Of a stretch of DNA of 64,000 nucleotides, positions 1 through 64,000 are shown piece after piece. The notes under the pieces were generated by a model that was not told the origin of the DNA, ran no database searches, and saw only the letters and a list, made by a program, of their open reading frames with translations. The position numbers and the translations under genes are program-made. The stretch spans positions 3,426-67,425 of the forward strand of contig CAZORP010000006.1 of assembly GCA_964582615.1 (NCBI GenBank), read 5' to 3'. The stretch comes from an uncultured Gammaproteobacteria bacterium. GTDB lineage: Bacteria; Patescibacteriota; Patescibacteriia; UBA9934. How positions within the stretch are numbered: position 1 is the stretch's first letter; every line of letters starts with the position of its first letter.

Positions 1-1222
1 GAACGAGAGCATCGTAACTTGTTTCTTTAGTTCCTTTCTTTCCAAGAAGATCTTCTTCCCGAAGTTGTTGCGTCGCAAAATACTGTTCTTGGATATTCGC
101 AACTTCTGTAAGTCGCGTTATACGTTGCTTTTCAACCATGAGCGCACGCAGAACCATGGGATCTTGCAAATCAAGCGTAACAAAGCGCTGAACAAGCTCT
201 CTATAGCGCTCGGTGCTCATGGTTGAGATATAGTGCTTATTCATCCAATCGAGCTTGTCTATATTCATCACCGCTCCCCCTTTATTTACCTTCGCGAGAT
301 TAAACGAGGCAATGAGCTCTTCTTGAGAAAAAATCTCACGATCGGAGGTTGGATTAAATCCAAGAGTTCCAAGGAAGTTAATCAACGCCTCGGGAACATA
401 CCCCTTCTCAAGGTATCCCGCCACAGAAACATCACCCTTACGCTTGGAGAGCTTCTTCTTATCAGCACCAAGAATAAGCGGCACGTGTGCATACACCGGA
501 ATCTGTATCCCTAACATTTCATGCAATACAATCTGCTTCGGCATGGACGACAACCATTCCTCCCCCCGAAGCACATGAGAAATCTTCATGAGGTAATCAT
601 CAACGACAACGGCAAAGTGGTACGTTGGAATTCCATTACTCTTAATAAGCACCTGATCATCGACATCCTTCAAATCAAAAGAAATCGTTCCTCGAATGGC
701 ATCGTCAAAGCTCACCCTTCCTTCGGGGACTTTCATGCGAATAACACATTCCTCCCCCGACGCTCTTCGCTGTGCAACCTCCTCAGCGGAAAGCGAGAGA
801 CACTTTCGATCGTACTTTGGATTTTGCTTAAGCGCCATCTGCTCTTCACGCATAGCCTCAAGTCGTTCGTGTGAACAGAAGCAGTAGTACGCATCTTGCT
901 TTTCAAGAAGCTTTGCAATGTAGTTCGTGTAGATCTCAAGGCGTTGTGTTTGAATATAAGGACCGCAATCTCCCTTCTGCCCAAGAGATCCATCACTCTC
1001 AAGAAAAGGACCTTCATCCCAAGACACTCCCATACGCTCCATAACCTCAAGAAGTCCCTCGATGGATCCTGGAACGTAGCGCTCTTGGTCGGTATCTTCA
1101 ATACGAATCAAAAATTCTCCCCCCGCCTGGCGAGCCATGAAATAGTTCCACAAAATAGTTCGCAGGGTTCCGATGTGCACGAAACCTGTTGGAGATGGAG
1201 CGATACGCGTTCGAATATGCAT
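1..1222 (-). CDS. gltX: Glutamyl-tRNA synthetase, C-terminally truncated by the window edge. It is absent from the ORF track because it has no in-window stop.
   Basis: Minus-strand translation from the ATG at 1222 gives MHIRTRIAPSPTGFVHIGTLRT...FLIRIEDTDQERY (class I HIGH region) and later KISHVLRGEEW...KLSKR (KMSKS-like). The listed small ORFs in this region are alternative frames. Confidence 0.8.
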   Translation of the reverse strand, partial: MHIRTRIAPSPTGFVHIGTLRTILWNYFMARQAGGEFLIRIEDTDQERYVPGSIEGLLEVMERMGVSWDEGPFLESDGSLGQKGDCGPYIQTQRLEIYTNYIAKLLEKQDAYYCFCSHERLEAMREEQMALKQNPKYDRKCLSLSAEEVAQRRASGEECVIRMKVPEGRVSFDDAIRGTISFDLKDVDDQVLIKSNGIPTYHFAVVVDDYLMKISHVLRGEEWLSSMPKQIVLHEMLGIQIPVYAHVPLILGADKKKLSKRKGDVSVAGYLEKGYVPEALINFLGTLGFNPTSDREIFSQEELIASFNLAKVNKGGAVMNIDKLDWMNKHYISTMSTERYRELVQRFVTLDLQDPMVLRALMVEKQRITRLTEVANIQEQYFATQQLREEDLLGKKGTKETSYDALV

Positions 1223-1249
1223 AAATCTTTTTCTGAAGGTTACTCAATG

Positions 1250-2161
1250 TTACGAAAAAAAACAACACCGAATCCTTGCGATTACCGCACTGCAAGCACG
1301 AATAAATCTCCTGCGCATAATCGCTTCTTTTGCAATGAGGAGTGGAAATACCACAACCGCCTTAGCGATGCGTTTTCCCCGCCACGGCTGAACGCTCACG
1401 CGGTAGAGCCATTCGAGTCCACGCCTTCTTAAGGCCCAAGGAGATCTCGCTACTCTTCCGCTGAGCATATCAAGCGCACCGCCAACACCAATAATCACCT
1501 TCGTCTTTGGAAGAAGTCGAGCAAACTCCTGCACGATATACTCCTGCTTTCCCTGACGAAGACCCTTTCCCTGACCAAGCGCCACAAAGAGTATGTCGGG
1601 AGCAAAAGCTTGAAGCTCCGTGAAGGTTACCAGTGGAACATGAGGATCTCGTTCGTCGATAAGTCCAGGATCTTTACACAACACAGGACACCCCGGGGCT
1701 TTACGTGCGGCAAGCTCTTGAAATGCCTTATGTTCCAATGGACGTGCGCCGCAGACCGCAATACGAGCATGGGTGGTATATGCAAGATCGAGTAGCATCT
1801 CCAGCGTATCGACTCCGGGATGTACATAATCCTCACACGCCGTGTCATAGAGTGCTGAGAGTGCATACGCAATTCCTGAACCATCAGGAATGCACCACGT
1901 TGCTTGAGACAATACCGATAAAAATGCTGGGTGTGCGTGTGCATCGACAAGCATTTCCGGGTTCACGGTATGTATCGTGACGCAAGATGCTTCAGGAATC
2001 TTTCCAAGAAGCGCATCGGACAGCGCTTTTTTATACTGCTCCCAAGAAAAAAGTGTGCAAAAAATGCCAAGTATTTCGCACTTTTGCACGGGGCGAGTGA
2101 AATTATGCGAGTCGTCGTTTGTGGGAAGATTTTTGCTGTCGCTGGATGTGGAGTTGATCAT
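1250..2161 (-). CDS. WecB/TagA/CpsF-family glycosyltransferase (N-acetylmannosaminyl-transferase-like)
   Basis: C-terminal GLEWLYRVSVQPWRGKR motif and N-terminal VNPEMLV...DGSGI motif typical of the family. The start is probably internal to the 315-aa ORF. Confidence 0.55.
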   Translation of the reverse strand: MINSTSSDSKNLPTNDDSHNFTRPVQKCEILGIFCTLFSWEQYKKALSDALLGKIPEASCVTIHTVNPEMLVDAHAHPAFLSVLSQATWCIPDGSGIAYALSALYDTACEDYVHPGVDTLEMLLDLAYTTHARIAVCGARPLEHKAFQELAARKAPGCPVLCKDPGLIDERDPHVPLVTFTELQAFAPDILFVALGQGKGLRQGKQEYIVQEFARLLPKTKVIIGVGGALDMLSGRVARSPWALRRRGLEWLYRVSVQPWRGKRIAKAVVVFPLLIAKEAIMRRRFIRACSAVIARIRCCFFS

Positions 2162-2624
2162 AGGAAGAAGCCGTATGTTGAGGGGCGGGAAATGCAAGAA
2201 CCGTTAGCGCGACGCCAAGGACTCCTCCCAGCGTATCGAAAAGCAAATCGAGCATCGTATCACGGAGTCCCATTTGTGAAACGCCGTAGGAGCTTCCCAT
2301 GCGCCAAGCATCACAAATCGCTTCTAGCCATTCCCAGCCAACACCAATGCTAAGAATGATGCCAAGCATGGAAAAAACCGCGCCAAGACTCAATAGGAAG
2401 CCAAGAGGGGCATGCCACACGCTTTTGAGCATCTTGCTTGTAAGAAGATACGCAAGAACTCCGGACGCAACTCCCCCAAGCGTATGCATCATGACGTCAT
2501 ACCACCACAGCGTGGCATACCAATCGTGCATGACCGCGGGGGCATGCAGAAGAAACACGAGGAGAATCCAGCCTAGAGTCCAAAAAGCTTGTCGCATATC
2601 ATGGAAAATCATACTCCATTTCAC
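2103..2624 (-). CDS. Hypothetical polytopic membrane protein
   Basis: 173-aa ORF with several hydrophobic helices. No recognisable catalytic motif. Confidence 0.35.
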   Translation of the reverse strand: MKWSMIFHDMRQAFWTLGWILLVFLLHAPAVMHDWYATLWWYDVMMHTLGGVASGVLAYLLTSKMLKSVWHAPLGFLLSLGAVFSMLGIILSIGVGWEWLEAICDAWRMGSSYGVSQMGLRDTMLDLLFDTLGGVLGVALTVLAFPAPQHTASSYDQLHIQRQQKSSHKRRLA

Positions 2625-2724
2625 GAACTGTGTACAACGTCACCATGAACCTTTGACAAACATAATTAGCACTCTATAATAACGAGTGCTAACCTCTTTT
2701 TCCTTCACTTTGCGCGTCTTTTCT

Positions 2725-5370
2725 ATGATTCCGAACAACTTTACCTCGAAGTCCCAAGAAGCCATCCAGCGTGCACAGGTTCTTGCAAACGACAATGGAC
2801 AACACGGCATCGAGCCAATTCACCTTCTCTCTTCGCTTATTACTCCAGACGAAGGTTTCGTGGTAACGATTCTTAAAAAAATGGAGATTCCTCTTTCTGC
2901 ACTCAGGGGAGATATTGCGCGCGTTCTAGAAACGCTCCCCCGTCACGCCTCCATTGAACGCGGTGGCATTGGGCAGGTCATGCTCGCACCCCCCATGGCA
3001 ATCGTTCTTAAAAGCGCCGGCGATAAAGCCGCTTCGTTTGGCGACGAGTACATTAGCACCGAGCATCTTTTTCTTGGACTTCTTGATGACAAGCTCACAG
3101 GAAGCATGCTTAAAGATTACGACATCACCGAAGAAGCTGTCCTTACAACCCTCAAATCTCTACGAGGTGCACAAAAGGTTGACTCCCCCGAACCTGAAGC
3201 GAAATTTCAGGCTATTGAAAAGTACTGCACCAACCTCACCGAACGCGCTCGACATGGAAAACTCGATCCAACCATTGGACGCGATGAGGAAATTCGGCGC
3301 GTTATGCAAGTACTCTCTCGACGCACAAAGAACAACCCTGTCCTTATCGGTGAAGCTGGCGTTGGTAAAACCTCTATTGTCGAAGGTCTCGCACAACGCA
3401 TTATCGCAGGAGATGTTCCAGAGACTCTCAAGGATCGGGAAGTTGTCTCTTTGGATTTGGGATCACTCATTGCAGGCACGAAATTTCGTGGAGAGTTTGA
3501 AGAACGCCTTAAAGCCATCATGAAGGAAGTTCGCGAAGCTGAGGGCATCTATATTCTCTTTATCGACGAACTTCACATGCTCGTTGGTGCAGGAAAGGGT
3601 GACGACTCCCCCATGGATGCAAGTAACCTTCTCAAGCCCGCACTTGCGCGAGGAGAACTTCGCGTCATTGGCGCTACCACGACGAAGGAGTATCAAAAGC
3701 ATATTGAAAAAGATCAGGCACTTGAACGAAGATTCCAACCCATTAGCGTTGCAGAGCCTTCTCAAGCTGACGCTATTGCCATGCTTCGGGGAACCAAAGA
3801 ACGTTATGAAATTCACCACGGTGTACGCATATCCGACAATGCACTTATTGCCGCGGTAGAACTTTCCTCGCGCTACATTACCGATCGACAACTTCCCGAC
3901 AAAGCCGTTGACCTTATCGATGAAGCGGCGGCGGCACTACGTCTGCAAATTGATTCCATGCCTGAAGAGCTCGATCGTCTTAAACGCGAAGCGACACGTC
4001 TTGATATTGAAAAACGAGCTCTGCAAAAAGAAGAAGACCAGGAGGCGCGAGATCGTCTGCAGGAAATTGAAAAGCACCTTGCCGATCTTCTTGAAAAAAT
4101 GCGCGATCTTGAAGCGCGATGGCAGAGCGAGAAGAGTATCATTGGGGAACTACGCGAACACAAAGGCACCATCGATCGCCTTACCAACGAAGCTGAGTAT
4201 GAGGAGCGTCGTGGCAACCTAGAACGCGTCGCGGAAATTCGCTACGCACAAATTCCCGAAGAACGAAAAAAACTCCAAAGCCTTGAAGAGTCTCTAAGAA
4301 AATTCCAAGCAGAACGAGGACTTCTTAAAGAAGTCATTACCGAAGAGGATATCGCCGCGGTTGTTGCGAGGTGGACGCACGTTCCCGTTGCCAAAATGCT
4401 CGAAAGCGAAATGCTCAAACTTGTTCGCATGGAAGACGAGCTTAAGCGACGAGTCATCGGACAAGAAGAAGCTATTCGCGCAGTTTCCAACGCGCTCCGA
4501 CGATCTCGAGCGGGAATTTCAGAGGAAAAACGCCCCATCGGATCATTTATTTTCCTAGGACCAACCGGCGTTGGTAAGACTGAACTCGCAAAAGCACTCG
4601 CTGAATTCATGTTTAACGACGAAAAAGCTCTCATCCGACTCGACATGAGTGAGTACATGGAAAAACACAGCGTGTCACGCATGGTGGGATCTCCCCCGGG
4701 CTACATCGGACATGATGAGGGTGGGCAACTGACCGAAATCGTACGACGTCGACCTTATGCCGTACTACTCTTTGATGAAGTCGAAAAAGCGCATCCCGAT
4801 GTCTTTCATACCCTTCTGCAAATTCTTGACGATGGACGACTTACCGACGCCAAGGGTCGTGTGGTGAACTTCAAAAACACCATCATTATCATGACGTCCA
4901 ATATTGGAAGCGACACCATTCTCTCGGGAGGAAAACGGGATCACATCGGCTTTACCGATGACGATCGCCATCAGCAAAATGTTGACGAAAGTGTAAAATC
5001 TCTCTTGAAAGAACATTTTCGACCTGAGTTCCTCAATCGCATTGATGAAACCATCGTTTTCCACGCACTCACCAAGGAACACCTTGAACACATCGTCAGC
5101 TTACAACTTCATCTTGTTGAACAGCGCCTTAAAGAACATCGCGATATCACCTTAAAATTTACCCAAAAAGCAAAAGACTTTCTCGCCAGAAAGGGATACG
5201 ATAGCGCCTACGGAGCACGCCCCCTCAAGCGCGTCATCCAAGATCATATTCTCAACCCACTCGCCCTCAGCATTGTACGCGGTGACGTTCCAGAAAAATC
5301 TACCGTAACTATTGATGAAAAGAAGGACGCGCTTACACTAAAAATTACCACCTATGGAGGGTCGAATTAA
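2725..5370 (+). CDS. clpB: ATP-dependent chaperone ClpB
   Basis: Two AAA+ modules (GEAGVGKT Walker A with FIDELH Walker B; GPTGVGKT with [10 protein letters not shown]) separated by a long coiled-coil M-domain. Clp N-domain at the N-terminus. 894-aa ORF; the start is probably the second Met ([10 protein letters not shown]). Confidence 0.95.
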
Positions 5371-5872
5371 GAATTTCGAACATACGCTACGCGAATATAG
5401 CCAGGTTGGGCTTGGTGAAAGCCCGCAAAGACTTCAAGCGGTAGATACCTTTATTGGCGAAATTTGCCATACCCTTGGTATATCTAGAGAACACCTGCCA
5501 ACCTACACAAAACAAGATCTTCAAAGAATTCTTACCGAGCGGGGCATCTCTTGCACACCGGAAGATCTTCGCACGATAAGCAAGTCGCTCTTTTTGTCAT
5601 CAGGGCAACAGTTCACCCTTGCACACGAACTCTTTCCTTGGGAAGACATGAGCAATCGCGTACTCAATGCACTGAACTTTGCAGGTATCACCGATCTTTC
5701 TGAACTTCGCGATATAACCCTCGAGGGACTTCAAGAACTTACAAGACCTGTATTTATTGCAGGAAGAAACCTTGAAAATCTCAGAGAACTGCTTGACGAC
5801 GCAGGTATACCACATGCGCTTGTACAACACGTGCCCGAAAGCTTGATATCCGCAAGAAAGAAAGGTCATTAA
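5354..5872 (+). CDS. Hypothetical protein with two helix-hairpin-helix repeats that resemble the RNA polymerase alpha-CTD
   Basis: 172 aa. Segments LGISREHLPTYTKQDLQRILTERGIS and VLNALNFAGITDLSELRDITLEGLQEL fit the alpha-CTD/HhH pattern (L..N.L..aGI.t..dL......L). Confidence 0.4.
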   Translation: MEGRIKNFEHTLREYSQVGLGESPQRLQAVDTFIGEICHTLGISREHLPTYTKQDLQRILTERGISCTPEDLRTISKSLFLSSGQQFTLAHELFPWEDMSNRVLNALNFAGITDLSELRDITLEGLQELTRPVFIAGRNLENLRELLDDAGIPHALVQHVPESLISARKKGH

Positions 5873-5897
5873 TCTCCAGGCTGTTAACAAAAAACCA

Positions 5898-5929
5898 CCA
5901 AGATTCTTGGTGGTTTTTCTTCATCGGCA
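5898..5929. terminator. Bidirectional intrinsic terminator between the convergent 5354..5872 ORF and ppa
   Basis: aaaaaCCACCAAGattcCTTGGTGGttttt: 8-bp perfect stem flanked by A-run and T-run. Confidence 0.75.
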
Positions 5930-5940
5930 TGTAAAGCTTC

Positions 5941-6525
5941 CTACGCAATAGTTGGGAGGATTTCCGCCTCGTAACGCTCCTGACACTCCTTGATAACTTT
6001 TACCGCCTCATCCGCTTCAAAGAAACCAAGCACCTTGCACGTTCCCGGCTTCTTTACGTGCTTGTAGAATTCAAAATAGTGCGCAACTTCCTTTTCCCAG
6101 TGAGGTCCAAAATCTTTGTACGAAACAATGTGATCAACGCGCTTGTCATCTGCGAGCACACAAATCACCTTGTCATCAATCTCTCCCCCGTCTTCAAATT
6201 TAATAATTCCCACAACACGAACCTCTGCAAGAGATCCAGGAACAAGGGGCTCGGTAACATCCGCAATAATGAAGTCGAGCATGTCGTTATCGTGATCCCA
6301 TGTCTTTGGAAGAAGACCGTAAGCAACAGGATATGCAAGAGACGAGTATCCCACGCGATCGAGCTTAAGGTGACCGGTCTGCGTAATGAATTCGTATTTG
6401 TTAATGCTGTGTGCGTTAATTTCTACGAGTCCATTGAGAACGCGCTTCTCTTCGTTTGCCCATGTTGGTAGTGCATGGAGCAAGTTTGGCATGAATTTTT
6501 GAATAGGGGTGGAAAGATTTGCCAT
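5941..6525 (-). CDS. ppa: Inorganic pyrophosphatase (family I)
   Basis: INAHSINKYEF, DHDNDMLDFIIADV and YFEFYKHV motifs typical of soluble family I PPase. Confidence 0.85.
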   Translation of the reverse strand: MANLSTPIQKFMPNLLHALPTWANEEKRVLNGLVEINAHSINKYEFITQTGHLKLDRVGYSSLAYPVAYGLLPKTWDHDNDMLDFIIADVTEPLVPGSLAEVRVVGIIKFEDGGEIDDKVICVLADDKRVDHIVSYKDFGPHWEKEVAHYFEFYKHVKKPGTCKVLGFFEADEAVKVIKECQERYEAEILPTIA

Positions 6526-6621
6526 AGGACAATGTCATGTTTTTGTGGCAAAAGTATACGGAATTCCAAGCGGTCAGGCAAGCTTTCCACAAAAACTCTC
6601 GACTTGCTATACTTTCAAGGT

Positions 6622-8007
6622 ATGCAACGACAACACCTCTTTCCATGGTTTGCCATCTCGCTTGGCGTCTTCGCGTTAACCTCGCGCGTCAGCCTTGCGG
6701 CCTTTGATCCTGAGTACATCCTCTCAGACAGCGAATTAACCGATGTCTACAGCATGGATCAAAATCACATTCGAAGTTTCCTTGAAGCTCACGGAGCTCT
6801 TGGAAATCTTCGCCTTCCTGACTATAGCGGAAAAATACATTGGGCATCCGATATTATTTGGTATGCCGCACAAAACCACGGCATTAGTCCGAAGGTTCTT
6901 CTTGTAATGCTACAAAAAGAACAAAGTCTTGTTGATGATGAAGATCCCACGCAAAAACAACTTGACTGGGCTATGGGCTATGGAGTTTGTGATGCTTGCA
7001 GTATGAATGACCCTGCAGTACAGCGTTGGCAAGGTTTTGGCAAACAAGTTAATTCCGCGGCGCTTCAATTCAGTGAAGGCTACCTTGCAGACATCGCGGC
7101 GTACGGCGTCACTGCGGGAAAATATGGTCCAGGAATTCCTGTGGTTATCAACGGAACAACTATCACCCCACAAAATGCCGCAACCGCCGCACTCTACGCC
7201 TACACTCCACATTTTCATGGAAACGAGAACTTCTCGCGTCTTTGGGAGGCTTGGTTTGGAAAAACCTACCCTTCAGGAAGTCTCGTGCAGATTTCAGGAG
7301 AATCCGTTGTATGGCTCCTGAAGAACGGCTATCGCTACAGCATTCCTTCTGCAAGTGTCCTTCTTTCGCGTTTTCCAAATCAAGCAGTGCTACCCATTAG
7401 TTCAAGCAGTCTTACAAGCTACCCCGAAGGAGGATCAATCACACTTCCCAACTACTCGCTCATAGAAGCAGAGGATGGTGAGCGCTACCTTCTTGTTGAC
7501 GATACACTTCGCCCCATCGCTGACGAGGAAACATTTCGCGCTATAGGATTTTCAGAAGATGAACTCGTCTATCTCAAAGATGATGAGATCGCAACCTACA
7601 CCAAGGGAAGTACCATCACTACGTCAACCATTGCTCCGCAGGGAAAACTCTACGAGCTCACAACCAATAAAGCACGCTTCTTTGTACAAGACGGTGTTCG
7701 ACATCCTATTTTTGACGAAACGCTCTACCACATTCGCTTTGGTTCACAACAACCAACGCCTGTTGAGCCCATGGTTCTTGAACAACTCAAAGAAGGATCC
7801 CCCATTCGTCTTCCCGACGGTATTCTTGTAAAATCTCCATCCTCCCCCACAGTGTACGTTATCTCTGACGGCATGCGTCGCCCCATTCCTTCCGAAGAAG
7901 TCTTTCTCTCATTTGGCTATGCATGGAACTCCATCGTCACACTTCCTGAGGATATTCTTGGCCTCAACAAGGAAGGAGAGCCTCTTGCCATTGATGAGGA
8001 AACCTAA
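6622..8007 (+). CDS. Secreted or membrane-anchored protein with four C-terminal internal repeats
   Basis: Signal-peptide-like N-terminus (MQRQHLFPWFAISLGVFALTSRVSLAA). Four repeats of the form G.R.PI.sEevF...G (YRYSIPSASV, LRPIADEETFRAIGF, VRHPIFDETLYHIRFG, MRRPIPSEEVFLSFGY). Confidence 0.5.
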   Translation: MQRQHLFPWFAISLGVFALTSRVSLAAFDPEYILSDSELTDVYSMDQNHIRSFLEAHGALGNLRLPDYSGKIHWASDIIWYAAQNHGISPKVLLVMLQKEQSLVDDEDPTQKQLDWAMGYGVCDACSMNDPAVQRWQGFGKQVNSAALQFSEGYLADIAAYGVTAGKYGPGIPVVINGTTITPQNAATAALYAYTPHFHGNENFSRLWEAWFGKTYPSGSLVQISGESVVWLLKNGYRYSIPSASVLLSRFPNQAVLPISSSSLTSYPEGGSITLPNYSLIEAEDGERYLLVDDTLRPIADEETFRAIGFSEDELVYLKDDEIATYTKGSTITTSTIAPQGKLYELTTNKARFFVQDGVRHPIFDETLYHIRFGSQQPTPVEPMVLEQLKEGSPIRLPDGILVKSPSSPTVYVISDGMRRPIPSEEVFLSFGYAWNSIVTLPEDILGLNKEGEPLAIDEET

Positions 8008-8010
8008 CCT

Positions 8011-8742
8011 ATGCTCGTCGCCGCGGCATTCGTTCCCGCCTCACCGCTTCTTCTTTCCTCGGTGCATAAGCATGCAGAGCAAGAAGCGGGAGCAACCCTC
8101 AGATCACTTCGCTATCTTGCAGATCTCTGGTATGCACAAGGTATCACCACGCTCTGCATTGTTAGCGGATCTCGTTTTGCATACGACGACGCAATCGCCA
8201 TTGATGTCAACGACCCCTATCACATTGACCTTGAAGAAGTTGGTGATTTAAGCAAGGGGGAAACTTTTCACCCTAACATGAAGCTTATTGACGCTCTCCA
8301 GCGGCAAGCACGAAAACAGCATCTCCCAATAACTCTCACAAGCGACCCTCTCCTACCTCTTGGAAGTGCCGCGGCACTCAAGCTCTTCACAAAACACCGA
8401 CCCTCCATGCGCATTGTTCCTATCATTCCCGCGCGACAAGGCTCGGTAAAAATGCACTACCAAATGGGAGGGCTTCTCAAGTCGCTCATCGAAGAAGTTC
8501 ACGAGCGCGTAGGACTTATTGCAACCGAAGATCTCCCCCTTCACGAGGTACGCGACATTGAAACCATTCTCCAAGAAAAAAGCATCGCTTCTTTCTTCTC
8601 GTTTAGCGAGGATTCAAACAAGAAACCCCACCTGCCGCTAGCGGTGCTTCTTGGAGCGCAAGAACACTCAAGAAATCGGACGGAAATTCTCAGCCTTGAA
8701 TCTCCCTTTGACGTAGGCTATCTTGTTGCTCACGTCACATGA
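8011..8742 (+). CDS. Hypothetical protein
   Basis: 243-aa ORF, stop codon 4 bp before the priA-like start. No motif recognised. Confidence 0.35.
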   Translation: MLVAAAFVPASPLLLSSVHKHAEQEAGATLRSLRYLADLWYAQGITTLCIVSGSRFAYDDAIAIDVNDPYHIDLEEVGDLSKGETFHPNMKLIDALQRQARKQHLPITLTSDPLLPLGSAAALKLFTKHRPSMRIVPIIPARQGSVKMHYQMGGLLKSLIEEVHERVGLIATEDLPLHEVRDIETILQEKSIASFFSFSEDSNKKPHLPLAVLLGAQEHSRNRTEILSLESPFDVGYLVAHVT

Positions 8743-10481
8743 TCGCAGAAATTATCCCCCTCACGCGCCTTCCCGCGCACCTTACGTGTCTTGACTATCT
8801 CATTCCCGAGGGATGCGAGCTTGTTCGTGGCGACCTTGTACGCATTCCTCTGCGCGGATCTTCCGCCTACGGCATTGTTTCTGGAGTAAAGTCCCACAGC
8901 GACATTCCCACGCCTGAACTTCACCGTCTCAAAACCCTCATCGGTAAAGAAGCGTCTTCTTTTCTTAAAGACGCTCATCAGGATCGCCTTCAAGCCATCG
9001 CTCGAGTTCTTGGAGAATCTCCGGCCATGCTTTACACATCAGCACTTCAGCACAGCGTTCCCACGCCGCGCGTGCAAAGAAAAAGCTCCATACATCGAAC
9101 CACTCGCACGCCTCGACCGTCTTCGCTCAAAGGAGAAACTCTCAAGGAAGCGCGCTTGCGCTACGATGAAATCTTCGAAAAAAATCTTCGTCACTATGCA
9201 ACAAGTGTCGATCCCGAAGCCGCATATGCACTCGTCATGATGCTCGCTAAACGAGCACAGCATGAACAGTCTCAATTACTTGTACTACTTCCCTCAGATC
9301 ACCGAGCAACGCTTGCTTCAGAACTTTTTCAAAATATCCCTCACGGAGTTCTTACCGGAAAGACCCCACCAAGAACGCGAGAAGAGCTTTTTTCCGCGTG
9401 GCACAGCGGAGAACTCCCCCTTCTTCTTACCACGCGACAAGGAGCCCTATGGGAAGGCAAATGTCTCTTTGGCGTCGTAGTACTTGATAGCGGCAATGAT
9501 GGGTACACCGCAACACTGCGGCGTCCTCTTTATGACCCTAGGGAAGCCGGGTATCTTCTTGCACGAGATCACGAAGCTTTTTATATTAGCCTCGACACAC
9601 TTCCTCGCGTTGAAGACGTTGCGCGCATACCCCACGACCTTCAACAAGACGCAAGGATTTTTCCTGATATTCCAAAAACCGAAGTTATTTCTTTGAGAAA
9701 TCTTGAGGAAAAGACTCCTTATCTTTTTCTCACCGCCACACTCTTGCAAGCCATTGAGGAAGCTTCACAACAAGGCAAACGTGTGCTACTCTTCCTTAAT
9801 CGCAAAGGAGCCGCAAAACGCCTCTTTTGCAAAGGATGTTCTCATACACCGCGATGCGGAACATGTGGGGAAGTTCCCAGCGTACGAAAAGACGACCTCG
9901 TCTGTCCACGCTGTCATACCGAAATGTGGATTCCAACCTCGTGTCCCGAGTGCGGATCCGCAAAGCTCGTTCTTCAGGGCGTTGGATCAACAAAAGTACT
10001 CCACGAGCTTGAACGGGCCTTTCCTCAACTCTCGCGAAGCGAAGTACAGAAAGATGAGCCTCTTCCTGAGAAACTCGGCGACATCATTCTTGTAACGGAG
10101 TTTTTCTTTAGCACCTATCTTGAACCTTTTGTCGCTTATAATCTTGGTGTCGTCGCCGATCTCTTTGGAGACCTTGGGCTTCATCATGATGATATTCGGG
10201 TTACCGAAAAAACCGCGCGTCACCTTGCAAGACTCTCTTACCTTGCACACCGAGAAAACGCTCGTTGCATTATTCAAACCTTTCTTCCCGAACGACTTCC
10301 TCCACTTCAAAATCCAAGATTTTTCTTCGCGGAAGAACTTGCCTTGCGAGAACGCTATCGACTGCCACCCTTTGGCACCATGTATACCACCCGTCACGGC
10401 ATTTACCGTAATCCCACACCGCTACCCACTGAACCCTTTTCTTACGATGGAACCTATGACACACCTTATCGTTCTTCATGA
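8739..10481 (+). CDS. priA: PriA-like primosomal protein N' with degenerate helicase motifs
   Basis: N-terminal 3'-DNA-binding-like region and a CxxC...CxxC...CxxC...CxxC zinc-binding insert (CKGCSHTPRCGTCG...CPRCHTEMWIPTSCPECGS). No GxGKT Walker A seen. Confidence 0.55.
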   Translation: MIAEIIPLTRLPAHLTCLDYLIPEGCELVRGDLVRIPLRGSSAYGIVSGVKSHSDIPTPELHRLKTLIGKEASSFLKDAHQDRLQAIARVLGESPAMLYTSALQHSVPTPRVQRKSSIHRTTRTPRPSSLKGETLKEARLRYDEIFEKNLRHYATSVDPEAAYALVMMLAKRAQHEQSQLLVLLPSDHRATLASELFQNIPHGVLTGKTPPRTREELFSAWHSGELPLLLTTRQGALWEGKCLFGVVVLDSGNDGYTATLRRPLYDPREAGYLLARDHEAFYISLDTLPRVEDVARIPHDLQQDARIFPDIPKTEVISLRNLEEKTPYLFLTATLLQAIEEASQQGKRVLLFLNRKGAAKRLFCKGCSHTPRCGTCGEVPSVRKDDLVCPRCHTEMWIPTSCPECGSAKLVLQGVGSTKVLHELERAFPQLSRSEVQKDEPLPEKLGDIILVTEFFFSTYLEPFVAYNLGVVADLFGDLGLHHDDIRVTEKTARHLARLSYLAHRENARCIIQTFLPERLPPLQNPRFFFAEELALRERYRLPPFGTMYTTRHGIYRNPTPLPTEPFSYDGTYDTPYRSS

Positions 10482-10926
10482 ACCAGACGATCGTTTGAGA
10501 ATCGTTTCTGCGCCAATTGATCCTTCGGAGATTACGCAGGAAGCTACTCGAACTTTTATTCGCAACCTTAAACAAACCATGCGCCTGGAAGATGGCGTCG
10601 GCATCGCCGCACCTCAGGTAAACGTTCACAAGCGAATTATCATCGTTGATCTTCCCGAACGAGGACCTTCGGCGTTTTTTAATCCAGAGATCATCGAACG
10701 TTCATTTAAGACCGTAGAAAGCGTCGAAGGCTGTCTTTCCGTTCCTGAGTGCTCAGGAATCGTAAACAGACATCGAAGCGTTACGGTACGAGCTTATAAC
10801 GAGCAAGCAGAGGAGGAAACACTCAAGCTCCAAGGCTTTCCCGCTATTGTCTTTCAGCACGAAATCGATCACCTTGACGGCGTTCTGTTTATTGATCGAG
10901 CAACTAACATTCGCAAAGCACGTTAA
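10447..10926 (+). CDS. def: Peptide deformylase
   Basis: GIAAPQV, EGCLSVP and HEIDHLDG motifs. The start is internal to the 268-aa ORF (MEPMTHL). Confidence 0.85.
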   Translation: MEPMTHLIVLHEPDDRLRIVSAPIDPSEITQEATRTFIRNLKQTMRLEDGVGIAAPQVNVHKRIIIVDLPERGPSAFFNPEIIERSFKTVESVEGCLSVPECSGIVNRHRSVTVRAYNEQAEEETLKLQGFPAIVFQHEIDHLDGVLFIDRATNIRKAR

Positions 10927-10928
10927 CT

Positions 10929-11888
10929 ATGCGAATTGTCTTTTTTGGTACTCCTGAATTTTCACGAGCTTTTCTTGAAGATCTTGTAGAAGATCCTCGT
11001 TTTACCGTCGTGGGTGTAGTTGCTCAGCCCGACGAACCCGTGGGAAGAAAGCGGGTCCTTACATCTCCCCCAACCGTTGCCTTTGCAAAAGAACAGGGAA
11101 TCCCCTTTCTTCAGCCAACAAAACTCAAAACAGAAGAATTTCAGAGAGCACTTGCATCTTATGCGGCAGATGCATTCATTGTTGTTGCGTACGGACGCAT
11201 TATCCCGGAACACATCCTCGCGATTCCTCGCCTTGGAGCTATTAATGTTCACCCTTCGCTTTTGCCAAAACTCCGAGGTCCAAGCCCTATGCAGACCGCC
11301 ATTGCCAACCTCGAAAAGGCGACAGGCGTGAGCATTATGCTTCTTGATAAGGACATGGATCACGGCCCCATCTTGGCGCAACTACCACTTCCACTCTCCG
11401 AAGAAACAACTCTTGAAACACTTGTACACGACGTTGTAACACAGGGATCTCCACTACTTCGAGAAACTATACTAAGCTATCAAGCTGGTACCTGCATCCC
11501 CCAGCCACAACGTCACGAAGAAGCAACATTTTGTCACCTTCTCTCAAAGGAAGACGGAGTCATTACTTCAAAAGATTCTGCGGAAATTCTTTTTGCACGC
11601 CTTCGTGGATATACGCCGTGGCCAGGAGTTCGCACGACCGTCATTCTTGACGATGGAACCTCGCAAGAAATTAAAATTCTCGAAGGACGTCTGGGATCTG
11701 AAGAGATGCATCACTTTACAAAAGAACTTCCTATAGGCGGCTGTGTTGCAAGCACTACACAAGATGCCCTTCTCATTAAAATGTCTTCAGGAATCTTTGC
11801 GATAACCACGCTTCAACCAAGCACAAAACCATCCATGCATGCGCGAGCGTATCTGCAAGGCTACCGACCCGTACGACTTGAACGCTAG
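10929..11888 (+). CDS. fmt: Methionyl-tRNA formyltransferase
   Basis: MRIVFFGTPEF N-terminus and HPSLLPKLRG motif. The def-fmt pairing is conserved. Confidence 0.9.
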   Translation: MRIVFFGTPEFSRAFLEDLVEDPRFTVVGVVAQPDEPVGRKRVLTSPPTVAFAKEQGIPFLQPTKLKTEEFQRALASYAADAFIVVAYGRIIPEHILAIPRLGAINVHPSLLPKLRGPSPMQTAIANLEKATGVSIMLLDKDMDHGPILAQLPLPLSEETTLETLVHDVVTQGSPLLRETILSYQAGTCIPQPQRHEEATFCHLLSKEDGVITSKDSAEILFARLRGYTPWPGVRTTVILDDGTSQEIKILEGRLGSEEMHHFTKELPIGGCVASTTQDALLIKMSSGIFAITTLQPSTKPSMHARAYLQGYRPVRLER

Positions 11889-13517
11889 CGAGAGAGGAAG
11901 AGGATTTTTTTCCTCTTCTTTTTGTTCACTCTCGGGAAAACGAAGCATCATATACATCACCATAACCGTCATGATACCAAGAGGATGATTAAGGTATGGC
12001 GTAATCATGTGAACCCCAAAGAGAAAAAGGAGAACCGTAGTAACGCCAAGCTCCAGCCACACATGAGCAACATACTCCTGAAGTGAAGACCACGCATAAC
12101 GCTTCGTCTTTTGAAGCAAGACTCCAAGAGGAACCACGAGAAGATACGCATGTGCCAAAATACCAAGTGCGCCCATCTTCATCCACACATCAAGAAAACC
12201 CCACTCGTAACGATATGTGGTAAGCTCCCCAGTTCCCCCCGTTGCCTCACGAATACGTGGATCATCTGATGTATACGTCACTTCTTTACCAAAACCCCAT
12301 CCAAGAAATGGATGTTCTTCAAGCGCCTCACGAAGTGGTGGAAGCATGTTATAGCGACTACTTACCGCAAGCGTTCTCGTCGTATCGTGCTCACCTCGAT
12401 AGAAAGGAGATGCTCCGAGATTTGGACGAGAAACCAAGGGAAGTGATACGAGAAGCCAAAAAAGAAGCCCGGAACCCGCAAGTAACACCCCAAGCTTTGC
12501 AAACAGCCCACCAAGCGGTAGTACCACCTCACGAAAAGCGCGTAGGCAGCGTCTTCCTATAGACTGTTCACGCTCCACGTCTCTCACAAAAAGAAGAAAG
12601 AGGCCACCTGTTACCACAAGACCAACTAACACGCCTGCAAGCGCAAAGCTTCGTGACATGCTCCATGCAAATACCGAAACTGCAACACCAAGATAGGCAT
12701 ACTCCTGCCACAATAAAGAGCGTTTAGTGCCAAGAATGCTACAACACATGAGAAGAAGTAGCGTTCCCGCGGAAAGATGTGCTTGAGAAAATACACGGAA
12801 ATACCATGATCCGGAAATAAGAAGATTGGTAAACCACCCTGGACTTGAAAGTAGTGTCACCTCAAAGAGTCTTGGATCTCGCACGAGTACATAGATATCC
12901 CAAATGGTACTCTCTGAACTATGCGTAAAGATCGCGATAAGCGCCCCCGTTATGACAAAAAGTGAAAGTACGGATCCTCCAAGAACCATGAGAAATTTTC
13001 GCTTCAGATCAGGCGTCCACGAGAGCGTCGCAAGTGGGAGAAGATATGCAAGCGTCGCGTAACTATTTGCGTCGTCAAATAATGCAGGAAGCTTGGCGTG
13101 CGTTGCGAGACCTCGAAATATTCCGTACGCCAAAGCACCTCCCCAAATGCATAGCGGAACATCTCGAGATGATGACCACGCAAGACGATACTTCCCCACA
13201 AGCATGCCAAGTCCCCATCCAGCCATAATACCGATCCAAAGAACCATGCGTAGCGATAGCGGTACACCAAACAACGTGGCACTTACAAGATAGCCGTGAA
13301 CGCCAATAAGTACCTCGTACCACGCCAGAAGAAGCGCATGTTCCAAAGAAAAATACGCGAGAAAACCACTTCCAAAGCCAGCAAAGAGCAAGATACCAAG
13401 CGAAAGAGCCTCATGATGAAGTGCAAATCCGGAAATTCCCATGAGCACCAAGCTTCCTATAAGTATTGGCAGGAGTGCTTTTCCAAAAAATTGTTGCCCG
13501 AAAGACGACGGCATCAT
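11787..13517 (-). CDS. O-antigen ligase/polymerase (Wzy_C)-like polytopic membrane protein
   Basis: More than 10 TM helices and a periplasmic loop with a YRYEWGFLDVWMKMGALGIL motif resembling the Wzy_C signature. It overlaps the fmt 3' end by about 100 bp. Confidence 0.5.
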   Translation of the reverse strand: MMPSSFGQQFFGKALLPILIGSLVLMGISGFALHHEALSLGILLFAGFGSGFLAYFSLEHALLLAWYEVLIGVHGYLVSATLFGVPLSLRMVLWIGIMAGWGLGMLVGKYRLAWSSSRDVPLCIWGGALAYGIFRGLATHAKLPALFDDANSYATLAYLLPLATLSWTPDLKRKFLMVLGGSVLSLFVITGALIAIFTHSSESTIWDIYVLVRDPRLFEVTLLSSPGWFTNLLISGSWYFRVFSQAHLSAGTLLLLMCCSILGTKRSLLWQEYAYLGVAVSVFAWSMSRSFALAGVLVGLVVTGGLFLLFVRDVEREQSIGRRCLRAFREVVLPLGGLFAKLGVLLAGSGLLFWLLVSLPLVSRPNLGASPFYRGEHDTTRTLAVSSRYNMLPPLREALEEHPFLGWGFGKEVTYTSDDPRIREATGGTGELTTYRYEWGFLDVWMKMGALGILAHAYLLVVPLGVLLQKTKRYAWSSLQEYVAHVWLELGVTTVLLFLFGVHMITPYLNHPLGIMTVMVMYMMLRFPESEQKEEEKNPLPLSLAFKSYGSVALQIRSRMHGWFCAWLKRGYRKDS

Positions 13518-14413
13518 ACCCCTGAAGTCTTTTGCGTTCGCTCAGCATGCCATGCTCCAAGATATGCAAGTACCGTTGCAAACGGAGCTAGCGCAGTAAG
13601 CACCGCCCAAACACCTAAGCCATGGTGTTTTTTCATGTACTTTCGCATGCTCTGACGAAACCAGACTTGTTTGCGCAAAAAACCCACACGAGAAAAACTT
13701 GCACCTCTGTGGTGTGTGACCGTGAGATCTGCAAAGTGGCGAATCTTCCATCCGGCATCATGCACCATCTTGCAGTAATCAACCTCTTCAAACCACAAGA
13801 AATAACGCTCATCAAAACGAAGAAACTCTTGCGAGGGCGCTTCGCCCGGGGACCTTTCAAGACCTCGGCGAATCATCATAAATGCCCCCATAATCGACTC
13901 CACGTCTTGCGTTTGATAAGGATCGACGTCATGCATCATGTAGCGCTCAATAGCGGGAACAGACTTCATGACATGAGGAAGTTTGAATAAGATAGGAAGC
14001 TGATCGGAAAGCGTCGGAAAGCGACGAATGCTCTCCTGGAGCGTTCCGTCCGGATAGCGCAATAAACAACTTCCGATACCCACCTCGGGAGCGGCGTCCA
14101 TGTGGGCAACCATACTTGCTAAAACATTCGGCGCAAAAGAGGTATCTGGATTAAGCATGAGCGCATAACGCCCCGTCGCATGCTGAAGTCCCTGATTGGT
14201 AGCGCTTGCAAATCCTTTATTTTGAGCATTAATAATAACCGTAGCGTGAGGAAGTACTTCGCTTACTCTTGTAAGCGTCTGCGCATCGCCTGCATTGTCG
14301 ATGATGATAACTTCATACGTTACACCCTGACTTTTTGCGATACTTTCAAAACACGCCCGAAGAACTTCGGGGGAATTTTTATAGACGATGGTGATTAGTG
14401 AAATATCCGGCAT
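13514..14413 (-). CDS. Family 2 glycosyltransferase
   Basis: ISLITIVYKNSPEVL...YEVIIIDNAG pattern (GT-A fold, DxD region). The start is internal (MPDISL). Confidence 0.7.
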   Translation of the reverse strand: MPDISLITIVYKNSPEVLRACFESIAKSQGVTYEVIIIDNAGDAQTLTRVSEVLPHATVIINAQNKGFASATNQGLQHATGRYALMLNPDTSFAPNVLASMVAHMDAAPEVGIGSCLLRYPDGTLQESIRRFPTLSDQLPILFKLPHVMKSVPAIERYMMHDVDPYQTQDVESIMGAFMMIRRGLERSPGEAPSQEFLRFDERYFLWFEEVDYCKMVHDAGWKIRHFADLTVTHHRGASFSRVGFLRKQVWFRQSMRKYMKKHHGLGVWAVLTALAPFATVLAYLGAWHAERTQKTSGV

Positions 14414-14417
14414 AGAC

Positions 14418-15203
14418 TTAGAAAGAAATACTTGGCAGGTGATGTTTTTTTTCGATAATCGCCCGCGCGCTACGATATTTTTCGATACGACGCGGAATCC
14501 ATGGCATATACCTCCAAGGAAAGCTATATGCGAGCTTTGGAAGCCACGAAGATCCAATGCGAGAGACTCCGTGAATTTCCACAGTAAAAAGAAGGTCGGG
14601 AATCATAACACCCCCCTTTCCTTGCCCAAGGAGCGTGAGCCACAAATCCCAATCTTGGAATCTTCGAATAGTCGGATCAAATCCGGGAAAATCACATGCA
14701 CGAAGAAGTGATGTGGTATGGGCAATATTTACTTTTTGTAGCATGTGCGATGACCAAGGAACACCAGGAAATAGCTTCCAACCAAAGCGAAATGTTGCAT
14801 AGGCATAACTCGCCTCGGGGTGTTCACGCAGTGCATGAACCATGCGCTCAAGCATATCTTCCCGAAGTACAACATCAGCATCACAAAACAGCAAAAACTC
14901 TCCCCGAGCCTCTTGAGCACCGCGATTTCTTGCGGGATTTGATCCTTGGTTTTTCTGTGTAATGAGTGTTATTCGATCACGCCAAGGAGCAAGTGCCTCA
15001 GCAAGGTCATCAGACGATCCATCATCTACAACAATAACCTCATATGCAGTGTACGTCTGAGCAAAAATTGAACGCAAACACCCCGGCAGTGCCGATGCAT
15101 GGTTGTACACGGGAATAATAAGAGAAATGTATCCGGGAATCACAGATATTGCTAATGATGACATCATACAAGAGGCCTCTGTATTTGTCATAACGTTACC
15201 CAC
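14418..15203 (-). CDS. Family 2 glycosyltransferase
   Basis: ISLIIPVYNHASAL...YEVIVVDDGSSDD...FCDADVVL motifs. Confidence 0.7.
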   Translation of the reverse strand: MGNVMTNTEASCMMSSLAISVIPGYISLIIPVYNHASALPGCLRSIFAQTYTAYEVIVVDDGSSDDLAEALAPWRDRITLITQKNQGSNPARNRGAQEARGEFLLFCDADVVLREDMLERMVHALREHPEASYAYATFRFGWKLFPGVPWSSHMLQKVNIAHTTSLLRACDFPGFDPTIRRFQDWDLWLTLLGQGKGGVMIPDLLFTVEIHGVSRIGSSWLPKLAYSFPWRYMPWIPRRIEKYRSARAIIEKKHHLPSISF

Positions 15204-16356
15204 CCTTTTGCGTCGTAAAATACTCTACTGCTTCGCGGTAGGTTTTTGCAAAATTTTCAGGCGTTGCTATACGCAATGCATGCACCCTTCCCTCTTTACC
15301 ATAGCGTGAAGAAATTTCTGGATACAGAGAAAGATAATGGAGGCCCTCACACAAGGCCGCGTGAGTATCATCCACCAAAAGTCCCGTTCGCTCATGTAGC
15401 ACAATCTCATCAACACCGGGAACGCGCGTGGCAAGAACCGGGAGACCAAATAGTGCCGCTTCGGCATACACAATGCCAAACCCCTCACGATCCTCCCCCG
15501 GTGTCCATGTTGTTGGCATGACAAAAACGTCGTGCTGACTATAGATCTCAGGGAGACGCTCCGTGGCAATATCGGTCAAAATTTTCACACGATCCGCAAG
15601 TCCAAATTCAGCAATGGTACGAAGCAGTTCTTCCTTACAGGGACCGTTACCGACAATGGTATATGTCCATGACGAAGGGAGATCTCGCAATGCCTCTAAG
15701 ACTTTTTTATGCCCCTTTCTCGCCACAAGCCGTCCAACGGTAAGAAGACGAAGGCCTCTAGAAACATCCGCAGAGGGTTCTTCGGGGGGAATAATTGCCA
15801 CGCCAGCACCAGAACTCTGTACCGCGGCGTGAGTGAGAAATTTCATCAACTCCTGAGGTGAACGATAAAGAATGCCTTTATGCAATTTTTCAGATGCGCG
15901 CACGAGTTCTTCGGAGACACACGGGTAAACAACACGAATTTTCTCTGGAGAAATACCGTAACCAGCAACTTCTTTTGCAAGTGCATTGCTGTTCACAATA
16001 ACTCCTTGAGCACGCCGAAGAACCCATGAAAATCTTCGCGAGCGCAAAGGTGTATTTCGCGCACGATCAACGTCGAGTCCATGAAGATGGATAAGATAAT
16101 CCCAAGGCCTGAGAAGCGTCGCGTATGCACATGCTGTACCAAGAGGAAAAACATGATTAATAAGTACAGTTCCCGAAAACTTCTTAGGGATATTTTGTAA
16201 AAAAAACTTTATTGCGGTCATTGTTGAAATCCGCCAAGGAAGTTCTTCATACCGAAGTTCAGGATAGGCCTTTATAATTGCCTCTTGGTACCGCGCAACT
16301 CCCCCATTGGTCAATCGACCGTCACTTGCGAGTGTCGTGAGAAAAAGATTTACCAT
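15196..16356 (-). CDS. Family 1 (GT4-like) glycosyltransferase
   Basis: C-terminal EGFGIVYAEAALFGLPVLATRVPGVDEIV, typical of GT-B GT4 enzymes. Confidence 0.7.
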   Translation of the reverse strand: MVNLFLTTLASDGRLTNGGVARYQEAIIKAYPELRYEELPWRISTMTAIKFFLQNIPKKFSGTVLINHVFPLGTACAYATLLRPWDYLIHLHGLDVDRARNTPLRSRRFSWVLRRAQGVIVNSNALAKEVAGYGISPEKIRVVYPCVSEELVRASEKLHKGILYRSPQELMKFLTHAAVQSSGAGVAIIPPEEPSADVSRGLRLLTVGRLVARKGHKKVLEALRDLPSSWTYTIVGNGPCKEELLRTIAEFGLADRVKILTDIATERLPEIYSQHDVFVMPTTWTPGEDREGFGIVYAEAALFGLPVLATRVPGVDEIVLHERTGLLVDDTHAALCEGLHYLSLYPEISSRYGKEGRVHALRIATPENFAKTYREAVEYFTTQKGG

Positions 16357-16365
16357 ACCGCGACA

Positions 16366-17844
16366 TTACGCACTCCTCTTCACAAGTCGACGAACGGTGT
16401 GCACATGATCGGAAGTAATACCCCCAAACATCCATCCACAACAAAAGAAGATCCCTGCTCCAAGGGGAATAACAAGAATCCAAGCAAGTGGATGAATGTA
16501 CGTCACCGCAAGAACCTTCATTCCCACAACGCTCAGAGCCATAATAATTCCCGAGAGCGTAATGCCTCCTACGCGCAACAACCAATCCTTCAGCGAAAGC
16601 TCAATGACCTGGCGAGCAAAGAAGATACCTACACAAAAAAGAAGCACAAAGGTCATGACCGCCGCATATGCCGCTCCAACAATGCCGAACTCACGAATAA
16701 GTATCATGTTTGCACAGGCATTACAGACCATGGCAAGTCCCATGGCGAGCGTTTTTTTTGCCTGAAGGCCTGAAGCATTCAAGAGCGAACCTACGGGAAA
16801 ATCAAGAAAAATAAACCAAAGTCCCAACAGAAGAACTCTCAGAACAGGAACAGCTTCACGATATCGATCTCCATAAAACATACCGATAACCTCGGGTGCA
16901 AGTGCCCAAAGTCCCCCAATAACCGGAGCCGCGAGAAGCGCCACATACCACTCCGCCTGAAGAAACGTTTCGCGCAATTGACGAGCGTCGTTAATTTGAG
17001 CGCTCATTGCAGGGTAGAGCGCTCCAACAAATGCTAGCGGAAGAAATTGAAATGCATACGTGAGTTTATAGGCAACGCTATACGTTCCAACCGCACCCTG
17101 CCCCAAAATTCTTGTAATCGTAAACGAATCAATATACGAGTAGAGCTTTACAAAGATTGCCGCCAAGAAGAACATGAATCCCATGCGTAAAGGCCTAACC
17201 CCCATGGTCCAGGCAGGGATAAGCGCCTGAGTGCCGAGTCTTTTTGCAACGTGATACGCCGCAAAAACAGCATTCCAAGTACTTCCCACAATAAGCGCCA
17301 AAATCAACAGTCGCAAATCACCGGAAAAAAATATCAGGGAAGCGCCTCCCACAAGTGCTGTAAGTGTTTGACCAAGAAGCACACCAAGAGCCTCATACTT
17401 GACCACATGGAGCCCTCGAAGGACCCCATACCAGGTTACAGAAAGCGTATCCATGATCATGACGACGATTGCAAGATGCACAAGTTCAGCCGCTTCATGA
17501 GAAAAGTGCAAAACAGGGGGAAGAAAAAATCCTAACAAAACCGTTATCGGCATGGCGCACAATTTCCATCCAAGAACACTGCGAAGAAGATCCTTTGCCT
17601 TTTCAGGAGCACGGGCAACCTCGCGAATGACAACCGAGGTCATGCCAAGATCGTCAAGGACACCAACTGTCGTTGTAAGGGCAAGAGCAAGAAAATACGC
17701 GCCAAGTAAACGTTCGTCGCCAAGTCTTGCGGCAATAAACGCGAAGTATATAAACGCAAGCGCCTTTTGCCCAACGGAGGCAATCGTAAGAAGAAAAGCA
17801 TTTTTTGCAAGAACCGACATATGCGCTGAGTATATCTTTCTCAT
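16366..17844 (-). CDS. Polysaccharide biosynthesis protein/flippase (Wzx/MOP superfamily-like)
   Basis: 492 aa, about 12-14 TM helices. It is the first gene of the glycosyltransferase operon. Confidence 0.6.
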   Translation of the reverse strand: MRKIYSAHMSVLAKNAFLLTIASVGQKALAFIYFAFIAARLGDERLLGAYFLALALTTTVGVLDDLGMTSVVIREVARAPEKAKDLLRSVLGWKLCAMPITVLLGFFLPPVLHFSHEAAELVHLAIVVMIMDTLSVTWYGVLRGLHVVKYEALGVLLGQTLTALVGGASLIFFSGDLRLLILALIVGSTWNAVFAAYHVAKRLGTQALIPAWTMGVRPLRMGFMFFLAAIFVKLYSYIDSFTITRILGQGAVGTYSVAYKLTYAFQFLPLAFVGALYPAMSAQINDARQLRETFLQAEWYVALLAAPVIGGLWALAPEVIGMFYGDRYREAVPVLRVLLLGLWFIFLDFPVGSLLNASGLQAKKTLAMGLAMVCNACANMILIREFGIVGAAYAAVMTFVLLFCVGIFFARQVIELSLKDWLLRVGGITLSGIIMALSVVGMKVLAVTYIHPLAWILVIPLGAGIFFCCGWMFGGITSDHVHTVRRLVKRSA

Positions 17845-17868
17845 AGCATTCCTACAATTGGGTATACT

Positions 17869-20184
17869 ATGGGCAATATGACGGAAAAGATCCCACTACC
17901 ACTTCCACCACGCCACCCCGAAGGAACGCCTGGCATGGCTACTAAAAATACTCTTCAAATTCCTCTCGCGGATCAATCTCGCGATTCTTTCGAGGGTACC
18001 GGCCAACAATCCGATGACATGTTAGGAGATGGTAGCAAACAATACGACCTCCTCTCTGAACATATTTCCGTATCTCCAAACGAAGAACGTATTCTTGAGT
18101 ATATATACAGAAATCTACACGAGAAAATTGCATTAAGTGAACTACGATCGGGAATCGGATGGAAGAAGCTTCTAATATTGGCACAGCAGACGGCAGAAGA
18201 CCTTTACAAAAACTATCACATAACTGACTCGGATGCATTGTTTAATGGCGTCAGACCAGTGCACGATCATCTCAATCCCGCTAATAATGAAGAATTTGAA
18301 TCACTATTCCTTGCGAAAATAAAAGAAAAACTCTTCACTCTCCATCACTTATCAAGTGGCGAGGTAATTCATTTAGGTGAGGCGGATATAAAAGACTACC
18401 CTGAACGCCACCATCCATCACCAGAACAACAGGCCACTCAACCACCAACAGCGCCAAACACAACCGAGGATTTTACTTCCGAAGGAAAAAAAAGACGGGA
18501 AACCGTTGAGCGCGCAAAATCAGACGCGGAAAAGGATTTTAGACGTCTAAAGAAAAGATCTATAGCACTTCTTCTGAAAAACAATATTCCCCACGACACA
18601 GAAGATGAGTATTACAAGTCTCTCTACCATCATTTTTTAGGTAAAAAATACGAGGAGTGGTTAAGAAGTCGCATGACCCCATTAATGAAGGAAAACTTCG
18701 TGAAAACCTGGCAACAATACGAAAGCGACATCGACAGTCTCAACAACCCTCAAGCAGGAATAGAAGAATGTAAAAGACTTATCGAGATTTTCACGGAACA
18801 GTTAACCAACGTGGGGCAAAACTTCGCAATTTTCATCCTCCCTCTCCTTGAAAAAAAGAAAGAATCCCTTGAGGAGAAGGGGCTCGAAGAAATTTCCATC
18901 CCCGATGATTACACTGATGAAATCCCCACCGAAACCAAAACAAGGCCCCTTCAAGTTAATTTTGGAAATCCCTTTGGAGATCCCACAGGAAACACGCCAA
19001 AACCCCTCATCCCCGTTTCAAGAGATCCCTACGAGGATGCTCGGGAAGGAGTTCGCCGGCTCTTTGAAGAATTTTCTCCAGAATTTCCAGGAAATGGAAA
19101 CGCCCCTTTCAACAATACTCTTAATACCCAAAAAGACAGGCTTCAAGAAGCCCTTGGAACAACAACATCTCGTCCATTCTCCATGGGGAAAGATGATTAT
19201 CAAAAACTAGGATTCTTTGATCGCATTAGTGACACCCTTGGACGATTTGGAAAATCCGTAGCTCTCTTCCTGGGAATTGGATCATTTTTTTATGGAGGAA
19301 TCAAAAAGCTTGAAGAGGACTACCAGAGAATACAGGACGCCCGTTCCGAAGACACCGGAACACAAGAAAAAGCTCCTTCAAGAGAAATTCCTCCATTCAC
19401 ACCAGAAGAATTCCTCACACCAAAAACTCCCTCTTCGGAGAGCGTCCGCCACGAACCCCATCCTGACATTTATCAGGTTAGCGCAGGTGATAACCTCTGG
19501 GGAATCGTAAAAAATCTCATGCAAGAACATCGCGTAACGTTTGCGACCCCCAAGGAAGAGATTTCCTTTATCATCACCTGCATTCGCTACCTGAAAGATC
19601 TCAATCCCCACCTTGAACACTCCCCTCTTCAAGCGCAAACCCAACTTAATATCACTGGACTTGGTGAATATATTGAAAGCTTCTCTCCGGAAGAAAATCT
19701 CACTACCTCCACCGGTGAAACATTAGGCTCTAGCGAAGAGCAAGAGATCGTCTCAGAAGAAGATGAGTCATCCATTCCGCAAACAACCTCGGGATATCGA
19801 GAGCGCGACGCCGCTATAAGGAAACTTCTAGAACAAGCTCACCTCTCACCTCTTGAAGGAAGCACTGAATATCGATTCGCCCTCAGTAAAGGCGAGACGA
19901 TCTGGACAACCGCTCGAACACTTGCCCTTAGCGGCGGCTTGCGAGGAACTACAGCGCAAACAAACTGTCTCACCGCAATTATTCTTCAGGAATCTGGCAT
20001 TACCCCACGCCAAGCGCTTTCCTTAAAGGCGCAGGGCGAGCGAGGATTTGACCCAGAGAAACATAGCTTCGTCATCACCGAAACTCTTACTCAGGCGATA
20101 CACGACCTTGCCAAAGGAAAGACTCCGCAAACCGTTGCACGATCCTGTGGCGTCGAAGATCGTTACCGAAAGTTACAACAATAA
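17869..20184 (+). CDS. Large acidic low-complexity protein with a LysM-like segment
   Basis: 771 aa, rich in E/D/P/T and predicted disordered. YQVSAGDNLWGIVKNL resembles a LysM core. Confidence 0.4.
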   Translation: MGNMTEKIPLPLPPRHPEGTPGMATKNTLQIPLADQSRDSFEGTGQQSDDMLGDGSKQYDLLSEHISVSPNEERILEYIYRNLHEKIALSELRSGIGWKKLLILAQQTAEDLYKNYHITDSDALFNGVRPVHDHLNPANNEEFESLFLAKIKEKLFTLHHLSSGEVIHLGEADIKDYPERHHPSPEQQATQPPTAPNTTEDFTSEGKKRRETVERAKSDAEKDFRRLKKRSIALLLKNNIPHDTEDEYYKSLYHHFLGKKYEEWLRSRMTPLMKENFVKTWQQYESDIDSLNNPQAGIEECKRLIEIFTEQLTNVGQNFAIFILPLLEKKKESLEEKGLEEISIPDDYTDEIPTETKTRPLQVNFGNPFGDPTGNTPKPLIPVSRDPYEDAREGVRRLFEEFSPEFPGNGNAPFNNTLNTQKDRLQEALGTTTSRPFSMGKDDYQKLGFFDRISDTLGRFGKSVALFLGIGSFFYGGIKKLEEDYQRIQDARSEDTGTQEKAPSREIPPFTPEEFLTPKTPSSESVRHEPHPDIYQVSAGDNLWGIVKNLMQEHRVTFATPKEEISFIITCIRYLKDLNPHLEHSPLQAQTQLNITGLGEYIESFSPEENLTTSTGETLGSSEEQEIVSEEDESSIPQTTSGYRERDAAIRKLLEQAHLSPLEGSTEYRFALSKGETIWTTARTLALSGGLRGTTAQTNCLTAIILQESGITPRQALSLKAQGERGFDPEKHSFVITETLTQAIHDLAKGKTPQTVARSCGVEDRYRKLQQ

Positions 20185-20189
20185 CAAAA

Positions 20190-20222
20190 ACGCCATCTCG
20201 CAAGGAGATGGCGTTTTTCTTT
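20190..20222. terminator. Bidirectional intrinsic terminator between the convergent 17869..20184 ORF and rpsI
   Basis: aaaaACGCCATCTCgcaagGAGATGGCGTttttcttttt: 9-bp perfect stem plus T-run. Confidence 0.8.
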
Positions 20223-20243
20223 TTATCAAAGCACCCGCGTTCT

Positions 20244-20636
20244 TTAACGCTTGCGCCACTGAGTTCCACGGCGTGCACCGCGAAGACCTGGCTTTTTGCG
20301 TTCCTTCTTGCGAGGATCGCGAGTCAAAAGCCCTGGAGACTTGAGTGCTGGCTTTGTGGTTTCATCCATCTTTACCAACGCACGAGCAATAGCAAGGCGT
20401 GCGGCATCTGCTTGACCTACAACGCCACCTCCCTGGGTCTTAAGGTCAACATTCACCGCGTCACGCTTACCAGCCTCCTGAAGAGGGCGCGTTACCATAA
20501 GGCGCAATGCCTCTGTTGGGAACACCTCTTCAAAAGTCTTGCCGTTTACCGTCACAACACCTGCTCCTGCCGCGCTGAGGCGAGCCTGAGCAACTGCCGT
20601 CTTGCGGCGTCCTACCGCATGAAAATACTGTGCCAT
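20244..20636 (-). CDS. rpsI: 30S ribosomal protein S9
   Basis: GGGVVGQADAARLAIARAL and C-terminal basic tail ...RRGTQWRKR. Confidence 0.95.
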   Translation of the reverse strand: MAQYFHAVGRRKTAVAQARLSAAGAGVVTVNGKTFEEVFPTEALRLMVTRPLQEAGKRDAVNVDLKTQGGGVVGQADAARLAIARALVKMDETTKPALKSPGLLTRDPRKKERKKPGLRGARRGTQWRKR

Positions 20637-20641
20637 AGAGA

Positions 20642-20995
20642 TTAGGAAATCATGAGACGCTTCATGCGTTCTTCACGGTGCTTGTTCTTAGGAAGCATAC
20701 GAGAAACCGCCGCGCGAAGCACAAGTGCAGGATCTTGTTCCCACAACTGGCGCATGGTACGTGCCTTAATTCCACCTGGGAATCCCGAGTGATGGTGATA
20801 TACCTTCTGCTCGTATTTCTTTCCCGTCACCTGCATGTTTGCAACATTGGTAACAACGATGTTGTCGCCAAGATCAAGGTGAGGCTGGAAGGAAGCGCTG
20901 GTCTTGCCCGTCAAATGACGAGCAATGTCGCTTGCCAATCGGCCAAGAACCTTTCCCGATGCATCAACGGTATAAGTTTTGCGATCGATAGTCAT
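20642..20995 (-). CDS. rplM: 50S ribosomal protein L13
   Basis: MTIDRKTYTVDASGKVLGRLAS N-terminus. Confidence 0.95.
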   Translation of the reverse strand: MTIDRKTYTVDASGKVLGRLASDIARHLTGKTSASFQPHLDLGDNIVVTNVANMQVTGKKYEQKVYHHHSGFPGGIKARTMRQLWEQDPALVLRAAVSRMLPKNKHREERMKRLMIS

Positions 20996-20996
20996 A

Positions 20997-21347
20997 CTAT
21001 ACTAATTCAAGGATTGCCGTTTCTGCCGCATCACCTTGGCGTGGGCCCATTTTGATAATGCGAGTGTATCCACCCTTACGATCTTGGAAACGAGGACCGA
21101 GAACTTCGAGCATCTTGTTCACCGAACCTTCGGTTGAGAAGAATGCGAGAAGACGGCGACGTGCATGAAGCGTAGGAGTCTTTGCAACGGTCACCAATTT
21201 TTCAAATTGCTGACGTGCAACTTTTGCACGAACCAAAGGCACTTCAATACGCTCATGCGTAACAAGTGCGGTTACCAAGTCGCGAATAAGCGCCTTGCGT
21301 AACGGAGCCTTGCGGCTCAAGATTTTATTTTTATTGCGATGACGCAT
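20997..21347 (-). CDS. rplQ: 50S ribosomal protein L17
   Basis: MRHRNKNKILSRKAPLRKALIRDLV N-terminus. Confidence 0.95.
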   Translation of the reverse strand: MRHRNKNKILSRKAPLRKALIRDLVTALVTHERIEVPLVRAKVARQQFEKLVTVAKTPTLHARRRLLAFFSTEGSVNKMLEVLGPRFQDRKGGYTRIIKMGPRQGDAAETAILELV

Positions 21348-21348
21348 A

Positions 21349-22101
21349 TTATTCGTCGTTCTTCACACTTTCCTCTTTCGCGCGAACGATTTGTTCGGTG
21401 AGAGATGCGTGGCTTAGTTGACCCTGCATCCACGTAATGTGATTGTTAAGAATTTTGAGCGCTTGTTCAAGGGCATCTGCAGGCGTAAGCGTTCCATCGG
21501 TAGTGATACCCATGATGAGCTTGTCATAGTTCGTGATGTCTCCAACACGAGTGTTTTCTACCTTGAAACTTACTTGGTGCACAGGGCTAAACAATGCATC
21601 AATGGCGATAACTCCAATTTCTGAGGAAGTTCCCTCTGCTTCTTCGGTAGGAAGAAAACCGCGTCCTCGAGAAACCGTGATCTCCATATCAAGTACCGTT
21701 GCGGCACTGGTGATGGTTGCAATGTGTGCTTCTGGGTTTGCAATTTCGACATCAGCGTTCTTTTCGATATCGCCTGCCGTTACTGGACCCTCGCCCTTCT
21801 TTACAAGCTTGAGTACAACAGGTTCATCTGCGTGAACTTTCAAGCGAACTTGCTTGAGCGCGAGGATGATGTCAAGAACATCTTCCTTTACACCAGACAC
21901 CGCCTGAAACTCATGCTGAGCTCCCTTGATTTTTACTGCAGTAACCGCAGCTCCAGGAAGTGAGGAAAGGAGCACGCGACGAAGCGCGTTACCAATCGTT
22001 GTTCCGTATCCGTGATGCAAAGGCTCAACGGTAAGGATTCCTTCGTGAGGCTGTGTTCCCGCGGTCATGTACATCTTCGAGGGAAGAAAGATAGTCTCCA
22101 T
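21349..22101 (-). CDS. rpoA: DNA-directed RNA polymerase alpha subunit, N-terminal domain only (250 aa)
   Basis: Alpha-NTD dimerisation/assembly domain. The ORF stops before where the alpha-CTD would begin. Position between rpsD and rplQ is canonical. Confidence 0.85.
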   Translation of the reverse strand: METIFLPSKMYMTAGTQPHEGILTVEPLHHGYGTTIGNALRRVLLSSLPGAAVTAVKIKGAQHEFQAVSGVKEDVLDIILALKQVRLKVHADEPVVLKLVKKGEGPVTAGDIEKNADVEIANPEAHIATITSAATVLDMEITVSRGRGFLPTEEAEGTSSEIGVIAIDALFSPVHQVSFKVENTRVGDITNYDKLIMGITTDGTLTPADALEQALKILNNHITWMQGQLSHASLTEQIVRAKEESVKNDE

Positions 22102-22128
22102 AATGAAGCAATGATTAGGCTAAGAAAC

Positions 22129-22761
22129 TTAGCGCATGGAATAGAATTCGACGATAAGCGTTGGATCGAACACTTCCTTGAGATCTTCACCTGCAGGAGA
22201 GCTAACAACTTTTCCCTTCATTTCCTCCAAATGAAGCCATCCCGGAACCTTGTAGGTCTTCATGCGATCTGCGAGGTCAGAAAATACCTTCTTTCCTTGC
22301 TTGGAACCACGAATTTCTACAACATCGTTCACGCGAACGTGATACGATGGAATGTTTACCGATTCACCATTAACCGAGAACATGCAGTGACTAACCATCT
22401 GACGTGCTTGTGCGCGAGTCTTTGCAAAGCCCAAGCGGTAAACAACGTTATCCAAGCGAGTTTCGAGCAATCGGGAGAGGTTCTCACCCGTGTTACCTTC
22501 CATGGCTACTGCCTTGGTGAAGTAGTTGCGGAACTGCTTTTCAAGAACACCGTACAAACGCTTTGCCTTTTGCTTTTCACGCAACTGCTGACCGTATGCC
22601 GAGGACTTCGCAGGGCGAGCCGTTGGGCTTCCGTGCTGTCCAGGAGCGTAAGGACGACGCTGCATGACTTTGAGGACACTCGATGATGGAGAAAGCGCGA
22701 CACCTTCGCGGCGGCTGAGCTTTCCCAAGGGGAGCAATGTTTTTCCCATAAAAATAGTCAA
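22129..22761 (-). CDS. rpsD: 30S ribosomal protein S4
   Basis: RLDNVVYRLGFAKTRAQARQMVSH S4 domain. Confidence 0.95.
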   Translation of the reverse strand: MTIFMGKTLLPLGKLSRREGVALSPSSSVLKVMQRRPYAPGQHGSPTARPAKSSAYGQQLREKQKAKRLYGVLEKQFRNYFTKAVAMEGNTGENLSRLLETRLDNVVYRLGFAKTRAQARQMVSHCMFSVNGESVNIPSYHVRVNDVVEIRGSKQGKKVFSDLADRMKTYKVPGWLHLEEMKGKVVSSPAGEDLKEVFDPTLIVEFYSMR

Positions 22762-22764
22762 ACG

Positions 22765-23223
22765 TTACACGCGGCGAGCACGACGTGGACGGCAACCGTT
22801 GTGTGCTAATGGCGTGGTATCTGTAAGAGAGAGGACGTTGAAACCGTTTGCGTTCAAAGCACGAACTGCACCGTCACGACCATTTCCGATTCCCGTTACA
22901 AAAACGTGGAGATCTTTAAGGCCATAGAGTGCAACTTTTTCCGCAGCTTTCTTCACGACAACACTTGCCGCATAAGGCGTAGCCTTCTTTGGACCCTTGA
23001 ATCCGCAGTTACCCGCAGAGGACCATGCGATGATGTTTCCATGAGGATCGGTAAGTGACACGATCGTGTTGTTATAGCTCGCATGTACGTAAGCACATCC
23101 CTGAGGAACCTGCTTGAGCGTGCGCTTCTTTCCTTTTGCAGTAAGAATGCGTTCGGTCTTTTTGGTCTTAGGAGCGGGAGCTTGCTCTTCTTGAGCAACA
23201 ACGGATTTTACTTCTTCAGTCAT
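22765..23223 (-). CDS. rpsK: 30S ribosomal protein S11
   Basis: C-terminal GIGNGRDGAVRALNANGFNVLSLTDTTPLAHNGCRPRRARRV. Confidence 0.95.
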   Translation of the reverse strand: MTEEVKSVVAQEEQAPAPKTKKTERILTAKGKKRTLKQVPQGCAYVHASYNNTIVSLTDPHGNIIAWSSAGNCGFKGPKKATPYAASVVVKKAAEKVALYGLKDLHVFVTGIGNGRDGAVRALNANGFNVLSLTDTTPLAHNGCRPRRARRV

Positions 23224-23229
23224 AAACGA

Positions 23230-23586
23230 TTAGGTCTTTGTGAGCATACGACGACCGCTTCCTGCAGTCTTACGTACGTTTCCACGCACAGTGCGAGAAT
23301 TCGTCTTGGTGCGCTGTCCGCGAACAGGAAGTCCTTTTGCGTGACGCGTTCCACGGTACGAACCAATATCTTTCAAGCGCTTGATGTTTGAAAGAACATC
23401 GCGACGAAGATCACCTTCAACACGCAACTCTTTTTCAACGATGGTGCGGATTGTGCGAACATCCTCAGATACCTTTGCACGAGCAAGGATATCGGATGCG
23501 CGCGTTGCACCAACGCCGTAAATGTATTGAAGCGCGATAATGATGCGCTTTTGTGGGGGGAGTGAAACTCCAGCAATACGAGCCAT
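23230..23586 (-). CDS. rpsM: 30S ribosomal protein S13
   Basis: [27 protein letters not shown]-terminus. Confidence 0.95.
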
Positions 23587-23596
23587 ACAGAATTAA

Positions 23597-23710
23597 TTAA
23601 CCCTGACGCTGCTTATGCTTCGGGGTTTTGCACACAACCATAACTCGTCCAAAACGACGAATTACTTGGCAGTCGCGGCAAATTTTCTTGACAGATGCAC
23701 GAACCTTCAT
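23597..23710 (-). CDS. rpmJ: 50S ribosomal protein L36 (37 aa). It is below the ORF-track size cut-off.
   Basis: Minus-strand translation [37 protein letters not shown]. Canonical position between infA and rpsM. Confidence 0.85.
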
Positions 23711-23795
23711 AACGCGAAGCTGATGAATAATGAGAACGCAAAATCATCCTGGATGAACCGAAGATGATTTTGTGAAAAGCCCGAGATGCCGTCCG

Positions 23796-24011
23796 CTAGA
23801 AGCGGAACGTGATTCGTGCCTTGGTGAGATCGTAGGGACTCATCTCACACTTGACGTCGTCGCCGGGCATAACCCGGATACGGAACTGACGGAGCTTGCC
23901 TGCAAGATGTGCAGTAACAAGCATATCGTTTTCCAATTTGACGCGAAATGCGCCAGCGGGAAGGGCCTCGAGGACCGTTCCACGAATTTCGAGAAATTGT
24001 TTTTCCGCCAT
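23796..24011 (-). CDS. infA: Translation initiation factor IF-1
   Basis: MAEKQFLEIRGTVLEALPAGAFRVKLENDMLVTAHLAGKLRQFRIRVMPGDDVKCEMSPYDLTKARITFRF, 71 aa. It is the C-terminal part of the longer 23796..24293 ORF. Confidence 0.9.
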   Translation of the reverse strand: MAEKQFLEIRGTVLEALPAGAFRVKLENDMLVTAHLAGKLRQFRIRVMPGDDVKCEMSPYDLTKARITFRF

Positions 24012-24339
24012 AATAAGCGGCGCGTGCGCGTTTTGCATTAAATTGAAAGCGGTGTCAGTATAGAAAATCCTGAAAGATTCGTCAAGAAACCCTGTGAGCG
24101 ACTTGCGAATCTGCAAAGAAATTTCTATAGTACCCACAGACCTGATCCTTGGGAATGTTTCCCGGGAAAGATGGTTTGGAGGCCTCATGAACATGCGGCT
24201 TCGGTCCTTTATCGCCAGCTCGCTGGCGATTGTTACCGGACTGCTCCTTGTTGGAGCAATCGGGCTGGGAATGTTTCTCATTTCCAGCATCATCCTCGCC
24301 CCGCTTACGCACTACTAAAGTAGGCGTGGGCGGTTTTTT

Positions 24340-26136
24340 TTATCGAGTACCAAGGACTGCCTTAATACGACGAACTCCCGCAGAAACCGCCTCTTCCTTT
24401 ACCAGCGTGATGCCGCCAAGCTCTCCCGTGTGGGCAACATGGGGACCGCCGCAGATTTCCTTACTGTAGTCACCCATGAAGTACACTTTAATTTTGTCGC
24501 CAAGCTGTGCGTACTTATCTTCAAAAAGACCAATCGCCCCACGCTCTTTTGCTTCGGCAACCGAAAGCATTTCACAGTGTACTGGAAGATCACGAGTAAT
24601 TTGCTCATTCACGATGCGCTCTACCTCGGCAAGTTGTTCGGGAGTCACTTTTTCTGGATGAGAGAAGTCAAAACGCAAACGCTCTGCGGTGATATTACTT
24701 CCCTTTTGTGCAACATGAGGTCCGAGCACCGTACGAAGTGCTTGATGTAAAAGGTGGGTAGCGGTGTGAAGTTTGGTTGTTGCCTCGGAGTGGTCAGCGA
24801 GACCTCCAGAAAATTTCTGCTCAGCGCCTGCACGAGAAAGTTCTTGATGTTTTGCGAATTCCTCTGCAAAAACCTCTCGGTTTACCGCCTGTCCTTGCTC
24901 TGCGGCAAGTTCCTGTGTTACCTCGAGAGGAAAGCCAAATGATTGATACAACATGAAGGCATCTTCACCTGAAATACTCCCCTTCTTTTCCCACATCTTG
25001 TTAAATTCTTTAAGTCCCTGTGCAAGAGTTCGCTCAAATTTTCGAGCTTCATCAGAAAGAACCTGCACGATGCGTTCGCGATCTTGAAGGAGTTTTTTAT
25101 AGGCATCACCAAGTGAATGCGTGATAGCTTCAACCATGTCGGGAATAAGCGCTTCGCTGGGAATATGGAGATTGCGAGCATGTCGAATTGCGCGGCGAAT
25201 AAGGCGTCGCAAAATATAACCCTGATCTTTGTTTGTTGGTACTACGCCATCCATAGCCATTATTGCCGCCGCGCGAAGGTGATCAGCAATAATACGCATC
25301 GAAGACTGCGCGTCTGCATACTTTGCCCCCGAAAGACGCTCAACGACCTCAAGAAGACCGGTGAACATCTCGGTTTCGTAAACATTCTTATGATGCTGAA
25401 GTGCGGTGATGGTACGTTCAAGTCCCATTCCTGTATCAACGCTTCCCGCCGAAAGAGGCATAAGCGTACCGTCTTCCTGCTTATTAAATTGCATGAAGAC
25501 GTTGTTCCAAATTTCCATCCATTGTTTACCGTGCGTGCCTTTGTTTCCCACAGGCTCCCCCTCTCCAACCCAGTAAAAAATTTCGGTATCAGGTCCGCAT
25601 GGGCCAGTCTTTCCCGCAGGTCCCCACCAGTTATCTTCTTTGGGAAGTTTTGCAATCTTTTCTTGTGCTTGTGCACGAGTGAGTCCCGCACCCTCCATGA
25701 GCTCCATCCAATATCCGTAAGCTTCTTCATCGTAAGGAGCATCTTCGTCGCCAGCAAAAACGGTAAACGAAAGATGTGAGAGTGGAATATTGAGCCACTC
25801 TGGCGAGGTAAGAAACTCAAAACTCCATGCAATGGACTCTTTTTTAAAATAATCACTCAAGGACCAATTTCCAAGCATGGTAAAAAAAGTCAGGTGCGTA
25901 TCGTCACCAACGTCATCAATATCTCCTGTACGAATACAGCGCTGATAGTTTACGAGGCGCTTTCCCGAAGGGTGTGGCTGACCAAGAAGATACGGAACAA
26001 GCGGATGCATGCCTGCCGTAGTAAAAAGCACCGTAGGATCATTTTCTGGAACAACGGATGCGGAAGGAATTTCAGCGTGCGCCTTTCCCATGAAAAATGA
26101 AAGGTACATTTGACGAAGAAGATTTGCGGTCATCAT
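24340..26136 (-). CDS. alaS: Alanyl-tRNA synthetase, short form (598 aa; catalytic, tRNA-recognition and editing domains; no C-Ala domain)
   Basis: N-terminal FFMGKAHAEIPSASVVPENDPTVLFTTAGM. Editing-domain HTATHLLHQAL and CGGPHV motifs. The ORF ends right after the editing domain. Confidence 0.9.
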   Translation of the reverse strand: MMTANLLRQMYLSFFMGKAHAEIPSASVVPENDPTVLFTTAGMHPLVPYLLGQPHPSGKRLVNYQRCIRTGDIDDVGDDTHLTFFTMLGNWSLSDYFKKESIAWSFEFLTSPEWLNIPLSHLSFTVFAGDEDAPYDEEAYGYWMELMEGAGLTRAQAQEKIAKLPKEDNWWGPAGKTGPCGPDTEIFYWVGEGEPVGNKGTHGKQWMEIWNNVFMQFNKQEDGTLMPLSAGSVDTGMGLERTITALQHHKNVYETEMFTGLLEVVERLSGAKYADAQSSMRIIADHLRAAAIMAMDGVVPTNKDQGYILRRLIRRAIRHARNLHIPSEALIPDMVEAITHSLGDAYKKLLQDRERIVQVLSDEARKFERTLAQGLKEFNKMWEKKGSISGEDAFMLYQSFGFPLEVTQELAAEQGQAVNREVFAEEFAKHQELSRAGAEQKFSGGLADHSEATTKLHTATHLLHQALRTVLGPHVAQKGSNITAERLRFDFSHPEKVTPEQLAEVERIVNEQITRDLPVHCEMLSVAEAKERGAIGLFEDKYAQLGDKIKVYFMGDYSKEICGGPHVAHTGELGGITLVKEEAVSAGVRRIKAVLGTR

Positions 26137-26231
26137 AGAATGGAAAAAGTGTAGCTAAGGAGAGGTTTTTGGTCAAAAAAAACGAGCAGCCTTCAAAAGA
26201 AAGACCGCTCGACAAAGCACCACGCGATACC

Positions 26232-26771
26232 TCACCTCCTCCGGACACGTCTTGGAAGATCATACTCCTCGAAAGGCGGTTCACCCGCTTGACACACAAG
26301 GAGCGCGTCCTTCGCCTCCTGCACGCGAAAGACCTCCTCCTCGAGCTCAACTCTGCACCGCTCGAGGTCACCCTCCCCGCGAGCAATGAGATCATCTCGC
26401 CGCGCAATCTCGGCGAGAAGTCGAACATTCACCGCCTCGCGTGAGGCAATGAGCCTGCGGAGTTTCACATTTTCCAAGGCAAGGAGACCCTTGGACTCCT
26501 TGAGGAGCGCAATAGCCTCCTCATATTGTTCGACCAGTATTCTCCCCTGATCGGCAAGCTCCTTATCCCGCTCATCGAGCGCCTCGCGATCCCTGAGAGA
26601 TGTCTCCGCGGCCGCAACCAACTGGTTGACCTCATGCTCCCTTTTCGCCAGCTCCTCCCTGAGGTGCATATTCTGCACCACGAGAAAAAAGGTGAAGGCA
26701 ACAGAAACGACGGCGGAGAGGAGAGATAAAATAGTTTTCACGGTTTTCCCTACACTACTCGAGGAAAGCAA
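26232..26771 (-). CDS. Membrane-anchored coiled-coil protein (FtsB/DivIC-like?)
   Basis: One N-terminal TM helix followed by a long heptad-rich coiled coil. Confidence 0.3.
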   Translation of the reverse strand: MLSSSSVGKTVKTILSLLSAVVSVAFTFFLVVQNMHLREELAKREHEVNQLVAAAETSLRDREALDERDKELADQGRILVEQYEEAIALLKESKGLLALENVKLRRLIASREAVNVRLLAEIARRDDLIARGEGDLERCRVELEEEVFRVQEAKDALLVCQAGEPPFEEYDLPRRVRRR

Positions 26772-26897
26772 TTCGAGTAGCTCCCCATGCCGCTAACACT
26801 GTTGGAAGCATGAGGAGAAAATGCTATACATGACAACCGTGTATCCTACCAAAAAAAGTAGCCTTATGCAAGGCTACTTTTCATTCGCGAAGAGTAG

Positions 26898-27755
26898 TTA
26901 CATCTCCAAACCAAATATCTTTCGAGCATTAGCAACGGTCTGCGCCGCCATGTCTTCGTAGGAAATTCCTCGAAGTTGCGCAAGAAAACGAACCGTATCA
27001 TCTACATACGCCGGCTCGTTGCGCTTGCCACGATGAGGAACTGGAGCAAGATAGGGAGCGTCGGTTTCTACGAGGAGCGATGTAAGAGGCAGGCGGCGTG
27101 CGGGTTCGTGAAGTGACTTTGCAAAGGTAAGAATTCCGGAAAATGAAATCATACATCCAAGTTCAATGTACGCCTCAGCTTCGGCGAGAGTCCCGGTAAA
27201 ACAGTGAATGATTGCTCCTCGGGAAAGCCCTCCGCAATTGCGCTCTTGCGCAAGAAGCCTCTGCATGTCGGCATGAGCGTCACGGCAATGAATAATCGCC
27301 GGCTTTTCTACACGCGTACAAAGACGAAGATGCTCTTCTGCGGCAAGTTGTTGCTCTTGCACGATATGCTGAGCTTGCGATGGATCTTCGGGAAGACGAG
27401 CATAATCAAGGCCAAACTCTCCGATTGCAACAACCTTTGGATGCGCAACGTATGGCATAAGGCTTTCAAGGGAAACCGATCCATCTTCCCTGAGAATACC
27501 CTCATGAGAAACGTTTTCAGGAAGCTCGTGATCGTCATGATACGTAAGTGGATGTACATGCGAAGGATGTACGCCAACGGCGGCAAAAACGTTCGCATAG
27601 CGCTCGGCAAAAGCAACCGCCTCTTTATTGGTGTGCTCGGTAGTCCCAACGGTGACCATTGCTATGCCAAGCTCTTGCACGCGCGCCATAACCGCATCAC
27701 GATCATCGGCGAACGCAGGAAAATGTACGTGTGCATGGGTATCAAAAAGACGCAT
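26898..27755 (-). CDS. tatD: TatD-family metal-dependent deoxyribonuclease/hydrolase
   Basis: MRLFDTHAHVHF, IGEFGLDY, IIHCRDAH and VETDAPYL motifs. Confidence 0.85.
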   Translation of the reverse strand: MRLFDTHAHVHFPAFADDRDAVMARVQELGIAMVTVGTTEHTNKEAVAFAERYANVFAAVGVHPSHVHPLTYHDDHELPENVSHEGILREDGSVSLESLMPYVAHPKVVAIGEFGLDYARLPEDPSQAQHIVQEQQLAAEEHLRLCTRVEKPAIIHCRDAHADMQRLLAQERNCGGLSRGAIIHCFTGTLAEAEAYIELGCMISFSGILTFAKSLHEPARRLPLTSLLVETDAPYLAPVPHRGKRNEPAYVDDTVRFLAQLRGISYEDMAAQTVANARKIFGLEM

Positions 27756-27822
27756 AGGCTGTGAGTATACGAAACCTTAAGAAAATGGCAAACCCACGAT
27801 CATCTCGTGGGTTGTGAGGTAT

Positions 27823-28242
27823 TTATTTTGTGAGAACGTACTTAGCAAAGTTATCAAGGATCGCTTGCCATCCTTGTTGCTGGAGGTGCTCTGGATTCTC
27901 CCCTTCGGGTTCAAATGTCACGGTTACTTTCGTGCGCCCATCATCAAGCGCCGTCATAACAACTTCAACATCTCTACCGTCCGCAATGGTGTAGCGCAGT
28001 CTTTCTCCAAGTTCAATCTCGCGATATGTTGCTACAAAATCAAAGCCAAAACTCCCATCTTTTGCTTCCATTCGCGCCGCGTATGTTCCGCCAACCGTGA
28101 GATCATTCTCCGCGCTTGGACAATGCCACGTTGCATCGGCAAAGTTCCACTGCACAATGTGCTCAGGAAGTGTATAGAAATCCCACACCTTTTCTCTTGG
28201 CGCAGGAATGATTGCTTCGACAATAAGTACACGATCTTTCAT
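27823..28242 (-). CDS. SRPBCC (AHSA1/polyketide-cyclase-like) family protein
   Basis: 139 aa. The pattern along the sequence is compatible with the START/Bet v1-like fold. Confidence 0.5.
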   Translation of the reverse strand: MKDRVLIVEAIIPAPREKVWDFYTLPEHIVQWNFADATWHCPSAENDLTVGGTYAARMEAKDGSFGFDFVATYREIELGERLRYTIADGRDVEVVMTALDDGRTKVTVTFEPEGENPEHLQQQGWQAILDNFAKYVLTK

Positions 28243-28245
28243 AAG

Positions 28246-28638
28246 CTATGCTTTTTGAGGAATTTTTTCGAGCTTTCCTTTGCGCCTTACAATATTCTTA
28301 TAGTCCCACTGAATTTCTCGAGCCTTGGCTAGCCAGCGAACAAGATCCCTTCGAGAAATATCCTCAACTTTCGTAAAAAAGATTGAAGCATCCTGAAACT
28401 TTCCTCCCCGCACAGAAAGATCTGGCTCGTCGAAACTCGCTCCACTCCAAAACATCAGGCGAATTCCCGCCTTTTGCTTACTATATCCAACAATAGGATT
28501 CCCACCCAAAAACCAGACAGGATGTGCGTGCCAAATTTTTCCCTCGGACTCAGGTAATTCTTGCGCGATGCACTTTGCCAACAAATCACCCATGCGCCTT
28601 TCGGTGTCAGATAGTTGCGCATGATAGTGAGAAATGGT
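28246..28638 (-). CDS. Hypothetical protein (DUF1801/YdhG-like?)
   Basis: About 130 aa from MATISHYH. The longer ORF extends into the upstream gene. Confidence 0.3.
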   Translation of the reverse strand, partial: TISHYHAQLSDTERRMGDLLAKCIAQELPESEGKIWHAHPVWFLGGNPIVGYSKQKAGIRLMFWSGASFDEPDLSVRGGKFQDASIFFTKVEDISRRDLVRWLAKAREIQWDYKNIVRRKGKLEKIPQKA

Positions 28639-28648
28639 GGCCATAAAC

Positions 28649-29278
28649 CTAGATAACACGATGCGCACGGCGACGACGCTCGTGAGAAATGACCACATAA
28701 CCTCCCCCACCAAAGAACCCAAGGAAAAGTCCTGTAACGCCATTCACGAGAATATTTGGACGAACAGGATAGCGTGAATTTACCGCCTCGTCGATAACCT
28801 GCATGGTAATTTCTCCCGTAACATATTTCCAACCATCAGCAACATAAACATGCGCAACCGCTTCGGCGAGAGCTTCAGCTTTCTTGGGATTGGTATGGTA
28901 GGCGTTGATGGTAAGAATACCGCTTCCCCGTGTCACCGACGCGGTTACGGCATCAGACCACGCATTTTGGAATTGAATGATATTTTGAGGAAAGTACGCG
29001 CGATCAACGGAGCTTTGGCTTAGTACAGCATTATAAATTGACGACGTTGCAAGCATGCTTGCAAGCTGATCGGCGACCGTTTCGGCACTGCGACTTGCAG
29101 TATACGGATCAACACCGCTAATTTTTGGAATAACAAGAACTTTGGTCGTTGAACGATATTCAAGCGGCTGAAGAAGTGAGAGTCCAACCGCTAAAACACA
29201 TCCAACTGCTCCAGCGACAAGAACCTTGGGAACGCTTCGCAAAAGAAGAGGAAAGCTTGATGAGGTAGGTGATGCCAT
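28649..29278 (-). CDS. Bitopic membrane protein (Wzz-like chain-length determinant?)
   Basis: N-terminal and C-terminal TM helices flanking a soluble domain. C-terminal GLFLGFFGGGG. Confidence 0.3.
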   Translation of the reverse strand: MASPTSSSFPLLLRSVPKVLVAGAVGCVLAVGLSLLQPLEYRSTTKVLVIPKISGVDPYTASRSAETVADQLASMLATSSIYNAVLSQSSVDRAYFPQNIIQFQNAWSDAVTASVTRGSGILTINAYHTNPKKAEALAEAVAHVYVADGWKYVTGEITMQVIDEAVNSRYPVRPNILVNGVTGLFLGFFGGGGYVVISHERRRRAHRVI

Positions 29279-29305
29279 AGTCTTTACGAGTATAGCATGG
29301 TGACA

Positions 29306-29782
29306 CTACCCGAGAAGGAGCCCCATCCAGACGTGAAGCTCTTGCAGAATGCGTGAAGCCTGCAGACTTACACTTAGCGCCTCATGGGGAAATAAGGTGA
29401 ATGCACCGTAACTAACAAGACCCACCAAAAGAACACTCTCAAGCAGACCAACCACTGCCCCCGCGAGACGATGAAGGAGTCCAAATCCCGGAATAAGGGT
29501 AAAGAGTCGGCGAACCAAATCGAGAATGCTCACCAAGAAACCAAAAATTGTATGACATATTCCTGCAATGGCAAGAAAAGCGCCCACGAACCAAAGGGGG
29601 TTTGAGGAAAAAGGGATTCCCAGTACATTCTCGGCACTTGAGGTTCCCCAAAGACCTCCCAAAATACTCACTACGATATTTACCAACCCACCAAACATCA
29701 CCACAAAACCCCGATGCCACCCAAGAATTCCTCCAAGCGCAAAAATAAGTACACATGCGCCATCAAGTAGTTGAGCATCCAT
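29306..29782 (-). CDS. CvpA-like small membrane protein
   Basis: 158 aa, 4 TM helices. N-terminus MDAQLLDGACVLIFALGGILGWHRGFV resembles the CvpA family. Confidence 0.45.
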   Translation of the reverse strand: MDAQLLDGACVLIFALGGILGWHRGFVVMFGGLVNIVVSILGGLWGTSSAENVLGIPFSSNPLWFVGAFLAIAGICHTIFGFLVSILDLVRRLFTLIPGFGLLHRLAGAVVGLLESVLLVGLVSYGAFTLFPHEALSVSLQASRILQELHVWMGLLLG

Positions 29783-29788
29783 ATGTGA

Positions 29789-31270
29789 TTATGCTACCGG
29801 ATTTTCGCGCTTTGGAAAGAGCGGAAGTCCATGAATAAGTGCTCCGTTTTCTGGATAGCGACGAAGAATCTCGTCGTGTATTTCTGGCATGACAGGAGCG
29901 AGAAGATAGGCAATTTCTCGAATTATTGCCGCGAGCTCTGAAAGCGTTTTCTTGCACGCATCGCGATCTGTCTTTGCAGTTTTAAAGGGCTCTTCGCGTT
30001 GAATCTTTGCATTAGCTTCGTTGATGACTTTTTCAACAAGTTCAAGATAGTGCTTGATATCTCTTGATTGCATTGCACTGTCACACGCCTCGCGTTCAGG
30101 AGCGGTGAATGCAAGAGATGTTACCTCACCTTCAAAGTACTTTTGCGCCATAGCCGCAACGCGACCGAGAAGATTTCCCAAACCATTTGCAAGTTCTTCG
30201 TAACGCTCATCAAGGCGCTGTCGCGTAATGTCACCATCTCCAAGTAGCGGAAGATCGCGAAGTAAAAGATAGCGCGTCGCATCAATACCATAACGCTCAA
30301 CAAGCTCCTGTGGGTGAATAACATTTCCCAATGACTTACTCATTTTTTCACCCTCAACCGTAAAGAATCCGTGTACAAAAATCTCCGTAGGAAGTGGGAG
30401 TCCCGCCGAAAGAAGGAATGCCGGCCAATAAATCGCATGGAATCGAACGATATCTTTTCCAATAACATGCGTGCGAACATCGGCCTGCGACCAAAACTCA
30501 GAAAAAGCCTCAGCGTCATCGGCGAAACCAAGTGCGGTGATGTAATTTGAAAGCGCATCAACCCACACGTACATTACTTGACCTTCATCTCCGGGAACGG
30601 GAACTCCCCAATTCTCTGCGCGTTGCACCGATCGAGAAATACTAAAATCTTCCAACTTCTTTACAAACATGAGCATTTCATTTCGTCGTTCCTCTGGAAC
30701 AATGGTCATTGCATACTCTTTTCCGCACCAGGTCGCCTTTCCTTTGGTAAATAATTCCTCAAAAAAAGCCTGGTAGTTTGAAAGCTTGAAGAAATAGTTT
30801 TCCTCCTTAATGATTTCGACTGGCTTTTTATGCGTAGGACACAATCCTCCTTCAAGCAAATCTTCCTGCGCGTAAAACGCTTCACATCCTACGCAGTACA
30901 AACCTTCATACGATCGCTTATCAATATCTTCGGCGCGGAACATGCTCCAAAGCCTTTGCGCGCCACGCATGTGCAGATCATCGCGCGTACGAATAAAATT
31001 ACGAAGCGAAACGTCGAGGTTAAGCACTTCACCAAGTTTACGAAATTCTTCTGCGTGACGCGCAACAAATGCCTCGGTCGTCTCCCCCGCATCACGAGCC
31101 GCGCGAACATTTTTCAAACTATTATCATCGCTACCAAATTGTCCACGTACCGTTTCGCCTCGGAGTTTGTAGTAACGAAGAAGCGTGTCAACTTGAAAAA
31201 GCTCAACGGCATATCCGATGTGCGGCGTTGAGTTTACATAGGGAATAGAGGCGGTGATATAGCGGGTCAT
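29789..31270 (-). CDS. metG: Methionyl-tRNA synthetase, minimal form (493 aa)
   Basis: N-terminal YITASIPYVNSTPHIGYA (HIGH-like) and KMSKSLGNVI (KMSKS) motifs. Confidence 0.9.
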   Translation of the reverse strand: MTRYITASIPYVNSTPHIGYAVELFQVDTLLRYYKLRGETVRGQFGSDDNSLKNVRAARDAGETTEAFVARHAEEFRKLGEVLNLDVSLRNFIRTRDDLHMRGAQRLWSMFRAEDIDKRSYEGLYCVGCEAFYAQEDLLEGGLCPTHKKPVEIIKEENYFFKLSNYQAFFEELFTKGKATWCGKEYAMTIVPEERRNEMLMFVKKLEDFSISRSVQRAENWGVPVPGDEGQVMYVWVDALSNYITALGFADDAEAFSEFWSQADVRTHVIGKDIVRFHAIYWPAFLLSAGLPLPTEIFVHGFFTVEGEKMSKSLGNVIHPQELVERYGIDATRYLLLRDLPLLGDGDITRQRLDERYEELANGLGNLLGRVAAMAQKYFEGEVTSLAFTAPEREACDSAMQSRDIKHYLELVEKVINEANAKIQREEPFKTAKTDRDACKKTLSELAAIIREIAYLLAPVMPEIHDEILRRYPENGALIHGLPLFPKRENPVA

Positions 31271-31326
31271 AGTAGCAAAATTATGAAGTAGTGAGGCTGA
31301 AAAGTTACTAAGAGCTTACTGGAAAT

Positions 31327-31680
31327 TTATCTCTTTTTCAATGTAACAATATTTAACATACCAAATCGCACCACGCGAGCAATCACGTAAAAAATCACCG
31401 TCCAAAAAAGCGTCACAAACAAAAAACCTAACCATCGACCTCCCAAAAGACCTGCGTATTTACTGGAATCAAATCCGATCTGCGATAAACATTCCACAAC
31501 CAACCCCGGAGGCATAAACCAAGCCAACGCCAAGTATTCAAGTGCCTCTGGACGCAATTCGTTAGAAAAATCCCCTACCCTTGGACGAGTAAAGGGAACA
31601 AAATAACCCATCACAAGAACACCTGTCACGATCGCGGAATAAAGAAATGATTTTTGAAACAATGAAAAAGCACATCGCAT
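31327..31680 (-). CDS. Hypothetical small membrane protein
   Basis: 117 aa with 3 hydrophobic helices. Confidence 0.3.
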   Translation of the reverse strand: MRCAFSLFQKSFLYSAIVTGVLVMGYFVPFTRPRVGDFSNELRPEALEYLALAWFMPPGLVVECLSQIGFDSSKYAGLLGGRWLGFLFVTLFWTVIFYVIARVVRFGMLNIVTLKKR

Positions 31681-31716
31681 ATCATAAGCTTGTTAAGCTT
31701 TCCTCGCGACAAAAGA

Positions 31717-32373
31717 TTATCGCCTAGGCGCAAGAACAATGACAAACTCCCCCTTGGTACTTGTCGCCTCAAGCGCTTGAAGTATTTCTTGCGCAGTGCC
31801 GCGATATATTGTCTCGTGAAGCTTGGTAAGCTCTCGACATACACAAAGCTTTCGATTAAGTGAAGCAAGTGCAAGAAGTGTTTTCTCGATGCGGTGCGTT
31901 GCCTCGTAGAGCACAACCGTATGGGGGATTTCTCCAAGTTCACGAAAGAACGTCTCTCTTCCCTTCTTTTGAGGAGGAAATCCTACAAATGTAAATCGCG
32001 CGGTAGGAAATCCGCACACCGAAAGCGCTGTAGTTACCGCAGATGCCCCGGGAATGGGAACAACAACCACCCCTGCCGCAACCGCATCAGCAACAAGCAT
32101 GCCTCCGGGATCAGAAATTCCCGGCGTACCCGCATCAGTAACAAGCGCCATGCGCTTTCCCTGCACAAGCTCTTGGACAATCTGGGCGCGACGATAATCG
32201 TCGGTATGCTCGTGAAACGTATGAAGCGTTGGATGGATTTCGAGCATGCTACACAATTTTGCGGTAACGCGAGTATCTTCACACAAGACCACATCAACAC
32301 TCGACAAAATCTCTTGCGCGCGAAGAGTAATATCTCCCCGATTGCCTAGTGGAGTTGCAACAATGAAAAGCAC
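31717..32373 (-). CDS. rsmI: 16S rRNA (cytidine1402-2'-O)-methyltransferase, tetrapyrrole-methylase fold
   Basis: MLFIVATPLGNRGDITLRAQEILSSVDVVLCEDTRVT N-terminus. Confidence 0.85.
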   Translation of the reverse strand: MLFIVATPLGNRGDITLRAQEILSSVDVVLCEDTRVTAKLCSMLEIHPTLHTFHEHTDDYRRAQIVQELVQGKRMALVTDAGTPGISDPGGMLVADAVAAGVVVVPIPGASAVTTALSVCGFPTARFTFVGFPPQKKGRETFFRELGEIPHTVVLYEATHRIEKTLLALASLNRKLCVCRELTKLHETIYRGTAQEILQALEATSTKGEFVIVLAPRR

Positions 32374-32374
32374 A

Positions 32375-33634
32375 CTACGGCGTTACTTCAACGGAAGGAA
32401 CTGAAAACGAAGGAACCTGAACCGCCCCTGCGGGAATATCACTCTCCTGACCTTCTTTTTTCATCACCTCATCTTGAGCAACGTACGCGGCGGATGGATA
32501 GAGGGCATTTGCCACAAAACTGTACATGCGAACGGTAGGAACCTCGCGCAAACGCTCTCCTGAAAGTGAACCAGAAATTGCAACACCGTCAGCATTCCAG
32601 GAAGATCCCGTTTCCGCATCAACAAAGACTGTTCCCTGTGGCGATATTTGCTTTGTTAATGTCAACGGCGATCCATTGTGTTCCGCGATAAAAGCACGCA
32701 ACGTTGTGCCCTGTTCATTTGCCGTAAAGAGGAACGTTTTTCCTGCGGATGTTGCTGTAGGATGCTCAGAAGCAAGCGTTGGCGTGAGGATAGCTACCCC
32801 CTGCGACGCTCCATCAACTGCTACCCACGCTGGTTCCTTTGGACGAACACTGAGCTCGGCATGATTCAAGGGGAAATAGTATCCCGACGAAGTTTCATAG
32901 CCGCCATACGGATGATGCATGTAGTCACGCTCAACGCCTGTTGCAAAAGAAAGTGTCGTCGCGCGAGCATCGCCACCATAGAGAGACTTCCAAGATTTCC
33001 ACGTCATGTACGAGACCGGAATGCGCTCAAGAGATTGCTCAAGAGATGCCTGAGATTCCGCAACCACGGGCCGTCCAAAAATTCCTGACCAATATTGTTC
33101 AGAACCCTCTTTGCGCAAAAGAACGTCATTGTTATATTCCTTTCCACTTACAACAAACTTTTCACCACGGGGAACGAGGTATGCCGTAGCAGTACCTGTT
33201 AATGGCGCCGCGTAGACAAAAATTTCCTGACCACCAAGCGTATCGTATGCCCCATGGTGCCAATTCATAATTTGCACTGGGTAGAACCGTGTCTCCCCCC
33301 CTAGCGTCACCGAAACTCCCCCAATGGCATCACCAATCTTTTCATCAATCTCTGAAATCGTTGCCTGTGCTGGGTGATCAAGAAGTGGGATATCACCTTC
33401 GGTGACTCCGGCGCTATAGATTTCCTCCGGAGGAACAAGATACCAAGCGGATTCATACGCCTGAGGTTGCTCGTAAATGCCCCCATCAAGCGCACGCTCT
33501 TCACGGGCACGGAGCTCAAGAAACGCATGATATTGCCAACCCGCATATGCGAGTATTCCAAGAATTCCTCCTCCAAGAATAGTTAACCAAACGATATGTT
33601 TTGAAGACGTTCGTTGCATAGATAAGGAAAGCAT
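32375..33634 (-). CDS. Membrane-anchored hypothetical protein
   Basis: N-terminal TM helix followed by a 380-aa soluble domain. No motif recognised. Confidence 0.35.
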   Translation of the reverse strand: MLSLSMQRTSSKHIVWLTILGGGILGILAYAGWQYHAFLELRAREERALDGGIYEQPQAYESAWYLVPPEEIYSAGVTEGDIPLLDHPAQATISEIDEKIGDAIGGVSVTLGGETRFYPVQIMNWHHGAYDTLGGQEIFVYAAPLTGTATAYLVPRGEKFVVSGKEYNNDVLLRKEGSEQYWSGIFGRPVVAESQASLEQSLERIPVSYMTWKSWKSLYGGDARATTLSFATGVERDYMHHPYGGYETSSGYYFPLNHAELSVRPKEPAWVAVDGASQGVAILTPTLASEHPTATSAGKTFLFTANEQGTTLRAFIAEHNGSPLTLTKQISPQGTVFVDAETGSSWNADGVAISGSLSGERLREVPTVRMYSFVANALYPSAAYVAQDEVMKKEGQESDIPAGAVQVPSFSVPSVEVTP

Positions 33635-33643
33635 CTCATGAAA

Positions 33644-35218
33644 TTAGCGTTTTGAAAATGCTCCCGACTTTCCCGAACGATCCTGAAGAAATTGCCATAA
33701 GGTTCGAACGCCATACCCGGTTCCCCCTTTTCCAAGACATGCGCCAAGTGGTTTTTCAGCAAAAGCAGGACCGGCGATATCCAAATGCGCCCATGGAGTT
33801 TCCGGTGGTACAAACGCTTCAAGAAAAAGACCTGCCGTAAGAGATCCTCCGTAGCGCGTTGTTGCGATATTCCGCAAGTCCGCAATGTCACTTTTTAGCG
33901 TTTCCTTGTATCGAGGCTCAAGGGGGAGTTCCCACAATTTTTCCCCTGCCGTCTGCGCGGAAGTAAGAAGCTGTTTTGCAAGTCCGCGATGATTAGACAT
34001 GAGACCTGCGATTTCTTCACCAAGCGCAACCATGCAAGCGCCCGTGAGCGTTGCAAGATCAAGGAGGACGTCCGGCTTTTCTCGAAGAGCGTATGTCATT
34101 GCATCTGCAAGCGTAAGACGTCCCTCTGCATCAGTATTGAGAATCTCGACCGTTGTTCCTGCGAGGGTTTTTACCACGTCGCCCGGACGAATAGCTCCTC
34201 CCGAAGGCATGTTTTCCGTTGCGGCAATATATCCACGAACATGAATCTTTGGACGAAGCTTTGCGAGAATCGCAAAGACTCCGAGCACCGCCGCGGCTCC
34301 TGCCATATCACATTTCATCGTCATCATGCCGTCGGCAGGCTTGAGTGAAAGACCTCCAGAGTCAAACGTTACCCCCTTTCCCACCAAAGCAACCGTTTCT
34401 TTTGCGCCACGTGGCGCCGTATATGCAAGCTCAATAAACAACGGTGGACGTTCAGCGCCTTGTGCTACGGCAAGAAAAGCCCCCATGCCTTCTTTTGCAC
34501 ACGCTTCCTTATCCAGCGTTCGTACAACAATATCCCCACGGGAAGCTTTTGCAATTTCCATGGCGGCCTCCGACAATCGCTCGGGAGTCATATCGTGTGC
34601 AGGAATGTTAACCAAGTCACGCGCAATGGTGACTCCCCCAATAACCGCCTCAACATTTTCGAGCACCTTTCTTACAGGAGCAACAAGTGAACGATCGCGA
34701 ACAAAGATGTCGCATGATGCTAAGCATTTTTCACCATTTTTTTGCTTGTAGACGGAAAATGCATAATCCGCAAGAAGCACACCTTCTGCAAAGGCTTCGA
34801 TCATGGGAATATTCCACTCTTTTCCCGTTGCATCAAGCGCAATGGTTCGGAATCCGAGTGCACGTGCGCGCTGTACTGCATGACCACCCATTTCGCGAGC
34901 CGCGTGGGTATCGCCACCGCGTTGACGCTCCCCCATGCCCACACACACTACAACATCAGGACCTTCCTCGTCGGAAGATGGAAGAACAACCACCTGTCCA
35001 GCTTTTCCAGAGAAATCCTGAGCCTGAGCAAATCGCTCAGCTCGCTTTTTTGCAAGCGGAAGTACAAAAGGAAGCTGTGCAAGAAAATCCTTGCCCTCAA
35101 ACACCGGAAGCACACTGACTTCAGCGCCACTTTGCGCCACGTGACCCTTTCCTACAGATATTCGCATATACCCTATTATTTGAAGCTTTTTTATATGAGC
35201 GTCAAGGGTTTTCCCCAC
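33644..35218 (-). CDS. pepA: Leucyl aminopeptidase (M17 family)
   Basis: NTDAEGRLTLADAMTYA signature and the metal-binding region VGKGVTFDSGG. Confidence 0.85.
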   Translation of the reverse strand: MGKTLDAHIKKLQIIGYMRISVGKGHVAQSGAEVSVLPVFEGKDFLAQLPFVLPLAKKRAERFAQAQDFSGKAGQVVVLPSSDEEGPDVVVCVGMGERQRGGDTHAAREMGGHAVQRARALGFRTIALDATGKEWNIPMIEAFAEGVLLADYAFSVYKQKNGEKCLASCDIFVRDRSLVAPVRKVLENVEAVIGGVTIARDLVNIPAHDMTPERLSEAAMEIAKASRGDIVVRTLDKEACAKEGMGAFLAVAQGAERPPLFIELAYTAPRGAKETVALVGKGVTFDSGGLSLKPADGMMTMKCDMAGAAAVLGVFAILAKLRPKIHVRGYIAATENMPSGGAIRPGDVVKTLAGTTVEILNTDAEGRLTLADAMTYALREKPDVLLDLATLTGACMVALGEEIAGLMSNHRGLAKQLLTSAQTAGEKLWELPLEPRYKETLKSDIADLRNIATTRYGGSLTAGLFLEAFVPPETPWAHLDIAGPAFAEKPLGACLGKGGTGYGVRTLWQFLQDRSGKSGAFSKR

Positions 35219-35273
35219 ATCCCACCAAGCTCCATTGACGAAAAAGTCAAAATATCGTACCCTTTCTCACGAT

Positions 35274-35411
35274 ATGCCAACACGCCATCACTTGTCCCGC
35301 AAAGAGCAAAATGCTCGTTTTGCCGTGAAGCGCGAAGAAGGATTTGTAAAACGCCGCAAGGCAAAAGCAATCCGCATGCGCAAGCTCGAAGCTAAAGCTG
35401 CTGCAAAGTAG
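35274..35411 (+). CDS. Small very basic protein (45 aa). It is below the ORF-track cut-off.
   Basis: MPTRHHLSRKEQNARFAVKREEGFVKRRKAKAIRMRKLEAKAAAK, followed at once by a strong terminator. Confidence 0.3.
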   Translation: MPTRHHLSRKEQNARFAVKREEGFVKRRKAKAIRMRKLEAKAAAK

Positions 35412-35418
35412 CATTCAA

Positions 35419-35451
35419 AACCCCGCTCATGTAGCGGGGTTTTTCTTTTAC
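35419..35451 (+). terminator. Intrinsic terminator
   Basis: aaaaCCCCGCTcatgtAGCGGGGtttttctttt. Confidence 0.7.
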
Positions 35452-35530
35452 ATATCCTCTTGATATTCGTTATCACCATCAACATCTTGATAGCTCTTTG
35501 ACGGTGTGGTACACTCCCCCTGCAAAAAAT

Positions 35531-35605
35531 TCCGGGGTAGCTCAGCGGCAGAGCAGTTGACTGTTAATCAATTGGTCGTGGGTTCGATCCCCACCCCCGG
35601 AGCCA
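35531..35605 (+). tRNA. tRNA-Asn (anticodon GTT), CCA encoded
   Basis: Cloverleaf: acceptor tccgggg/ccccgga, D-arm gctc-agcggca-gagc, anticodon stem gttga/tcaat (one G-U pair) with loop cuGUUaa, T-arm gtggg-ttcgatc-cccac, discriminator G, then CCA. Confidence 0.9.
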
Positions 35606-35645
35606 TGAGAAGGCGTGTGAGGTGACCCACATGCCTTGTCAAAAA
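35599..35645 (+). repeat. attL: left copy of a 47-bp direct repeat that begins in the tRNA-Asn 3' end
   Basis: ggagccatgagaaggcgtgtgaggtgacccacatgccttgtcaaaaa recurs at 59443..59489 with one mismatch. Confidence 0.75.
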
Positions 35646-36006
35646 ACCACCATTGAAAAATGGCGGTTTTTTGTTTAAAGCTTGAGCAAATAACGACCCT
35701 TGGTAACCCATCCAAAAAATCGAAGCACCTGGGACGCAAAGGCGACGAATTTTTCTCAAACACCCAAAATCACGGATTTGCCTTATTTTTTCGGTTCGAA
35801 CCCCGACCATGGTTTGGCGACCTTACTTAATCGCAGTATTATATCTGTGTTCCTTGAAATGGAATTTGAGCTGGCGAGCAGGTGCGGTCAGTCGCTGAGG
35901 TGTTGAGTTAGCTAGGCGGGTTCAGACCCCTCCCGAGAGCATCGAATTGTGCTTTCGGGCGGGGGTTGTCTTTGAACCCCTGATCTAATTCTTAACACCA
36001 AACGAT

Positions 36007-36180
36007 ATGGCCAAAAAAGTCATCGTTCGTACTGGTGGAATTGTGCCCACTTCGGGTCAGTACCATCCGTCTGGTAGTCGTGACGAGGTTACCCTGGTAA
36101 AGGGAAAGCGCGTCCCGCCTAACAACGAAGGCGTTCGCCAAACGTTTACGCTGGTCGATAAGACCAAGCATAAGCGTTAA
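36007..36180 (+). CDS. Small hypothetical protein (57 aa), first ORF inside the island
   Basis: MAKKVIVRTGGIVPTSGQYHPSGSRDEVTLVKGKRVPPNNEGVRQTFTLVDKTKHKR. Below the ORF-track cut-off. Confidence 0.25.
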   Translation: MAKKVIVRTGGIVPTSGQYHPSGSRDEVTLVKGKRVPPNNEGVRQTFTLVDKTKHKR

Positions 36181-36239
36181 GTGAACGTGAATCCTTCTCG
36201 TCAGCTTTGATTTCAATTCAGGAATAAAATACTGGGTCG

Positions 36240-37562
36240 TCATTTTGACGATTTTACCTCGCCGTTTGTAATTACGAGAGTCGTTTTGATGTGTTGGATT
36301 AGGTCCCGCTTTTCTTCCTTGGTGCCTTCCTTCAGAATATACTTTGCACAAGCGTACACATCGATATCAGGCATAATTTCCGCAACTTTCGCAGTCGCCA
36401 CGTGACCGCCTAGACTTGAGATCATTTTTGTAAGTCGATCAACTTCTTGCTTGATCCGTTCCACCGCGGCGAGTTCGTTGATGTCGACTTTATCGATGAT
36501 TTTGTAGAGTTGATTGAGTAATTCCTCCTCGCGTATGTATGGCTGTTTGCAACCCGTCATCCAGCGCTTCATGCATCCGTAGTAGACGTAGCGCTTCGTC
36601 GATCCGTCTTTCAGGCGTTTCACTTTCTGATCCGCACTAATGCCGGATCCGCAGGCGCCGCACTTGAAGATCTTCGTGAAGGCGAACTCATGTGTGCCGG
36701 GTAATGCTTTTGGTGCACATTTCATGACCTCCTGAACTTTGTCGTAAGTTTCTTTCGTGATGAGTGGCTCGTGCTTGCCGTCGTACCACTTTCCGCTTCC
36801 TTTTGGGAACTCGTACCGCCCCGTGTAGAACGGATTATCCATCATGCGATAGATCATGCTGAGCGTAATGCGCTTTCCTTTGCGGGTCGTGAGGTCGCGT
36901 TCGTTATCTAGCCATTTTTTCAAATCTCGTCCCGTCCAGCCCTCGTAGGCAACTTTGTGAAACGCTTCTTTGATGATCGGTCCACGCACAGGATCGACAA
37001 AGATTTTGCACGATCCTTTCTCGGCATACTTATCATGCAGATATCCAAGTGGTGACATGTTCGGTCGAAAGCCCATCTCGATCTTCGCACGGAAGCCACG
37101 CTTCACATTTACGCCCTTATTATCGTTCTCGAGCTTCGCCTGTCCGCACATCATCATGAGCATGAACTTGTCGCTGGGTGAGTTGGTAAACTTCGTGCCA
37201 TGCGTACGAATCTCACGCAATAACCCTTGATCCATCAAGTCCACGACCGTTCCAAGATCGCCTGCATTACGACTGATACGATCCGCCGCCCATGTGAGGA
37301 TTCCGTCGAATTTCTTTTCGCGAATGTCCCCAATTAAACGATTAAACTCCGGGCGTGACCCGGAGCTTTTCGCAGAGTGACTTTCGCGACGAACTTCGAC
37401 GACGTTCAAACCATCTCTCTCAGCCAGCTCAAGTGCCTCCTTGACCTGACTTTCGATTGACAATGCCTGACGCTCGTCATCCTCTGATGATTTTCTCGAG
37501 TAAAGGCAGTAGCGGATCGGTACAACCTTCTCTGATTCGTTATTCGTGTTTTGTGCGTACAT
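36240..37562 (-). CDS. Large serine recombinase (resolvase/invertase catalytic domain, recombinase domain and zinc ribbon)
   Basis: N-terminal YSRKSSEDDERQALSIESQ serine-recombinase catalytic motif. C-terminal CGACGSGISADQKVKRL...YYGC zinc-ribbon. 440 aa. Confidence 0.85.
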   Translation of the reverse strand: MYAQNTNNESEKVVPIRYCLYSRKSSEDDERQALSIESQVKEALELAERDGLNVVEVRRESHSAKSSGSRPEFNRLIGDIREKKFDGILTWAADRISRNAGDLGTVVDLMDQGLLREIRTHGTKFTNSPSDKFMLMMMCGQAKLENDNKGVNVKRGFRAKIEMGFRPNMSPLGYLHDKYAEKGSCKIFVDPVRGPIIKEAFHKVAYEGWTGRDLKKWLDNERDLTTRKGKRITLSMIYRMMDNPFYTGRYEFPKGSGKWYDGKHEPLITKETYDKVQEVMKCAPKALPGTHEFAFTKIFKCGACGSGISADQKVKRLKDGSTKRYVYYGCMKRWMTGCKQPYIREEELLNQLYKIIDKVDINELAAVERIKQEVDRLTKMISSLGGHVATAKVAEIMPDIDVYACAKYILKEGTKEEKRDLIQHIKTTLVITNGEVKSSK

Positions 37563-37681
37563 AAGATTTGTTTACTCCTTATGACCCACACACTACCGCG
37601 TCTGTCCCGGGTGCCTAGCCCAGGGAAGGAGGTAACTCAAACCCATCAAATACCCTTCCAAATTGCCACAATGCGTGAGTT

Positions 37682-38638
37682 TTGAGACAATACCGTCACT
37701 TTATGTCTCTTCTACGTATTAACGGCGATAAGCTCCAACAAATCCAAGAGACTGAGTTGAAGCTCGAGAAGGATTTGCAAAAGCTGACGGAACAAAACCT
37801 TGAAACCGTTTTTGGTCTTCAGTTTGTTTCGACTGAATTTGCGCTGAATAATCTTCGCATTGATACGTTGGCTTACGATACCGAGACAGCATCTTTCGTG
37901 ATTATCGAGTACAAGCGTGACCGAAGTTTTAGTGTTATCGATCAGGGCTTCGCCTATTTGGCGCTCATGTTGAATAACAAGGCGGATTTCATCTTGGAGT
38001 ACAACGAAAAAATTGGTACGAGTCTTCGCCGCGATGACATCGATTGGTCGCAAAGTCGTGTGCTATTCATCGCCCAGAGCTTTACCGCTCACCAACTTCA
38101 GGCAATCAATTTCAAGGATTTACCCATCGAACTCTGGGAGGCAAAGAAGTACAGCGACGATCTTATTTCCTTCAACCTCATTAAGGCTTTGCAATCCGCC
38201 GAATCCATTAACACCGTTTCGCATAACGAAGTCGTCTCTAAGGTGAGTAAGGAAGTTGAGGCGGTTTCTGCTGAAGACGTCTTCGCACGTGCAAAGGACA
38301 ATATCAATGATCTTTCTCAAGAATTGCGTCGACGCATTTTTGAAGTAGATACTCGTTTTCAGGAAAAAGCCACGAAGCGATATGTTGCCTACAAAATCGG
38401 TTGGAGAAATATTATCTCCATTGAGCCGGTTACCGGACGCCTTAACGTGACTTTTACTCGTACGCGTCCAGAGGATCTCAATGATCCCGAAAGCAAAGCG
38501 AAACTCCGTAATAAATCCCTAGAGCACTATAATCAATATCTCACCGATGTGAGCGTTACCGAATCGAGCGATGTAGACTATGTCATTTCGCTTTTGAAGC
38601 AGGTACTAGCGCGATTCCAAAAGGAAGAGATCATATAG
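37682..38638 (+). CDS. NucS/RecB-like PD-(D/E)XK nuclease-fold protein with an unknown C-terminal domain
   Basis: ELKLEKDLQKL...GLQFVSTEF...IDTLAYDTETASFVIIEYKRD...QGFAYL reproduces the E..D..(D/E)xK..Q..Y layout of NucS/DUF91-type nucleases. The start is probably MSLLRINGDK. Confidence 0.5.
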   Translation: MRQYRHFMSLLRINGDKLQQIQETELKLEKDLQKLTEQNLETVFGLQFVSTEFALNNLRIDTLAYDTETASFVIIEYKRDRSFSVIDQGFAYLALMLNNKADFILEYNEKIGTSLRRDDIDWSQSRVLFIAQSFTAHQLQAINFKDLPIELWEAKKYSDDLISFNLIKALQSAESINTVSHNEVVSKVSKEVEAVSAEDVFARAKDNINDLSQELRRRIFEVDTRFQEKATKRYVAYKIGWRNIISIEPVTGRLNVTFTRTRPEDLNDPESKAKLRNKSLEHYNQYLTDVSVTESSDVDYVISLLKQVLARFQKEEII

Positions 38639-38650
38639 ATTCAGTAGGCA

Positions 38651-38680
38651 AAAAACCAGCGCATAAACGCTGGCTTTTTG
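38651..38680. terminator. Bidirectional terminator between the convergent 37682..38638 ORF and hsdR
   Basis: aaaaaaCCAGCGcataaaCGCTGGctttttg. Confidence 0.7.
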
Positions 38681-38687
38681 TATCTGA

Positions 38688-41642
38688 CTATTTGTGTTCG
38701 TTGACCGACTTTACCACGTGGTCGAACATCTTTTCGCCGAAGTACGCCTTTAGGTCTGGATTCTTGTCGAGTTTTTTGTAGAAGTCAAAGTGACGGTTTA
38801 GCATCTCAACTAGCTCTTGGCCGAGCACCTCGTCGAATTTGATCTTTGCCGTATCCCGCGCGTTGTTTTTAATCGACCCCTGCAACATTGCGTTATTTAC
38901 CAACCTCTCGCCCAGCTGATTCGTAATAACGACATCTTCGAGAGTGAACTCAGTGCCAAATCGATCGTTGATGTCCGTGATGATTTTCGACAGACGATCA
39001 TGTTCCTTCATCTCTTCGCCTCGCTTGCCGCTTTGCATCGGTTCCAACAATCCATGCTCGTCCTCCAGGTGGATCGCGTCCTGCCCACGGTGTACGAGCT
39101 TGTATGATTCCATGTCAACGCTATCCAGCACCGCTGTTGGCAACTCTTCTTTAATTCGCGGTAATTTTTTCAAGAGCAAGCGTGTGAAAGTGTAGAGTTT
39201 TTCCAGTTCAGAGCTTTCGTACGGAATAATCTGTGAAGCAAACGCATAACGGCGGACGAAATCGGTACACTTCTTGCGGAAATCTTCCTGCTCTTGCGGC
39301 AGGCAATCCTCGAATTGTTGCACTGTCGCATCAAGGATGGCGTTAATCGTCGCCGGAGGCGCGTTGCGAAATAGTTCGTGTACGAATCCGTCCACCTCAT
39401 GCTGTGTGAACAGCTTAAAGGAATAGAGATCGCGCTCGAGGTCATGGAGGATATTCGGGTCCGTGCCTTCGGAAAGAACGGTGGTCGTGTAGTATGGTTG
39501 GAACGATTCTTGGATGTCGGCAGCATCGTTTACGAAGTCGAGCACAAATACCTCGTCCTTGTCCGACGTGGTGCGATTCAATCGGCTAAGCGTCTGCACT
39601 GCGCTAACGCCACTCAGCTTTTTATCGACATACATCGAGGCGAGGAGGGGCTGATCGAAACCTGTCTGGAATTTTTCGGCGACAATTAGGAATTTGAACT
39701 CGTCCTGCTCGAACGTCTTCGCAGTGGTCGCCTCAGGAACGCCATTCATGCCTCCTTCGGTATATTCGGTCACTCCGTCCTTAACCGTGCCGGAAAACGC
39801 TACCAGAGCCTTATACGGGTAATTGTGTTCGCGTAGGTAGGCATCCATAGCTATCTTGTAACGCACGGCATGTAAACGTGACTTTGTCACAATCATGGCC
39901 TTGGCTTTGCCGTGAATTTCCTTCGCGATTCGCGCGCGGAAATGCTCGGTCATGATCTCAACCTTCTTTTGGATTGCGTGCTCGTGTTTTTCAACATAAC
40001 CAATCAAAAGACGTTGAGCTTTTTTCTTGTCGAATTCCGGATCGTCCTCAACTTTCTTCAACAACGAAAAATACGCCTGATACGTTGTATAGTTTTTGAG
40101 TACGTCCAAGATAAATCGCTCCTCAATGGCTTGTTTCATCGAGTACAGGCTGAACGGATAATACTTTCCATCAACTGGACTCTTTGTTCCGAACAACTCA
40201 AGCGTTTTTTGTTTTGGAGTCGCGGTAAACGCAAAAAAGCTGATGTTATCCGTTTTCACCTTTCGGCTCCGGAGTTTTTTCAAGATCATCTCTTCTGTCG
40301 TCTCAGGCTCTTCTGAATCCTGTTGTGCCGCCGCGTCGAGACTAGAGGTCGTTAATGCTTCACGGAGATTCGCGGCTCCTTCACCGGTTTGTGATGAATG
40401 TGCCTCGTCAATAATCACCGCAAAGTTTTTTCCAGGAAGATTGCCGATTGAGTCGACGATAAACGGGAATTTTTGAAGAGTCGTGATGACGATCTTTTCT
40501 CCGGTTTCCAACGCATCCTTTAACTCCTGTGAACCTTCAGTAATCGCTTTCACGACTCCCGCGCGTTGCTCGAACTGCGTGACCGTATCGCGTAACTGAC
40601 GGTCGAGCACACGACGATCCGTAATAACAAGAACGGTATCAAAAACCTTTTTGTCATCATGGTTGTACAGTTCTGAAAGACGATGCGCAGTCCAACCAAT
40701 CGTATTACTCTTGCCGCTTCCCGCACTGTGTTGGATGAGATAGTTGCGACCAGCGCCATTCTCACGTGCATCTACGAGCAAACGCTGAACGGTGTCACGC
40801 TGATGATAGCGTGGAAAAATCAACACTTCCTTGACCGTCTCCTTTCCTTTCTCATCCGTGCTCTTAAGTTTTTGCAGCGTGATGAATTTCCCAACGAGCT
40901 CGAGGATGCTCTTCTTGGTCCAGACATCCTCCCACAGGTACGAGGTCTTATAGCCTCGGTCATTCGGAGGGTTGCCCGCGCCGCTGTTATAGCCCTTGTT
41001 GAACGGCAAGAAGTAGGTTTTGAGTCCAGCAAGCTTCGTCGTCATGTAGACCTGGTCGGCGTCCACAGCGAAGTGTGCCAGACATCGCTTGAAAGCCAAA
41101 AGAGGCTCTTTGTGATCTCGATCCGTCCGGTATTGTTGGATCGCGTTTTTCACCGTCTGTCCGCTCAATTGATTTTTTAGCTCAACGGTAAAAATCGGAA
41201 GACCGTTGAGGAAGATAACGGTATCAATGGACAGATCCGGGTTCTTTTCGCTGAAGTGCACCTGACGCATGACGCTCAAGACATTCGCCTCATAAAGCCG
41301 TCGCGTCTCTTCGTTGATGGCGGAATTTGGCGGGAAATATGCCATCTTGAAATTCACACCATGATCAGTGAATCCATTTCGAAGAACATCAAGCACACCC
41401 CGATTCTTCACCTCATCCGCAAGCCGACCAAATAAATGTTCGTTGAATTCTTCTCCATGAATTTCTAAGAGTTTACCAACCGATTCAGGTTGCGTTGCGT
41501 CGAGGAACTCCAAAACCATTTCAGGATCCACACAAAGACTCTTGAGATAAAGCTGGTTCGACTGCTTGCGATATCCGTTGACCTCGACGAGCTGTTGCTC
41601 GATATATTCTTCGAAGCCGATTTCTTTAGTATTAGTTGGCAT
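38688..41642 (-). CDS. hsdR: Type I restriction enzyme R subunit
   Basis: 984 aa. SF2 helicase motifs (HSAGSGKSNT motif I, VIIDEAHSSQTGE DEAH box). N-terminal nuclease region. Last gene of the hsd operon. Confidence 0.95.
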   Translation of the reverse strand: MPTNTKEIGFEEYIEQQLVEVNGYRKQSNQLYLKSLCVDPEMVLEFLDATQPESVGKLLEIHGEEFNEHLFGRLADEVKNRGVLDVLRNGFTDHGVNFKMAYFPPNSAINEETRRLYEANVLSVMRQVHFSEKNPDLSIDTVIFLNGLPIFTVELKNQLSGQTVKNAIQQYRTDRDHKEPLLAFKRCLAHFAVDADQVYMTTKLAGLKTYFLPFNKGYNSGAGNPPNDRGYKTSYLWEDVWTKKSILELVGKFITLQKLKSTDEKGKETVKEVLIFPRYHQRDTVQRLLVDARENGAGRNYLIQHSAGSGKSNTIGWTAHRLSELYNHDDKKVFDTVLVITDRRVLDRQLRDTVTQFEQRAGVVKAITEGSQELKDALETGEKIVITTLQKFPFIVDSIGNLPGKNFAVIIDEAHSSQTGEGAANLREALTTSSLDAAAQQDSEEPETTEEMILKKLRSRKVKTDNISFFAFTATPKQKTLELFGTKSPVDGKYYPFSLYSMKQAIEERFILDVLKNYTTYQAYFSLLKKVEDDPEFDKKKAQRLLIGYVEKHEHAIQKKVEIMTEHFRARIAKEIHGKAKAMIVTKSRLHAVRYKIAMDAYLREHNYPYKALVAFSGTVKDGVTEYTEGGMNGVPEATTAKTFEQDEFKFLIVAEKFQTGFDQPLLASMYVDKKLSGVSAVQTLSRLNRTTSDKDEVFVLDFVNDAADIQESFQPYYTTTVLSEGTDPNILHDLERDLYSFKLFTQHEVDGFVHELFRNAPPATINAILDATVQQFEDCLPQEQEDFRKKCTDFVRRYAFASQIIPYESSELEKLYTFTRLLLKKLPRIKEELPTAVLDSVDMESYKLVHRGQDAIHLEDEHGLLEPMQSGKRGEEMKEHDRLSKIITDINDRFGTEFTLEDVVITNQLGERLVNNAMLQGSIKNNARDTAKIKFDEVLGQELVEMLNRHFDFYKKLDKNPDLKAYFGEKMFDHVVKSVNEHK

Positions 41643-43002
41643 ATATTTTTCTTAATGTAGCAATTCTTTTCTGTATCGAAGATGAACTTTTATTAACTTC
41701 CTTCATGAAAGCCATAACTTCGTAATGAAATCCGTTATGGATTAGACGTTCGGATAATCGATCTAGCGATGATACGAAGTCGTCTTTTTCCTTATCGTGT
41801 AATCGCTCATGAATTGCCGAAAACTGATATGCTCTAGCTTCTTTAAGAAAATCATCATCAAGATACCAGGAAAAAAGTTTAACCCTTTGAGGATAGGTGA
41901 CCTTTTCCCAATTACAGGTTAAGGCACGATTCAGTAGGGGTAAACCGCGAGCTTTAATTTTCTCCCGCTGATCGCTGACGATTATCTTTGTCACCTCAGC
42001 GATAAAAAGGTTTGATTTGTCTGGATCTTTGTTTGATCCAGGCTGAAGCAAAATATCAAATAGTTTGTATGACCGGTATTCGATCATCTCATCGACAGTT
42101 CTGATAACCACCTTCTTTTGATTGATGGCTAAACCCAAAGCAAGCAGTTTTCTGGAAGCGCAGTAAATGACATGTTCAATTTGATCACGTTTTTTTACAA
42201 TGATTGCCTGGTCATCGGCGTATCGGAAATATTTTGCGCCAATTTCGTCGCAAATTTTCTTGATGTAAATATCGTATTCTTGGAGATAAAAGTTAGCCAA
42301 AATTCGCGAGCAGTCAGACATGGCATCTTGTGGCAACCCTACCGTTTGAGGATTGTAATGATTGATCGACTTGTTCCAGAAATTTAGGAAATGAAAAAGA
42401 AGTGAAAGTTCGTCACGATATTTTCCATCAAAAACTTCTCCTATTTTGCGTTTTAAAATGTCTAAATTAATAGAATCATAAAAATTGGCGATATCTAACT
42501 CAACCACGTATCCCTCGCTAGATTCCTTCAGTGAAACGTAAAGTTTCGCGTTGAAATCCTTGTATGCGATATACCACGCCGTTGGCGAAAACGACCACGA
42601 TGGCATTGATACTGTTGGATCGTAGAGATTTTCAATCTTTTTTTGTATTTCTGCTTCTTCTGCGTCTCTGTAGTTTAGACCACTGATGCTCCAGCCGCCG
42701 AAAGTATTTTCGGTTCTATTTCGAGCAAGTTTATGCTCGAGTCGAATAACGCAATAGTAATAAACGATGTAGTCCCTAATGGTAAAAACAGGAGAGATAC
42801 GAGCAACGCCAGATCCTTTATTGTGAGCAATGTAAAATTCTGGCTTTACTGGATGATATGTTTTGCTTTTAATTGCCGTATAAACCGACTTCAAAAGTTC
42901 CTCTTTTTCTTGGTAGGAAGAGGGGGTATTGAGAGGTAAATTCTGGAATGCTTTCCAGAATTTACGACCAAAAATCTTTTTGAATGATTTATAACTAATC
43001 AT
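41632..43002 (-). CDS. Reverse transcriptase (Abi/UG-like stand-alone RT) embedded between hsdS and hsdR
   Basis: RT motifs: motif 2 region YIAHNKGSGVARISPVFTIRDYIV, motif A LDIANFYDSINLDIL, motif B' GLPQDAMSDCSRILANFYL, motif C FRYADDQAII (YADD), motif D LAINQKKVVIR. About 150 aa of C-terminal extension with no known domain. It overlaps the hsdR start by 11 nt and abuts the hsdS stop. Confidence 0.8.
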   Translation of the reverse strand: MISYKSFKKIFGRKFWKAFQNLPLNTPSSYQEKEELLKSVYTAIKSKTYHPVKPEFYIAHNKGSGVARISPVFTIRDYIVYYYCVIRLEHKLARNRTENTFGGWSISGLNYRDAEEAEIQKKIENLYDPTVSMPSWSFSPTAWYIAYKDFNAKLYVSLKESSEGYVVELDIANFYDSINLDILKRKIGEVFDGKYRDELSLLFHFLNFWNKSINHYNPQTVGLPQDAMSDCSRILANFYLQEYDIYIKKICDEIGAKYFRYADDQAIIVKKRDQIEHVIYCASRKLLALGLAINQKKVVIRTVDEMIEYRSYKLFDILLQPGSNKDPDKSNLFIAEVTKIIVSDQREKIKARGLPLLNRALTCNWEKVTYPQRVKLFSWYLDDDFLKEARAYQFSAIHERLHDKEKDDFVSSLDRLSERLIHNGFHYEVMAFMKEVNKSSSSIQKRIATLRKIYAN

Positions 43003-43015
43003 GTATACGTCAGAC

Positions 43016-44233
43016 CTATCCAAGAACAGTCATCACATTTAGTGACTGACTATATTCCGTGAGGAGATTAATCGATTTATCAATGGAGCCGATCACTGAG
43101 TTAAACAATTTTGTTTTTTCGTTTAAGTAATCAACGATTCTTTTTTGTTCGTTAATTTGAGGTAGAATGATCTTTAGGTTTTCAATCACTCCCATGCCAA
43201 TATTTTGTTGTGTCCCGTAAGACCAAGATAACTTAACCTGATCTTGAAATAATTTTGTTTGTAGAAAGAAATAAAGATATTCAGGCAAAACAACGTCCCT
43301 ATTTGCTCTGATTAGGGCAAGCGGTGACCAGATACTAAATTCCTCGTCAGTTTCAACTAGACCAATTCTTCCGGTTGTTGCGCCAGATTTCACCATAAAA
43401 ATATCACCCCGTTGTGGCTTACATTTTTTGCAGAATTCCTCATGATCTTCACGGCTAATGAATCCACGCTTTTCAGCAAAATCGATCGTGTTGTTTCCTT
43501 GAATTGATTGGGCTGAAAGGAATGGGATACCAGAATCAAGTATTTCCGGTGTCGAGTGTGGTCCGTCAGTAATTTTTGTTTTAACAACTTGTTTCAATGA
43601 ACGAATAAAGAAATCTTTTGGGATTTTTTCGATCCATGCAGTATTACTATTGATAAGTTCGACATCATTATTTAAGCCTCGCGTGATTGCTTGATGAATT
43701 ATGAATGCCCTTTGCTCATTTAGTTTTTGAATGAGCCTTTTTTTGTCTTCTATCAATCGTGTGATGATAGTCGAATTTGAATCAAGTTTTTGTACTACTT
43801 TTTCTTGATCGGCTAATGCCGGTAGTTCAATTTTCTGATTACCAATAAAAGTCCAATTTGCGCGAGGCATTTTAGAACCGTAGGTTGAGTTGTTGACCGC
43901 CTTAATGAAGTCATCAGCTCTCAGTCTGTACGCAAGAAATGCTGGATTAACCTTTTCTTTTTTTGAATTGAGGACCAGAAGTTCGCCCGTACAAACCCCC
44001 TCACTTTTAGCCAATACAACCTTCGCGAGATACGGACGAAGCTTTCCGAATAGAACATCGTCTTTTTGGTAATAACTAGTAACACCATCGGAAACGATTG
44101 GGGTTTCCGATTCAATGATCTTGCCCGTGCCGCTTTCAATATTTTCCAGCCCAAGATACGGCAATCCGTCTTCGGACTGACCTCGAGCTCCACGGAGCGG
44201 GGCAATGTATTTGATCTTGATAGATTCGCTCAT
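43016..44233 (-). CDS. hsdS: Type I restriction-modification S (specificity) subunit
   Basis: Two target-recognition domains separated and followed by conserved coiled-coil repeats (LPALADQEKVVQKLD...; LPQINEQKRIVDYLNE...). AT-rich. Start ATG is 1 nt after the hsdM stop. Confidence 0.9.
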   Translation of the reverse strand: MSESIKIKYIAPLRGARGQSEDGLPYLGLENIESGTGKIIESETPIVSDGVTSYYQKDDVLFGKLRPYLAKVVLAKSEGVCTGELLVLNSKKEKVNPAFLAYRLRADDFIKAVNNSTYGSKMPRANWTFIGNQKIELPALADQEKVVQKLDSNSTIITRLIEDKKRLIQKLNEQRAFIIHQAITRGLNNDVELINSNTAWIEKIPKDFFIRSLKQVVKTKITDGPHSTPEILDSGIPFLSAQSIQGNNTIDFAEKRGFISREDHEEFCKKCKPQRGDIFMVKSGATTGRIGLVETDEEFSIWSPLALIRANRDVVLPEYLYFFLQTKLFQDQVKLSWSYGTQQNIGMGVIENLKIILPQINEQKRIVDYLNEKTKLFNSVIGSIDKSINLLTEYSQSLNVMTVLG

Positions 44234-44234
44234 A

Positions 44235-46247
44235 TTACAAACTTCCCATGAGCGTTGAAATTTCTCGCTCAAGCGTTTCTATTTCTTGTTTGATAGTCTC
44301 AATTGGACGTGGCGCTTCGTACTTATAGAAGAAACGCGTCACTGGGATTTCATAACCAACTCGACCTAGCTTTCCATCCTTGTGATCCGTGTAGGATTCA
44401 TCAATCCACGCATCTGCAACATACGGCCTCACTTCACGATCAAAGTACACTCGAACATCTTCGTTCAGTGGCACGTTTTCGCTATCTCGTAGGGTGCTAT
44501 CGGGTTCGATGTTCCCATCGGCAAGAGTGCAGACATCGGCATTTTCATCGCGTTCACCGAGCATTGATAAGATGAATTTCAGAACGGGTTTCTTAAGTTC
44601 AACACCTTGTTCGTCGCATCGCTTCTTGATCGCCTCGACAAACTTTTCTTGGTTCAAATACACCTCGTCACCGAAATTCTCGATAAGTTGGAGAAGCTTT
44701 TGTTTTTCCGGATCGGGCAAGCGATCCTTGGTCATGAAGATTTTCCAGAACACCTCATGCCCCTTGAGGCGTTGGATGCGCTCGGCTGAGGCCTGGAAGT
44801 TCATGCGCAATGGACGTTCAACGACGATTTGTCGATATCCGAAATCGCTATTCTTGAAGATCTTGGAGTATTCATTTTCGGTAAAATCCTTGTAGAGCTC
44901 AAGAACTTTCGATCGATGCGCTTCGGTGATTTCGTTGCGCTTGTTGCCTAAGCTCTTTCGCATCTTCTCAAGGAAGCCACGGGCATCAATGATTTGAACG
45001 AGACCCTTGCGCTTCTCTTCTTTTCGATTCGTCACGAACCAGAGGTATGTAGGAATGCCTGTGTTGAAGAAGAGTTGATCCGGAAGCGCGACAACCGCTT
45101 CGAGCCAGTCGTGCTCCAAAATCCAGCGACGGATTTCGCTTTCACCTTGACCAGCATCACCCGTGAAGAGCGGCGAACCGTTGAAGACAATGCCGATGCG
45201 CGAGCCTCCTTCACTTTCTGGTCGCATCTTTGAAATAAGGTGCTGGAGGAAGAGGAACTGACCGTCGGATGAGCGTGGAAGCCCCGCGCCAAAACGTCCG
45301 GCGTATCCTCGCTCAGCTTCGCGTTCGACGGCGTCCATGTCTTTCTTCCAGTCCACGCCGAATGGTGGGTTGGTCAGCATGTAGTCAAATTGCGTGCCGA
45401 AGAACTGATCGTTCGAAAGTGTGCTTGCGAGCGAGTGATCCTTTTCGCCACCCTTGATGTTGTCCGGATTTTCACCCTTGATCAGCATGTCGGATTTACA
45501 CATGGCGTAGGTGACCGGATTCAGTTCCTGACCATAAAGATACACGCCAGCATCCTTGTTCACGTCGTTACGGATGTACTCCTTGGCGATAGAAAGCATT
45601 CCACCTGTTCCGCATGCGCAGTCGTAGACGGTCTTGATGATGTGTTCCTTTTTCAGCTTCTCGCGGTCCGGGGCGAAGAGAATTTCGACCATGAGCTTAA
45701 TCACGTCGCGTGGAGTGTAGTGTTCTCCAGCCGTCTCATTGGATTGTTCGGAGAACTTGCGGATGAGTTCTTCAAAGATTGATCCCATCTCGTGATTGTC
45801 GACAACATCGGGATGCAAGTCGACCTTGTTCAATTCCTTGATGATGAGATAGAGCAGGTTGCCGCCCTCGAGCCTCGACAACTGGCGATCGAATTCGAAC
45901 TTTTCAACGATGTCCTCGATATTCGCGCTGAAGCCGCGAAGATAGTGTTTGAAGTTGGCGGCAATGTGGTCTGGATCTTCGAGAAGCTTTTCAAAGTCGT
46001 ATTCGGATACGTTGTAAAAGCCGACTTTCGAAGCGGCTTTTAAGACGGGGTCGATATCAATCTTCGCTTTCAGCTCATTGTATTGTTGGAGTACCTTTGA
46101 CTTTGTGGGTGCGAGAAGAGAATCAAGGCGTTTTACTACGACGAGAGGCAAAATGACATCCTGATATTCGTGTTGCTTCCAACTTCCACGAAGTATCTCG
46201 GCGATGTTCCAGATGAGCTGTGCCTTCTCTCGAAAATTGTTGGTCAT
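44235..46247 (-). CDS. hsdM: Type I restriction-modification M (N6-adenine methyltransferase) subunit
   Basis: DCACGTGGML (motif I, AdoMet binding) and NPPFGVDWKKD (motif IV). HsdM N-terminal domain present. Confidence 0.95.
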   Translation of the reverse strand: MTNNFREKAQLIWNIAEILRGSWKQHEYQDVILPLVVVKRLDSLLAPTKSKVLQQYNELKAKIDIDPVLKAASKVGFYNVSEYDFEKLLEDPDHIAANFKHYLRGFSANIEDIVEKFEFDRQLSRLEGGNLLYLIIKELNKVDLHPDVVDNHEMGSIFEELIRKFSEQSNETAGEHYTPRDVIKLMVEILFAPDREKLKKEHIIKTVYDCACGTGGMLSIAKEYIRNDVNKDAGVYLYGQELNPVTYAMCKSDMLIKGENPDNIKGGEKDHSLASTLSNDQFFGTQFDYMLTNPPFGVDWKKDMDAVEREAERGYAGRFGAGLPRSSDGQFLFLQHLISKMRPESEGGSRIGIVFNGSPLFTGDAGQGESEIRRWILEHDWLEAVVALPDQLFFNTGIPTYLWFVTNRKEEKRKGLVQIIDARGFLEKMRKSLGNKRNEITEAHRSKVLELYKDFTENEYSKIFKNSDFGYRQIVVERPLRMNFQASAERIQRLKGHEVFWKIFMTKDRLPDPEKQKLLQLIENFGDEVYLNQEKFVEAIKKRCDEQGVELKKPVLKFILSMLGERDENADVCTLADGNIEPDSTLRDSENVPLNEDVRVYFDREVRPYVADAWIDESYTDHKDGKLGRVGYEIPVTRFFYKYEAPRPIETIKQEIETLEREISTLMGSL

Positions 46248-46248
46248 A

Positions 46249-47154
46249 TTAGGCGAAGAGTTTTTGGTATCCCTTAAGGGTGAAGACGCGATTACGTTCG
46301 CCGCCGTCCACGATCTCGAGTAAGTGCAAGTCCTCGACGAGACGAGTCATGAGTTTATTAAGCGTGTGATAGGTGATCTTAAACTTTTTTCCATAAGCCG
46401 CCTCAATCTCTCGCACCGTGAATGCCTCGCGCTCCATGAAATACGGAAGGAGCTCAAGTGCTACTTTTTTGGGACGCGTCTCAAGGGAGGCGACGCTGTC
46501 CTTATATCGTGCCTCGATGATGCGGACGGCGTGATAGATGCTCTGCGTACGTTCTTCTGCGCGAAGAATGCTTTGCAAAAATTCATCAGGAGTTGTGTTC
46601 TGATCCTCAGTCATGAATTTCGCAAACGGAAGCATTGGACTTGGAGTCAGGCCAAAATGGACAAACAAAGCGTGAAGCAGTGCGTTCGCCATCACATGGT
46701 TACCTGCACGAAATGGAGCCAGTTTCAAAAAGGCAGTATGGATAAGATGAATCCTTGTGAAGACATCAATTCTCACCCGTCCCACGATTTCATTTATCGT
46801 TTCGTTAAATTCTCCTCCCACTTCATCCGTACGGAATTCACCAGGAAAATATCGGTAGCCGTCGGGATGATCAAAAATCTGTCGATGTAGTTTTTCAAGG
46901 AAAGGCGACCCCATTTCAATCTGCGGGCGCAGGGCAATAAGGGCTGACGCGTATCGCTTTGCACACTCGATATCACCATGAGCACTGGCCTTATTCTCCA
47001 AACGGGCTTCCGTCTGGAATGCCGCTTCGGCCTCATGGGTGAGTAGGAGCCTTGTTGGAGCCGACAACTCCCCCAAAGCCTCTCTCCAGGCACTCAAAAT
47101 ACCTGCAAAAAATGCGGCTTTTCCGATTGCTTCCATGTCTATCGTATTTTCCAC
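46249..47154 (-). CDS. Fic/DOC-like protein with a divergent active-site motif and a C-terminal winged helix; first gene of the hsd operon
   Basis: APFRAGNHVMANALL occupies the place of the Fic motif HPFx(D/E)GNGRxxR (F, G and N kept; the catalytic His is replaced). C-terminal ...LMTRLVEDLHLLEIVDGGERNRVFTLK wHTH. Its stop is 2 nt from the hsdM start. Confidence 0.65.
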   Translation of the reverse strand: MENTIDMEAIGKAAFFAGILSAWREALGELSAPTRLLLTHEAEAAFQTEARLENKASAHGDIECAKRYASALIALRPQIEMGSPFLEKLHRQIFDHPDGYRYFPGEFRTDEVGGEFNETINEIVGRVRIDVFTRIHLIHTAFLKLAPFRAGNHVMANALLHALFVHFGLTPSPMLPFAKFMTEDQNTTPDEFLQSILRAEERTQSIYHAVRIIEARYKDSVASLETRPKKVALELLPYFMEREAFTVREIEAAYGKKFKITYHTLNKLMTRLVEDLHLLEIVDGGERNRVFTLKGYQKLFA

Positions 47155-47484
47155 AATGTAATAAAATCTTCACTTATTTACATTGAGAAGTCTATCACAT
47201 CCTGCATACCAGTCAAGTAATCCGCTATAAAATTACCAAATTTACCCAAGATTCCTTCAATTTCGCAGAAGCCCCATGGGGGTAAGGAAGGGCTGTGAAT
47301 AGCCAATCAAATCGCTTTACGTGAATTGGTTTGTAAGCTATTATTTAGGAGCTTCACTACTCAGCCTAATAAAGGCCGAATTTCGGCTTAACCGGATCGC
47401 GCGCGATAAGCGGTGTCCGGTTAAAACAGTTCTAGCACGATCCGTGCTTGGGCTGGGTAGTGAAGCACCACCGGGCATCGCTTT

Positions 47485-48648
47485 TTGAATTATCGAGCGA
47501 TTCCGGGATGCTTTATGGAATCGACTCTTCTAGAAAAATTACTATCCGTCCCCTCCAGAATTTTCGAACTTGAGAAGCGCGTTTCTTCTTTCAATGTGTT
47601 CGAGGCAACTGGCGCGGTGCGCCGTGAACTTCGGCACTCAGACTTCATCGGTTTCCTTTTTGACCCATCCGAAACGCATGGACTCGATGAGACCCTTTTT
47701 CAAATATTTTGCGAGAGCTTCGGCATAACCATTTCTCAAACTCCAATCATCACCGTATCCCGCGAGTGGGAGCACATCGATATCATGGTTCGCGACCGTG
47801 CGAATAAGGTTATCCTCGTCATCGAAAACAAGATCGACACATCGGAGCATTCAGACCAACTCCAGCGATACCGCAAGATTGTTGACGCCGCGTATCCAGA
47901 TTACGCGCGTCATTATTTTTATCTCACAAAAACAGGAGAGGAGCCGTCAGACAGCCATTGGGCAATTCTGAGTTATGCGGACGTTCGCTCGTTCATGGAG
48001 CGTCTTACTGACGAGTCCGTGAATGGTGACGTCACGACCGTTCTTACCCATTATGCAAACATGATTGAACGCCATTTTATGCCGGATAACGAAATAGCCC
48101 AGCTCTGCCGAAAGATTTACAATGACCACAAAAGAGCGATCGATCTAATCATTGAACATAGACCGGAGGGCGGAGAAGATGTTTTCGATAAGCTCCGTGA
48201 GTTGATCAACCAGTGTCCCGATTTCGAGCTCGACCACTCCGACGTGCACCGCATTCGCTTCGCCGTTCCGGCATGGGACAGTCTTCCCGACATGAAGACT
48301 TCCAACTGGACGCCGAGCAAGCGATTCGTCCTTTTCGAGGCGAAGAACAATGTCGACGGAACCGAACGTGTTCAGCTCAAGTTGTTTCTTGGTCCGACGC
48401 CAAGTAAGATGAGAGAGGAGCTATTCCAGCACGTCCAAGGCGCAAAAGATGCCTTCCGTCAGAGTCGTCGCGAGCTGGGTGAAAAGTGGGCGCAAATTTA
48501 CAACATGGAACTTCTTGGCGCGGACGATGTCCAGCATGACGATAAGCTGAAGATGCTCGAAAACAACTGGAATCACTTTTTACGACAGGATTTTCCGCTC
48601 ATCAATCAGAGCATCCGTGCATTCATCGAGTTACAAGATTCCAAATAA
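47485..48648 (+). CDS. PD-(D/E)XK nuclease-superfamily protein (PDDEXK_4-like)
   Basis: N-terminal FNVFEATGAVRRELRHSDFIGFLFDP...HGLDE, then HIDIMVRD...VIENKID...QLQRY (D, ExK, QxxxY). The start may be M11 (MESTLL). Confidence 0.6.
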   Translation: MNYRAIPGCFMESTLLEKLLSVPSRIFELEKRVSSFNVFEATGAVRRELRHSDFIGFLFDPSETHGLDETLFQIFCESFGITISQTPIITVSREWEHIDIMVRDRANKVILVIENKIDTSEHSDQLQRYRKIVDAAYPDYARHYFYLTKTGEEPSDSHWAILSYADVRSFMERLTDESVNGDVTTVLTHYANMIERHFMPDNEIAQLCRKIYNDHKRAIDLIIEHRPEGGEDVFDKLRELINQCPDFELDHSDVHRIRFAVPAWDSLPDMKTSNWTPSKRFVLFEAKNNVDGTERVQLKLFLGPTPSKMREELFQHVQGAKDAFRQSRRELGEKWAQIYNMELLGADDVQHDDKLKMLENNWNHFLRQDFPLINQSIRAFIELQDSK

Positions 48649-48654
48649 CAGTCT

Positions 48655-50121
48655 ATGCTGACCAAGTCCAACTTCATGCAATTCCTCCGCTGTTCTTGCG
48701 AGCTTTGGCTCGTGAAGCAGCGGCCGGATTTGGTTCCGCCGACCGACCCCGCGCTCCAGCGCATCTTCGACGAGGGAAACGTGGTGGACGCGTGGGCGCA
48801 GAAGCTGTTCCCGGGCGGCGTGAACGTCGACGGGTTCGGCAAGCCAGCCGCTGAGAACACGAAGAAGGCGATCGCCAATGGTGTGACCGTCCTGCTCCAG
48901 CCGACCTTCATGACTTCGCAGCTGTCCTGTCGTTGTGACATCCTCACGAAGAACACCGACGGATCGTGGGACATCTACGAGGTGAAAAGTTCGACGGACG
49001 TGAAGGAAGAACATATTACTGACGTCGCCTTCCAGCGCATCTGCATCGAGGAGGCGGGCGTTCGCATCTCGCGCACGTTCCTCGTCCACGTTAACAACCA
49101 GTACGTTCGCAACGGTGAGATTGATCCCGAACAATTGTTCACGAAGGTCGACATCACGCACCAAGTTGAGAACGTGATGCCGATGGCGAAGAAGGAGATT
49201 CCTCGCGCCCTTGCCGTTCTCGACTGGGACAAGGTGCCGCGGCTCCTGCACGTCATGTCCTGCAACGACCCAGCCGAATGTGAATTCATCGCGTGCTATT
49301 TCAATACCCTTGATGGCGCCGAGAAGTATTCCATCGCCGCATCGCTCCCGAAGGATAAGCTTGTCGGGTTCTTGGAACGCGGACTCATCACGCCCGAGCA
49401 GGTTCCAACCGATGTCATAGCCGAACTTGGCGAGGTGAAGCTTCCTGACGTGAAGAGCGAGCCGACGCTGCATGTCGATAAGGAAGCGATCAAATCCGAA
49501 CTCGGCGGTCTCCAGTATCCGCTCTACTTTTTGGACTACGAAACGTATTTTCCGGCAGTGCCGCTCTTTGACGGCTACCGCCCGTACCAGCACGCGGTGT
49601 TCCAATACTCCGTCCACGTCGTGCGCGAGCCGGGCGCAGAGCCAGAGCATTTCGAATTCCTCGCGGGCGAATTGAAAGACCCCGCGCCGATGGTCGCGGA
49701 GTCCCTCAAGAAACATATCGGTGATACGGGAAGCGTGATTGTATGGAACGCCCGCTTCGAAGCCTCGCGCAATGCGGAAATTGGCGAGCACCTGCCGGAG
49801 TTTGCGAACTTCATGACGGACATCAACGACCGCATGTACGACTTGATGATGATCGTGAAGAAGGGTTACTACGTCGACTCCCGTTTTGGTGGCAGCGCGT
49901 CCATCAAAAAAGTTTTGCCAGTTGTTTGCCCCGAGCTTTCGTACAACGACCTCGCCATCCACGAGGGCGGCACGGCATCCGCAAGCTGGGCGACGCTCAC
50001 GAACGCCGCGATTCCCGCCGAGGAACGCGAGCAACTACGCCAGAACATGTTGGAGTATTGCTCGTTGGACACCTTCGCGATGTTTGCCATCTTCAAGAAG
50101 CTACAGATTGCGTTGTCGTAG
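48655..50121 (+). CDS. DUF2779-type protein: Cas4/RecB-like PD-(D/E)XK nuclease fused to a DEDD (DnaQ-like) exonuclease
   Basis: N-terminal SNFMQFLRCSCELWL and DIYEVKSSTD (ExK). C-terminal YFLDYETYFPAVP (Exo I D-x-E), VIVWNARFEA (Exo II) and YDLMMIVKK (Exo III). It starts 7 nt after the upstream nuclease gene. Confidence 0.7.
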   Translation: MLTKSNFMQFLRCSCELWLVKQRPDLVPPTDPALQRIFDEGNVVDAWAQKLFPGGVNVDGFGKPAAENTKKAIANGVTVLLQPTFMTSQLSCRCDILTKNTDGSWDIYEVKSSTDVKEEHITDVAFQRICIEEAGVRISRTFLVHVNNQYVRNGEIDPEQLFTKVDITHQVENVMPMAKKEIPRALAVLDWDKVPRLLHVMSCNDPAECEFIACYFNTLDGAEKYSIAASLPKDKLVGFLERGLITPEQVPTDVIAELGEVKLPDVKSEPTLHVDKEAIKSELGGLQYPLYFLDYETYFPAVPLFDGYRPYQHAVFQYSVHVVREPGAEPEHFEFLAGELKDPAPMVAESLKKHIGDTGSVIVWNARFEASRNAEIGEHLPEFANFMTDINDRMYDLMMIVKKGYYVDSRFGGSASIKKVLPVVCPELSYNDLAIHEGGTASASWATLTNAAIPAEEREQLRQNMLEYCSLDTFAMFAIFKKLQIALS

Positions 50122-51834
50122 ACTTCGACGTTGTCGCCTTGCGTTCTGCTGATCGTTCAATACTTCGCAACCGTGCCCGCTCATGGTATTCGGCACGGGT
50201 TAATTGTTTTACGGGTGGCGTGGGTACAGCTCGCCACCGACCAGGGCCATCCCACTGCACGCCGGCGTGTACGAATCGTTCGTTCATCACTCGTTGAAGC
50301 TCCGGGAACTTTTTCATCGCATCCATTTCAAATTCAACGTTCTTCCAAATTTGTTGGAGCTCGATTTTCTCGATGTGGTACAAATCTCCGACCGCCATCC
50401 CTATCTCAATCTTCGCCCGGTTCTTCCCATGCACGGATAGCACAAGCGTGGTCAGCGCATCGACGAGGTCATCGTGCCTCGTGCTTCCAAAGTTGACGAT
50501 TTGATCTATCAGCTCCTTTGGGCAGTTCTCCGGGAAAAGTATCTTGCCCGTCTTGATGAGCCCACTGATACCGTAGAGTCTGTCGCGCTTGTCCATGCGG
50601 CCTGGGAGATACTCCGTCACGCGGCGCACGCCGCGTACCTTGAGATGTTGTCCGAAGACGCCTTGGTACCCTACGCTTTCGTAAAACACTTCGACGTTTC
50701 CTATTCCGCCAAGCTTCTTGATCATCTCCATGCACACGCTCGCCGAGGGATCGAATTCCAGTTGTTTATTTACAATGCCTGGGAGAATATAAATCTTTTG
50801 GTCTTCGCCCCTGCCTTCGACGATTGCCGGAATCATCGACGTACTGTCTCCGCCCGGACTCATTGACCGTGCGAGGTCGACCCCTATCGCCCTCATCGTC
50901 ACGCCGGAGAATTGGTGGTCAGGTTCGTAGTAGAAGATATCGGATTTCGTGATGATCTGCTCGTCGGGCGGAATGATCTCGAGCTGGTATTCCTGCCGCC
51001 AGGTCTTGGTAGACGGGAATGACCGCTTGAACGCGGCGATGCTCGCCTTGTCGGGGAACTTCCCAGGCCAGGCACAGACGCCCTTCTTGCCAATGAGCGG
51101 GCATTTGATCACCTGCGCGTCGAACGTTCCCGCCTTCACTTTGGCGATAATGCGGTTCGGCAGGCTGTCCTCGTGGAGGTTGTTCGCGATCATGATGACG
51201 CGCGTGCCGATGTCGCCAACGCCGAGCAAGTCGCTATTAAACCAATCCTCCAGCTTGTCGCGCGATTCCTGCATGCGCACCGAAGCAACATCCTCGATGT
51301 CGTCGAGGATGAGCACGTCGGGACGGTAATGCTTGAAGCGCACGCCGCGCATCGACTGCTCGACGGAAATTCCCGCGATCTGCGCGTCGTATTTCTGGAA
51401 CGTCAGGGCGGTGGAGTTCCACGGGGTCGTTTCCTCGGATACCGCACCGAAGTCATTTTGGAGCATCGTGTTCGTCTCAAACTCCCGCTTGATCGCGTCA
51501 ATGAACTTCTTCGTCTGCTCGATGGTCTTTCCGACGATCAGGACGAAGTGTTTCTGTTGCTCGCCAAGAATCGACCAGATGGGGTACGACATCGTGCAGA
51601 TCGTGCTCTTCGCGCTCCCGCGGAACGTCATCGCGACCGCAAACCTGATCTTGTCGTTTTGCGTCAGATCGAAGAGCCTGTGGTGGATGTCTGCGGATGG
51701 ATACTTGATGTAGTCGCCGAAGTACGTTCCGAAGAAGGCCTTGTGCGACTTTCTCGCGAGTTCAATTCTCGCGGTCTTGTTGTTCATCACCAGATCCAGC
51801 ATCTGCTGGTCTAGGGGATTCTTGCTTGTCATAT
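50093..51834 (-). CDS. terL: Phage terminase large subunit
   Basis: ATPase Walker A-like FRGSAKST and Walker B VLILDDIED, plus a C-terminal RNase-H-like nuclease domain. The ORF's Arg-rich N-terminal 77 aa are probably not translated (start at MTSKNPL). GC-rich. Confidence 0.8.
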
Positions 51835-52253
51835 GGTTCTGGGGTGAGAGAAATGAGTCCGAGATTCTGGTAAGAGTTGGTGAGCTTTTCCTTCTCATCG
51901 TCCGTGAGATTTTGCTTTGTTGGGGTCGTAATCTGCACCTTGTTCGCGTACGCCTTGTGGCGGCTGCGCAACCAAAACGAAATCGCGGCGAAGTTTTGTT
52001 CCTTGATCGCGCTGATGAGTTGGGATTCTGCCATGTCGTTGATGAATCCCGTTCCTTCGCCAAGTGCCTCCTCGGTTTGCGCGGCGAATGTCACATCCTC
52101 CGCGATCCATCGGTAATACGTCGCGCGGGCGACGCCGAGCTTCTCGCACGCGACCTGGACGATCGGGATCTTGCGAAGGTGGTCGACAAGAAGCTTTTTC
52201 TGCTCTTCCTGCCGCTTGTCGATGAGCGGGCTATTTCGCTTTGTCCTTGGCAT
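51762..52253 (-). CDS. terS: Phage terminase small subunit (HTH type)
   Basis: ACEKLGVARATYYRWIAED HTH near the N-terminus. It overlaps the terL start. Confidence 0.65.
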   Translation of the reverse strand: MPRTKRNSPLIDKRQEEQKKLLVDHLRKIPIVQVACEKLGVARATYYRWIAEDVTFAAQTEEALGEGTGFINDMAESQLISAIKEQNFAAISFWLRSRHKAYANKVQITTPTKQNLTDDEKEKLTNSYQNLGLISLTPEPYDKQESPRPADAGSGDEQQDREN

Positions 52254-53034
52254 AAGTCGCGATCTTTACGGCTTTGATGCCGGTTTTCTTTTCGAACCGT
52301 TCGATGCCGGCGGCAACATATTCGGGATCGATTTCGACGCCGAAGCAACGGCGTCCCGTATCCTCGGCTGCAATAATTGCGGTGGAACTTCCGAGGAAGG
52401 CGTCATATACGACGTCACCGATCTGCGATGAGTTCAAGATCATCCGACGAATAAGCCCAACCGGCTTCATAGTGGGATGAATACCGGATTTCGAGGGTTT
52501 CGGGTACACAACCACGGATTTGTCCTTCGACTTGAAGAACCGGTGCGTGCCATACCAGCCATATGCGATGAGCTCGTGCTGACCGATGTAGTCGAGCCGC
52601 CCAATTACCGCGTGGTGCTTTACCCATACGAGCAACTGCGTGAACGTCATGCCCGCGTCGAGCATCCCTTCGCGCATGGCGAAGATCATCTTGTCGGCGT
52701 TGAACAGGTACGCGGCGTTCTTTTTCGCCATGTGCGGAATGACCGCTTCGAGCCATGCCTTCGTGAAGGCGCGGTACTGCTCGTCCGTCTGTTCGTGATC
52801 GTTCTGAATTTCTTTCTCCTTCGCGATCTTGATGTTCAGTCCTTGTTTGCTCGTTGCGTACGCGACTCCGTAAGGTGCGTCCGCGCAGATAAGCGCGACG
52901 CGTTCGCTACCAAGAAGTGCGGATACAAGACCCGCGTCGCAGCTGTCGCCGCAAGCGATGCGATGGTTGCCAAGAGAAAAAATGTCTCCGTAACTAATTG
53001 ATAAGTTTTGCTTTGTCTCCGGTGAGGGTTTCAT
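52231..53034 (-). CDS. Phage-type DNA methyltransferase (beta-class N6A/N4C, DNA_methylase N-4/N-6 family)
   Basis: Motif IV ICADAPYG comes before motif I VYDAFLGSSTAIIAA (beta-class order). Confidence 0.85.
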   Translation of the reverse strand: MKPSPETKQNLSISYGDIFSLGNHRIACGDSCDAGLVSALLGSERVALICADAPYGVAYATSKQGLNIKIAKEKEIQNDHEQTDEQYRAFTKAWLEAVIPHMAKKNAAYLFNADKMIFAMREGMLDAGMTFTQLLVWVKHHAVIGRLDYIGQHELIAYGWYGTHRFFKSKDKSVVVYPKPSKSGIHPTMKPVGLIRRMILNSSQIGDVVYDAFLGSSTAIIAAEDTGRRCFGVEIDPEYVAAGIERFEKKTGIKAVKIATYAKDKAK

Positions 53035-54298
53035 ATCTGTCGATAATTACTTGAGTGAACACAGGCGACTGTTCGATCATGTACGCTTTACGCTTCATTT
53101 GTTCGCACGAGGTCATGAGAGACCCCGATCCCGCACACAAATCCAACACGCAATCGCCAATTTTTGTGCATCGGCGTAGTGGTTTTTCGGCCAAGGTCGT
53201 CGGCTTTTCGGTAGGATGGGTGTAGTCTTGTCCGTTCACGCGTTTCGCGAGCCAAATATCCATCACGTCCCAGATATCGTCGATTGTGCGGTTGCCGGGT
53301 TGTACGTCGCGATTCAAAATTTCCGTGACGCTCGTGATCGCGCTATTGAGAAATGGTTTCCCAATGGTTCCGTACGCGCACGGCTCGTACCCCTTGTTAA
53401 ACGCGACCTGCGGAGTCATGTTGAACGAGTTCTTTACCCATAGGCACGTGCGCCTGTTCATGATGCCGAGTTCGCGGTACAGCTCTTGCAACATCCCAAC
53501 GTAGTTCTGGTCACACCACGAAAAGATGTGTGCGTCTTCAGCGAGAACCGCTTTTCCGTTTTCCAAACACGTCTTCAGGAACGCGCGATATTCGTCGTAC
53601 GTTTTCGCGTCGTTCACCTCGCCGCTGTATTTACCCTTCGTGCTAATGCCCTTGGAATAATCCAGCTTGATGTTGTACGGAAAGTCTGTGTAGAACATTT
53701 GGATCTTCGCGTCGCCGACAACCCGCTTCACGTTGTCGAGTACGGTTGAGTCCGCGCACAAGACGCGATGGTTTCCAAGTTGGTACAGCTGCCCATTCTT
53801 CACCCGCGTCGACTTCGCCTCCTTGACGGCGTGCTCCACGTCGAAGTTATCGTCCTCGGTGGAAAGGGAGTCGCCCCAGATGTCGTTGAGGTCGCCGTCG
53901 TCGAACCCGATGTCCAGCAGTTCGCCGATGTCGAACGCTTTCAGTAATTCGTAATCCCACGCGCCGGTGTTTTTGTTGAGACGAATTAAAAGCTCGCGTT
54001 CCTTTTCGAGGCTCGGAATGTTTACGAAGACAACGGGAACCTCAGTCATGCCGAGATCCTTGGCACACTGGAGTCTGAAGTGGCCGCCGATCAAAATGTT
54101 CTCACGCCCCTTGGCACAGTTCGCGATCAGTGGATCAACGAGGCCGAACTTACGGATGCTCTCGCGGAGCTTTTCCGCCGCGGGTTCGTCCCACGTGCGC
54201 GGGTTCTTCTCGTTCGCCTGCAATGAATTAATGGGTACGTTCACGATCCGGAGATCGCGTGCGGCCGTTTTTGACCGCACTAAAGAGGAACTCTTCAT
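52994..54298 (-). CDS. ParB-like nuclease domain fused to a DNA methyltransferase
   Basis: N-terminal ParB/Srx-like region (IVNVPINSLQANEKNPRTW...GGHFRLQCAKDLG). C-terminal MTase with motif IV YTDFPYN and motif I VLDLCAGSGSLMTS. Confidence 0.85.
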   Translation of the reverse strand: MKSSSLVRSKTAARDLRIVNVPINSLQANEKNPRTWDEPAAEKLRESIRKFGLVDPLIANCAKGRENILIGGHFRLQCAKDLGMTEVPVVFVNIPSLEKERELLIRLNKNTGAWDYELLKAFDIGELLDIGFDDGDLNDIWGDSLSTEDDNFDVEHAVKEAKSTRVKNGQLYQLGNHRVLCADSTVLDNVKRVVGDAKIQMFYTDFPYNIKLDYSKGISTKGKYSGEVNDAKTYDEYRAFLKTCLENGKAVLAEDAHIFSWCDQNYVGMLQELYRELGIMNRRTCLWVKNSFNMTPQVAFNKGYEPCAYGTIGKPFLNSAITSVTEILNRDVQPGNRTIDDIWDVMDIWLAKRVNGQDYTHPTEKPTTLAEKPLRRCTKIGDCVLDLCAGSGSLMTSCEQMKRKAYMIEQSPVFTQVIIDRYETLTGDKAKLIN

Positions 54299-54614
54299 AG
54301 GAAGAATCTCTTAAAGTGATGGAACGCAAACGCGTTCTTCATCGGTCGCGGGAGCTAATCCGCCGTACCTTCTCAAAGCACATGCCTTGTGCTACCTGCG
54401 AAGACCCCTTTGCCGCCTCCAGGGCGATCTGCTTGAAAATACAGTACAACACTATGGCAAATGCTACAAAGTAATTTGGCTAATATTAGCAATATAACAA
54501 AGTCGACAAAGTTGAAAAAGAGAAAAAGTCAGTCAACATTTACGCTAACGTTTGCATCGTTCTACGAAATAACTGTTTCAAGAAATTTTCAAAATATTTT
54601 CAGAATGAGTAACT

Positions 54615-54923
54615 TTGTCTGTGGATAAGTTATGTCACACGAAGTTGGAGTGCATACCGTTCTGGGAATGGAACGAAACGATGAAACCTGATACTGTTTC
54701 GTTAAATGTCCTTGATTTTGAAGCCTTTATGAATTCCGGTGAAGAGACACTTGTCAGCCTGATTGACACACATCTTTCCAGCGAACAGCGGACGCTCATG
54801 TCGTCAATTGATCTCGAAGCTGAAGTCGCGGATATTCTCGAAACCTTGAAAACGGAAGGGCTCGTTTCGTTTGGCGAACAAGTTGATGATTCCTATGCAC
54901 ATCAAGAAACTCAAGAAGAGTAA
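54615..54923 (+). CDS. Small strongly acidic protein, translationally coupled to the downstream ATPase
   Basis: 102 aa from a TTG start, or 80 aa from the internal ATG (MKPDTVSLNV...), very D/E-rich. It overlaps the first codons of the AAA_13 gene. An AT-rich promoter-like region lies upstream. Confidence 0.4.
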   Translation: MSVDKLCHTKLECIPFWEWNETMKPDTVSLNVLDFEAFMNSGEETLVSLIDTHLSSEQRTLMSSIDLEAEVADILETLKTEGLVSFGEQVDDSYAHQETQEE

Positions 54924-57267
54924 CAACGTATTCTCGTACGGCTCTTTTGAGTGGGATGCTATTAATCCTCAAAAACTACTCAATAACGATGGAAAACTGG
55001 TTGACAGTAAAAACGAATTTGAAAAATGCAACGTTCTCTTCGGAGAGAACGGGAACGGAAAATCAAAGTTGGTAAAAATTTTCCGTGCGCTGCACGATCC
55101 GCATCGGTCGTTGGAAAAGCATCGTGATTTGCAGGGACAGCCTCAGGAGATCGAAATTTTGTTTGACGACGACACGGTGACAACCAATGCTGGGAATGGG
55201 TGGTCGGACAGAAGAGCAGAAGGTAAATTTGTCATATTCGACAAGCATTACGTCGATGCGTTCGTGCATTCGCCGGGAACGCATGACGGAGACACTCCGC
55301 AACGAAAACAACAGCGAGGGAAAAACATCGTCTACCTTGGTAATTTCGGTAAATACAATGAAGAAATCGACAAACTTAACGACCTCAAAAACAAAATCAG
55401 GGATGAAAATGAGCGCGCCCTAAAAGCCCAGCATCAAATCATCAGTGGCATCATCACGCCCCATGGTTACACCATGGAACTCATTGGCCAAAGCCGGGCC
55501 GCCATCGAAACGGCCGATGTCGCGGGATTGGTTGAACTAAAGGATGCAAAGTTGAAAGTTGTAGAAGAGGTGACAAAAATACAGACCGCGATTTCCCAAT
55601 CCCAAAAAGTCAGCAATCTCGAGGCGCTCGCACTCCAATCGAGAAGCATTTTTTCTTTGACGGAAGAAGTCGGCGGAGTTGTTGCCGTCGTCAAAACGAC
55701 CGACCTGTTTGCGTTCACGGTCTCGGCAGGTATTCAAAAGACGATTCAGAAAATTGCAGGTAAAAAAGAATTCATTCACCAAGGCGTAGGATTGCTGACC
55801 AAGGACGCGGATACATGTCCATTTTGCGAACAATCAATCAGCGACTCTACGCATAAGCAAATCATCGACGACTACCAATCGATTTTCACGGAAACCTTCG
55901 AGCAGGAACAAATGCGAATTCGTCGCTTACTATCTTCGTACAAATCGCAACTTATAGCGCTGAGAGACCTGCAAATCACGAGCTCTGAAGCGTCGAAAAT
56001 CACAGCAGCATCTCCTTTCTTTTCCGATTTACCTGCATTGCCAAATCTTGCGCCTCCGGAAGAGGATCGCGAGATTCTTGAGGCGGAAATTTCCCTTGTC
56101 GAACAGAAGCTTAGCCAACTTCTTGAGAAGATCGACCCTCCCAACCAGGAACGTATTCGCGTAATTGCAGAAGCGACAGAACAGAGAATCGTCGAATATA
56201 ACCGCATCGCCGGAGAGGTAAATACAAAGATTGACGAATTGAAGAAAAATGCTCTCTCTGGCAAATTGAACGATCAGCTTGAATTATTAAAAAAGCGCCA
56301 TGTCGAATTAGACCAAAATATTTTTTTCATCGAGAACCAAAAGCCATTGCTTCGGTACTTTGCTTCCATCGACGACGACAAAAAGAACAAGAAAGTGGTA
56401 GCGGACCTCGAGGAGGTTTACCAAAACATGAAGGTGGCAATCGTGGACAAATTTACGTCCTTCGTCACGGATTACTTCTCGCTCATCGAGGATATCTTGG
56501 GACGCATCAGCCCAGGAATGGGAATCTTCGACATCACTGGCCAAGCTACTTATACCCGAGTCGGAAAAGAGCCGGCGCAATGTGGATTTCGAATTACGTA
56601 CAACGGTAATGAGTGTTCTGAGGGGTTGAGTGATGGCGAGAGACAGGCGGTCGCGCTTGCATATTTCTTTGCTCAGCTGGAAAAGCTCGCCGACAAGGAT
56701 AGGATCATCATCTTTGATGACCCCATCACGAATTTCGACACCGGAAAGCGGAAGGCGACGGCTGAGCTGATTTACAAAAAGTCCCTGGAATTCGCACAAA
56801 CGTTTGTGTTCACATGCGATCCGCTGTTCAGGGAATTCTGCCTCAAGGCAGGCACGGTGAAGGCGTATTCGATATACCATACTGGTGGCTCATCGGCTGT
56901 TTATTTTGTACCGAAGCATATCGCGCGAATCCAAGACGCATTCGAGGAGAGTATGCGCGGAATGGATTCTCTAACTGGAACGCCGGAGAATGTCGTTATA
57001 TTTGGTCAGAAGCTTCGTTTTTGTCTGGAAACGAAGATCAAGGAAGATTACTTCGGGTACTCAAAGGACAGCCTCCGTAATATGTTGGAAACTGTCTCCG
57101 CTCAAGGCGGACAGAAATTCCAAGATCTCATTTCAAACATGGATGAGATCGTGGAGATTTACAATTACTGCAACACTGGAGGGCTCGCGCATTATCCCAG
57201 GGATGGTTCTACAAGCTGGACTGAACTCAAAGGAATGGTTGCCAGATATTTTGCACTTGGCCTTTAA
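54871..57267 (+). CDS. AAA_13/ABC-type ATPase with a coiled-coil insert and CxxC zinc-hook motif (RloC/PrrC-like anticodon-nuclease architecture)
   Basis: Walker A GENGNGKSK near the N-terminus. A roughly 500-aa coiled-coil insert with DTCPFCEQ in the middle. ABC signature LSDGERQAVALAYFFAQ, Walker B IIIFDDP and D-loop near the C-terminus, followed by a 170-aa C-terminal domain. Confidence 0.65.
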   Translation: MANKLMIPMHIKKLKKSNNVFSYGSFEWDAINPQKLLNNDGKLVDSKNEFEKCNVLFGENGNGKSKLVKIFRALHDPHRSLEKHRDLQGQPQEIEILFDDDTVTTNAGNGWSDRRAEGKFVIFDKHYVDAFVHSPGTHDGDTPQRKQQRGKNIVYLGNFGKYNEEIDKLNDLKNKIRDENERALKAQHQIISGIITPHGYTMELIGQSRAAIETADVAGLVELKDAKLKVVEEVTKIQTAISQSQKVSNLEALALQSRSIFSLTEEVGGVVAVVKTTDLFAFTVSAGIQKTIQKIAGKKEFIHQGVGLLTKDADTCPFCEQSISDSTHKQIIDDYQSIFTETFEQEQMRIRRLLSSYKSQLIALRDLQITSSEASKITAASPFFSDLPALPNLAPPEEDREILEAEISLVEQKLSQLLEKIDPPNQERIRVIAEATEQRIVEYNRIAGEVNTKIDELKKNALSGKLNDQLELLKKRHVELDQNIFFIENQKPLLRYFASIDDDKKNKKVVADLEEVYQNMKVAIVDKFTSFVTDYFSLIEDILGRISPGMGIFDITGQATYTRVGKEPAQCGFRITYNGNECSEGLSDGERQAVALAYFFAQLEKLADKDRIIIFDDPITNFDTGKRKATAELIYKKSLEFAQTFVFTCDPLFREFCLKAGTVKAYSIYHTGGSSAVYFVPKHIARIQDAFEESMRGMDSLTGTPENVVIFGQKLRFCLETKIKEDYFGYSKDSLRNMLETVSAQGGQKFQDLISNMDEIVEIYNYCNTGGLAHYPRDGSTSWTELKGMVARYFALGL

Positions 57268-57270
57268 TGA

Positions 57271-57780
57271 TCAGGAGGCGAGGTTTGGATTCTCTTCCTT
57301 CAAAAACACGAAATACCAGAAGTGCTTGCCGTTGCGAATTTCACGGGCTTTGAGTTCTCCGATGCGCACTTTCTTTGCCACAGTCGAATGATGCCAGCCG
57401 AACTTTTTCTTAAAATCGTCTGACGAATACCAGCTCTTACGGTCGGTCGCAACGGTACCCGGAATCACGCCATCTTCGACCGCCTTTTGGCACGGGCGAC
57501 ACTTGATGCCGAACCTGTCGAACCAGCCCTCGCCGCCTTCTAAGTGTTGGTAGCAAACGATACAGTTGTATGTACCATTTGAAGGAACGGCGAAGCCATT
57601 AGGTTCCGCAACGAGCCGCTCTTTCCATCGTTCGATCCTCGTGTGGACGTTCAGCAGAGCGCGGTAGAAACCGAGCAGATTTTCTGAGTATTCCAGTGCC
57701 TGGGCGTCGGTCAGGTCCTGGTCGTACTCCTTCTTCCAAAGCTCCTTAAACGACTGAATCCGTTCGTCATTTGTGCGCAT
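57271..57780 (-). CDS. Zn-ribbon + HTH_17 (excisionase/MerR-like) DNA-binding protein
   Basis: CxxC...CxxC (NCIVCYQ...KCRPCQK) then C-terminal WYSSDDFKKKFGWHHSTVAKKVRIGELKAREIRNGKHFWYF, which fits the HTH_17 pattern. Probable start MRTNDERIQ, internal to the 242-aa ORF. A truncated paralog lies at 61798..62058. Confidence 0.5.
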   Translation of the reverse strand: MRTNDERIQSFKELWKKEYDQDLTDAQALEYSENLLGFYRALLNVHTRIERWKERLVAEPNGFAVPSNGTYNCIVCYQHLEGGEGWFDRFGIKCRPCQKAVEDGVIPGTVATDRKSWYSSDDFKKKFGWHHSTVAKKVRIGELKAREIRNGKHFWYFVFLKEENPNLAS

Positions 57781-57847
57781 AGGATTATTGTGAAAAGCCC
57801 TTGAAACCATCGTATTCCTGATTTGAGACACAAGCCATTCTCGTGTC

Positions 57848-58148
57848 TCATTTGTCTCATTTCGATGAGACCCGGGTGCCAGTTTGACCCCTCCAAAAGA
57901 CCCCTTAAACATTGTCGAAAGGTGAGTTCGAGACCCGTACGCCGAGCCAAGTGGAAACGGCTGGAGCAATCTGGTCGTTTTTACTTTTGTATCAGTCATT
58001 ATTAAGTGGTTCTAACCTTGCGGAATCGTTCTCAAGAGCCTTTTGCGATTCGAAGATAGGAACGAGCCAAGGATTGGGGTTAATGCTGAGCTTTCCGTTC
58101 AAAAGTGTCGGGTTCGAACTTGAAACAGTTCGAATTTTGTTTTATGCT
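57848..58148. repeat. Copy A of a conserved structured non-coding element upstream of the Zn-ribbon regulator (with a 130-bp insertion relative to copy B)
   Basis: Shares about 85% identity over roughly 110 nt with 62119..62259. Hairpin GTCTCAtttcgATGAGAC. Two GAGACCCG(G/T)(G/A)(T/C)GCC direct repeats and repeated GACCCCT motifs. A terminal hairpin GGTTCGAACttgaaacaGTTCGAAtt followed by ttttgtttta on the plus strand. Confidence 0.6.
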
Positions 58149-58157
58149 AGGAATTAT

Positions 58158-59360
58158 ATGCGTTCTGAAAAACAAAATAATTCACTCATCAAAACAGTAA
58201 TTACCATCCTCGCAGCTTCGGTTATTCAAATATCAGCAGGCTGGTTTTTGTTGAGTAATATTGTTTTTGCCGATTCGCACCCCAATCTCATTGAATCGAT
58301 TTTGTACTTTTTGCTCGTACTCACTTCTTACGCAGCAACTCTTGCGGTTTACATCAAGACAGCACGTGCGAAGCAGGCGGTACTGCTTGGAATACTTGGT
58401 TACTTCGCTTCAGCGGTAATACTTACACTCGCACCATTAATCAATGGTTTTTATGTAACAGGCGTTGGTGGCGTCGGGCTGGTCAGCCTATCGGTAATGA
58501 CCGTTCACCTAATAATTTTACTTTTCACACTCAAGTTACTGAAAATAAATAGAGAGGTGGGTAGGACTAAAATAGAGTTAAAGAATTTTGCAATTGCTTT
58601 TCTCTGTGTCGCCGTATCGTTATTTTTCATAGGCTTCTTCAAAACACTTGCATGGAATACTGAACCGAATTCATATTTGGCACTAGGCTATCTAGATCTA
58701 AAAGATCTAGCTGCGAGTATTAGGGAGTCGCTCTTTATGGGTCTGCTGAGTGTCATATTAGATCTCCGAATTCTAGGTATCTTAACGGCATACTCGGTAC
58801 TGATTTACATCTTATTGGGACGGGTAGGAAAACATCTGAATTTCAGCAAAAAGATTTTAGTTATATTTGTACCAATCTGGATCGTCATCGCTCTATTTGT
58901 AGCAATGAGTGGTCAAACATTGAAACAGGGTCTACATGACAATTTCAGTAATTTTCAACCAACTTGGGATAATCAAAGTTTGATCACTAATCATAAAGTT
59001 GAACTCAGCGGAGTTTCATTTACCGTTTGGTGCGATACCACTCTAGACGTAAGCGACCAAAGTATAGAATGTAAAAATCGCTATACGGTTTTACCTACGG
59101 ATCGTTTAAGGACACCACGAGACACGTATTCGAAACAGATCAACGTAGGTTTGTTTGAAAAAGTGGCGATTCAGTCAAATACCACAACAGAATGTGTTTA
59201 CACCGAAAACGATATACAGATTGATAATGCGTTTTTCACATTGAAAACGGAATGGTGTGATTCTAGAAACTTCCCAGTCATGGCAGGGATCGAATGGGAG
59301 GAGTTCATCTTGCCGTTAATGGAGTGTTTCGGTTTTGATAAGTGCGAAACGACTCAGTGA
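58158..59360 (+). CDS. Polytopic membrane protein with a C-terminal Cys-containing soluble domain; last gene of the island
   Basis: Start at MRSEKQNN (internal ATG of the 482-aa ORF). About 8 TM helices, then a 140-aa hydrophilic tail with 5 Cys. Confidence 0.45.
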   Translation: MRSEKQNNSLIKTVITILAASVIQISAGWFLLSNIVFADSHPNLIESILYFLLVLTSYAATLAVYIKTARAKQAVLLGILGYFASAVILTLAPLINGFYVTGVGGVGLVSLSVMTVHLIILLFTLKLLKINREVGRTKIELKNFAIAFLCVAVSLFFIGFFKTLAWNTEPNSYLALGYLDLKDLAASIRESLFMGLLSVILDLRILGILTAYSVLIYILLGRVGKHLNFSKKILVIFVPIWIVIALFVAMSGQTLKQGLHDNFSNFQPTWDNQSLITNHKVELSGVSFTVWCDTTLDVSDQSIECKNRYTVLPTDRLRTPRDTYSKQINVGLFEKVAIQSNTTTECVYTENDIQIDNAFFTLKTEWCDSRNFPVMAGIEWEEFILPLMECFGFDKCETTQ

Positions 59361-59442
59361 AGAATGCGGGCGATCTATGCAAACTGCGCCAATTCAGTCT
59401 CCAGTCCCGCCCAGTTTGTGGTTCTGAACGCGTCCAGAGTGC

Positions 59443-59489
59443 GGAGCCATGAGAAGGCGTGTGAGGTGACCCACATGTCTTGTCAAAAA
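59443..59489 (+). repeat. attR: right copy of the 47-bp direct repeat
   Basis: ggagccatgagaaggcgtgtgaggtgacccacatgtcttgtcaaaaa, 46/47 identical to 35599..35645. The downstream hairpin stem is partly co-varied (accaccat...atggcggt versus agtcgtc...ggcgact). Confidence 0.75.
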
Positions 59490-59677
59490 GTCGTCATTGA
59501 AAAAGGCGACTATCCCTTCTGGTATAGTTGCCAACATCTATACTCGAATTGTGGCATGTGCATTGCTACTCATGTTTATAACCCCTATACTCTTTATGTG
59601 GTTTATTGCGTACTACATGTCTGGCACGGACATAGCGACATGGACGGTCCTTATAGGACATAACGAGTAGCGCCTCT

Positions 59678-60427
59678 ATGAAGAAAAAATCAGTCATCAT
59701 CGGACTCCTAATTGTTCTCCTAGACATTGTTTTTATTTCTATTCTCATTATTTGGCAGACTGGTCTTCTACTGAACAAACTTGATTGGACCGCTCAGCTG
59801 GCCATCTGGGCACACAGCCCTGAAAAGTGCGAGGCACTAGCGCCTACCGAAAGTGTCCCGGCAGGTCCGAATGATGCCAAGGGTACGCCGTATACCGTCT
59901 ATCCTCGCGACGTTTGCTTGTCCTATTACCTTCATGCGACAGCGGATGCAACCACCTGCGACAAAATGACTGAGCAGAAGCATCGTAACCTTTGTTTTGA
60001 TTATCTAGCCGAAGTCTTTACTGATCCGCTTTGGTGCGACAGCGCATGGTCAACAAGTGAGTTGCTTAATATCCAATGTAAAGCTCGAGTGACAGGCGAT
60101 ATCACCCTGTGTGACGGAATAGACGGCTTGGGTTCTGTAGATGAGTATCTGACCCAAAAGGCCATGTGTATTAGTGCGGTGGCTTATACCAATAGAGATT
60201 ACACTCAGTGCTTAACTATTACCGCAACGCCCGAACGAACGGATACAACCCGAAACGCATGTTTATTAGACGCTGTGTGTGATAAGCCAGAATTGCGAGA
60301 GGTTGTTTGTGAACTCATAGACTATACAGATGAGTCCTGGCATAAAAGCAAGGACAAGTGTTTAGAAGAAACCGGATTTTGTTCCGATCTCTGGAATTCA
60401 CGATATGCCGTTCCATTTAAGAGGTAG
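59678..60427 (+). CDS. Membrane-anchored Cys-rich extracytoplasmic protein
   Basis: N-terminal TM anchor (VIIGLLIVLLDIVFISILIIW) followed by a 210-aa domain with about 18 Cys in CxxxC/CD patterns. Confidence 0.45.
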   Translation: MKKKSVIIGLLIVLLDIVFISILIIWQTGLLLNKLDWTAQLAIWAHSPEKCEALAPTESVPAGPNDAKGTPYTVYPRDVCLSYYLHATADATTCDKMTEQKHRNLCFDYLAEVFTDPLWCDSAWSTSELLNIQCKARVTGDITLCDGIDGLGSVDEYLTQKAMCISAVAYTNRDYTQCLTITATPERTDTTRNACLLDAVCDKPELREVVCELIDYTDESWHKSKDKCLEETGFCSDLWNSRYAVPFKR

Positions 60428-60480
60428 CTGCAAGTCAATCTGATTTTCGAGGGAAGCTGAAGCAGATCTATGATCAAGCG

Positions 60481-60723
60481 TTGAAGAAGCAAAAAGAAAT
60501 GATGGTCGGTGCATCACAGATCGCGCTCGACGCTAAAACCGAAGAATTTCAACAAAGCTATTTTGCCATGTACCGCTTCGCTAACTATGGATCGCATGAA
60601 TTCACATCTACTGAATCGTTCGATATCTCGATATTGGCGGATGCCGATAGAAGAATTAACAATTTCTTTGACGTACTGAAGCTCGTCGATTTAGATCACT
60701 ATAAACACGTGACCAATCTTTAA
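60481..60723 (+). CDS. Small hypothetical protein
   Basis: 80-aa ORF; weak. Confidence 0.25.
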   Translation: MKKQKEMMVGASQIALDAKTEEFQQSYFAMYRFANYGSHEFTSTESFDISILADADRRINNFFDVLKLVDLDHYKHVTNL

Positions 60724-60770
60724 AGGCTTGTAATTTTTTATGTGGTTTCTGAACTGGTAGACTGCAAAAT

Positions 60771-61607
60771 ATGAAAACATATCGAAAGTATTACTCAATT
60801 AGAGCTGGAAAGAAAAATGCAGAAATGGATTTTAACGCCCTCCGTAAAATCTTTTTTAGCGTGTATCAGGAATTCTCAAATAGAGCATATTTTGATGAAT
60901 ATCTTGATGATTATTGCCCTGACTCATCCGGTGTAAATGGAAAAGTCGTGGACGTTTCCGCTTTCTTACTTCGTAAGTTACGGAAAGATAATCTGTGGCC
61001 GATACACCAACACTGGGAAGAATATTCGGAGGAAGATATTTTTGATCTTATAGAATTTTTATTTGATCACGTTTCCGCACCTATCGATGAGAATCCTACG
61101 CGTCACCCATTTTATAACCACTACCATTATGGGCATTTTGATCAAGAACGAGGTAAAGAAGAGTATAGAGACGCTATAAACGAGATGCTCAATGACTATG
61201 GTGCAGGATACGAATTAGGAGGTAACGGAGAAATTTACGCGCTCTTACAGGAAGAGTTTCGTCCACTGCTTGGAGCAAGTATTCCCACTACTGATACTGA
61301 TAATATAGAAAGCAAGATTTCCAAAGCGGTTAATAAATTTAGAAGATATGGCTCAACGCTTGATGAGCGTCACGAGGCGGTGCGGACGCTCGCCGATTGT
61401 TTAGAGTATCTTCGTGAAGACTTGAAGAAAGTCATCACACAAAAAGATGATGGAGATTTATTCCAAATAGCTAACAACTTCGGTATACGCCACCACAATG
61501 ATGTACAGAAGACCAATTATGACAGAACTATTTGGCTGAGTTGGATGTTTTACTTTTATCTCGCGACCCTACATGCAGGATTAAGACTTCTTGCGAGAAA
61601 AAAGTAA
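60771..61607 (+). CDS. Hypothetical protein (278 aa)
   Basis: No motif recognised. AT-rich accessory context. Confidence 0.35.
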   Translation: MKTYRKYYSIRAGKKNAEMDFNALRKIFFSVYQEFSNRAYFDEYLDDYCPDSSGVNGKVVDVSAFLLRKLRKDNLWPIHQHWEEYSEEDIFDLIEFLFDHVSAPIDENPTRHPFYNHYHYGHFDQERGKEEYRDAINEMLNDYGAGYELGGNGEIYALLQEEFRPLLGASIPTTDTDNIESKISKAVNKFRRYGSTLDERHEAVRTLADCLEYLREDLKKVITQKDDGDLFQIANNFGIRHHNDVQKTNYDRTIWLSWMFYFYLATLHAGLRLLARKK

Positions 61608-61797
61608 AGGATTCTCCTCATTCAGAAATACATAGAAGTACGGTTTGCTGTCGGCGTTTCTAACAATTTTCGCTTTCAACTCTCCACTTCGCGCCTTCGC
61701 TTGAACTGTGGTGTGGTGCTAGCCGTATTTTGACGTGAGCTGGCTTACCGAGAGCCACGTTTTATCGTCCAAGACCGCTGGCCCCGGGACGACACCT

Positions 61798-62058
61798 TCA
61801 TCGACTGCCTTTTGAGAGTGGGCACTTGAGACCGTACTGGTCGTACCAGGTCTCGTTATCTCTCATGGATCGACGGCAGAGGTTACAGTCGTAAATTCCG
61901 TAGGTTATCGGAAAGCCATTGGGTTCAGTTTTGAGACGCTCTTCCCACCCTTCAAGTCGCATCTGAATGCTCAGGAGTAGCTCGTCGAATTTCACAAATT
62001 GCCCGATTTCATCATCCGTAAACGTTTGGTTTTGTTCGTATCCTGTTCGTGTTTTCAT
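61798..62058 (-). CDS. Truncated paralog of the Zn-ribbon regulator (Zn-ribbon only, no HTH)
   Basis: ERLKTEPNGFPITYGIYDCNLCRRSM...TWYDQYGLKCPLS aligns with ERLVAEPNGFAVPSNGTYNCIVCYQ...GWFDRFGIKCRPCQ of 57271..57780. It ends just after the second Cys pair. Confidence 0.45.
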   Translation of the reverse strand: MKTRTGYEQNQTFTDDEIGQFVKFDELLLSIQMRLEGWEERLKTEPNGFPITYGIYDCNLCRRSMRDNETWYDQYGLKCPLSKGSR

Positions 62059-62118
62059 ATTTGTTAAAGCCCCTTTATTTTCGCTATTTTCGTTTGGGGT
62101 GACCCTCTGACGTATCGT

Positions 62119-62259
62119 CCCATTTGTCTCACTTTGATGAGACCCGGGTGCCTGTTTTGCCCCATCGAAAGACCCCTCAAACGTTGTCGAAAGATGAGTT
62201 CGAGACCCGTACGCCGAGCCAATGAGACTCGAACTGGAAACGGTTCGAGTCTTGTTTTA
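62119..62259. repeat. Copy B of the conserved structured non-coding element
   Basis: Same position (about 57 nt upstream of the Zn-ribbon paralog start) and same motifs as copy A. Terminal hairpin GACTCGAACtggaaacgGTTCGAGTC followed by ttgtttta on the plus strand. Confidence 0.6.
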
Positions 62260-62287
62260 GACTAGAGAAGAGATAAGTTCTGAACTT

Positions 62288-63373
62288 GTGAAATCACGAG
62301 AAAATTTAAATGATCAAGAATATAGCGAAATAGAGGGTGATTTTAATATTTTCAAAAAATACGAAGGCGCCGATCAATTGCTCCGTGACTTACAAGCGCA
62401 GATAGGCTCAAATTGTGCGAAAGTTCGTCAGATTAGAAAGGGTAGTAACAATGGCTTGTTTGTTTTGACCTTAGATGACGGCCGTAAAATGGTCGCAAAG
62501 TTTTACCAACGTGATCACCGAACTCGATTACTGAGAGAATATTCTGCAAACACATTCTTATCTAAGCAAGACTTCTCAGTAGCGACTCCTATTATTAAAA
62601 ATCAGAAAAAAAACTATGGCGTATATTCCTACGAAGAAGGAGAATCGTTAAATGCCGCTGATGCTTTATCGAGAGACGTTGATCATCTCGCTGTTTTTTT
62701 GGTTCGCCTGCAGCAATTTCGACCATCGGAGGTGCCAAAGAGTTTCGATCGAGCTGTTGCAGTCATGGTCAATGTGCAAGAGGTACTTGATGACAATGAC
62801 CGTCGTATTTCAGCGCTTCAGCAAGCAGCCGCTGATGGAACGGCGCACCCATTGATCAGAGAGTTGCTTGATGTAGATTCACTTACCGACTCTATTCACG
62901 ATCTTACGCAGAGAATCTTGGCAGGATCTGCCGATACTTCTTGGCATGTCGCGCCTGATGATATGCGTCTCAGTCCAGTCGATTTTGGATTCCATAATGC
63001 CTTATTCCGAGGCGATACCCCTCCCGTGATTCTTGATTTGGAATACTTTGGCTGGGACGATCCGCTGCATCCCGTTGCAGATTTCATAGCTCACGATCAG
63101 ACCCTTGGCTTATCACCCCTATTGCGACAGCGATTCATTGACCGTTATGCCTATGGCGTGAATCTGCCCGACCATGAAAGAACTAGGCTTGATGAATTGA
63201 TTGCGCTGACAGAAGTAAAATGGATGGCTATTTACCTACTATCATTAACGCCAAAGTACATACAGAAACGATCCTTCGCTGCGGGCGGAAAGTTTGATGA
63301 AGAAAAGTACATTCGTGAACAGGTGAAAAAGATTGAGACCCGCAAATCCACCATCACGAATCAGACAACATAA
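62288..63373 (+). CDS. APH/choline-kinase-like phosphotransferase family protein
   Basis: Gly-rich loop and Lys (IRKGSNNGLFVLTLDDGRKMVAKFY), catalytic-loop-like VDFGFHNALF and ILDLEYFGWDDP (Brenner/DFG-like). GTG start. Confidence 0.55.
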   Translation: MKSRENLNDQEYSEIEGDFNIFKKYEGADQLLRDLQAQIGSNCAKVRQIRKGSNNGLFVLTLDDGRKMVAKFYQRDHRTRLLREYSANTFLSKQDFSVATPIIKNQKKNYGVYSYEEGESLNAADALSRDVDHLAVFLVRLQQFRPSEVPKSFDRAVAVMVNVQEVLDDNDRRISALQQAAADGTAHPLIRELLDVDSLTDSIHDLTQRILAGSADTSWHVAPDDMRLSPVDFGFHNALFRGDTPPVILDLEYFGWDDPLHPVADFIAHDQTLGLSPLLRQRFIDRYAYGVNLPDHERTRLDELIALTEVKWMAIYLLSLTPKYIQKRSFAAGGKFDEEKYIREQVKKIETRKSTITNQTT

Positions 63374-63402
63374 GCATCTGGCGGTTCAACCTTGTCCCAT
63401 CT

Positions 63403-63449
63403 CGTAGTTCTGAACCCGTTCAGCAATCGGAGCCAACAATTCCTCAGCA
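63403..63449 (+). repeat. Third, degenerate copy of the sequence flanking attR (att remnant)
   Basis: gttctgaacccgttcagcaatcggagcca versus gttctgaacgcgtccagagtgcggagcca at 59421..59449: 23 of 29 identical with conserved spacing. Similarity stops at ggagcca. Confidence 0.4.
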
Positions 63450-63530
63450 AAGATGCTGGGGTTTTGTTATTTAAGGCCGGCAAATCCATCAGGATTTTTT
63501 GGGTGATTTTTGATATAGTACTCGCGAACT

Positions 63531-64000
63531 ATGAAGTCCAAGAAAAGCACGAAAAATCAGCTTGCGGTCTATCAAGGCAAATCGGGAGCAATTGAGCTTA
63601 AGGCTGATGCGACAAAAGAGACGATTTGAGCTACACAGGCTCAAATTGCCGATATTTTTGTTGTTGAACGATCGGTGGTGACAAAACATATTCGCAATAT
63701 TCTTGCGGATAAAGAGTTGGTCGAAAAAAGCAATGTGCAAAAAATGCACATTGCAAATTCAGATAAGCCGGTAGCGTTTTACTCTCTTGATGTTATTTTA
63801 AGTGTTGGCTATAGAACAAATTCAAAGCGAGCTGTTGAATTTAGAAAGTGGGCTACAAGCGTTTTACGTCAGCACATTACGCTCGGGTACACTATCAATC
63901 GCTCCATGGTTGCGGCGCATTATGATGAATTTATAAAAGCCGTTGCAGATATCAAGGCGTTGCTTCCCACGAATCAGGTGGTTGATTCTGATAGTGTACT
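63531..64000 (+). pseudogene. RhuM-family (virulence-protein-like, DNA-binding) gene with an in-frame TGA at a conserved Trp codon; runs off the window end
   Basis: MKSKKSTKNQLAVYQGKSGAIELKADATKETI-TGA-ATQAQIADIFVVERSVVTKHIRNIL...FYSLDVILSVGYRTNSKRAVEFRKWAT matches the RhuM N-terminal domain. The TGA at 63627..63629 sits where the family has Trp (..VW(L/M)(T/N)Q.Q..). Confidence 0.55.

What the first reader, a model, noticed from the sequence alone, without database searches (positions are those of the whole stretch)
35531..59489. A 24-kb defence island inserted at tRNA-Asn, bounded by 47-bp direct repeats, with a serine rather than tyrosine recombinase
The last 7 nt of tRNA-Asn(GTT) plus 40 nt downstream (35599..35645) recur 23.8 kb away (59443..59489) with one mismatch. 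Everything between them is accessory: a large serine recombinase next to attL, nucleases, a type I R-M operon, an RT, phage terminase and methyltransferase genes, and an RloC-like ATPase. The segment shows internal composition shifts. Long direct repeats are the signature of tyrosine-integrase islands, yet the only recombinase is a large serine recombinase, which normally leaves only a 2-bp crossover and no long repeats. Either the integrase that made the repeats has been lost, or this recombinase family behaves unusually here. The hairpin immediately after each repeat keeps its structure with different stem bases (accaccat/atggcggt versus agtcgtc/ggcgact), suggesting a conserved structural role such as a tRNA or att terminator. 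The interval 35780..35990 also holds a tRNA-like T-arm fragment (tcggTTCGAACcccga) and further hairpins, possibly a relic of an earlier attachment site.
Basis: seen in the sequence. Interest (0 to 1): 0.7.

Follow-up and report, generated by a model that had tools for sequence, protein, structure and literature searches.

The report
Serine-recombinase cassette array at tRNA-Asn
Downstream of a tRNA-Asn gene in an uncultured Patescibacteria (Uhrbacteria-like) genome lies a chain of at least five mobile cassettes, mostly carrying anti-phage genes, apparently inserted one after another at the last bases of the tRNA gene by a large serine recombinase, an enzyme class rarely linked to tRNA sites.

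Summary
tRNA-Asn(GTT) lies at 35531-35605. A 47/48-nt repeat occurs at 35598-35645 and 59442-59489 with one mismatch. The only recombinase is a 440-aa large serine recombinase (LSR), and the cargo is defence genes.

The interpretation needs revision. The repeat is not a crossover footprint. It is element DNA: a replacement tRNA trailer hairpin plus terminator that begins immediately after ...GAGCCA. The same sequence follows at least 12 different tRNA-Asn sequences and one tRNA-Gln in other genomes.

The window holds five junctions, all ending in GAGCCA: 35600-05, 57944-49, 59444-49, 62216-21 and 63430-35. Each non-tRNA left arm mimics the tRNA T-arm and acceptor end. The locus is therefore a tandem array of at least five units that runs past 59489 and off the window. 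The repeat exists because units A and C carry the same arm type.

A complete 11-kb relative (L030) shares only GAGCCATGAG between its ends. An occupied-versus-unoccupied pair of contigs places the exchange inside GAGCCA.

LSR relatives sit next to a tRNA 3' end in 13 of 13 informative genome loci. No tyrosine integrase was found.

The closest analogue is the staphylococcal SCC tandem defence cassettes. I rate this a new variant of a known kind. Recombination itself is untested.

The parts
35531..35605 (+). tRNA-Asn(GTT), intact, CCA encoded. Its last 6 nt, GAGCCA (35600-35605), form junction J1. The T-arm plus acceptor 3' strand is the inferred chromosomal (B) half-site.
35606..35823 (+). Right arm P'a of unit A. 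It comprises TGAG, hairpin 1 (35610-35619/35628-35637), the A-run, terminator hairpin 2 (35646-35653/35660-35667) with its T-run (to 35672), and a conserved ~150-nt extension ending in the T-arm-like motif at 35791-35806.
   Evidence: nhmmer E=2e-74 against a profile of P' arms from other genomes; alignment; folds
36007..36180 (+). 57-aa ORF between P'a and the recombinase gene. Function unknown.
   Evidence: no family hit
36240..37562 (-). Large serine recombinase, 440 aa. Its 3' end faces the tRNA.
   Evidence: Pfam PF00239, PF07508, PF13408; phrog_95 integrase 2e-69; R23-K24-S25 and four Cys invariant in 21 homologues; aligns to TP901-1 integrase
37682..38638 (+). DUF5655 protein (PADLOC candidate PDC-S18)
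38688..46247 (-). Type I R-M operon: hsdM 44235-46247, hsdS 43016-44272, reverse transcriptase UG13b 41632-43023, hsdR 38688-41642.
   Evidence: the same block at 94-95% aa identity in L003 and L030
46249..47154 (-). 301-aa protein, weak Fic-like (SoFic) match
47485..50121 (+). Two nucleases: PDDEXK_4 (PDC-S26) 47485-48648 and DUF2779/Cas4-like 48655-50121
50093..54298 (-). Phage-derived backbone: ParB_N-MTase 52994-54298, MTase 52231-53034, terminase large subunit 50093-52063. This block is syntenic with the recombinase in distant relatives.
   Evidence: synteny in L009-L013, L039, L042, L043, L053, L084
54871..57267 (+). AAA_13 ATPase (PDC-S06)
57827..57949 (+). Left arm of type P2 ending in GAGCCA (junction J2, 57944-57949). 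This is the end of unit A. It overlaps the 5' end of ORF 57271-57999(-).
   Evidence: nhmmer E=4e-43 to P2 arms of L022/L025; sequence
57950..59449 (+). Unit B. Right arm P'b (57950-~58140) is homologous to the arm next to a second LSR family in L024/L029. A membrane protein follows (within ORF 57912-59360). A P1-type left arm (59392-59449) ends in GAGCCA (junction J3, 59444-59449).
59450..62221 (+). It is followed by ORF 59678-60427 and an AbiJ_NTD4/PDC-S32 protein at 60771-61607. A P2 left arm (62101-62221) ends in GAGCCA (junction J4, 62216-62221).
62222..63435 (+). Unit D. It starts with ATGAG, a hairpin (62226-62234/62243-62251) and TTGTTTT. An APH-family kinase gene lies at 62288-63373. 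A P1-like left arm (63399-63435) ends in GAGCCA (junction J5, 63430-63435).
63436..64000 (+). Start of unit E. It has a hairpin (63442-63449/63454-63461) plus a T-run, then a RhuM-family gene interrupted by TGA at 63627-63629. The unit runs off the window.

Best explanation
The locus is a tandem array of at least five integrative units. They accreted downstream of tRNA-Asn by site-specific recombination at the very 3' end of the tRNA gene.

The recombinase is the large serine recombinase of unit A (36240-37562). It belongs to a large Patescibacteria clade whose members sit beside tRNA 3' ends.

Inferred mechanism:
1. A dimer binds the tRNA T-arm/acceptor 3' strand plus whatever follows it (attB). 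Another binds the element site (attP). The left arm of attP mimics the tRNA 3' end. The right arm starts with TGAG plus a hairpin carrying a GACC-type motif about 20 nt from the junction.
2. Strands are exchanged inside GAGCCA, probably at the CA of the CCA end.
3. The tRNA stays intact. Its native trailer and terminator are displaced, and the element supplies a replacement trailer hairpin and intrinsic terminator.
4. Each new unit enters at the tRNA and pushes older units outward.
5. Units without a recombinase (B-E) are either decayed elements or cassettes moved in trans.

The 47-bp 'direct repeat' is the replacement trailer module, present in both unit A and unit C.

Shown: the anatomy, the conservation patterns, and the linkage of the recombinase family to tRNA genes. 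Inferred: catalysis by this protein, the exact crossover dinucleotide, the order of insertion, and trans-mobilisation.
For: 1. Family linkage to tRNA genes.
- In 13 of 13 informative genome loci, a 50-92% identical LSR has a tRNA 3' end (or, in L009, a tRNA-3'-end-like junction 1.1 kb away plus a CCA-less tRNA-Asn at 4.0 kb) on the opposite strand, 0.2-4 kb past its stop codon. Nine are Asn, including L009 and one with a group I intron. The more distant relatives sit at Ser and Leu.
- 4 of 6 further look-ups show the same arrangement. In L040 a tRNA-Gln lies 100 nt from the stop codon.
- 17 of 34 informative IMG/VR loci show it, five of them 116-202 nt from the stop.

2. The sequence right of GAGCCA is element DNA.
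- Of 37 junctions, 26 are tRNA|P'. The P' is near-identical behind at least 12 different tRNA-Asn sequences and behind one tRNA-Gln, and a more divergent P' of the same type follows a second tRNA-Gln (L040). The other 11 are mimic-arm|P'.

3. The exchange point is bracketed on both sides.
- L022 and Ga0156524_121 are 99.9% identical for 7,174 nt rightwards from the junction. To the left, one has a tRNA-Asn and the other a P2 arm.
- P2 arms are followed by three unrelated right sides, and the switch occurs immediately after GAGCCA.

4. A long repeat is not required. L030 is a complete 11-kb unit (AbiEii, LSR, HsdR, RT, HsdS, HsdM, Fic-like). Its ends share only GAGCCATGAG, and each end has an intact hairpin of a different type.

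5. The window has five GAGCCA junctions with P1 or P2 arms.

6. Right arms of all types keep the same architecture, a hairpin followed by a terminator, despite different sequences. A GA[CA]C motif lies at +17 to +23 in 16 of 30 distinct arms, against 9.6% expected by chance.

7. The LSR is full length, with an invariant catalytic R-K-S and four invariant Cys.

8. No tyrosine recombinase was found in the window, in L030, in L022, or in the Pfam-annotated loci L037-L044.
Against: - No recombination product was observed. I found no circular junction and no empty site from the same strain.
- The exact LSR protein is not on record in public assemblies, so read-level evidence could not be sought.
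- Canonical LSRs do not recombine attP with attL-type sites without a directionality factor. Accretion at tRNA|P' junctions therefore requires relaxed site choice, and none was shown here.
- In three independent attR-type junctions (window J3, L030, L031), the P'-like sequence stops near the terminator. That pattern could mean a native host trailer rather than a remnant of an older unit.
- Two of six look-ups (L037, L041) and half of the informative IMG/VR loci show no tRNA within reach.
- The metagenome junction set was collected with a pattern from the hairpin, so it is biased towards one arm type.
Confidence: 0.72

Rival explanations
1. This is one 24-kb element, and the 47-63-nt identity is true attP/attB homology. 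On this view the host tRNA-Asn was natively followed by the trailer hairpins, the element carries a copy, and the LSR (or homologous recombination) crossed over somewhere inside that block.
For: - The attR-type copies in the window (59450-59504), L030 and L031 all lose similarity to the element arm close to the terminator. That is where a native tRNA transcription unit would end.
- The repeat is about the size of an LSR att site, and hairpin 1 is a near-palindrome.
Against: - All 26 tRNA-adjacent occurrences of this arm type are occupied. The 21 that were long enough for the right-arm alignment all continue into element-specific sequence, or have an LSR nearby. None is a naive site.
- The sequence is identical behind tRNA genes that differ from one another, and behind a tRNA-Gln.
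- In L030 the two ends carry different intact hairpins, so no exchange occurred within or beyond them.
- Junction J2 (57944-57949) lies between the two repeats.
Confidence: 0.12
2. This is a classical tyrosine-integrase tRNA island whose integrase has been lost, and the LSR is an unrelated passenger.
For: - Repeats of tRNA 3' sequence are the hallmark of tyrosine-integrase islands.
- The P2 arms are about 70% identical to the last 28 nt of the tRNA, so they could be old displaced tRNA ends.
Against: - No PF00589-type gene was found in the window, in the complete units, or in seven annotated contexts.
- The repeat covers only 7-8 nt of the tRNA.
- The LSR gene is the constant neighbour of the junction across relatives at 43-92% identity and across at least 8 tRNA species.
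- Published surveys put S-Int use of tRNA sites at 4.9%. That is rare but non-zero (PMC7192596).
Confidence: 0.05
3. The repeated junctions arose by duplication or unequal homologous recombination within the island, not by site-specific insertion of separate units.
For: The P2 arms at 57827-57949 and 62101-62221 are about 89% identical over 106 nt. That is long enough for RecA-dependent exchange.
Against: - Units between junctions have unrelated gene content and different right arms.
- The same arm types bound different cargo in unrelated metagenomes.
- The L022 versus Ga0156524_121 polymorphism switches exactly at the junction.
Confidence: 0.05

Closest known systems
Staphylococcal cassette chromosome (SCC/SCCmec) arrays moved by the large serine recombinases CcrAB/CcrC, including tandem anti-phage defence cassettes (PMC11470126)
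   Same: - An LSR-driven insertion at the 3' end of a conserved housekeeping gene without inactivating it.
- Several cassettes in tandem, separated by repeated att sequences.
- Only one cassette carries the recombinase.
- The cargo is enriched in defence genes.
- CcrB is the best-scoring NCBIfam model for this LSR.
   Different: - The target is a tRNA gene end, not rlmH.
- The recombinase is not a Ccr orthologue (116 bits against a cut-off of 900).
- There is a single recombinase gene rather than a ccrAB pair.
- The element supplies a tRNA trailer and terminator.
- Left arms mimic the tRNA T-arm.
- The host is Patescibacteria.
- Excision and trans-mobilisation are shown for SCC but not here.
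tRNA-targeting integrative elements with tyrosine integrases (Islander-type islands; tycheposons of Prochlorococcus, 10.1101/2020.12.28.424599)
   Same: - tRNA-anchored hot spots with tandem elements and partial tRNA-like repeats.
- Defence and adaptive cargo.
- PICI-like members carry packaging genes.
- A minority of tycheposons (27 of 937) encode an LSR.
   Different: - The crossover in those elements lies inside the tRNA (anticodon or T loop), and the element restores the tRNA 3' part.
- Here the whole tRNA is left in place, the shared core is 6 bp at its end, and the recombinase is a serine enzyme throughout the family.
Site-specific accretion and cis-mobilisable elements (CIMEs) of streptococcal ICEs/IMEs (PMC5704250)
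   Same: [quoted passage not shown] Recombinase-less units keep both att sites.
   Different: - Those cases are mostly tyrosine-integrase systems with conjugation modules.
- No conjugation genes are present here. The conserved backbone is ParB-MTase, MTase and terminase large subunit.
Computationally predicted S-Int islands in t(m)RNA genes (Mageeney et al. 2020, PMC7192596)
   Same: LSR-type integrases are assigned to tRNA gene sites: 14 of 297 S-Int islands. The authors state this had not been reported before and needs experimental proof.
   Different: - Those are a few scattered cases from cultured genomes.
- Here it is a large clade (more than 7,300 proteins at E<=1e-30) in which tRNA linkage is the rule. 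The junction is defined to 6 bp and the arm architecture is conserved.

Membership tests
Large serine recombinase (serine integrase) | N-terminal resolvase-type catalytic domain with the Ser nucleophile in the Y-x-R-x-S motif | tested here: met
   PF00239 2.4e-19. YSRKS aligns to YTRVS of TP901-1 integrase. R23, K24 and S25 are invariant in 21 homologues.
Large serine recombinase (serine integrase) | C-terminal recombinase domain and zinc-ribbon domain | tested here: met
   PF07508 7e-14 and PF13408 2e-8. C301, C304, C330 and C338 are invariant. The coiled-coil insert was not examined.
Large serine recombinase (serine integrase) | Short att sites with only a few identical bases around a 2-bp crossover | tested here: inconclusive
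   The sequence shared by all junction types is GAGCCA. L030 attL and attR share 10 bp. The exchange is bracketed to 6 bp by comparison. The 2-bp stagger itself cannot be seen in sequence.
Large serine recombinase (serine integrase) | Catalyses attP x attB integration | not testable with these tools
   Needs an in vitro or in vivo recombination assay.
Tyrosine-integrase tRNA island | Phage_integrase (tyrosine recombinase) gene in the island | tested here: not met
   None among the ORFs scanned in 35.6-64 kb, in L030 or L022, or in the annotated loci L037-L044.
Tyrosine-integrase tRNA island | The direct repeat consists of the tRNA 3' part from the anticodon or T loop to the end | tested here: not met
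   Only 7-8 nt of the tRNA are repeated. The rest of the repeat lies downstream of CCA.
SCC-type cassette array | Ccr-family recombinase (CcrA/B/C) | tested here: not met
   CcrB model 116 bits against a cut-off of 900; CcrC 48 bits; CcrA 44 bits.
SCC-type cassette array | Integration at the 3' end of rlmH | tested here: not met
   The target is tRNA-Asn.
SCC-type cassette array | Tandem cassettes separated by att sites, most lacking a recombinase | tested here: met
   Five junctions in the window. Units B-E have no recombinase. L022 holds a 3,982-bp recombinase-less unit between two junctions.
Defence island | Clustering of known or candidate anti-phage systems | tested here: met
   Type I R-M, RT UG13b, PDC-S06, PDC-S18, PDC-S26, SoFic-like and PDC-S32/AbiJ-like. 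Relatives carry CBASS, AbiEii, OLD/UvrD and type I R-M.
Prophage | Capsid, portal and tail genes alongside the terminase | tested here: not met
   Of the head-and-packaging category only the terminase large subunit was found, plus ParB-MTase and MTase. No structural hits in unit A.

The most novel reading that the evidence does not exclude
A Patescibacteria-wide clade of large serine recombinases uses the universal 3'-terminal CA/CCA of tRNA genes as its crossover. It reads the T-arm as one half-site. It carries a replacement tRNA trailer-terminator module on its elements. It builds SCC- or integron-like arrays in which single-gene defence or resistance cassettes without a recombinase are captured and moved in trans.
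Probability: 0.45. Interest if true: 0.7.

Novelty: new variant of a known kind. Interest (0 to 1): 0.6.

Why it matters
Serine integrases are textbook examples of enzymes that insert within genes and leave almost no repeat. tRNA targeting is considered the province of tyrosine integrases. The one survey I found that reports S-Int/tRNA cases calls them unprecedented and unproven (PMC7192596).

If this clade really recombines at the tRNA CCA end, several things follow:
- It explains how reduced-genome Patescibacteria acquire and shuffle defence systems.
- It adds a second, independent example of SCC-like cassette arrays.
- It offers compact (about 440 aa) integrases whose natural target, the T-arm plus CCA end, is conserved in many genomes. 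That is of practical interest for genome engineering.

It also warns island predictors that a long repeat beside a tRNA need not mark the ends of a single element.

Tried and rejected
1. Second integrase type. 'Half tRNA-Asn' copies next to some LSR units (L005, L023, L034, L024/L029) first suggested an integrase acting at the anticodon loop. For L005, L023 and L034, Rfam shows tRNA-Asn genes split by a group I intron, as described for Patescibacteria (PMC13011429). L024 and L029 show the same half-tRNA layout but gave no intron hit, probably because the contig ends there. Rejected.

2. Crossover at the centre of hairpin 1. Rejected because L030 has two different, internally complementary hairpins at its two ends.

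3. Crossover to the right of the terminator. Rejected because P2 arms join three different right sides immediately after GAGCCA, and because identical right arms follow different tRNAs.

4. An internal att site at the T-arm-like motif, bounding a cargo slot up to the LSR gene. There is no conserved sequence after the LSR stop codon. Not supported.

5. The 482-aa ORF next to the distal repeat (57912-59360) as a hidden integrase. It is a multi-pass membrane protein with no recombinase domain, and its 5' part overlaps non-coding arm DNA.

6. A formal covariation count on hairpin 1. MAFFT put the arm types out of register, so I relied on the individual folds.

7. Empty site or circular junction from the same strain.
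- The flanking pepA occurs on one Logan contig, which ends inside the tRNA.
- The exact LSR and AAA_13 proteins are not on record.
- No terminal overlaps indicating circular contigs.

8. Close LSR relatives in IMG/VR using the single protein as query: none. An alignment query found about 70.

Full report
**1. Observation**

ARAGORN and Rfam both place one tRNA in the window, tRNA-Asn(GTT) at 35531-35605 with the CCA encoded. It has two hits in the window and none in 100 shuffles. Ungapped similarity extends to 63 nt at 92%.

- a 440-aa large serine recombinase (LSR) at 36240-37562(-), with Resolvase, Recombinase and Zn-ribbon domains;
- a type I R-M operon with a reverse transcriptase nested between hsdR and hsdS;
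- two PD-(D/E)XK-type nucleases;
- a terminase large subunit;
- two DNA methyltransferases, one fused to ParB_N;
- an AAA_13 ATPase.

PADLOC assigns the RT to UG13b and four other proteins to candidate defence families. GC content swings from 0.37 to 0.57. No other recombinase domain was found. The 482-aa ORF beside the distal repeat is a membrane protein.

**2. Host and the recombinase family**

The upstream flank encodes pepA, metG and alaS. Relatives of the LSR at 81-92% identity come from Candidatus Uhrbacteria and other Patescibacteria MAGs.

The linkage to tRNA genes is strong.
- In every one of the 13 genome loci with enough sequence past the LSR stop codon, a tRNA 3' end (or, in L009, a tRNA-3'-end-like junction at 1.1 kb plus a CCA-less tRNA-Asn at 4.0 kb) lies on the opposite strand 0.2-4 kb away. 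Relatives at 64-92% identity sit at tRNA-Asn. One of these (L005) was missed by ARAGORN because it carries a group I intron. The 50-55% relatives sit at tRNA-Ser or tRNA-Leu.
- Six further homologues were looked up by protein identity. Four gave a tRNA: three Asn and one Gln that lies only 100 nt from the stop codon.
- In IMG/VR, about 70 contigs encode 43-58% relatives. Of the 34 informative ones, 17 have such a tRNA (Ser, Gln, Asp, Asn, Trp, Glu, Arg). Five of these lie 116-202 nt from the stop codon.

The family is large, with more than 7,300 proteins at E<=1e-30, and is named only 'recombinase family protein'. The LSR is therefore not a passenger. Its family is tied to tRNA 3' ends.

**3. 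What the repeat is**

A metagenome scan with the hairpin part of the repeat returned 19 stretches. Together with the genome loci, these give 37 junctions of this type.
- In 26 junctions the left side is a tRNA. There are at least 12 different tRNA-Asn sequences and two tRNA-Gln.
- The sequence starting right after ...GAGCCA is near-identical in nearly all of them. It consists of TGAG, a 10-13-bp hairpin, an A-run, a second hairpin with a T-run, and then about 150 nt more.

An intergenic sequence that is better conserved than the neighbouring tRNA, and that also follows a different tRNA, must travel with the element. I call it the right arm, P'.

In the other 11 junctions the same P' is preceded by one of two recurrent left arms that also end in GAGCCA:
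- P1: GGTTCTnAnnnCGTCCAnnnnGCGGAGCCA;
- P2: GAGTTCGAGACCCGTACGCCGAGCCA.

Both resemble the tRNA T-arm/acceptor end, GGGTTCGATCCCCACCCCCGGAGCCA.

**4. The window is an array**

Profiles of these arms find five junctions in the window:

| Junction | Core GAGCCA | Left side | Right side |
|---|---|---|---|
| J1 | 35600-35605 | tRNA-Asn | P'a |
| J2 | 57944-57949 | P2 arm | P'b, an arm homologous to the one next to a second LSR family (34% identity) in L024/L029 |
| J4 | 62216-62221 | P2 arm | ATGAG, hairpin, TTGTTTT |
| J5 | 63430-63435 | P1-like arm | hairpin, T-run |

The units are:
- A, 22.3 kb: the LSR, defence cargo and the terminase block;
- B, 1.5 kb: a membrane protein;
- C, 2.8 kb: an unknown ORF and an AbiJ-like protein;
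- D, 1.2 kb: an APH-family kinase;
- E: a RhuM-family pseudogene, running off the window.

The 47-bp repeat exists because units A and C start with the same arm type. P'c matches the commonest allele in other genomes better (62 nt at 98%) than it matches P'a.

**5. Where exchange happens**

Three comparisons bracket the exchange point.

(i) L030 is a complete 11-kb unit: tRNA-Asn | AbiEii, LSR (78% identity), HsdR, RT, HsdS, HsdM, Fic-like | P1 arm. Its two ends share only GAGCCATGAG. Each end has its own intact hairpin of a different sequence type. Exchange therefore did not occur within or beyond the hairpins, and a long repeat is not required.

(ii) L022 and contig Ga0156524_121 are 99.9% identical over 7,174 nt to the right of a junction. 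To the left, one has an intron-containing tRNA-Asn and the other a P2 arm. This is an occupied-versus-unoccupied polymorphism. It places the exchange at or to the right of GAGCCA.

(iii) P2 arms are followed by three unrelated right sides, with the switch immediately after GAGCCA. This places the exchange at or to the left of the final A.

Together these confine the exchange to the 6-bp GAGCCA.

Across the wider family, the junction always lies just after the discriminator plus CCA. Where CCA is not encoded, it lies after CA. This points to CA as the likely crossover dinucleotide, but that is an inference.

Right arms of unrelated sequence keep a GA[CA]C motif at +17 to +23 in 16 of 30 types, against 9.6% by chance. 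This roughly mirrors the GGTTC of the T-loop about the CA. It is what one would expect of two half-sites bound by a recombinase dimer, but the reading is speculative.

**6. Function of the hairpins**

Every right-arm type folds into a strong hairpin followed by a terminator-like hairpin with a T-run, or into a single hairpin with a T-run, although the sequences differ. Several stems contain G-T oppositions that pair only as G-U on the tRNA strand.

Integration at the CCA end removes the tRNA's native trailer and terminator. The simplest reading is that the element brings a replacement. In the distal copy the T-run has been lost.

**7. Nature of unit A**

The block ParB-MTase, MTase, terminase large subunit (phrog_38), variable cargo, LSR, right arm recurs in relatives down to 45% identity. 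That probably explains why IMG/VR lists them as viral. No capsid, portal or tail gene is present in unit A.

Whether these are decayed prophages, satellites or something else is open. Cargo in relatives includes CBASS, AbiEii, OLD/UvrD, KAP NTPase and other R-M systems.

**8. Comparison with known systems**

The closest analogue is the SCC region of staphylococci. There, CcrAB/CcrC LSRs insert cassettes at the 3' end of rlmH. Tandem, recombinase-less cassettes enriched in defence genes are excised in all combinations by the Ccr enzymes (PMC11470126). CcrB is also the best, though far sub-threshold, NCBIfam match.

Accretion with cis-mobilisable remnants is well described for streptococcal ICEs and IMEs (PMC5704250).

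For tRNA targets, Mageeney et al. found 14 of 297 S-Int islands in t(m)RNA genes. They noted that this had not been reported before and needs proof (PMC7192596). Tycheposons include a small LSR-bearing minority.

I found no paper in the held library describing this Patescibacteria clade.

**9. Limits**

Nothing here shows catalysis. I could not obtain an empty site or a circle from the same strain.

Canonical LSRs do not recombine attP with attL-like sites. Repeated entry at tRNA|P' junctions therefore implies relaxed partner choice, as reported for Ccr enzymes, or a cofactor.

In three attR-type junctions the P'-like sequence ends near the terminator. This leaves some room for the rival view that such trailers can be native.

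The junction set from the metagenome scan is biased towards one hairpin type.

**10. Verdict**

The single-island, tyrosine-footprint reading is not supported.

The best explanation is an LSR-built tandem array of cassettes anchored at the CCA end of tRNA-Asn. I rate it a new variant of a known kind, with interest 0.6.

Noticed in passing
L005:10724-11049, L023:7939-8175, L034:4598-4834: tRNA-Asn genes next to LSR units are split by group I introns in the anticodon loop and are missed by ARAGORN. This agrees with a 2026 report for Patescibacteria (PMC13011429). The window's own tRNA-Asn has no intron.
   Followed up: yes
window 41632-43023 (-): A UG13b reverse transcriptase gene is nested between hsdR and hsdS of a type I R-M operon, with overlapping gene ends. 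The block is conserved at about 95% aa identity in L003 and L030. UG13b is only a predicted defence RT (PMC9226505).
   Followed up: partly
window 63531-64000: The RhuM-family gene (PF13310) is interrupted by an in-frame TGA at 63627-63629. From memory of RhuM sequences, this is near where a conserved Trp would lie. It is probably a TGG-to-TGA pseudogene.
   Followed up: partly
window 35785-35806 and 58112-58127; L024 (flipped) ~296-313: A T-arm-like motif, (T)CGGTTCGA(A/T)CCCCGA or GTCGGGTTCGAAC, lies 165-190 nt inside the right arms of two different arm families. It is conserved in about 17-18 elements. Its role is unknown. It is not the edge of a cargo slot.
   Followed up: partly
L012:9655-9777, L043:7403-7538: LOOT RNA (RF03000) matches inside elements carrying LSR relatives.
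   Followed up: no
L022:255-4233: A 3,982-bp recombinase-less unit sits between two junctions. It encodes a LexA-DNA-binding/S24 peptidase domain fused to an N6/N4 methyltransferase, plus a trypsin-like protease. It is found in two different left contexts.
   Followed up: partly
IMG/VR contigs behind L045/L049, L068/L072, L069/L071, L073/L083, L075/L091, L111/L112: Six viral-database contigs each carry two LSR relatives. This suggests tandem LSR-bearing elements.
   Followed up: no
L001 (Logan SRR16481183): A contig with a 100% identical pepA ends inside the tRNA-Asn T-loop. The exact LSR and AAA_13 proteins of the window are not on record in any assembly. A strain with different occupancy of the site may therefore exist in that sample.
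   Followed up: partly
L009:12380-12440 and 15245-15319: A complete-chromosome MAG has an LSR unit whose junction lies on a tRNA-like end 2.8 kb away from a tRNA-Asn that lacks an encoded CCA. The intervening segment was not analysed.
   Followed up: no
window 47205-47260 vs L030:12350-12400: Downstream of the Fic-like gene, the window shares about 50 nt with L030 and then lacks the P1 arm that ends the L030 unit. So either the short L030 unit is a reduced derivative, or unit A is a fusion of two units.
   Followed up: partly

Follow-up and report, generated by a model that had tools for sequence, protein, structure and literature searches.

[quoted passage not shown] The RT gene lies between hsdS and hsdR. 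The source genome belongs to a candidate phylum and is Uhrbacteria-like (CPR).

Organization of the operon

ORF calls and junction sequences showed five consecutive minus-strand genes in the order Fic-like, hsdM, hsdS, RT and hsdR (Table 1). The Fic-like gene, which a first, sequence-only reading of this DNA had described as divergent, is co-directional with the other operon genes. The same reading reported packing with gaps or overlaps of 1-11 nt, and this holds for the Fic-hsdM and hsdM-hsdS junctions (1-nt gap each) and for RT-hsdR (11-nt overlap), but not for hsdS-RT, where the gap is 13 nt and therefore slightly above that range, or becomes an 8-nt overlap if the RT starts at its alternative TTG. 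We infer, from gene packing only, that the RT is very probably co-transcribed with the intact type I operon; being packed so tightly into it, the gene would therefore have to be co-expressed. The sole candidate operon promoter in an intergenic region is only suggestive, because its match to the consensus is weak and promoter-consensus matches in the region were fewer than in shuffled sequence. Downstream of hsdR, a hairpin (38656-38673) is followed by a T-run on the plus strand and immediately preceded by AAAAAA, a T-run on the minus strand, and this arrangement looks like a bidirectional terminator.

Table 1. Features of the operon and its borders, in window coordinates.
Feature	Coordinates	Strand	Remarks
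Promoter-like site	47189..47216	-	Upstream of the Fic gene; TTGACT-16-TAGACT with TG
Fic-like gene, first of the operon	46249..47154	-	C-terminal winged-helix-like region
hsdM, methyltransferase subunit, 670 aa	44235..46247	-	Pfam, PADLOC, NPPF motif
hsdS, specificity subunit, 405 aa	43016..44233	-	ATG start; alternative TTG at 44272
RT, single-gene, group UG13b, 456 aa	41632..43002	-	ATG start; alternative TTG at 43023
hsdR, restriction/translocase subunit, 984 aa	38688..41642	-	Pfam, NCBIfam
Convergent intergenic region	38638..38687	.	After hsdR; GC-rich hairpin between A-run and T-run

The three hsd ORFs are all full-length. HsdM matched Pfam HsdM_N (6e-22) and N6_Mtase (4e-62) as well as PADLOC MTase_I (6e-274), and the NPPF motif was found in its translation. 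HsdS, with two target-recognition domains, matched Pfam Methylase_S over two stretches and PADLOC Specificity_I (3e-77), and HsdR, with an N-terminal nuclease domain and an SF2 motor, matched Pfam HSDR_N, ResIII, SWI2_SNF2 and T1R_D3-like and the NCBIfam model TIGR00348 (hsdR, 2e-58). Judged from these domains and their presence in one operon, HsdM, HsdS and HsdR make up a complete and intact type I RM system.

The product of the first gene is homologous along its length to the intact Fic protein of a distant locus (L011), which carries IHPFEDGNGRIGR at the position of the catalytic motif HPFxDGNGRxGR; in the alignment, the protein encoded here has LAPFRAGNHVMAN at that position and does not conform to HxFx(D/E)GNGRxxR. 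A Pfam search of this protein gave no Fic match, and PADLOC SoFic matched two stretches (E 5.4e-12), the best of them at C-terminal residues 192-299. By its alignment, the gene encodes a degenerate member of the Fic family, which has kept fold-level homology and is probably catalytically dead.

Classification of the reverse transcriptase

The HMM classification proposed in the sequence-only reading was carried out and gave UG13b (PADLOC profile PDLC03750). The RT matched RT_UG13b with 407.5 bits (E 1.9e-122), residues 3-451 corresponding to profile positions 2-428 of 430; the second-best PADLOC RT profile, UG21, reached 98.8 bits, and RT_UG13b was ahead of all the others by ~100 orders of magnitude. 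Pfam RVT_1 matched as well (8.5e-14). On profile evidence the enzyme is firmly a member of this already named group, from which nothing sets it apart. For UG13b, one of the UG/Abi groups, a defensive function was predicted from the genomic setting of its members, which form operons with known defence genes or have them as flanking genes (Mestre et al. 2022, NAR 50:6084; PMC9226505).

The core motifs LDIANFYDSI, GLPQDAMSDC and FRYADDQAII, all of which had been recognized at the outset, were found in the translation, and D170 of motif A (LDIANFYD) and Y261, D263 and D264 of YADD are invariant in 26 homologues. An inactivating lesion had been named as a reason to doubt the RT; the ORF is full-length, and the motif A aspartate and motif C YxDD are intact. 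Length is nearly constant among 946 homologues (about 455-465 aa), and both the ORF and the C-terminal domain are conserved across bacterial and archaeal phyla. A search of a phage collection returned no match to the RT and a search of a plasmid collection returned three weak ones, and thus gave no evidence that it travels on such elements.

The confident AF2 model of the RT (pLDDT 83.8, pTM 0.82) shows fingers and palm and, at residues 108-143, a loop predicted to be disordered; the C-terminal domain (~303-455) is predicted to consist of helices throughout (pLDDT about 90). In Foldseek, the best matches over the full length were DRT6 (TMq 0.54), DRT4/UG15 (0.51-0.53), and AbiK and AbiA (0.50), TM-scores of ~0.5 that indicate a common architecture and not close similarity; by profile, residues 265-449 aligned with UG15 structures. 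UG15, AbiK and AbiA are counted among the class 1 groups (PMC9226505). The AF2 model, Foldseek and profile results all point to the arrangement of class 1 UG/Abi enzymes, in which the RT is joined at its C-terminus to an alpha-helical repeat (alphaRep) domain. What had been described as a 150-aa tail of unknown function is, in the AF2 model and by Foldseek, the conserved helical domain typical of this class, and by sequence and predicted fold the RT belongs with class 1.

Class 1 enzymes carry out untemplated, protein-primed DNA synthesis (PMC9508834; PMC12783706; PMC13174585). A search of the RT across 75 sequences identified no conserved tyrosine equivalent to Y125 of DRT4. Y147, which had been considered as the priming residue on the basis of its spacing by analogy with DRT4 Y125, was dropped, since the position varies between W, Y and F. 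The best priming candidates are S137, which is in the disordered loop and is S or T in 71 of the 75 sequences, and Y49, conserved in 74 of them, which may merely belong to RT motif 1.

RNA partners, protein partners and other retroelement readings

No ncRNA can fit next to the RT because there is no intergenic space around it, and an Rfam scan of the region at E<=0.1 returned tRNA only, with no intron or retron RNA. The initial view of a protein-only UG/Abi-class RT with no room for a retron-type ncRNA is supported by the junctions and by the Rfam scan. Conserved accessory genes were also sought. BLAST clustering of 663 neighbours within 6 kb of the RT gave RM genes as the sole recurrent set, 118 upstream ORFs of RM-free loci, scanned in bulk against Pfam, had no family in more than three members, and no small flanking ORF common to the RT loci was found. 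A 146-aa ORF lies between hsdS and the RT in L011 and L083 and is without a homologue elsewhere.

Readings of the RT as part of a retron, a DGR or a group II intron were rejected on the basis of the Rfam scan, the repeat search and the tight junctions. That a mobile retroelement, either a group II intron or a retron, landed in the operon by chance is exceedingly improbable. The RVT_1 match agrees with it, as does weak NCBIfam similarity to group II intron maturases and retron RTs, but all such matches are far below their cut-offs (for the group II intron model TIGR04416, 77 bits against 300) and ~300 bits below UG13b (50-55 bits for retron RT profiles versus 407). Furthermore, the scan that found no intron or retron RNA extended to E 0.1, the combination of msr/msd with a retron-type RT was not found, coding genes directly border the RT ORF on either side and leave no flanking non-coding DNA, and its C-terminal domain is predicted to be helical as in DRT4, DRT6 and AbiK, not a maturase X/thumb with an endonuclease. 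A DGR-like device, with which the RT would rewrite the target-recognition domain of the adjacent hsdS, is already effectively refuted and is given next to no weight, even though the RT is directly 3' of hsdS, the sole hypervariable gene of the operon. A template/variable repeat pair was sought at 35400-52500 and none was found, nor one joining hsdS with a non-coding copy; the longest direct repeat in these 35.4-52.5 kb has 34 nt at 76% identity and is far from hsdS. There is also no non-coding space for a template RNA, the fit to UG13b exceeds that to any other PADLOC RT profile by the margin given above, most RT homologues have no hsdS neighbour, and the hsdS differences resemble ordinary whole-domain swaps.

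Composition and age of the arrangement

The RT and hsdS were noted early on to be more AT-rich than hsdM and hsdR, and we observed this difference at synonymous positions (GC3 of 0.374 for the RT and 0.355 for hsdS, versus 0.581 for hsdM and 0.572 for hsdR). Low GC3 of the RT and hsdS recurs in the unrelated loci L011, L040, L010 and L023, and so seems to be characteristic of these genes rather than a sign that they arrived recently. L011 has also retained the order Fic-M-S-RT-R, at 62% identity for HsdM, 56% for HsdR and 45% for the RT. Between the window and L001, identity is 94% for both HsdM and HsdR, 95% for the RT and 53% for hsdS; among close relatives, hsdS is the sole operon gene that has been replaced and the RT is retained. 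The proposal that a cassette was inserted into a pre-existing operon is thus doubtful, given the conserved order in L011, the hsdS-only swaps and the GC3 dip elsewhere. Recent insertion in particular, for which low GC had been the argument, is weakened by the dip in the four other loci and by the old arrangement.

The locus appears to be on a roughly 14.5-kb island adjoining tRNA-Asn; att repeats matching the 3' end of the tRNA-Asn, which might have delimited the island, were sought and none was found. Two genes flanking the operon match the PADLOC candidate profiles PDC-S18 and PDC-S26; PDC systems were added to PADLOC by Payne et al. 2024 (bioRxiv 10.1101/2024.01.29.577857).

Survey of RT homologue loci

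The survey of RT insertions at RM genes that the sequence-only reading had called for was conducted on 79 species-representative loci of RT homologues. The RT is co-directional with RM genes in 22 of these (28%), comprising 20 type I and 2 type III-like systems, and no RM-linked RT departs from this orientation (22/22). It is <=20 nt from an RM gene in 16 of the 22, frequently with a 4-nt start/stop overlap on hsdS. At least five gene orders were observed, including S-RT-R, R-M-S-RT, M-S-R-RT and R-M-RT, with the RT following S, M or R or lying between S and R, and a type III-like Mod-Res-RT arrangement was also found. The partner HsdM proteins represent several families, at 23-31% identity. 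The other 57 loci (72%) have no RM gene within 6-10 kb and no recurrent neighbour common to them; one example is an integrase island with the RT and an AAA_15/21 ATPase. The RT tree is incongruent with RM type, a 64% relative being located behind a type III-like system and a 45% relative in a homologous type I operon. Split RTs were seen in only 2 of roughly 80 loci (L020 and L024). Altogether, these genomic contexts show that relatives of the RT have repeatedly become part of RM operons, which belong to several unrelated families, and that most relatives stand alone. An embedding rate of 28% with frequent 4-nt hsdS overlaps could mean more than passive co-location. Firm clustering of the RT within a known family whose typical context is already the type I hsd operon had been named as a finding that would refute the sequence-only reading, and the results come close to this: assignment to UG13b is firm, the defence prediction for that group was itself based on linkage to defence genes, and embedding in type I RM is a described rule.

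Proposed role of the RT and alternatives

In the two-layer defence operon that we propose, the first layer would be the intact type I RM system (HsdM, HsdS and HsdR) and the second the single-gene UG13b RT, acting autonomously and needing neither an adjacent ncRNA nor a partner gene. By analogy with AbiK, Abi-P2, DRT4 and DRT6, the RT is probably oligomeric and probably makes untemplated single-stranded DNA primed from its own residue, and a phage factor would turn this activity into abortive infection once the phage escapes restriction. It is by analogy, too, that the RT is credited with defence activity as well as with untemplated synthesis and protein priming. Its embedding would be best explained if complementary defences are transferred and regulated together ("guilt by embedding").

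Functional coupling of the PrrC type, with the RT held inactive by, or sensing the state of, the restriction complex, being triggered once the complex is disabled by an anti-restriction protein of a phage (Ocr, ArdA or Stp kind), and with embedding that reflects a physical or regulatory partnership, is in our view unlikely, although a number of the survey results are in line with it. The RM-linked RTs are always co-directional, 16 of the 22 are within 20 nt of an RM gene, often with a 4-nt overlap on hsdS that suggests translational coupling, the S-RT-R order persists from 95% to 45% RT identity, hsdS has been swapped next to an undisturbed RT, and RM genes are the only recurrent neighbours; PrrC itself, found almost only inside type I loci (Payne et al. 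2024, bioRxiv 10.1101/2024.01.29.577857), provides a precedent. However, the 72% of homologues in RM-free loci argue against obligate dependence, the position of the RT in the operon varies, its phylogeny does not follow RM type, and the partner RM families, type III-like systems among them, are not related to each other, a diversity that a single specific protein interface would not easily accommodate. A more far-reaching version is rather improbable: UG13b RTs would be preferential RM partners, translationally coupled to hsdS or hsdR, and would act as guards that sense a stalled or inhibited restriction complex or its DNA products and respond by DNA synthesis. If true, a polymerase would here serve as a backup of the PrrC kind, and for the first time an enzyme that makes DNA would be wired to one that cuts it. 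We consider it very unlikely that the RT gene hitchhikes and contributes nothing to defence, being retained, as a selfish or decaying gene, only because of its place in a selected operon. The defence role of UG13b is so far a prediction and the AT-rich codon usage of the RT is unlike that of its neighbours, but the full-length ORF, the invariant catalytic residues, the conservation of the C-terminal domain across phyla and the rarity of split RTs speak against this reading, and the 95% identity of the RT to its counterpart in L001, level with HsdM and HsdR, is consistent with similar constraint.

Comparison with known systems

The closest known group is UG13b itself (PDLC03750), with which the RT shares the full-length profile match, the length class, the single-gene format and the C-terminal helical domain. 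Our results add to this group a tally of its diverse RM contexts (28% of species representatives, several orders, type I and type III-like) and a CPR (Uhrbacteria) example, which shows CPR bacteria with very small genomes investing in stacked defence islands.

DRT4 (UG15) and DRT6 (UG12) resemble the RT in being single-gene enzymes with an RT and a helical C-terminal domain, in matching it structurally over nearly the whole length (TMq 0.51-0.54) and in not depending on an ncRNA. The model of protein-primed random ssDNA synthesis, activated by a phage DNA-binding protein, comes from these enzymes (PMC12783706). In contrast, sequence identity to the RT is only 12-16%, the counterpart of Y125 was not identified in it, and the DRT4/DRT6 literature cited here holds no description of these enzymes inside RM operons. 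AbiK, Abi-P2 and AbiA have the same overall architecture (Foldseek TMq about 0.5), are protein-only and act by abortive infection; they differ in being longer (about 540-600 aa), in their family profiles, in their location on plasmids or prophages and, for AbiA, in carrying a HEPN domain.

PrrC and RloC in type I hsd (prr) loci share with the RT the place of a stand-alone, second-line defence gene between hsd genes and co-transcription with them. PrrC, however, is an ABC-ATPase anticodon nuclease that is physically held in check by EcoprrI, the RT is an unrelated enzyme, and embedding is almost the rule for PrrC and found in only ~28% of RT loci; the likeness is one of location only. The embedding rate of UG13b is much higher than that of DRT type III, for which a single embedded instance in about 1,270 was reported (Payne et al., bioRxiv 10.1101/2024.01.29.577857), and the main text of Payne et al. 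2024 singles out no RT for a high rate. Our literature search for RTs inside type I operons returned only general accounts, those of Mestre 2022 and Payne 2024. Our survey adds a figure not found in the cited papers: in about a quarter of species-level representatives the RT is inside RM operons, which are of unrelated families and differ in gene order. With this high rate, the RT is a sensible choice for tests of synergy or of a guard function, and in this locus, as in its relatives L001, L087 and L011/L083, nature provides a compact construct (M-S-RT-R) that bears on whether a class 1 RT works alone and whether it co-operates with restriction.

The statement that an RT between hsdS and hsdR is not a characterised arrangement stands solely with regard to experiment: UG13b is a named group, and type I RM systems commonly have defence genes embedded in them, which has been described as a general rule (Payne 2024, bioRxiv 10.1101/2024.01.29.577857). 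"Guilt by embedding", described for type I RM, BREX, DISARM and Hma (Payne et al. 2024), is the same phenomenon as that observed here. Since such embedding is already established, specialists would expect this locus and not be surprised by it; it illustrates a known pattern well and does not represent a system of a new kind.

Identity and fold of the RT

The RT encoded between hsdS and hsdR was classified against UG/Abi, DRT and retron HMM profiles, a check that the sequence-only reading had suggested. Along its entire length it matched RT_UG13b of PADLOC (407.5 bits, E 1.9e-122, covering positions 2-428 of the 430 in the profile), with UG21 as the second-best RT profile (98.8 bits) and the retron, intron and DRT2 profiles far below. 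UG13b was defined as a UG/Abi group by Mestre et al. 2022 (PMC9226505) and is among the seven groups predicted there to be defensive after manual locus inspection. A database search returned 946 homologues, almost all of 455-465 aa, from a large number of bacterial phyla, numerous candidate-phyla-radiation (CPR) lineages among them, and from some archaea. The three RT core motifs quoted from the sequence were found, no inactivating lesion was seen, and the catalytic residues D170, Y261, D263 and D264 are invariant among 26 homologues.

Modelling with AlphaFold2 on 26 homologues gave a confident structure (pLDDT 83.8, pTM 0.82) that consists of the RT core, a single disordered loop (residues 108-143) and an all-helical domain (residues ~303-455). 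What had been described as a 150-aa C-terminal tail of unknown function is this helical domain. The top full-length matches of the RT in a Foldseek search of the PDB were DRT6 (9wy8, TMq 0.54) and DRT4/UG15 (9vdo, 0.53; 9l9s, 0.51), and AbiK and AbiA also matched full length (TMq 0.50). In a profile search, residues 265-449 aligned to UG15 structures. The RT is an intact single-gene module.

Other RT classes were rejected because the junction sequences leave no space beside the gene, upstream or downstream, for a non-coding RNA, an Rfam scan of 35-51 kb (E<=0.1) matched tRNA-Asn alone, and no template/variable repeat pair was found, the longest direct repeat (34 nt) being situated elsewhere. 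These results exclude retron, group II intron and DGR identities, and the earlier argument that a retron-type RNA lacks room was borne out. The rejection of a DGR also disposes of a notion that is attractive in other respects, namely diversification of the adjacent hsdS by the RT, since no template/variable repeat pair is present.

Organization and history of the operon

ORFs and junction sequences confirmed five consecutive minus-strand genes, all in the same direction, including the Fic-like gene that had been read as divergent. The packing is as tight as claimed (1-11 nt) except between hsdS and the RT, where the gap is 13 nt. Pfam, PADLOC and NCBIfam searches found the type I subunits HsdM, HsdS and HsdR all complete. 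By weak consensus evidence, the sole promoter-like site in an intergenic region precedes the Fic-like gene, and downstream of hsdR is a hairpin flanked by A- and T-runs. Given the close packing of the genes, the RT is very probably expressed together with the rest of the operon. The operon lies within a ~14.5-kb defence island beside tRNA-Asn (window 35531-50121), for which att direct repeats were sought and none found.

Features of the defence island and of related loci (window positions unless prefixed by a locus)
Feature	Position	Strand	Remarks
tRNA-Asn	35531-35605		adjoins island
ORF, 57 aa	36007-36180	+	MAKKVIVRTGGIVPTSGQYHPSGSRDEVTLVKGKRVPPNNEGVRQTFTLVDKTKHKR; between tRNA and serine recombinase
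Large serine recombinase	36240-37562		island member
PDC-S18/DUF5655	37682-38638		flanks operon; PADLOC match
hsdR	38688-41642	-	HSDR_N, ResIII/SWI2_SNF2, T1R_D3 (Pfam, PADLOC, NCBIfam); last gene
RT	41632-43002	-	PADLOC RT_UG13b; 11-nt overlap with hsdR
hsdS	43016-44233	-	Methylase_S, two stretches; 13-nt gap to RT ATG at 43002, or 8-nt overlap with TTG at 43023
hsdM	44235-46247	-	HsdM_N, N6_Mtase (Pfam); PADLOC MTase_I 6e-274; 1-nt gap to hsdS
Fic-like	46249-47154	-	ORF listing and junction sequences; 1-nt gap to hsdM
PDC-S26/PDDEXK_4	47485-48648		flanks operon; PADLOC match
DUF2779/Cas4-like nuclease	48655-50121		island member
hsdS, Uhrbacteria locus	L001:8783-9994		
hsdS, metagenome contig	L087:1-531		
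146-aa ORF	L011:7501-7941 (= L083:7564-8004)		between hsdS and RT; overlaps RT start by 4 nt
Type III-like unit	L081:2220-7491		64%-identity RT at 3' end
Type III-like unit	L082:1261-6514		64%-identity RT at 3' end
RT frame split into two ORFs	L020:9992-10714		
RT frame split into two ORFs	L024:10004-11377		

A Candidatus Uhrbacteria MAG (L001) has this island too, with its genes likewise ordered DUF2779, PDC-S26, Fic, M, S, RT, R, PDC-S18, serine recombinase; there, HsdM and HsdR are 94%, the RT 95% and Fic 87% identical to those of the window, and HsdS just 53%. Similarly, a metagenome contig (L087) carries an RT of 87% and an HsdR of 91% identity with 11-nt overlaps likewise, beside an HsdS that is ~27% identical over its aligned part only. 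Among the operon genes, hsdS alone is replaced between these close relatives, with the flanking genes 87-95% identical. These identities therefore argue that hsdS has undergone its customary kind of exchange next to an RT that stayed put, and that a recombination boundary lies right at the junction between the two genes.

A more distant operon (L011/L083), from a different organism (36% GC) and found on 16 contigs, has the order Fic-M-S-(146-aa ORF)-RT-R, with 62% (HsdM), 56% (HsdR) and 45% (RT) identity to the window. Its 146-aa ORF has no Pfam match and lacks homologues in the remaining loci. Sequence comparison thus indicates an old arrangement rather than a recent insertion. The RT and hsdS are indeed more AT-rich than hsdM and hsdR, a bias that sits at third codon positions (GC3 0.374 and 0.355 vs 0.581 and 0.572), and from which a recently inserted cassette had been proposed. 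That proposal was not upheld: besides the conserved order in L011/L083, the GC3 dip of the RT and hsdS recurs in several unrelated RM-RT operons (L011, L040, L010, L023). The dip thus looks characteristic of these genes rather than a trace of recent arrival, and may stem from frequent horizontal replacement or from different expression.

The Fic-like protein has no Pfam match to a Fic domain and carries LAPFRAGNHVMAN in place of the catalytic HPFxDGNGRxGR. It is homologous over its full length to its counterpart in L011/L083, an intact Fic_N+Fic protein, and from the alignment we regard it as a degenerate Fic with a decayed catalytic motif. It may have been kept as a regulator via its C-terminal winged-helix-like part.

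Genomic contexts of UG13b RTs

The survey of public genomes proposed in the sequence-only reading was carried out by scanning one genome per species (GTDB), which gave 128 relatives; 80 loci were kept, of which 79 were usable. ORFs were called in the kept loci and compared with iterative HMMs from the Hsd, Fic-like and other island proteins of the window. RM genes lay beside the RT in 22/79 loci, on the same strand in every case, and within 20 nt in 16 of these 22, overlaps of 4 or 8 nt being frequent. Gene orders were S-RT-R (L001, L011, L040, L048), the same plus an extra gene (L047, L078), R-M-S-RT (L023, L030), M-S-R-RT (L010, L061, L074), R-M-RT (L006, L009) and S-RT (L004, L017, L028, L035, L057). 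Since HsdM is only 23-31% identical to that of the window in RM-linked loci other than L001 and L011, several unrelated type I families appear to host the RT. Two loci (L018, L071) have a type III-like context with Mod and Res genes, and P0004, which ranks third in closeness among the relatives of the RT (64% identity), is also in a type III-like unit, in the order HTH, N6_N4_Mtase, ResIII, RT. It appears that the RT passes from one type of RM system to another.

No recurrent neighbour was found in the other 57/79 loci. BLAST clustering of 663 neighbouring ORFs yielded RM as the one cluster, 118 co-directional ORFs lying upstream, scanned in bulk against Pfam, showed no family in >3 members (most were housekeeping genes), and a small accessory ORF common to the loci was looked for and not found. 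One stand-alone RT lies in an integrase island alongside an AAA_15/AAA_21 ATPase. In an NJ tree, RM-linked RTs occupied at least 5 separate places, and a large clade of distant relatives, mostly labelled Bacteroidota, never showed RM linkage. Altogether, the association with RM operons is repeated yet not obligatory. In 2/80 loci (L020, L024) the RT frame was split, which may point to a frameshift, an assembly error or a pseudogene.

Possible function of the RT

Previous studies showed that AbiK, Abi-P2 and DRT4 make DNA without a template, priming from a residue of their own (PMC9508834; PMC12783706). By analogy, the RT would act like DRT4, DRT6 or AbiK in protein-primed synthesis of untemplated ssDNA; a phage factor would trigger it, leading to abortive infection, and the RT would provide a second defence layer against phages that escape restriction. 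A conservation check did not identify the priming residue. Y147, with spacing like that of DRT4 Y125, was rejected as it varies (W/Y/F). S137, in the disordered loop, is S or T in 71/75 sequences, and Y49 is kept in 74/75, although the latter may simply be part of RT motif 1.

The main rival is that the RT is functionally coupled to the restriction complex as a PrrC-like guard. The high rate at which the RT is embedded in RM operons and the frequent start/stop codon overlaps would fit such coupling; however, 72% of the homologues are RM-free, the RT takes different places within the operon, its partner RM families are not related to one another, and its tree does not agree with RM type. We therefore consider a guard role unlikely and favor an autonomous RT resembling DRT4, DRT6 or AbiK.

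Relation to known systems

The observation of an RT in an hsd operon is real and was correctly described. Our literature search found no paper that explicitly describes or tests this arrangement, nor one giving the frequency of RM linkage in UG13b. To that extent it is uncharacterised, as had been stated, but the group of the RT already has a name and the embedding rule is known. The modest advance here is that the RM preference of UG13b has been quantified for the first time and that a clean example from the CPR is added. That defence genes are, as a general rule, embedded in type I RM, BREX, DISARM and Hma systems, with PrrC as the extreme case in type I RM, was set out in a preprint that also added the PDC candidates to PADLOC (Payne et al. 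2024). The two genes flanking our operon match candidate profiles in PADLOC, PDC-S18 and PDC-S26, and the published defence prediction for UG13b was already built on context like that of the RT described here.

Follow-up and report, generated by a model that had tools for sequence, protein, structure and literature searches.

A PD-(D/E)XK nuclease gene and a DUF2779 gene in an apparently modular arrangement on an integrative element of a CPR bacterium

The locus: an integrative element at a tRNA-Asn

In this study, we analysed a 64,000-nt stretch of DNA (hereafter the window) in which two consecutive genes, gene 1 and gene 2, are predicted to encode a PD-(D/E)XK nuclease and a DUF2779 exonuclease (table 1). 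Both lie inside a ~23.9-kb phage-derived integrative element at a tRNA-Asn, on the chromosome of an ultra-small CPR (Uhrbacteria-like) bacterium. The element carries an integrase and is flanked by direct repeats (58/63 nt identical), the left copy overlapping the 3' end of the tRNA; its backbone is conserved, with variable defence cargo at fixed positions. GC3 is 0.41 in housekeeping genes, versus 0.50-0.77 within the element. An earlier note on this DNA had placed the genes in a defence island, between a type I R-M operon and a phage-derived block. The surroundings are as it described, with the R-M operon on the left and TerL and methylases on the right, and the defence context holds, but "island" is better specified as a phage-derived element that has integrated and is bounded by att repeats. 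The R-M operon comprises HsdR (38688-41642), a reverse transcriptase (41632-43023; RT_UG13b at 2e-122, PADLOC), HsdS (43016-44272) and HsdM (44235-46247).

Related loci were gathered in a survey of ~60 loci, picked by sequence search and thus not a random sample, with inconsistent MAG labels. Integrase homologues lie near gene 2 in 13 of them, and the terminase large subunit (TerL) is syntenic with gene 2 in nine and rearranged in four. In the window, the TerL reading frame reaches 52063, with a likely start near 51832, and its 3' end overlaps that of gene 2 by 29 nt. The 242-aa backbone gene has no Pfam, PHROG or PADLOC match. Among the cargo, the Fic-like gene is kept in L009 and L108 and absent from the other paired loci; the second slot, after the ParB-MTase, is occupied in L108 by CBASS (CD-NTase plus Cap15).

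Table 1. Features of the element and its cargo, in window coordinates
Feature	Coordinates	Strand	Evidence
tRNA-Asn (GTT), integration target	35531..35605	+	ARAGORN; Rfam tRNA 69.9 bits
attL, left 63-nt direct repeat (last 8 nt of tRNA plus 55 nt)	35598..35660		Repeat search, 92% identical to right copy
Large serine recombinase (integrase), backbone	36240..37562	-	Pfam Resolvase, Recombinase, Zn_ribbon_recom; phrog_95 integrase 2.2e-69
DUF5655 / PADLOC PDC-S18, cargo	37682..38638	+	PDC-S18 1e-103; Pfam DUF5655
Type I R-M operon with embedded DRT UG13b-type reverse transcriptase, cargo	38688..46247	-	Pfam HsdM_N/N6_Mtase, Methylase_S, RVT_1; PADLOC REase_I
Fic-like protein, divergent from gene 1, cargo	46249..47154	-	Weak PADLOC SoFic match 5.4e-12, C-terminal part only
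Sigma-70-like promoter of leader-cargo operon, TTTACG-N17-TATTAT	47316..47344	+	Promoter scan
Predicted structured RNA leader, ~165 nt	47349..47514	+	MFE, covariance model, covariation
Gene 1: PD-(D/E)XK nuclease, PDDEXK_4 / PADLOC PDC-S26, apparently interchangeable cargo in slot	47515..48648	+	Profiles, motifs, AF2, dN/dS
Gene 2: DUF2779, Cas4-like PD-(D/E)XK (aa ~1-215) and DEDDy exonuclease (aa ~285-488), constant gene	48655..50121	+	Profiles, AF2, Foldseek
Terminase large subunit, convergent with gene 2	50093..51832	-	phrog_38 6.8e-77; Terminase_6C, termin_lrg_T7 weak
HTH protein, terminase small-subunit-like	51762..52253	-	HTH_Tnp_1_2; weak terminase small-subunit PHROGs
Two DNA methyltransferases, backbone (52231-53034; ParB-N fused MTase 52994-54298)	52231..54298	-	Pfam N6_N4_Mtase, ParB_N; phrog_498
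AAA_13 ATPase / PADLOC PDC-S06, cargo in second variable slot	54871..57267	+	Pfam, PADLOC
242-aa backbone gene	57271..57999	-	Homologues in seven surveyed loci
attR, right 63-nt repeat, right end of element	59442..59504		Repeat search

The two nuclease genes and their leader

As listed, gene 1 is an open reading frame of 387 aa with a TTG start (47485..48648, + strand). The true start is placed at the ATG at 47515, since the conserved leader RNA extends to 47514 and the alignment of relatives begins at 47515; this leaves 377 aa, numbered here from that Met. The protein matches PDDEXK_4 (PF14281; 6.7e-25, 88.5 bits against a cut-off of 22.3) and the PADLOC model PDC-S26 (PDLC04977; 4.8e-109, aa 13-381 of the 387-aa frame, profile 7-396 of 400), and eleven more PDC-S26 models also match. 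Residues E38, D89, E104, K106, Q115 and Y119 are invariant among 27 aligned sequences, and the predicted catalytic core is intact. The AF2 model (pLDDT 84.9) gave weak PD-(D/E)XK fold matches only, with the alpha-beta-beta-beta-alpha-beta core visible. The gene is under purifying selection (dN/dS 0.07-0.13). We found no experimental validation of PDC-S26 in the literature, where one preprint mentions the family in passing only.

The TAA of gene 1 is followed by a 6-nt spacer (CAGTCT) and gene 2, which encodes 488 aa. The C-terminal part matches DUF2779 over the full profile (PF11074; 4.5e-38, 130.8 bits against a cut-off of 23.3; aa 291-416, profile 1-126 of 126) and the N-terminal part Cas_Cas4 (PF01930; 4.3e-5, 24.1 bits against 22.7; aa 91-177). 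Invariant columns comprise the D, ExK and QxxxY nuclease residues (D95, E109-V-K111, Q127, Y150) and, among 34-35 sequences, those of the exonuclease (D294-Y-E296, E369, D396, Y468..D472), so that both sets of predicted catalytic motifs are intact. C13, C203 and C209 are near-invariant (at least 90% conserved); the fourth Fe-S position, C214, is Cys in 17 of 34 sequences and otherwise Tyr, His or Gln. With the AF2 model (pLDDT 93.1, pTM 0.85) as query, Foldseek returned Cas4 8d3l (1.8e-5), Exo5, SSO0001, RecE and AdnAB as best matches, those to Cas4, Exo5 and RecE at probability 1.0, and no confident DEDD match. Gene 2 is also under purifying selection (dN/dS 0.06-0.09). A CRISPR-associated Cas4 was considered and rejected (TIGR00372, 18.5 bits against a cut-off of 65); the window holds no CRISPR array, cas1 or cas2, and no cas gene occurs among the window ORFs scanned.

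Much of what the earlier note had read from this pair was borne out. The two frames do adjoin on the + strand, the profile searches recover the PDDEXK_4 and DUF2779 families that it named, the division of gene 2 into a Cas4-like nuclease and a DnaQ/DEDD exonuclease is right, and its motifs fall on invariant columns (in gene 1, D89, E104-N-K106 and Q115..R118-Y119; in gene 2, the D/ExK and DEDDy sets). The rise in GC that it described is real, from 0.49 (GC3 0.57) in gene 1 to 0.57 (GC3 0.77) in gene 2. This step is mostly intrinsic to the two genes, since GC3 is higher in gene 2 in five of six paired loci. The 467-aa antisense ORF is the artefact that it was taken for, because its length in orthologues follows their GC3: 460-491 aa where GC3 is at least 0.70 (with the exception of L112, 140 aa) and 66-344 aa below. 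On the other hand, the two genes are less anonymous than the note had supposed, for gene 1 matches PDC-S26 and the two-domain architecture of DUF2779 was published in 2014 (PMC3985635) and 2026 (PMC13621843).

Upstream of gene 1 lies a leader that we regard, on the strength of covariation, as a previously undescribed structured RNA. It is predicted to form an 18-bp closing stem, three internal hairpins, an invariant UUAAAACA and a 3' hairpin with a U-run, directly followed by the ATG (MFE -86 kcal/mol, z = -7.98). The covariance model scores 79-192 bits on the + strand versus 18-39 on the - strand. Compensatory changes are seen at 19 of 44 pairs, and 96.2% of cells are paired versus 84.0% after shuffling (0/500) and 34-44% after sliding, the alignment having been fitted to the model. 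No Rfam family reached its gathering score, the best hit having E = 0.65 on the wrong strand. With the covariance model, the leader was found upstream of PDC-S26, of GmrSD and of other ORFs in L004 and L007; each of the 14 loci with a leader keeps both promoter boxes, irrespective of the cargo.

A variable position upstream of the DUF2779 gene

At least 10 unrelated gene families occupy the slot upstream of gene 2 in the survey, mostly as a same-strand gene abutting it at -29 to +30 nt. The occupant is PDC-S26 in the window and five further loci (and in L077, at 164 nt), GmrSD in six (and in L112 by size and synteny only), type III Res in two, GajB in two and, in one locus each, HsdR (more distant, at 166-175 nt), type IIG, Avs4, PDC-S11, PDC-S14, PIF1 helicase, Fic or AAA_13. 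Upstream neighbours also include RtcB, WYL, MetK and DUF2130, which are not DNA endonucleases. Orthologues of gene 2 that are 70-86% identical adjoin different neighbours, with both flanks varying. Homology between loci begins at the gene 2 ATG, behind pyrimidine-rich spacers of 5-18 nt, and backbone genes, variously arranged, still accompany gene 2 at identities as low as 34%. In most of the loci examined, DUF2779 relatives have a restriction or defence gene as neighbour, rather than being scattered among housekeeping genes as might have told against the earlier note, and they do co-occur with relatives of gene 1.

The same survey runs counter to the suggestion in that note that the two genes form a dedicated effector pair. 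A mutually required two-gene defence system would agree with the 6-nt spacer, with the finding that all gene-1 relatives of at least 45% identity adjoin a DUF2779 gene, in both gene orders, and with the independent distant pair in L077 (33% and 34% identity). It would also agree with a co-divergence of r = 0.93 between gene 1 and gene 2 (36 comparisons), versus 0.60 for GmrSD and gene 2; together with the universal adjacency at 45% identity and above, this makes a specific relationship within the gene-1 subclade possible. Nonetheless, gene 1 occurs in only one of 54 loci retrieved with gene 2 as query. In the tree, gene-2 copies with and without gene 1 are intermixed, and orthologues 85-86% identical have GmrSD instead; the same leader also drives GmrSD. 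Family-wide, 5 of 80 gene-1 relatives are found with gene 2, and of the 76 distant PDC-S26 relatives only one has DUF2779 as a neighbour. In three loci (L105, L016 and L106) the order is swapped, with gene 1 downstream of gene 2 and its own promoter and leader in a 284-nt gap. We therefore regard a dedicated pair as very unlikely, and a modular slot as highly probable.

Our preferred explanation, which as a whole we hold to be slightly more probable than improbable, places the two genes side by side in a modular operon on the integrative element. Constant in this operon are the promoter, the ~165-nt leader and the DUF2779 gene, with a swappable gene in between: here a PDC-S26-family nuclease, in sister elements GmrSD, and elsewhere other defence genes abutting DUF2779. 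The leader, ending in a hairpin and U-run just before the start codon, may control when an endonuclease that could be toxic is made. Gene 1 would be an autonomous effector cutting invading DNA, and gene 2 would be read from its transcript, probably by translational coupling, given the 6-nt spacer with no Shine-Dalgarno. For gene 2, we infer a generic role in DNA-end processing, 5'->3' through the Cas4/RecB-type domain and 3'->5' through the DEDDy domain, whereby it could degrade the ends made by whichever endonuclease occupies the slot. This post-cleavage role is put forward tentatively, as possible rather than probable. An element-internal role in recombination, replication or packaging is possible as well.

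In such an alternative, gene 2 is a backbone gene for the element's own DNA metabolism (for example to resect ends for recombination, to restart replication, or to process DNA for packaging with the terminase next to it), and the cargo hotspot is merely located there, as in P2/P4. Phage hotspots flanked by conserved core genes are well established (PMC9122126). Over a range of 34-86% identity, gene 2 occurs together with the integrase, TerL, the TerS-like gene and the MTases; two copies are present in one MAG (L002, L009) and on one IMG/VR contig (L116, L122), each in such a context, and its fold is similar to that of exonucleases of recombination (RecE, Exo5, AdnAB). Yet five loci have defence genes next to gene 2 but neither an integrase nor a terminase in the surrounding 7-10 kb, and its adjacency to cargo persists where rearrangement shifts the TerL block to the other side. 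Moreover, no single-strand annealing partner or replication gene adjoins gene 2, which has no PHROG family and no match in 50,697 cultured phage genomes. We consider this alternative rather unlikely.

Gene 2 might instead be a chromosomal gene for a nuclease of routine DNA repair in bacteria with small genomes, beside which islands simply tend to insert. DUF2779 is very widespread in Patescibacteria (>3,148 matches), and L103 and L104 each have one housekeeping flank (ribosomal protein L33; DnaE and M23 peptidase). A DUF2779 protein of a different lineage, Mycoplasma, is quasi-essential in the minimal cell JCVI-syn3.0 (PMC13621843), which points to core DNA metabolism and not to defence. In the window, however, gene 2 sits within an att-bounded element and has a foreign codon composition (GC3 0.77 versus 0.41); elsewhere both flanks vary among 70-86% identical orthologues, and a MAG or contig may hold two copies. 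We find this account scarcely credible.

A bolder version of the modular operon is also conceivable, if improbable: the RNA and DUF2779 would be two halves of a constant "chassis", the RNA acting as an infection-opened sensor or attenuator, or as a trans-acting partner of the Cas4-like protein, and DUF2779 finishing off the DNA that the plugged-in endonuclease has nicked or cut. This would amount to a plug-and-play defence operon, which could replace RecBCD/AddAB-type degradation of restricted DNA if the small genomes are without those enzymes.

CPR/Patescibacteria account for a large part of the diversity of bacteria, with tiny genomes and poorly charted defence, and have been reported to show a high density of defence systems (PMC12259885). 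If the modular reading is true, a testable function can be proposed for the widespread, uncharacterised DUF2779, as a general nuclease for DNA ends in association with restriction-type enzymes, and a new structured RNA becomes linked with how toxic nucleases are controlled. The leader-DUF2779 slot would then serve as a discovery tool, with ORFs of 357 aa (L109), 681 aa (L100) and 259 aa (L119) as candidate defence genes. Gene 1 and gene 2 should not enter catalogues as a new two-gene system.

Comparison with known systems

A close parallel for the arrangement is found in the hotspots of P2 phages and P4 satellites, where, as here, core genes of an integrated phage-related element flank interchangeable defence systems (PMC9122126). 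The present element has two such positions, upstream of gene 2 and after the ParB-MTase. It differs in its CPR host phylum and in its backbone of serine integrase, TerL, TerS-like gene, two MTases and DUF2779, with no capsid or P4 genes. In addition, the cargo has a conserved promoter and RNA leader on one side and a conserved nuclease gene on the other, joined at 5-18-nt junctions, and would therefore be expressed together with backbone parts as a single operon.

Gene 1 is a near full-length PDC-S26 with the invariant D89/E104/K106 core. PADLOC files the family as a single-gene candidate; the subclade of gene 1, by contrast, always adjoins DUF2779 and stands behind the structured leader, which the covariance model did not find upstream of the 75 solo PDC-S26 genes.

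Gene 2 shares with the DUF2779 family (PF11074; RNase H-like clade F.17; MMSYN1_0389; UU173), placed in a 3'-5' exonuclease clade (PMC3985635), the Cas4/DUF83-like PD-(D/E)XK plus DEDD(y) architecture and the same D, E, K and DEDD+Y residues. The Mycoplasma proteins are longer (~650 aa versus 488 aa), and the NCBIfam UU173 model scores gene 2 at 55.9 bits, below its cut-off of 225. They are discussed as quasi-essential chromosomal genes, whereas gene 2 is carried by a mobile element and its position is coupled to that of defence genes. The N-terminal half of gene 2 has the fold and active site of Cas4 (Foldseek 8d3l, 7mi4 and 4ic1, probability 1.0) and conserves at least three of the four Fe-S cysteines, the fourth in only 50%; unlike canonical Cas4, it is joined to a DEDDy exonuclease. 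There is precedent for the modular reading in the over-representation of solo-Cas4 in genomes of CPR and DPANN, next to R-M genes in some of the latter, and in the proposal that a fusion of UvrD and Cas4 assists several defence systems as an ancillary partner (PMC5704561). Such UvrD-Cas4-like fusions (pfam12705; type III R-M, Dcm-Vsr) resemble gene 2 in joining a Cas4-family nuclease to a second DNA-processing activity beside varied defence systems (PMC5704561); yet they belong to a different Pfam family, no conserved RNA leader is reported for them, and their partner domain is a helicase, in place of the DEDD exonuclease of gene 2.

Composition of the gene pair

The comparison of homologous loci shows a conserved unit made of a promoter and leader RNA, a swappable nuclease gene, and a DUF2779 gene, with gene 1 as the interchangeable part and gene 2 as the constant one; in three loci the order is R-M operon, DUF2779, leader, and cargo. 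In the window, two plus-strand ORFs fill 47485-50121 in the ORF listing, as an earlier note drawn from the sequence had described, and the domains and motifs it named are real. Pfam, the check which that note had proposed, assigns gene 1 to PDDEXK_4 (6.7e-25) and gene 2 to DUF2779 (4.5e-38, aa 291-416), the latter also matching Cas_Cas4 (4.3e-5, aa 91-177). Invariant alignment columns comprise D89, E104-N-K106, and Q115..Y119 in gene 1, and D95, E109-V-K111, Q127, Y150, D294-Y-E296, E369, D396, and Y468..D472 in gene 2. Two observations place the start of gene 1 at ATG 47515: the alignment of related genes, and the end of a conserved RNA element at 47514. The same note had recognized no named system; in fact, gene 1 is a nearly full-length match to PDC-S26 (4.8e-109), which PADLOC files as a single-gene candidate. 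Its predicted structure (pLDDT 84.9) matches PD-(D/E)XK enzymes weakly. The gene 2 model (pLDDT 93.1, pTM 0.85) resembles, in its N-terminal half, the nuclease domains of Cas4, Exo5, SSO0001, RecE, and AdnAB; cysteines C13, C203, and C209 are conserved, while a fourth, C214, occurs in half of the sequences only. A profile search of PDB sequences with both families returned no match. Both genes are under purifying selection (dN/dS 0.06-0.13).

Gene 2 has a GC3 of 0.77, which accounts for the 467-aa antisense ORF, as previously suspected: across orthologues, the length of this ORF follows GC3. The GC step was rejected as proof of a separate acquisition of gene 2, whose GC3 exceeds that of gene 1 in five of six paired loci (a gene 1 relative with DUF2779). 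Likewise rejected was gene 2 as a phage gene: it has no PHROG family and no match in cultured phage genomes, and its IMG/VR occurrences are confined to contigs bearing the same island backbone. At its 3' end, gene 2 overlaps the convergent terminase gene by 29 nt (window 50093-50121), and thus there is no space for a terminator between them; in L107 and L108 the two genes overlap similarly, by 36 and 44 nt respectively.

Features of the window, in window coordinates
Feature	Position	Strand	Remarks
63-nt direct repeat, left copy	35598-35660		Overlaps last 8 nt (3' end) of tRNA-Asn
Large serine recombinase (integrase)	Left end of element		phrog_95, 2e-69
PDC-S18 / DUF5655 candidate defence gene	37682-38638		Adjoins integrase, inside repeats
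Type I R-M operon	After PDC-S18, inside repeats		Embedded DRT UG13b-type reverse transcriptase
Reverse transcriptase	41632-43023	-	PADLOC DRT RT_UG13b, 2e-122
Fic-like gene	Between R-M operon and gene 1
Promoter TTTACG-N17-TATTAT	47316-47344		Conserved, 5' of leader
Leader	47349-47514		Structured RNA, ~165 nt, four-way junction
Gene 1	47515-48648	+	377 aa; listed ORF opens at TTG 47485
Gene 2	48655-50121	+	488 aa; 6 nt (CAGTCT) from gene 1 TAA to gene 2 ATG
Terminase large subunit	After gene 2		phrog_38, 7e-77
TerS-like HTH gene	After terminase large subunit, inside repeats
Two methyltransferases	After TerS-like gene		One fused to ParB-N
PDC-S06 (AAA_13)	54871-57267		After ParB-methyltransferase
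Two unknown genes	After PDC-S06		Last inside repeats
63-nt direct repeat, right copy	59442-59504		58/63 identical to left copy

Neighbours of gene 1 and gene 2

The earlier note had proposed a two-gene effector pair, and this did not survive comparison. Gene 1 is present in only 1 of the 54 loci found via gene 2, with other cargo in the slot elsewhere; the total sample is about 60 loci gathered through similarity search. The single case, L009, is the counterpart of the window among 14 loci of species-representative genomes; the nine loci of additional gene-2 proteins (45-71% identity) and the 31 from IMG/VR contain none. GmrSD replaces gene 1 beside gene-2 orthologues as close as 85-86% identity (L001, L002, L112). 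Homology between loci starts at the gene 2 ATG, preceded by a pyrimidine-rich spacer of 5-18 nt in which, among the loci compared, there is no Shine-Dalgarno motif.

Same-strand gene abutting gene 2, by locus
Gene	Loci
GmrSD / HEC-05 / HEC-06	L001, L002, L005, L006, L097, L113; L112 from size and synteny only
Type I HsdR	L003
Type III Res	L004, L105
Type IIG enzyme	L007
Avs4 (1961 bits)	L115
Gabija GajB	L118, L121
PDC-S11	L116
PDC-S14	L117
PIF1-type helicase	L114
Fic	L104
AAA_13	L111
RtcB, WYL, DUF2130, MetK, or unknown proteins	Remaining loci

Searches from gene 1 found a DUF2779 gene in 5 of 80 metagenomic loci holding a relative. All four relatives of at least 45% identity have it (L015-L018), whereas 75 of the 76 distant ones (31-39%) do not, L077 being the exception. 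Adjacency was also confirmed by look-ups in L105, L107, and L108. Three loci (L105, L016, L106) have the two genes in swapped order, the sequence there being type III R-M, gene 2, 284 nt, gene 1, TerL. Pairwise divergences of gene 1 and gene 2 correlate (r = 0.93, 36 comparisons; r = 0.60 for GmrSD and gene 2), and paired and unpaired copies are intermixed in the gene-2 tree. We read this as a single PDC-S26 subclade endemic to the slot of this element family, which explains the constant proximity of DUF2779 without DUF2779 depending on PDC-S26. The two genes are not a new two-gene system, and neither protein family is new.

One IMG/VR contig (L131, 8657-11479) carries a DUF2779 ORF with an in-frame N-terminal extension of ~455 aa, either an upstream partner fused to DUF2779 or an assembly error; neither the extension nor several unknown upstream ORFs have a Pfam match. 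In L100 (11443-12510) and L103 (9476-10567), which represent two distant lineages, a protein of ~355-363 aa lies 3' of DUF2779 on the same strand after a 5-14-nt gap, without Pfam match in either locus or PADLOC match in L100; this may be another recurrent DUF2779 partner.

The leader RNA and the integrated element

Comparison of seven paired loci (the window, L009, L015, L018, L105 with swapped order, L107, and L108) shows ~230 nt upstream of gene 1 to be conserved in every one. The leader folds at -86 kcal/mol (z = -8.0 against shuffles); its P3 and P4 hairpins and the UUAAAACA junction are nearly invariant. A type-A covariance model, built on four sequences, scores 79-192 bits on the plus strand versus 18-39 on the minus strand, and finds the leader before PDC-S26, GmrSD (L001, L002, L005, L097, L112), and another ORF (L007). 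A more divergent type B (L015, L105, L018) ends in a canonical terminator hairpin and U-run ~25-35 nt upstream of the ATG; its own covariance model also matches L004, 5' of a 357-aa PD-(D/E)XK-like ORF that is no relative of gene 1. Altogether, promoter and leader occur in 14 loci, ahead of PDC-S26, GmrSD, and two further unrelated cargo genes. Across ten type-A sequences, in an alignment fitted to the covariance model and so leaning slightly toward structure, 96.2% of cells are paired, versus 84.0% when shuffled (0 of 500 reach the observed value) and 34-44% with partners slid; compensatory changes affect 19 of 44 pairs, and the 18-bp closing stem contains 11 of these. RNAalifold on a MAFFT alignment of both types missed this stem, because its arms differ wholly in sequence; the covariance-model alignment resolved it. 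The leader is absent from all 75 solo PDC-S26 genes, and it is therefore a property of the slot, not of the PDC-S26 family. No Rfam family matches it, and a search with three core patterns found one IMG/VR contig. A 55-aa ORF (47321-47488) was discarded as spurious: it lies across the leader, in whose alignment the gaps are not multiples of three.

The window is chromosomal, since it encodes ClpB, PriA, AlaRS, MetRS, and an M17 peptidase; its protein relatives bear Patescibacteria names, with the near-identical L009 in a Candidatus Uhrbacteria MAG. The 63-nt repeats, the gene content between them, and a GC3 of 0.50-0.77 inside versus ~0.41 in housekeeping genes identify an integrated phage-derived element of ~23.9 kb, without structural genes and rich in defence cargo. 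Its reverse transcriptase overlaps the HsdR start and HsdS stop by a few bases, and is 95% conserved in L009; L108 has a 445-aa TPR-like protein instead. A second variable slot, 3' of the ParB-methyltransferase, holds AAA_13 / PDC-S06 in the window and CBASS (CD-NTase and Cap15) in L108 (17992-19486).

A ~106-nt direct repeat (89% identical; 57845-57950 inside the element, 62117-62222 outside) includes a hairpin (GTCTCAYTTYGATGAGAC) and a stretch like a tRNA 3' end (…GAGTTCGAGACCCGTACGCCGAGCCA), and may be an additional att site or a further small RNA. An AbiJ_NTD4 / PDC-S32-like candidate defence gene (60771-61607) lies immediately outside attR. Contigs L001-L008, whose gene 2 shares 70-86% identity with that of the window, bear the labels Parcubacteria, Uhrbacteria, Gammaproteobacteria, Lentisphaerae, and Micavibrio, which points either to an element that crosses phyla or to contigs that were wrongly binned or labelled. 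Two gene-2 copies occur in one Uhrbacteria MAG (L002, L009) and in one IMG/VR contig (L116, L122).

Possible role of the DUF2779 protein

How might such a unit operate? A probable function of the leader is to gate the expression of a toxic endonuclease, and gene 1 is probably an autonomous DNA endonuclease. Gene 2 would be co-transcribed with the upstream gene, and probably translationally coupled to it; once the upstream enzyme cuts, gene 2, by means of its Cas4-type and DEDDy domains, would most plausibly degrade both strands at the DNA ends. The integrase, TerL, TerS-like, and MTase backbone accompanies gene 2 at 34%-86% identity, in at least two arrangements. As the chief alternative, gene 2 might serve recombination, replication, or packaging of the element itself, merely flanking a hotspot, much as core genes flank those of P2 and P4 (PMC9122126); we regard this as somewhat less likely, given that backbone rearrangement leaves the cargo-to-gene-2 adjacency intact, and that in L100, L102-L104, and L111 gene 2 adjoins defence genes while neither an integrase nor a terminase lies within 7-10 kb. 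Our preferred reading, DNA degradation following cleavage by the cargo, nonetheless calls for caution in its purely defensive form, given the findings in Mycoplasma and the neighbours that are not nucleases (RtcB, WYL, MetK).

A 2014 paper (PMC3985635) noted the DUF2779 architecture, a Cas4/DUF83-like nuclease with an RNase H-fold 3'-5' exonuclease, and a 2026 paper analysed it for MMSYN1_0389, a quasi-essential Mycoplasma protein that shares the conserved D/E/K and DEDD+Y residues of gene 2 (PMC13621843). CPR and DPANN genomes are enriched in solo-Cas4 genes, which adjoin R-M genes in some DPANN (PMC5704561). The slot would be usable as a discovery handle, and the leader RNA appears to be new. 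Defence hotspots within phage-derived elements are of an already known kind; what appears undescribed is the positional rule by which many defence genes in CPR mobile elements have DUF2779 as their constant 3' partner, along with the element family and the structured leader RNA.
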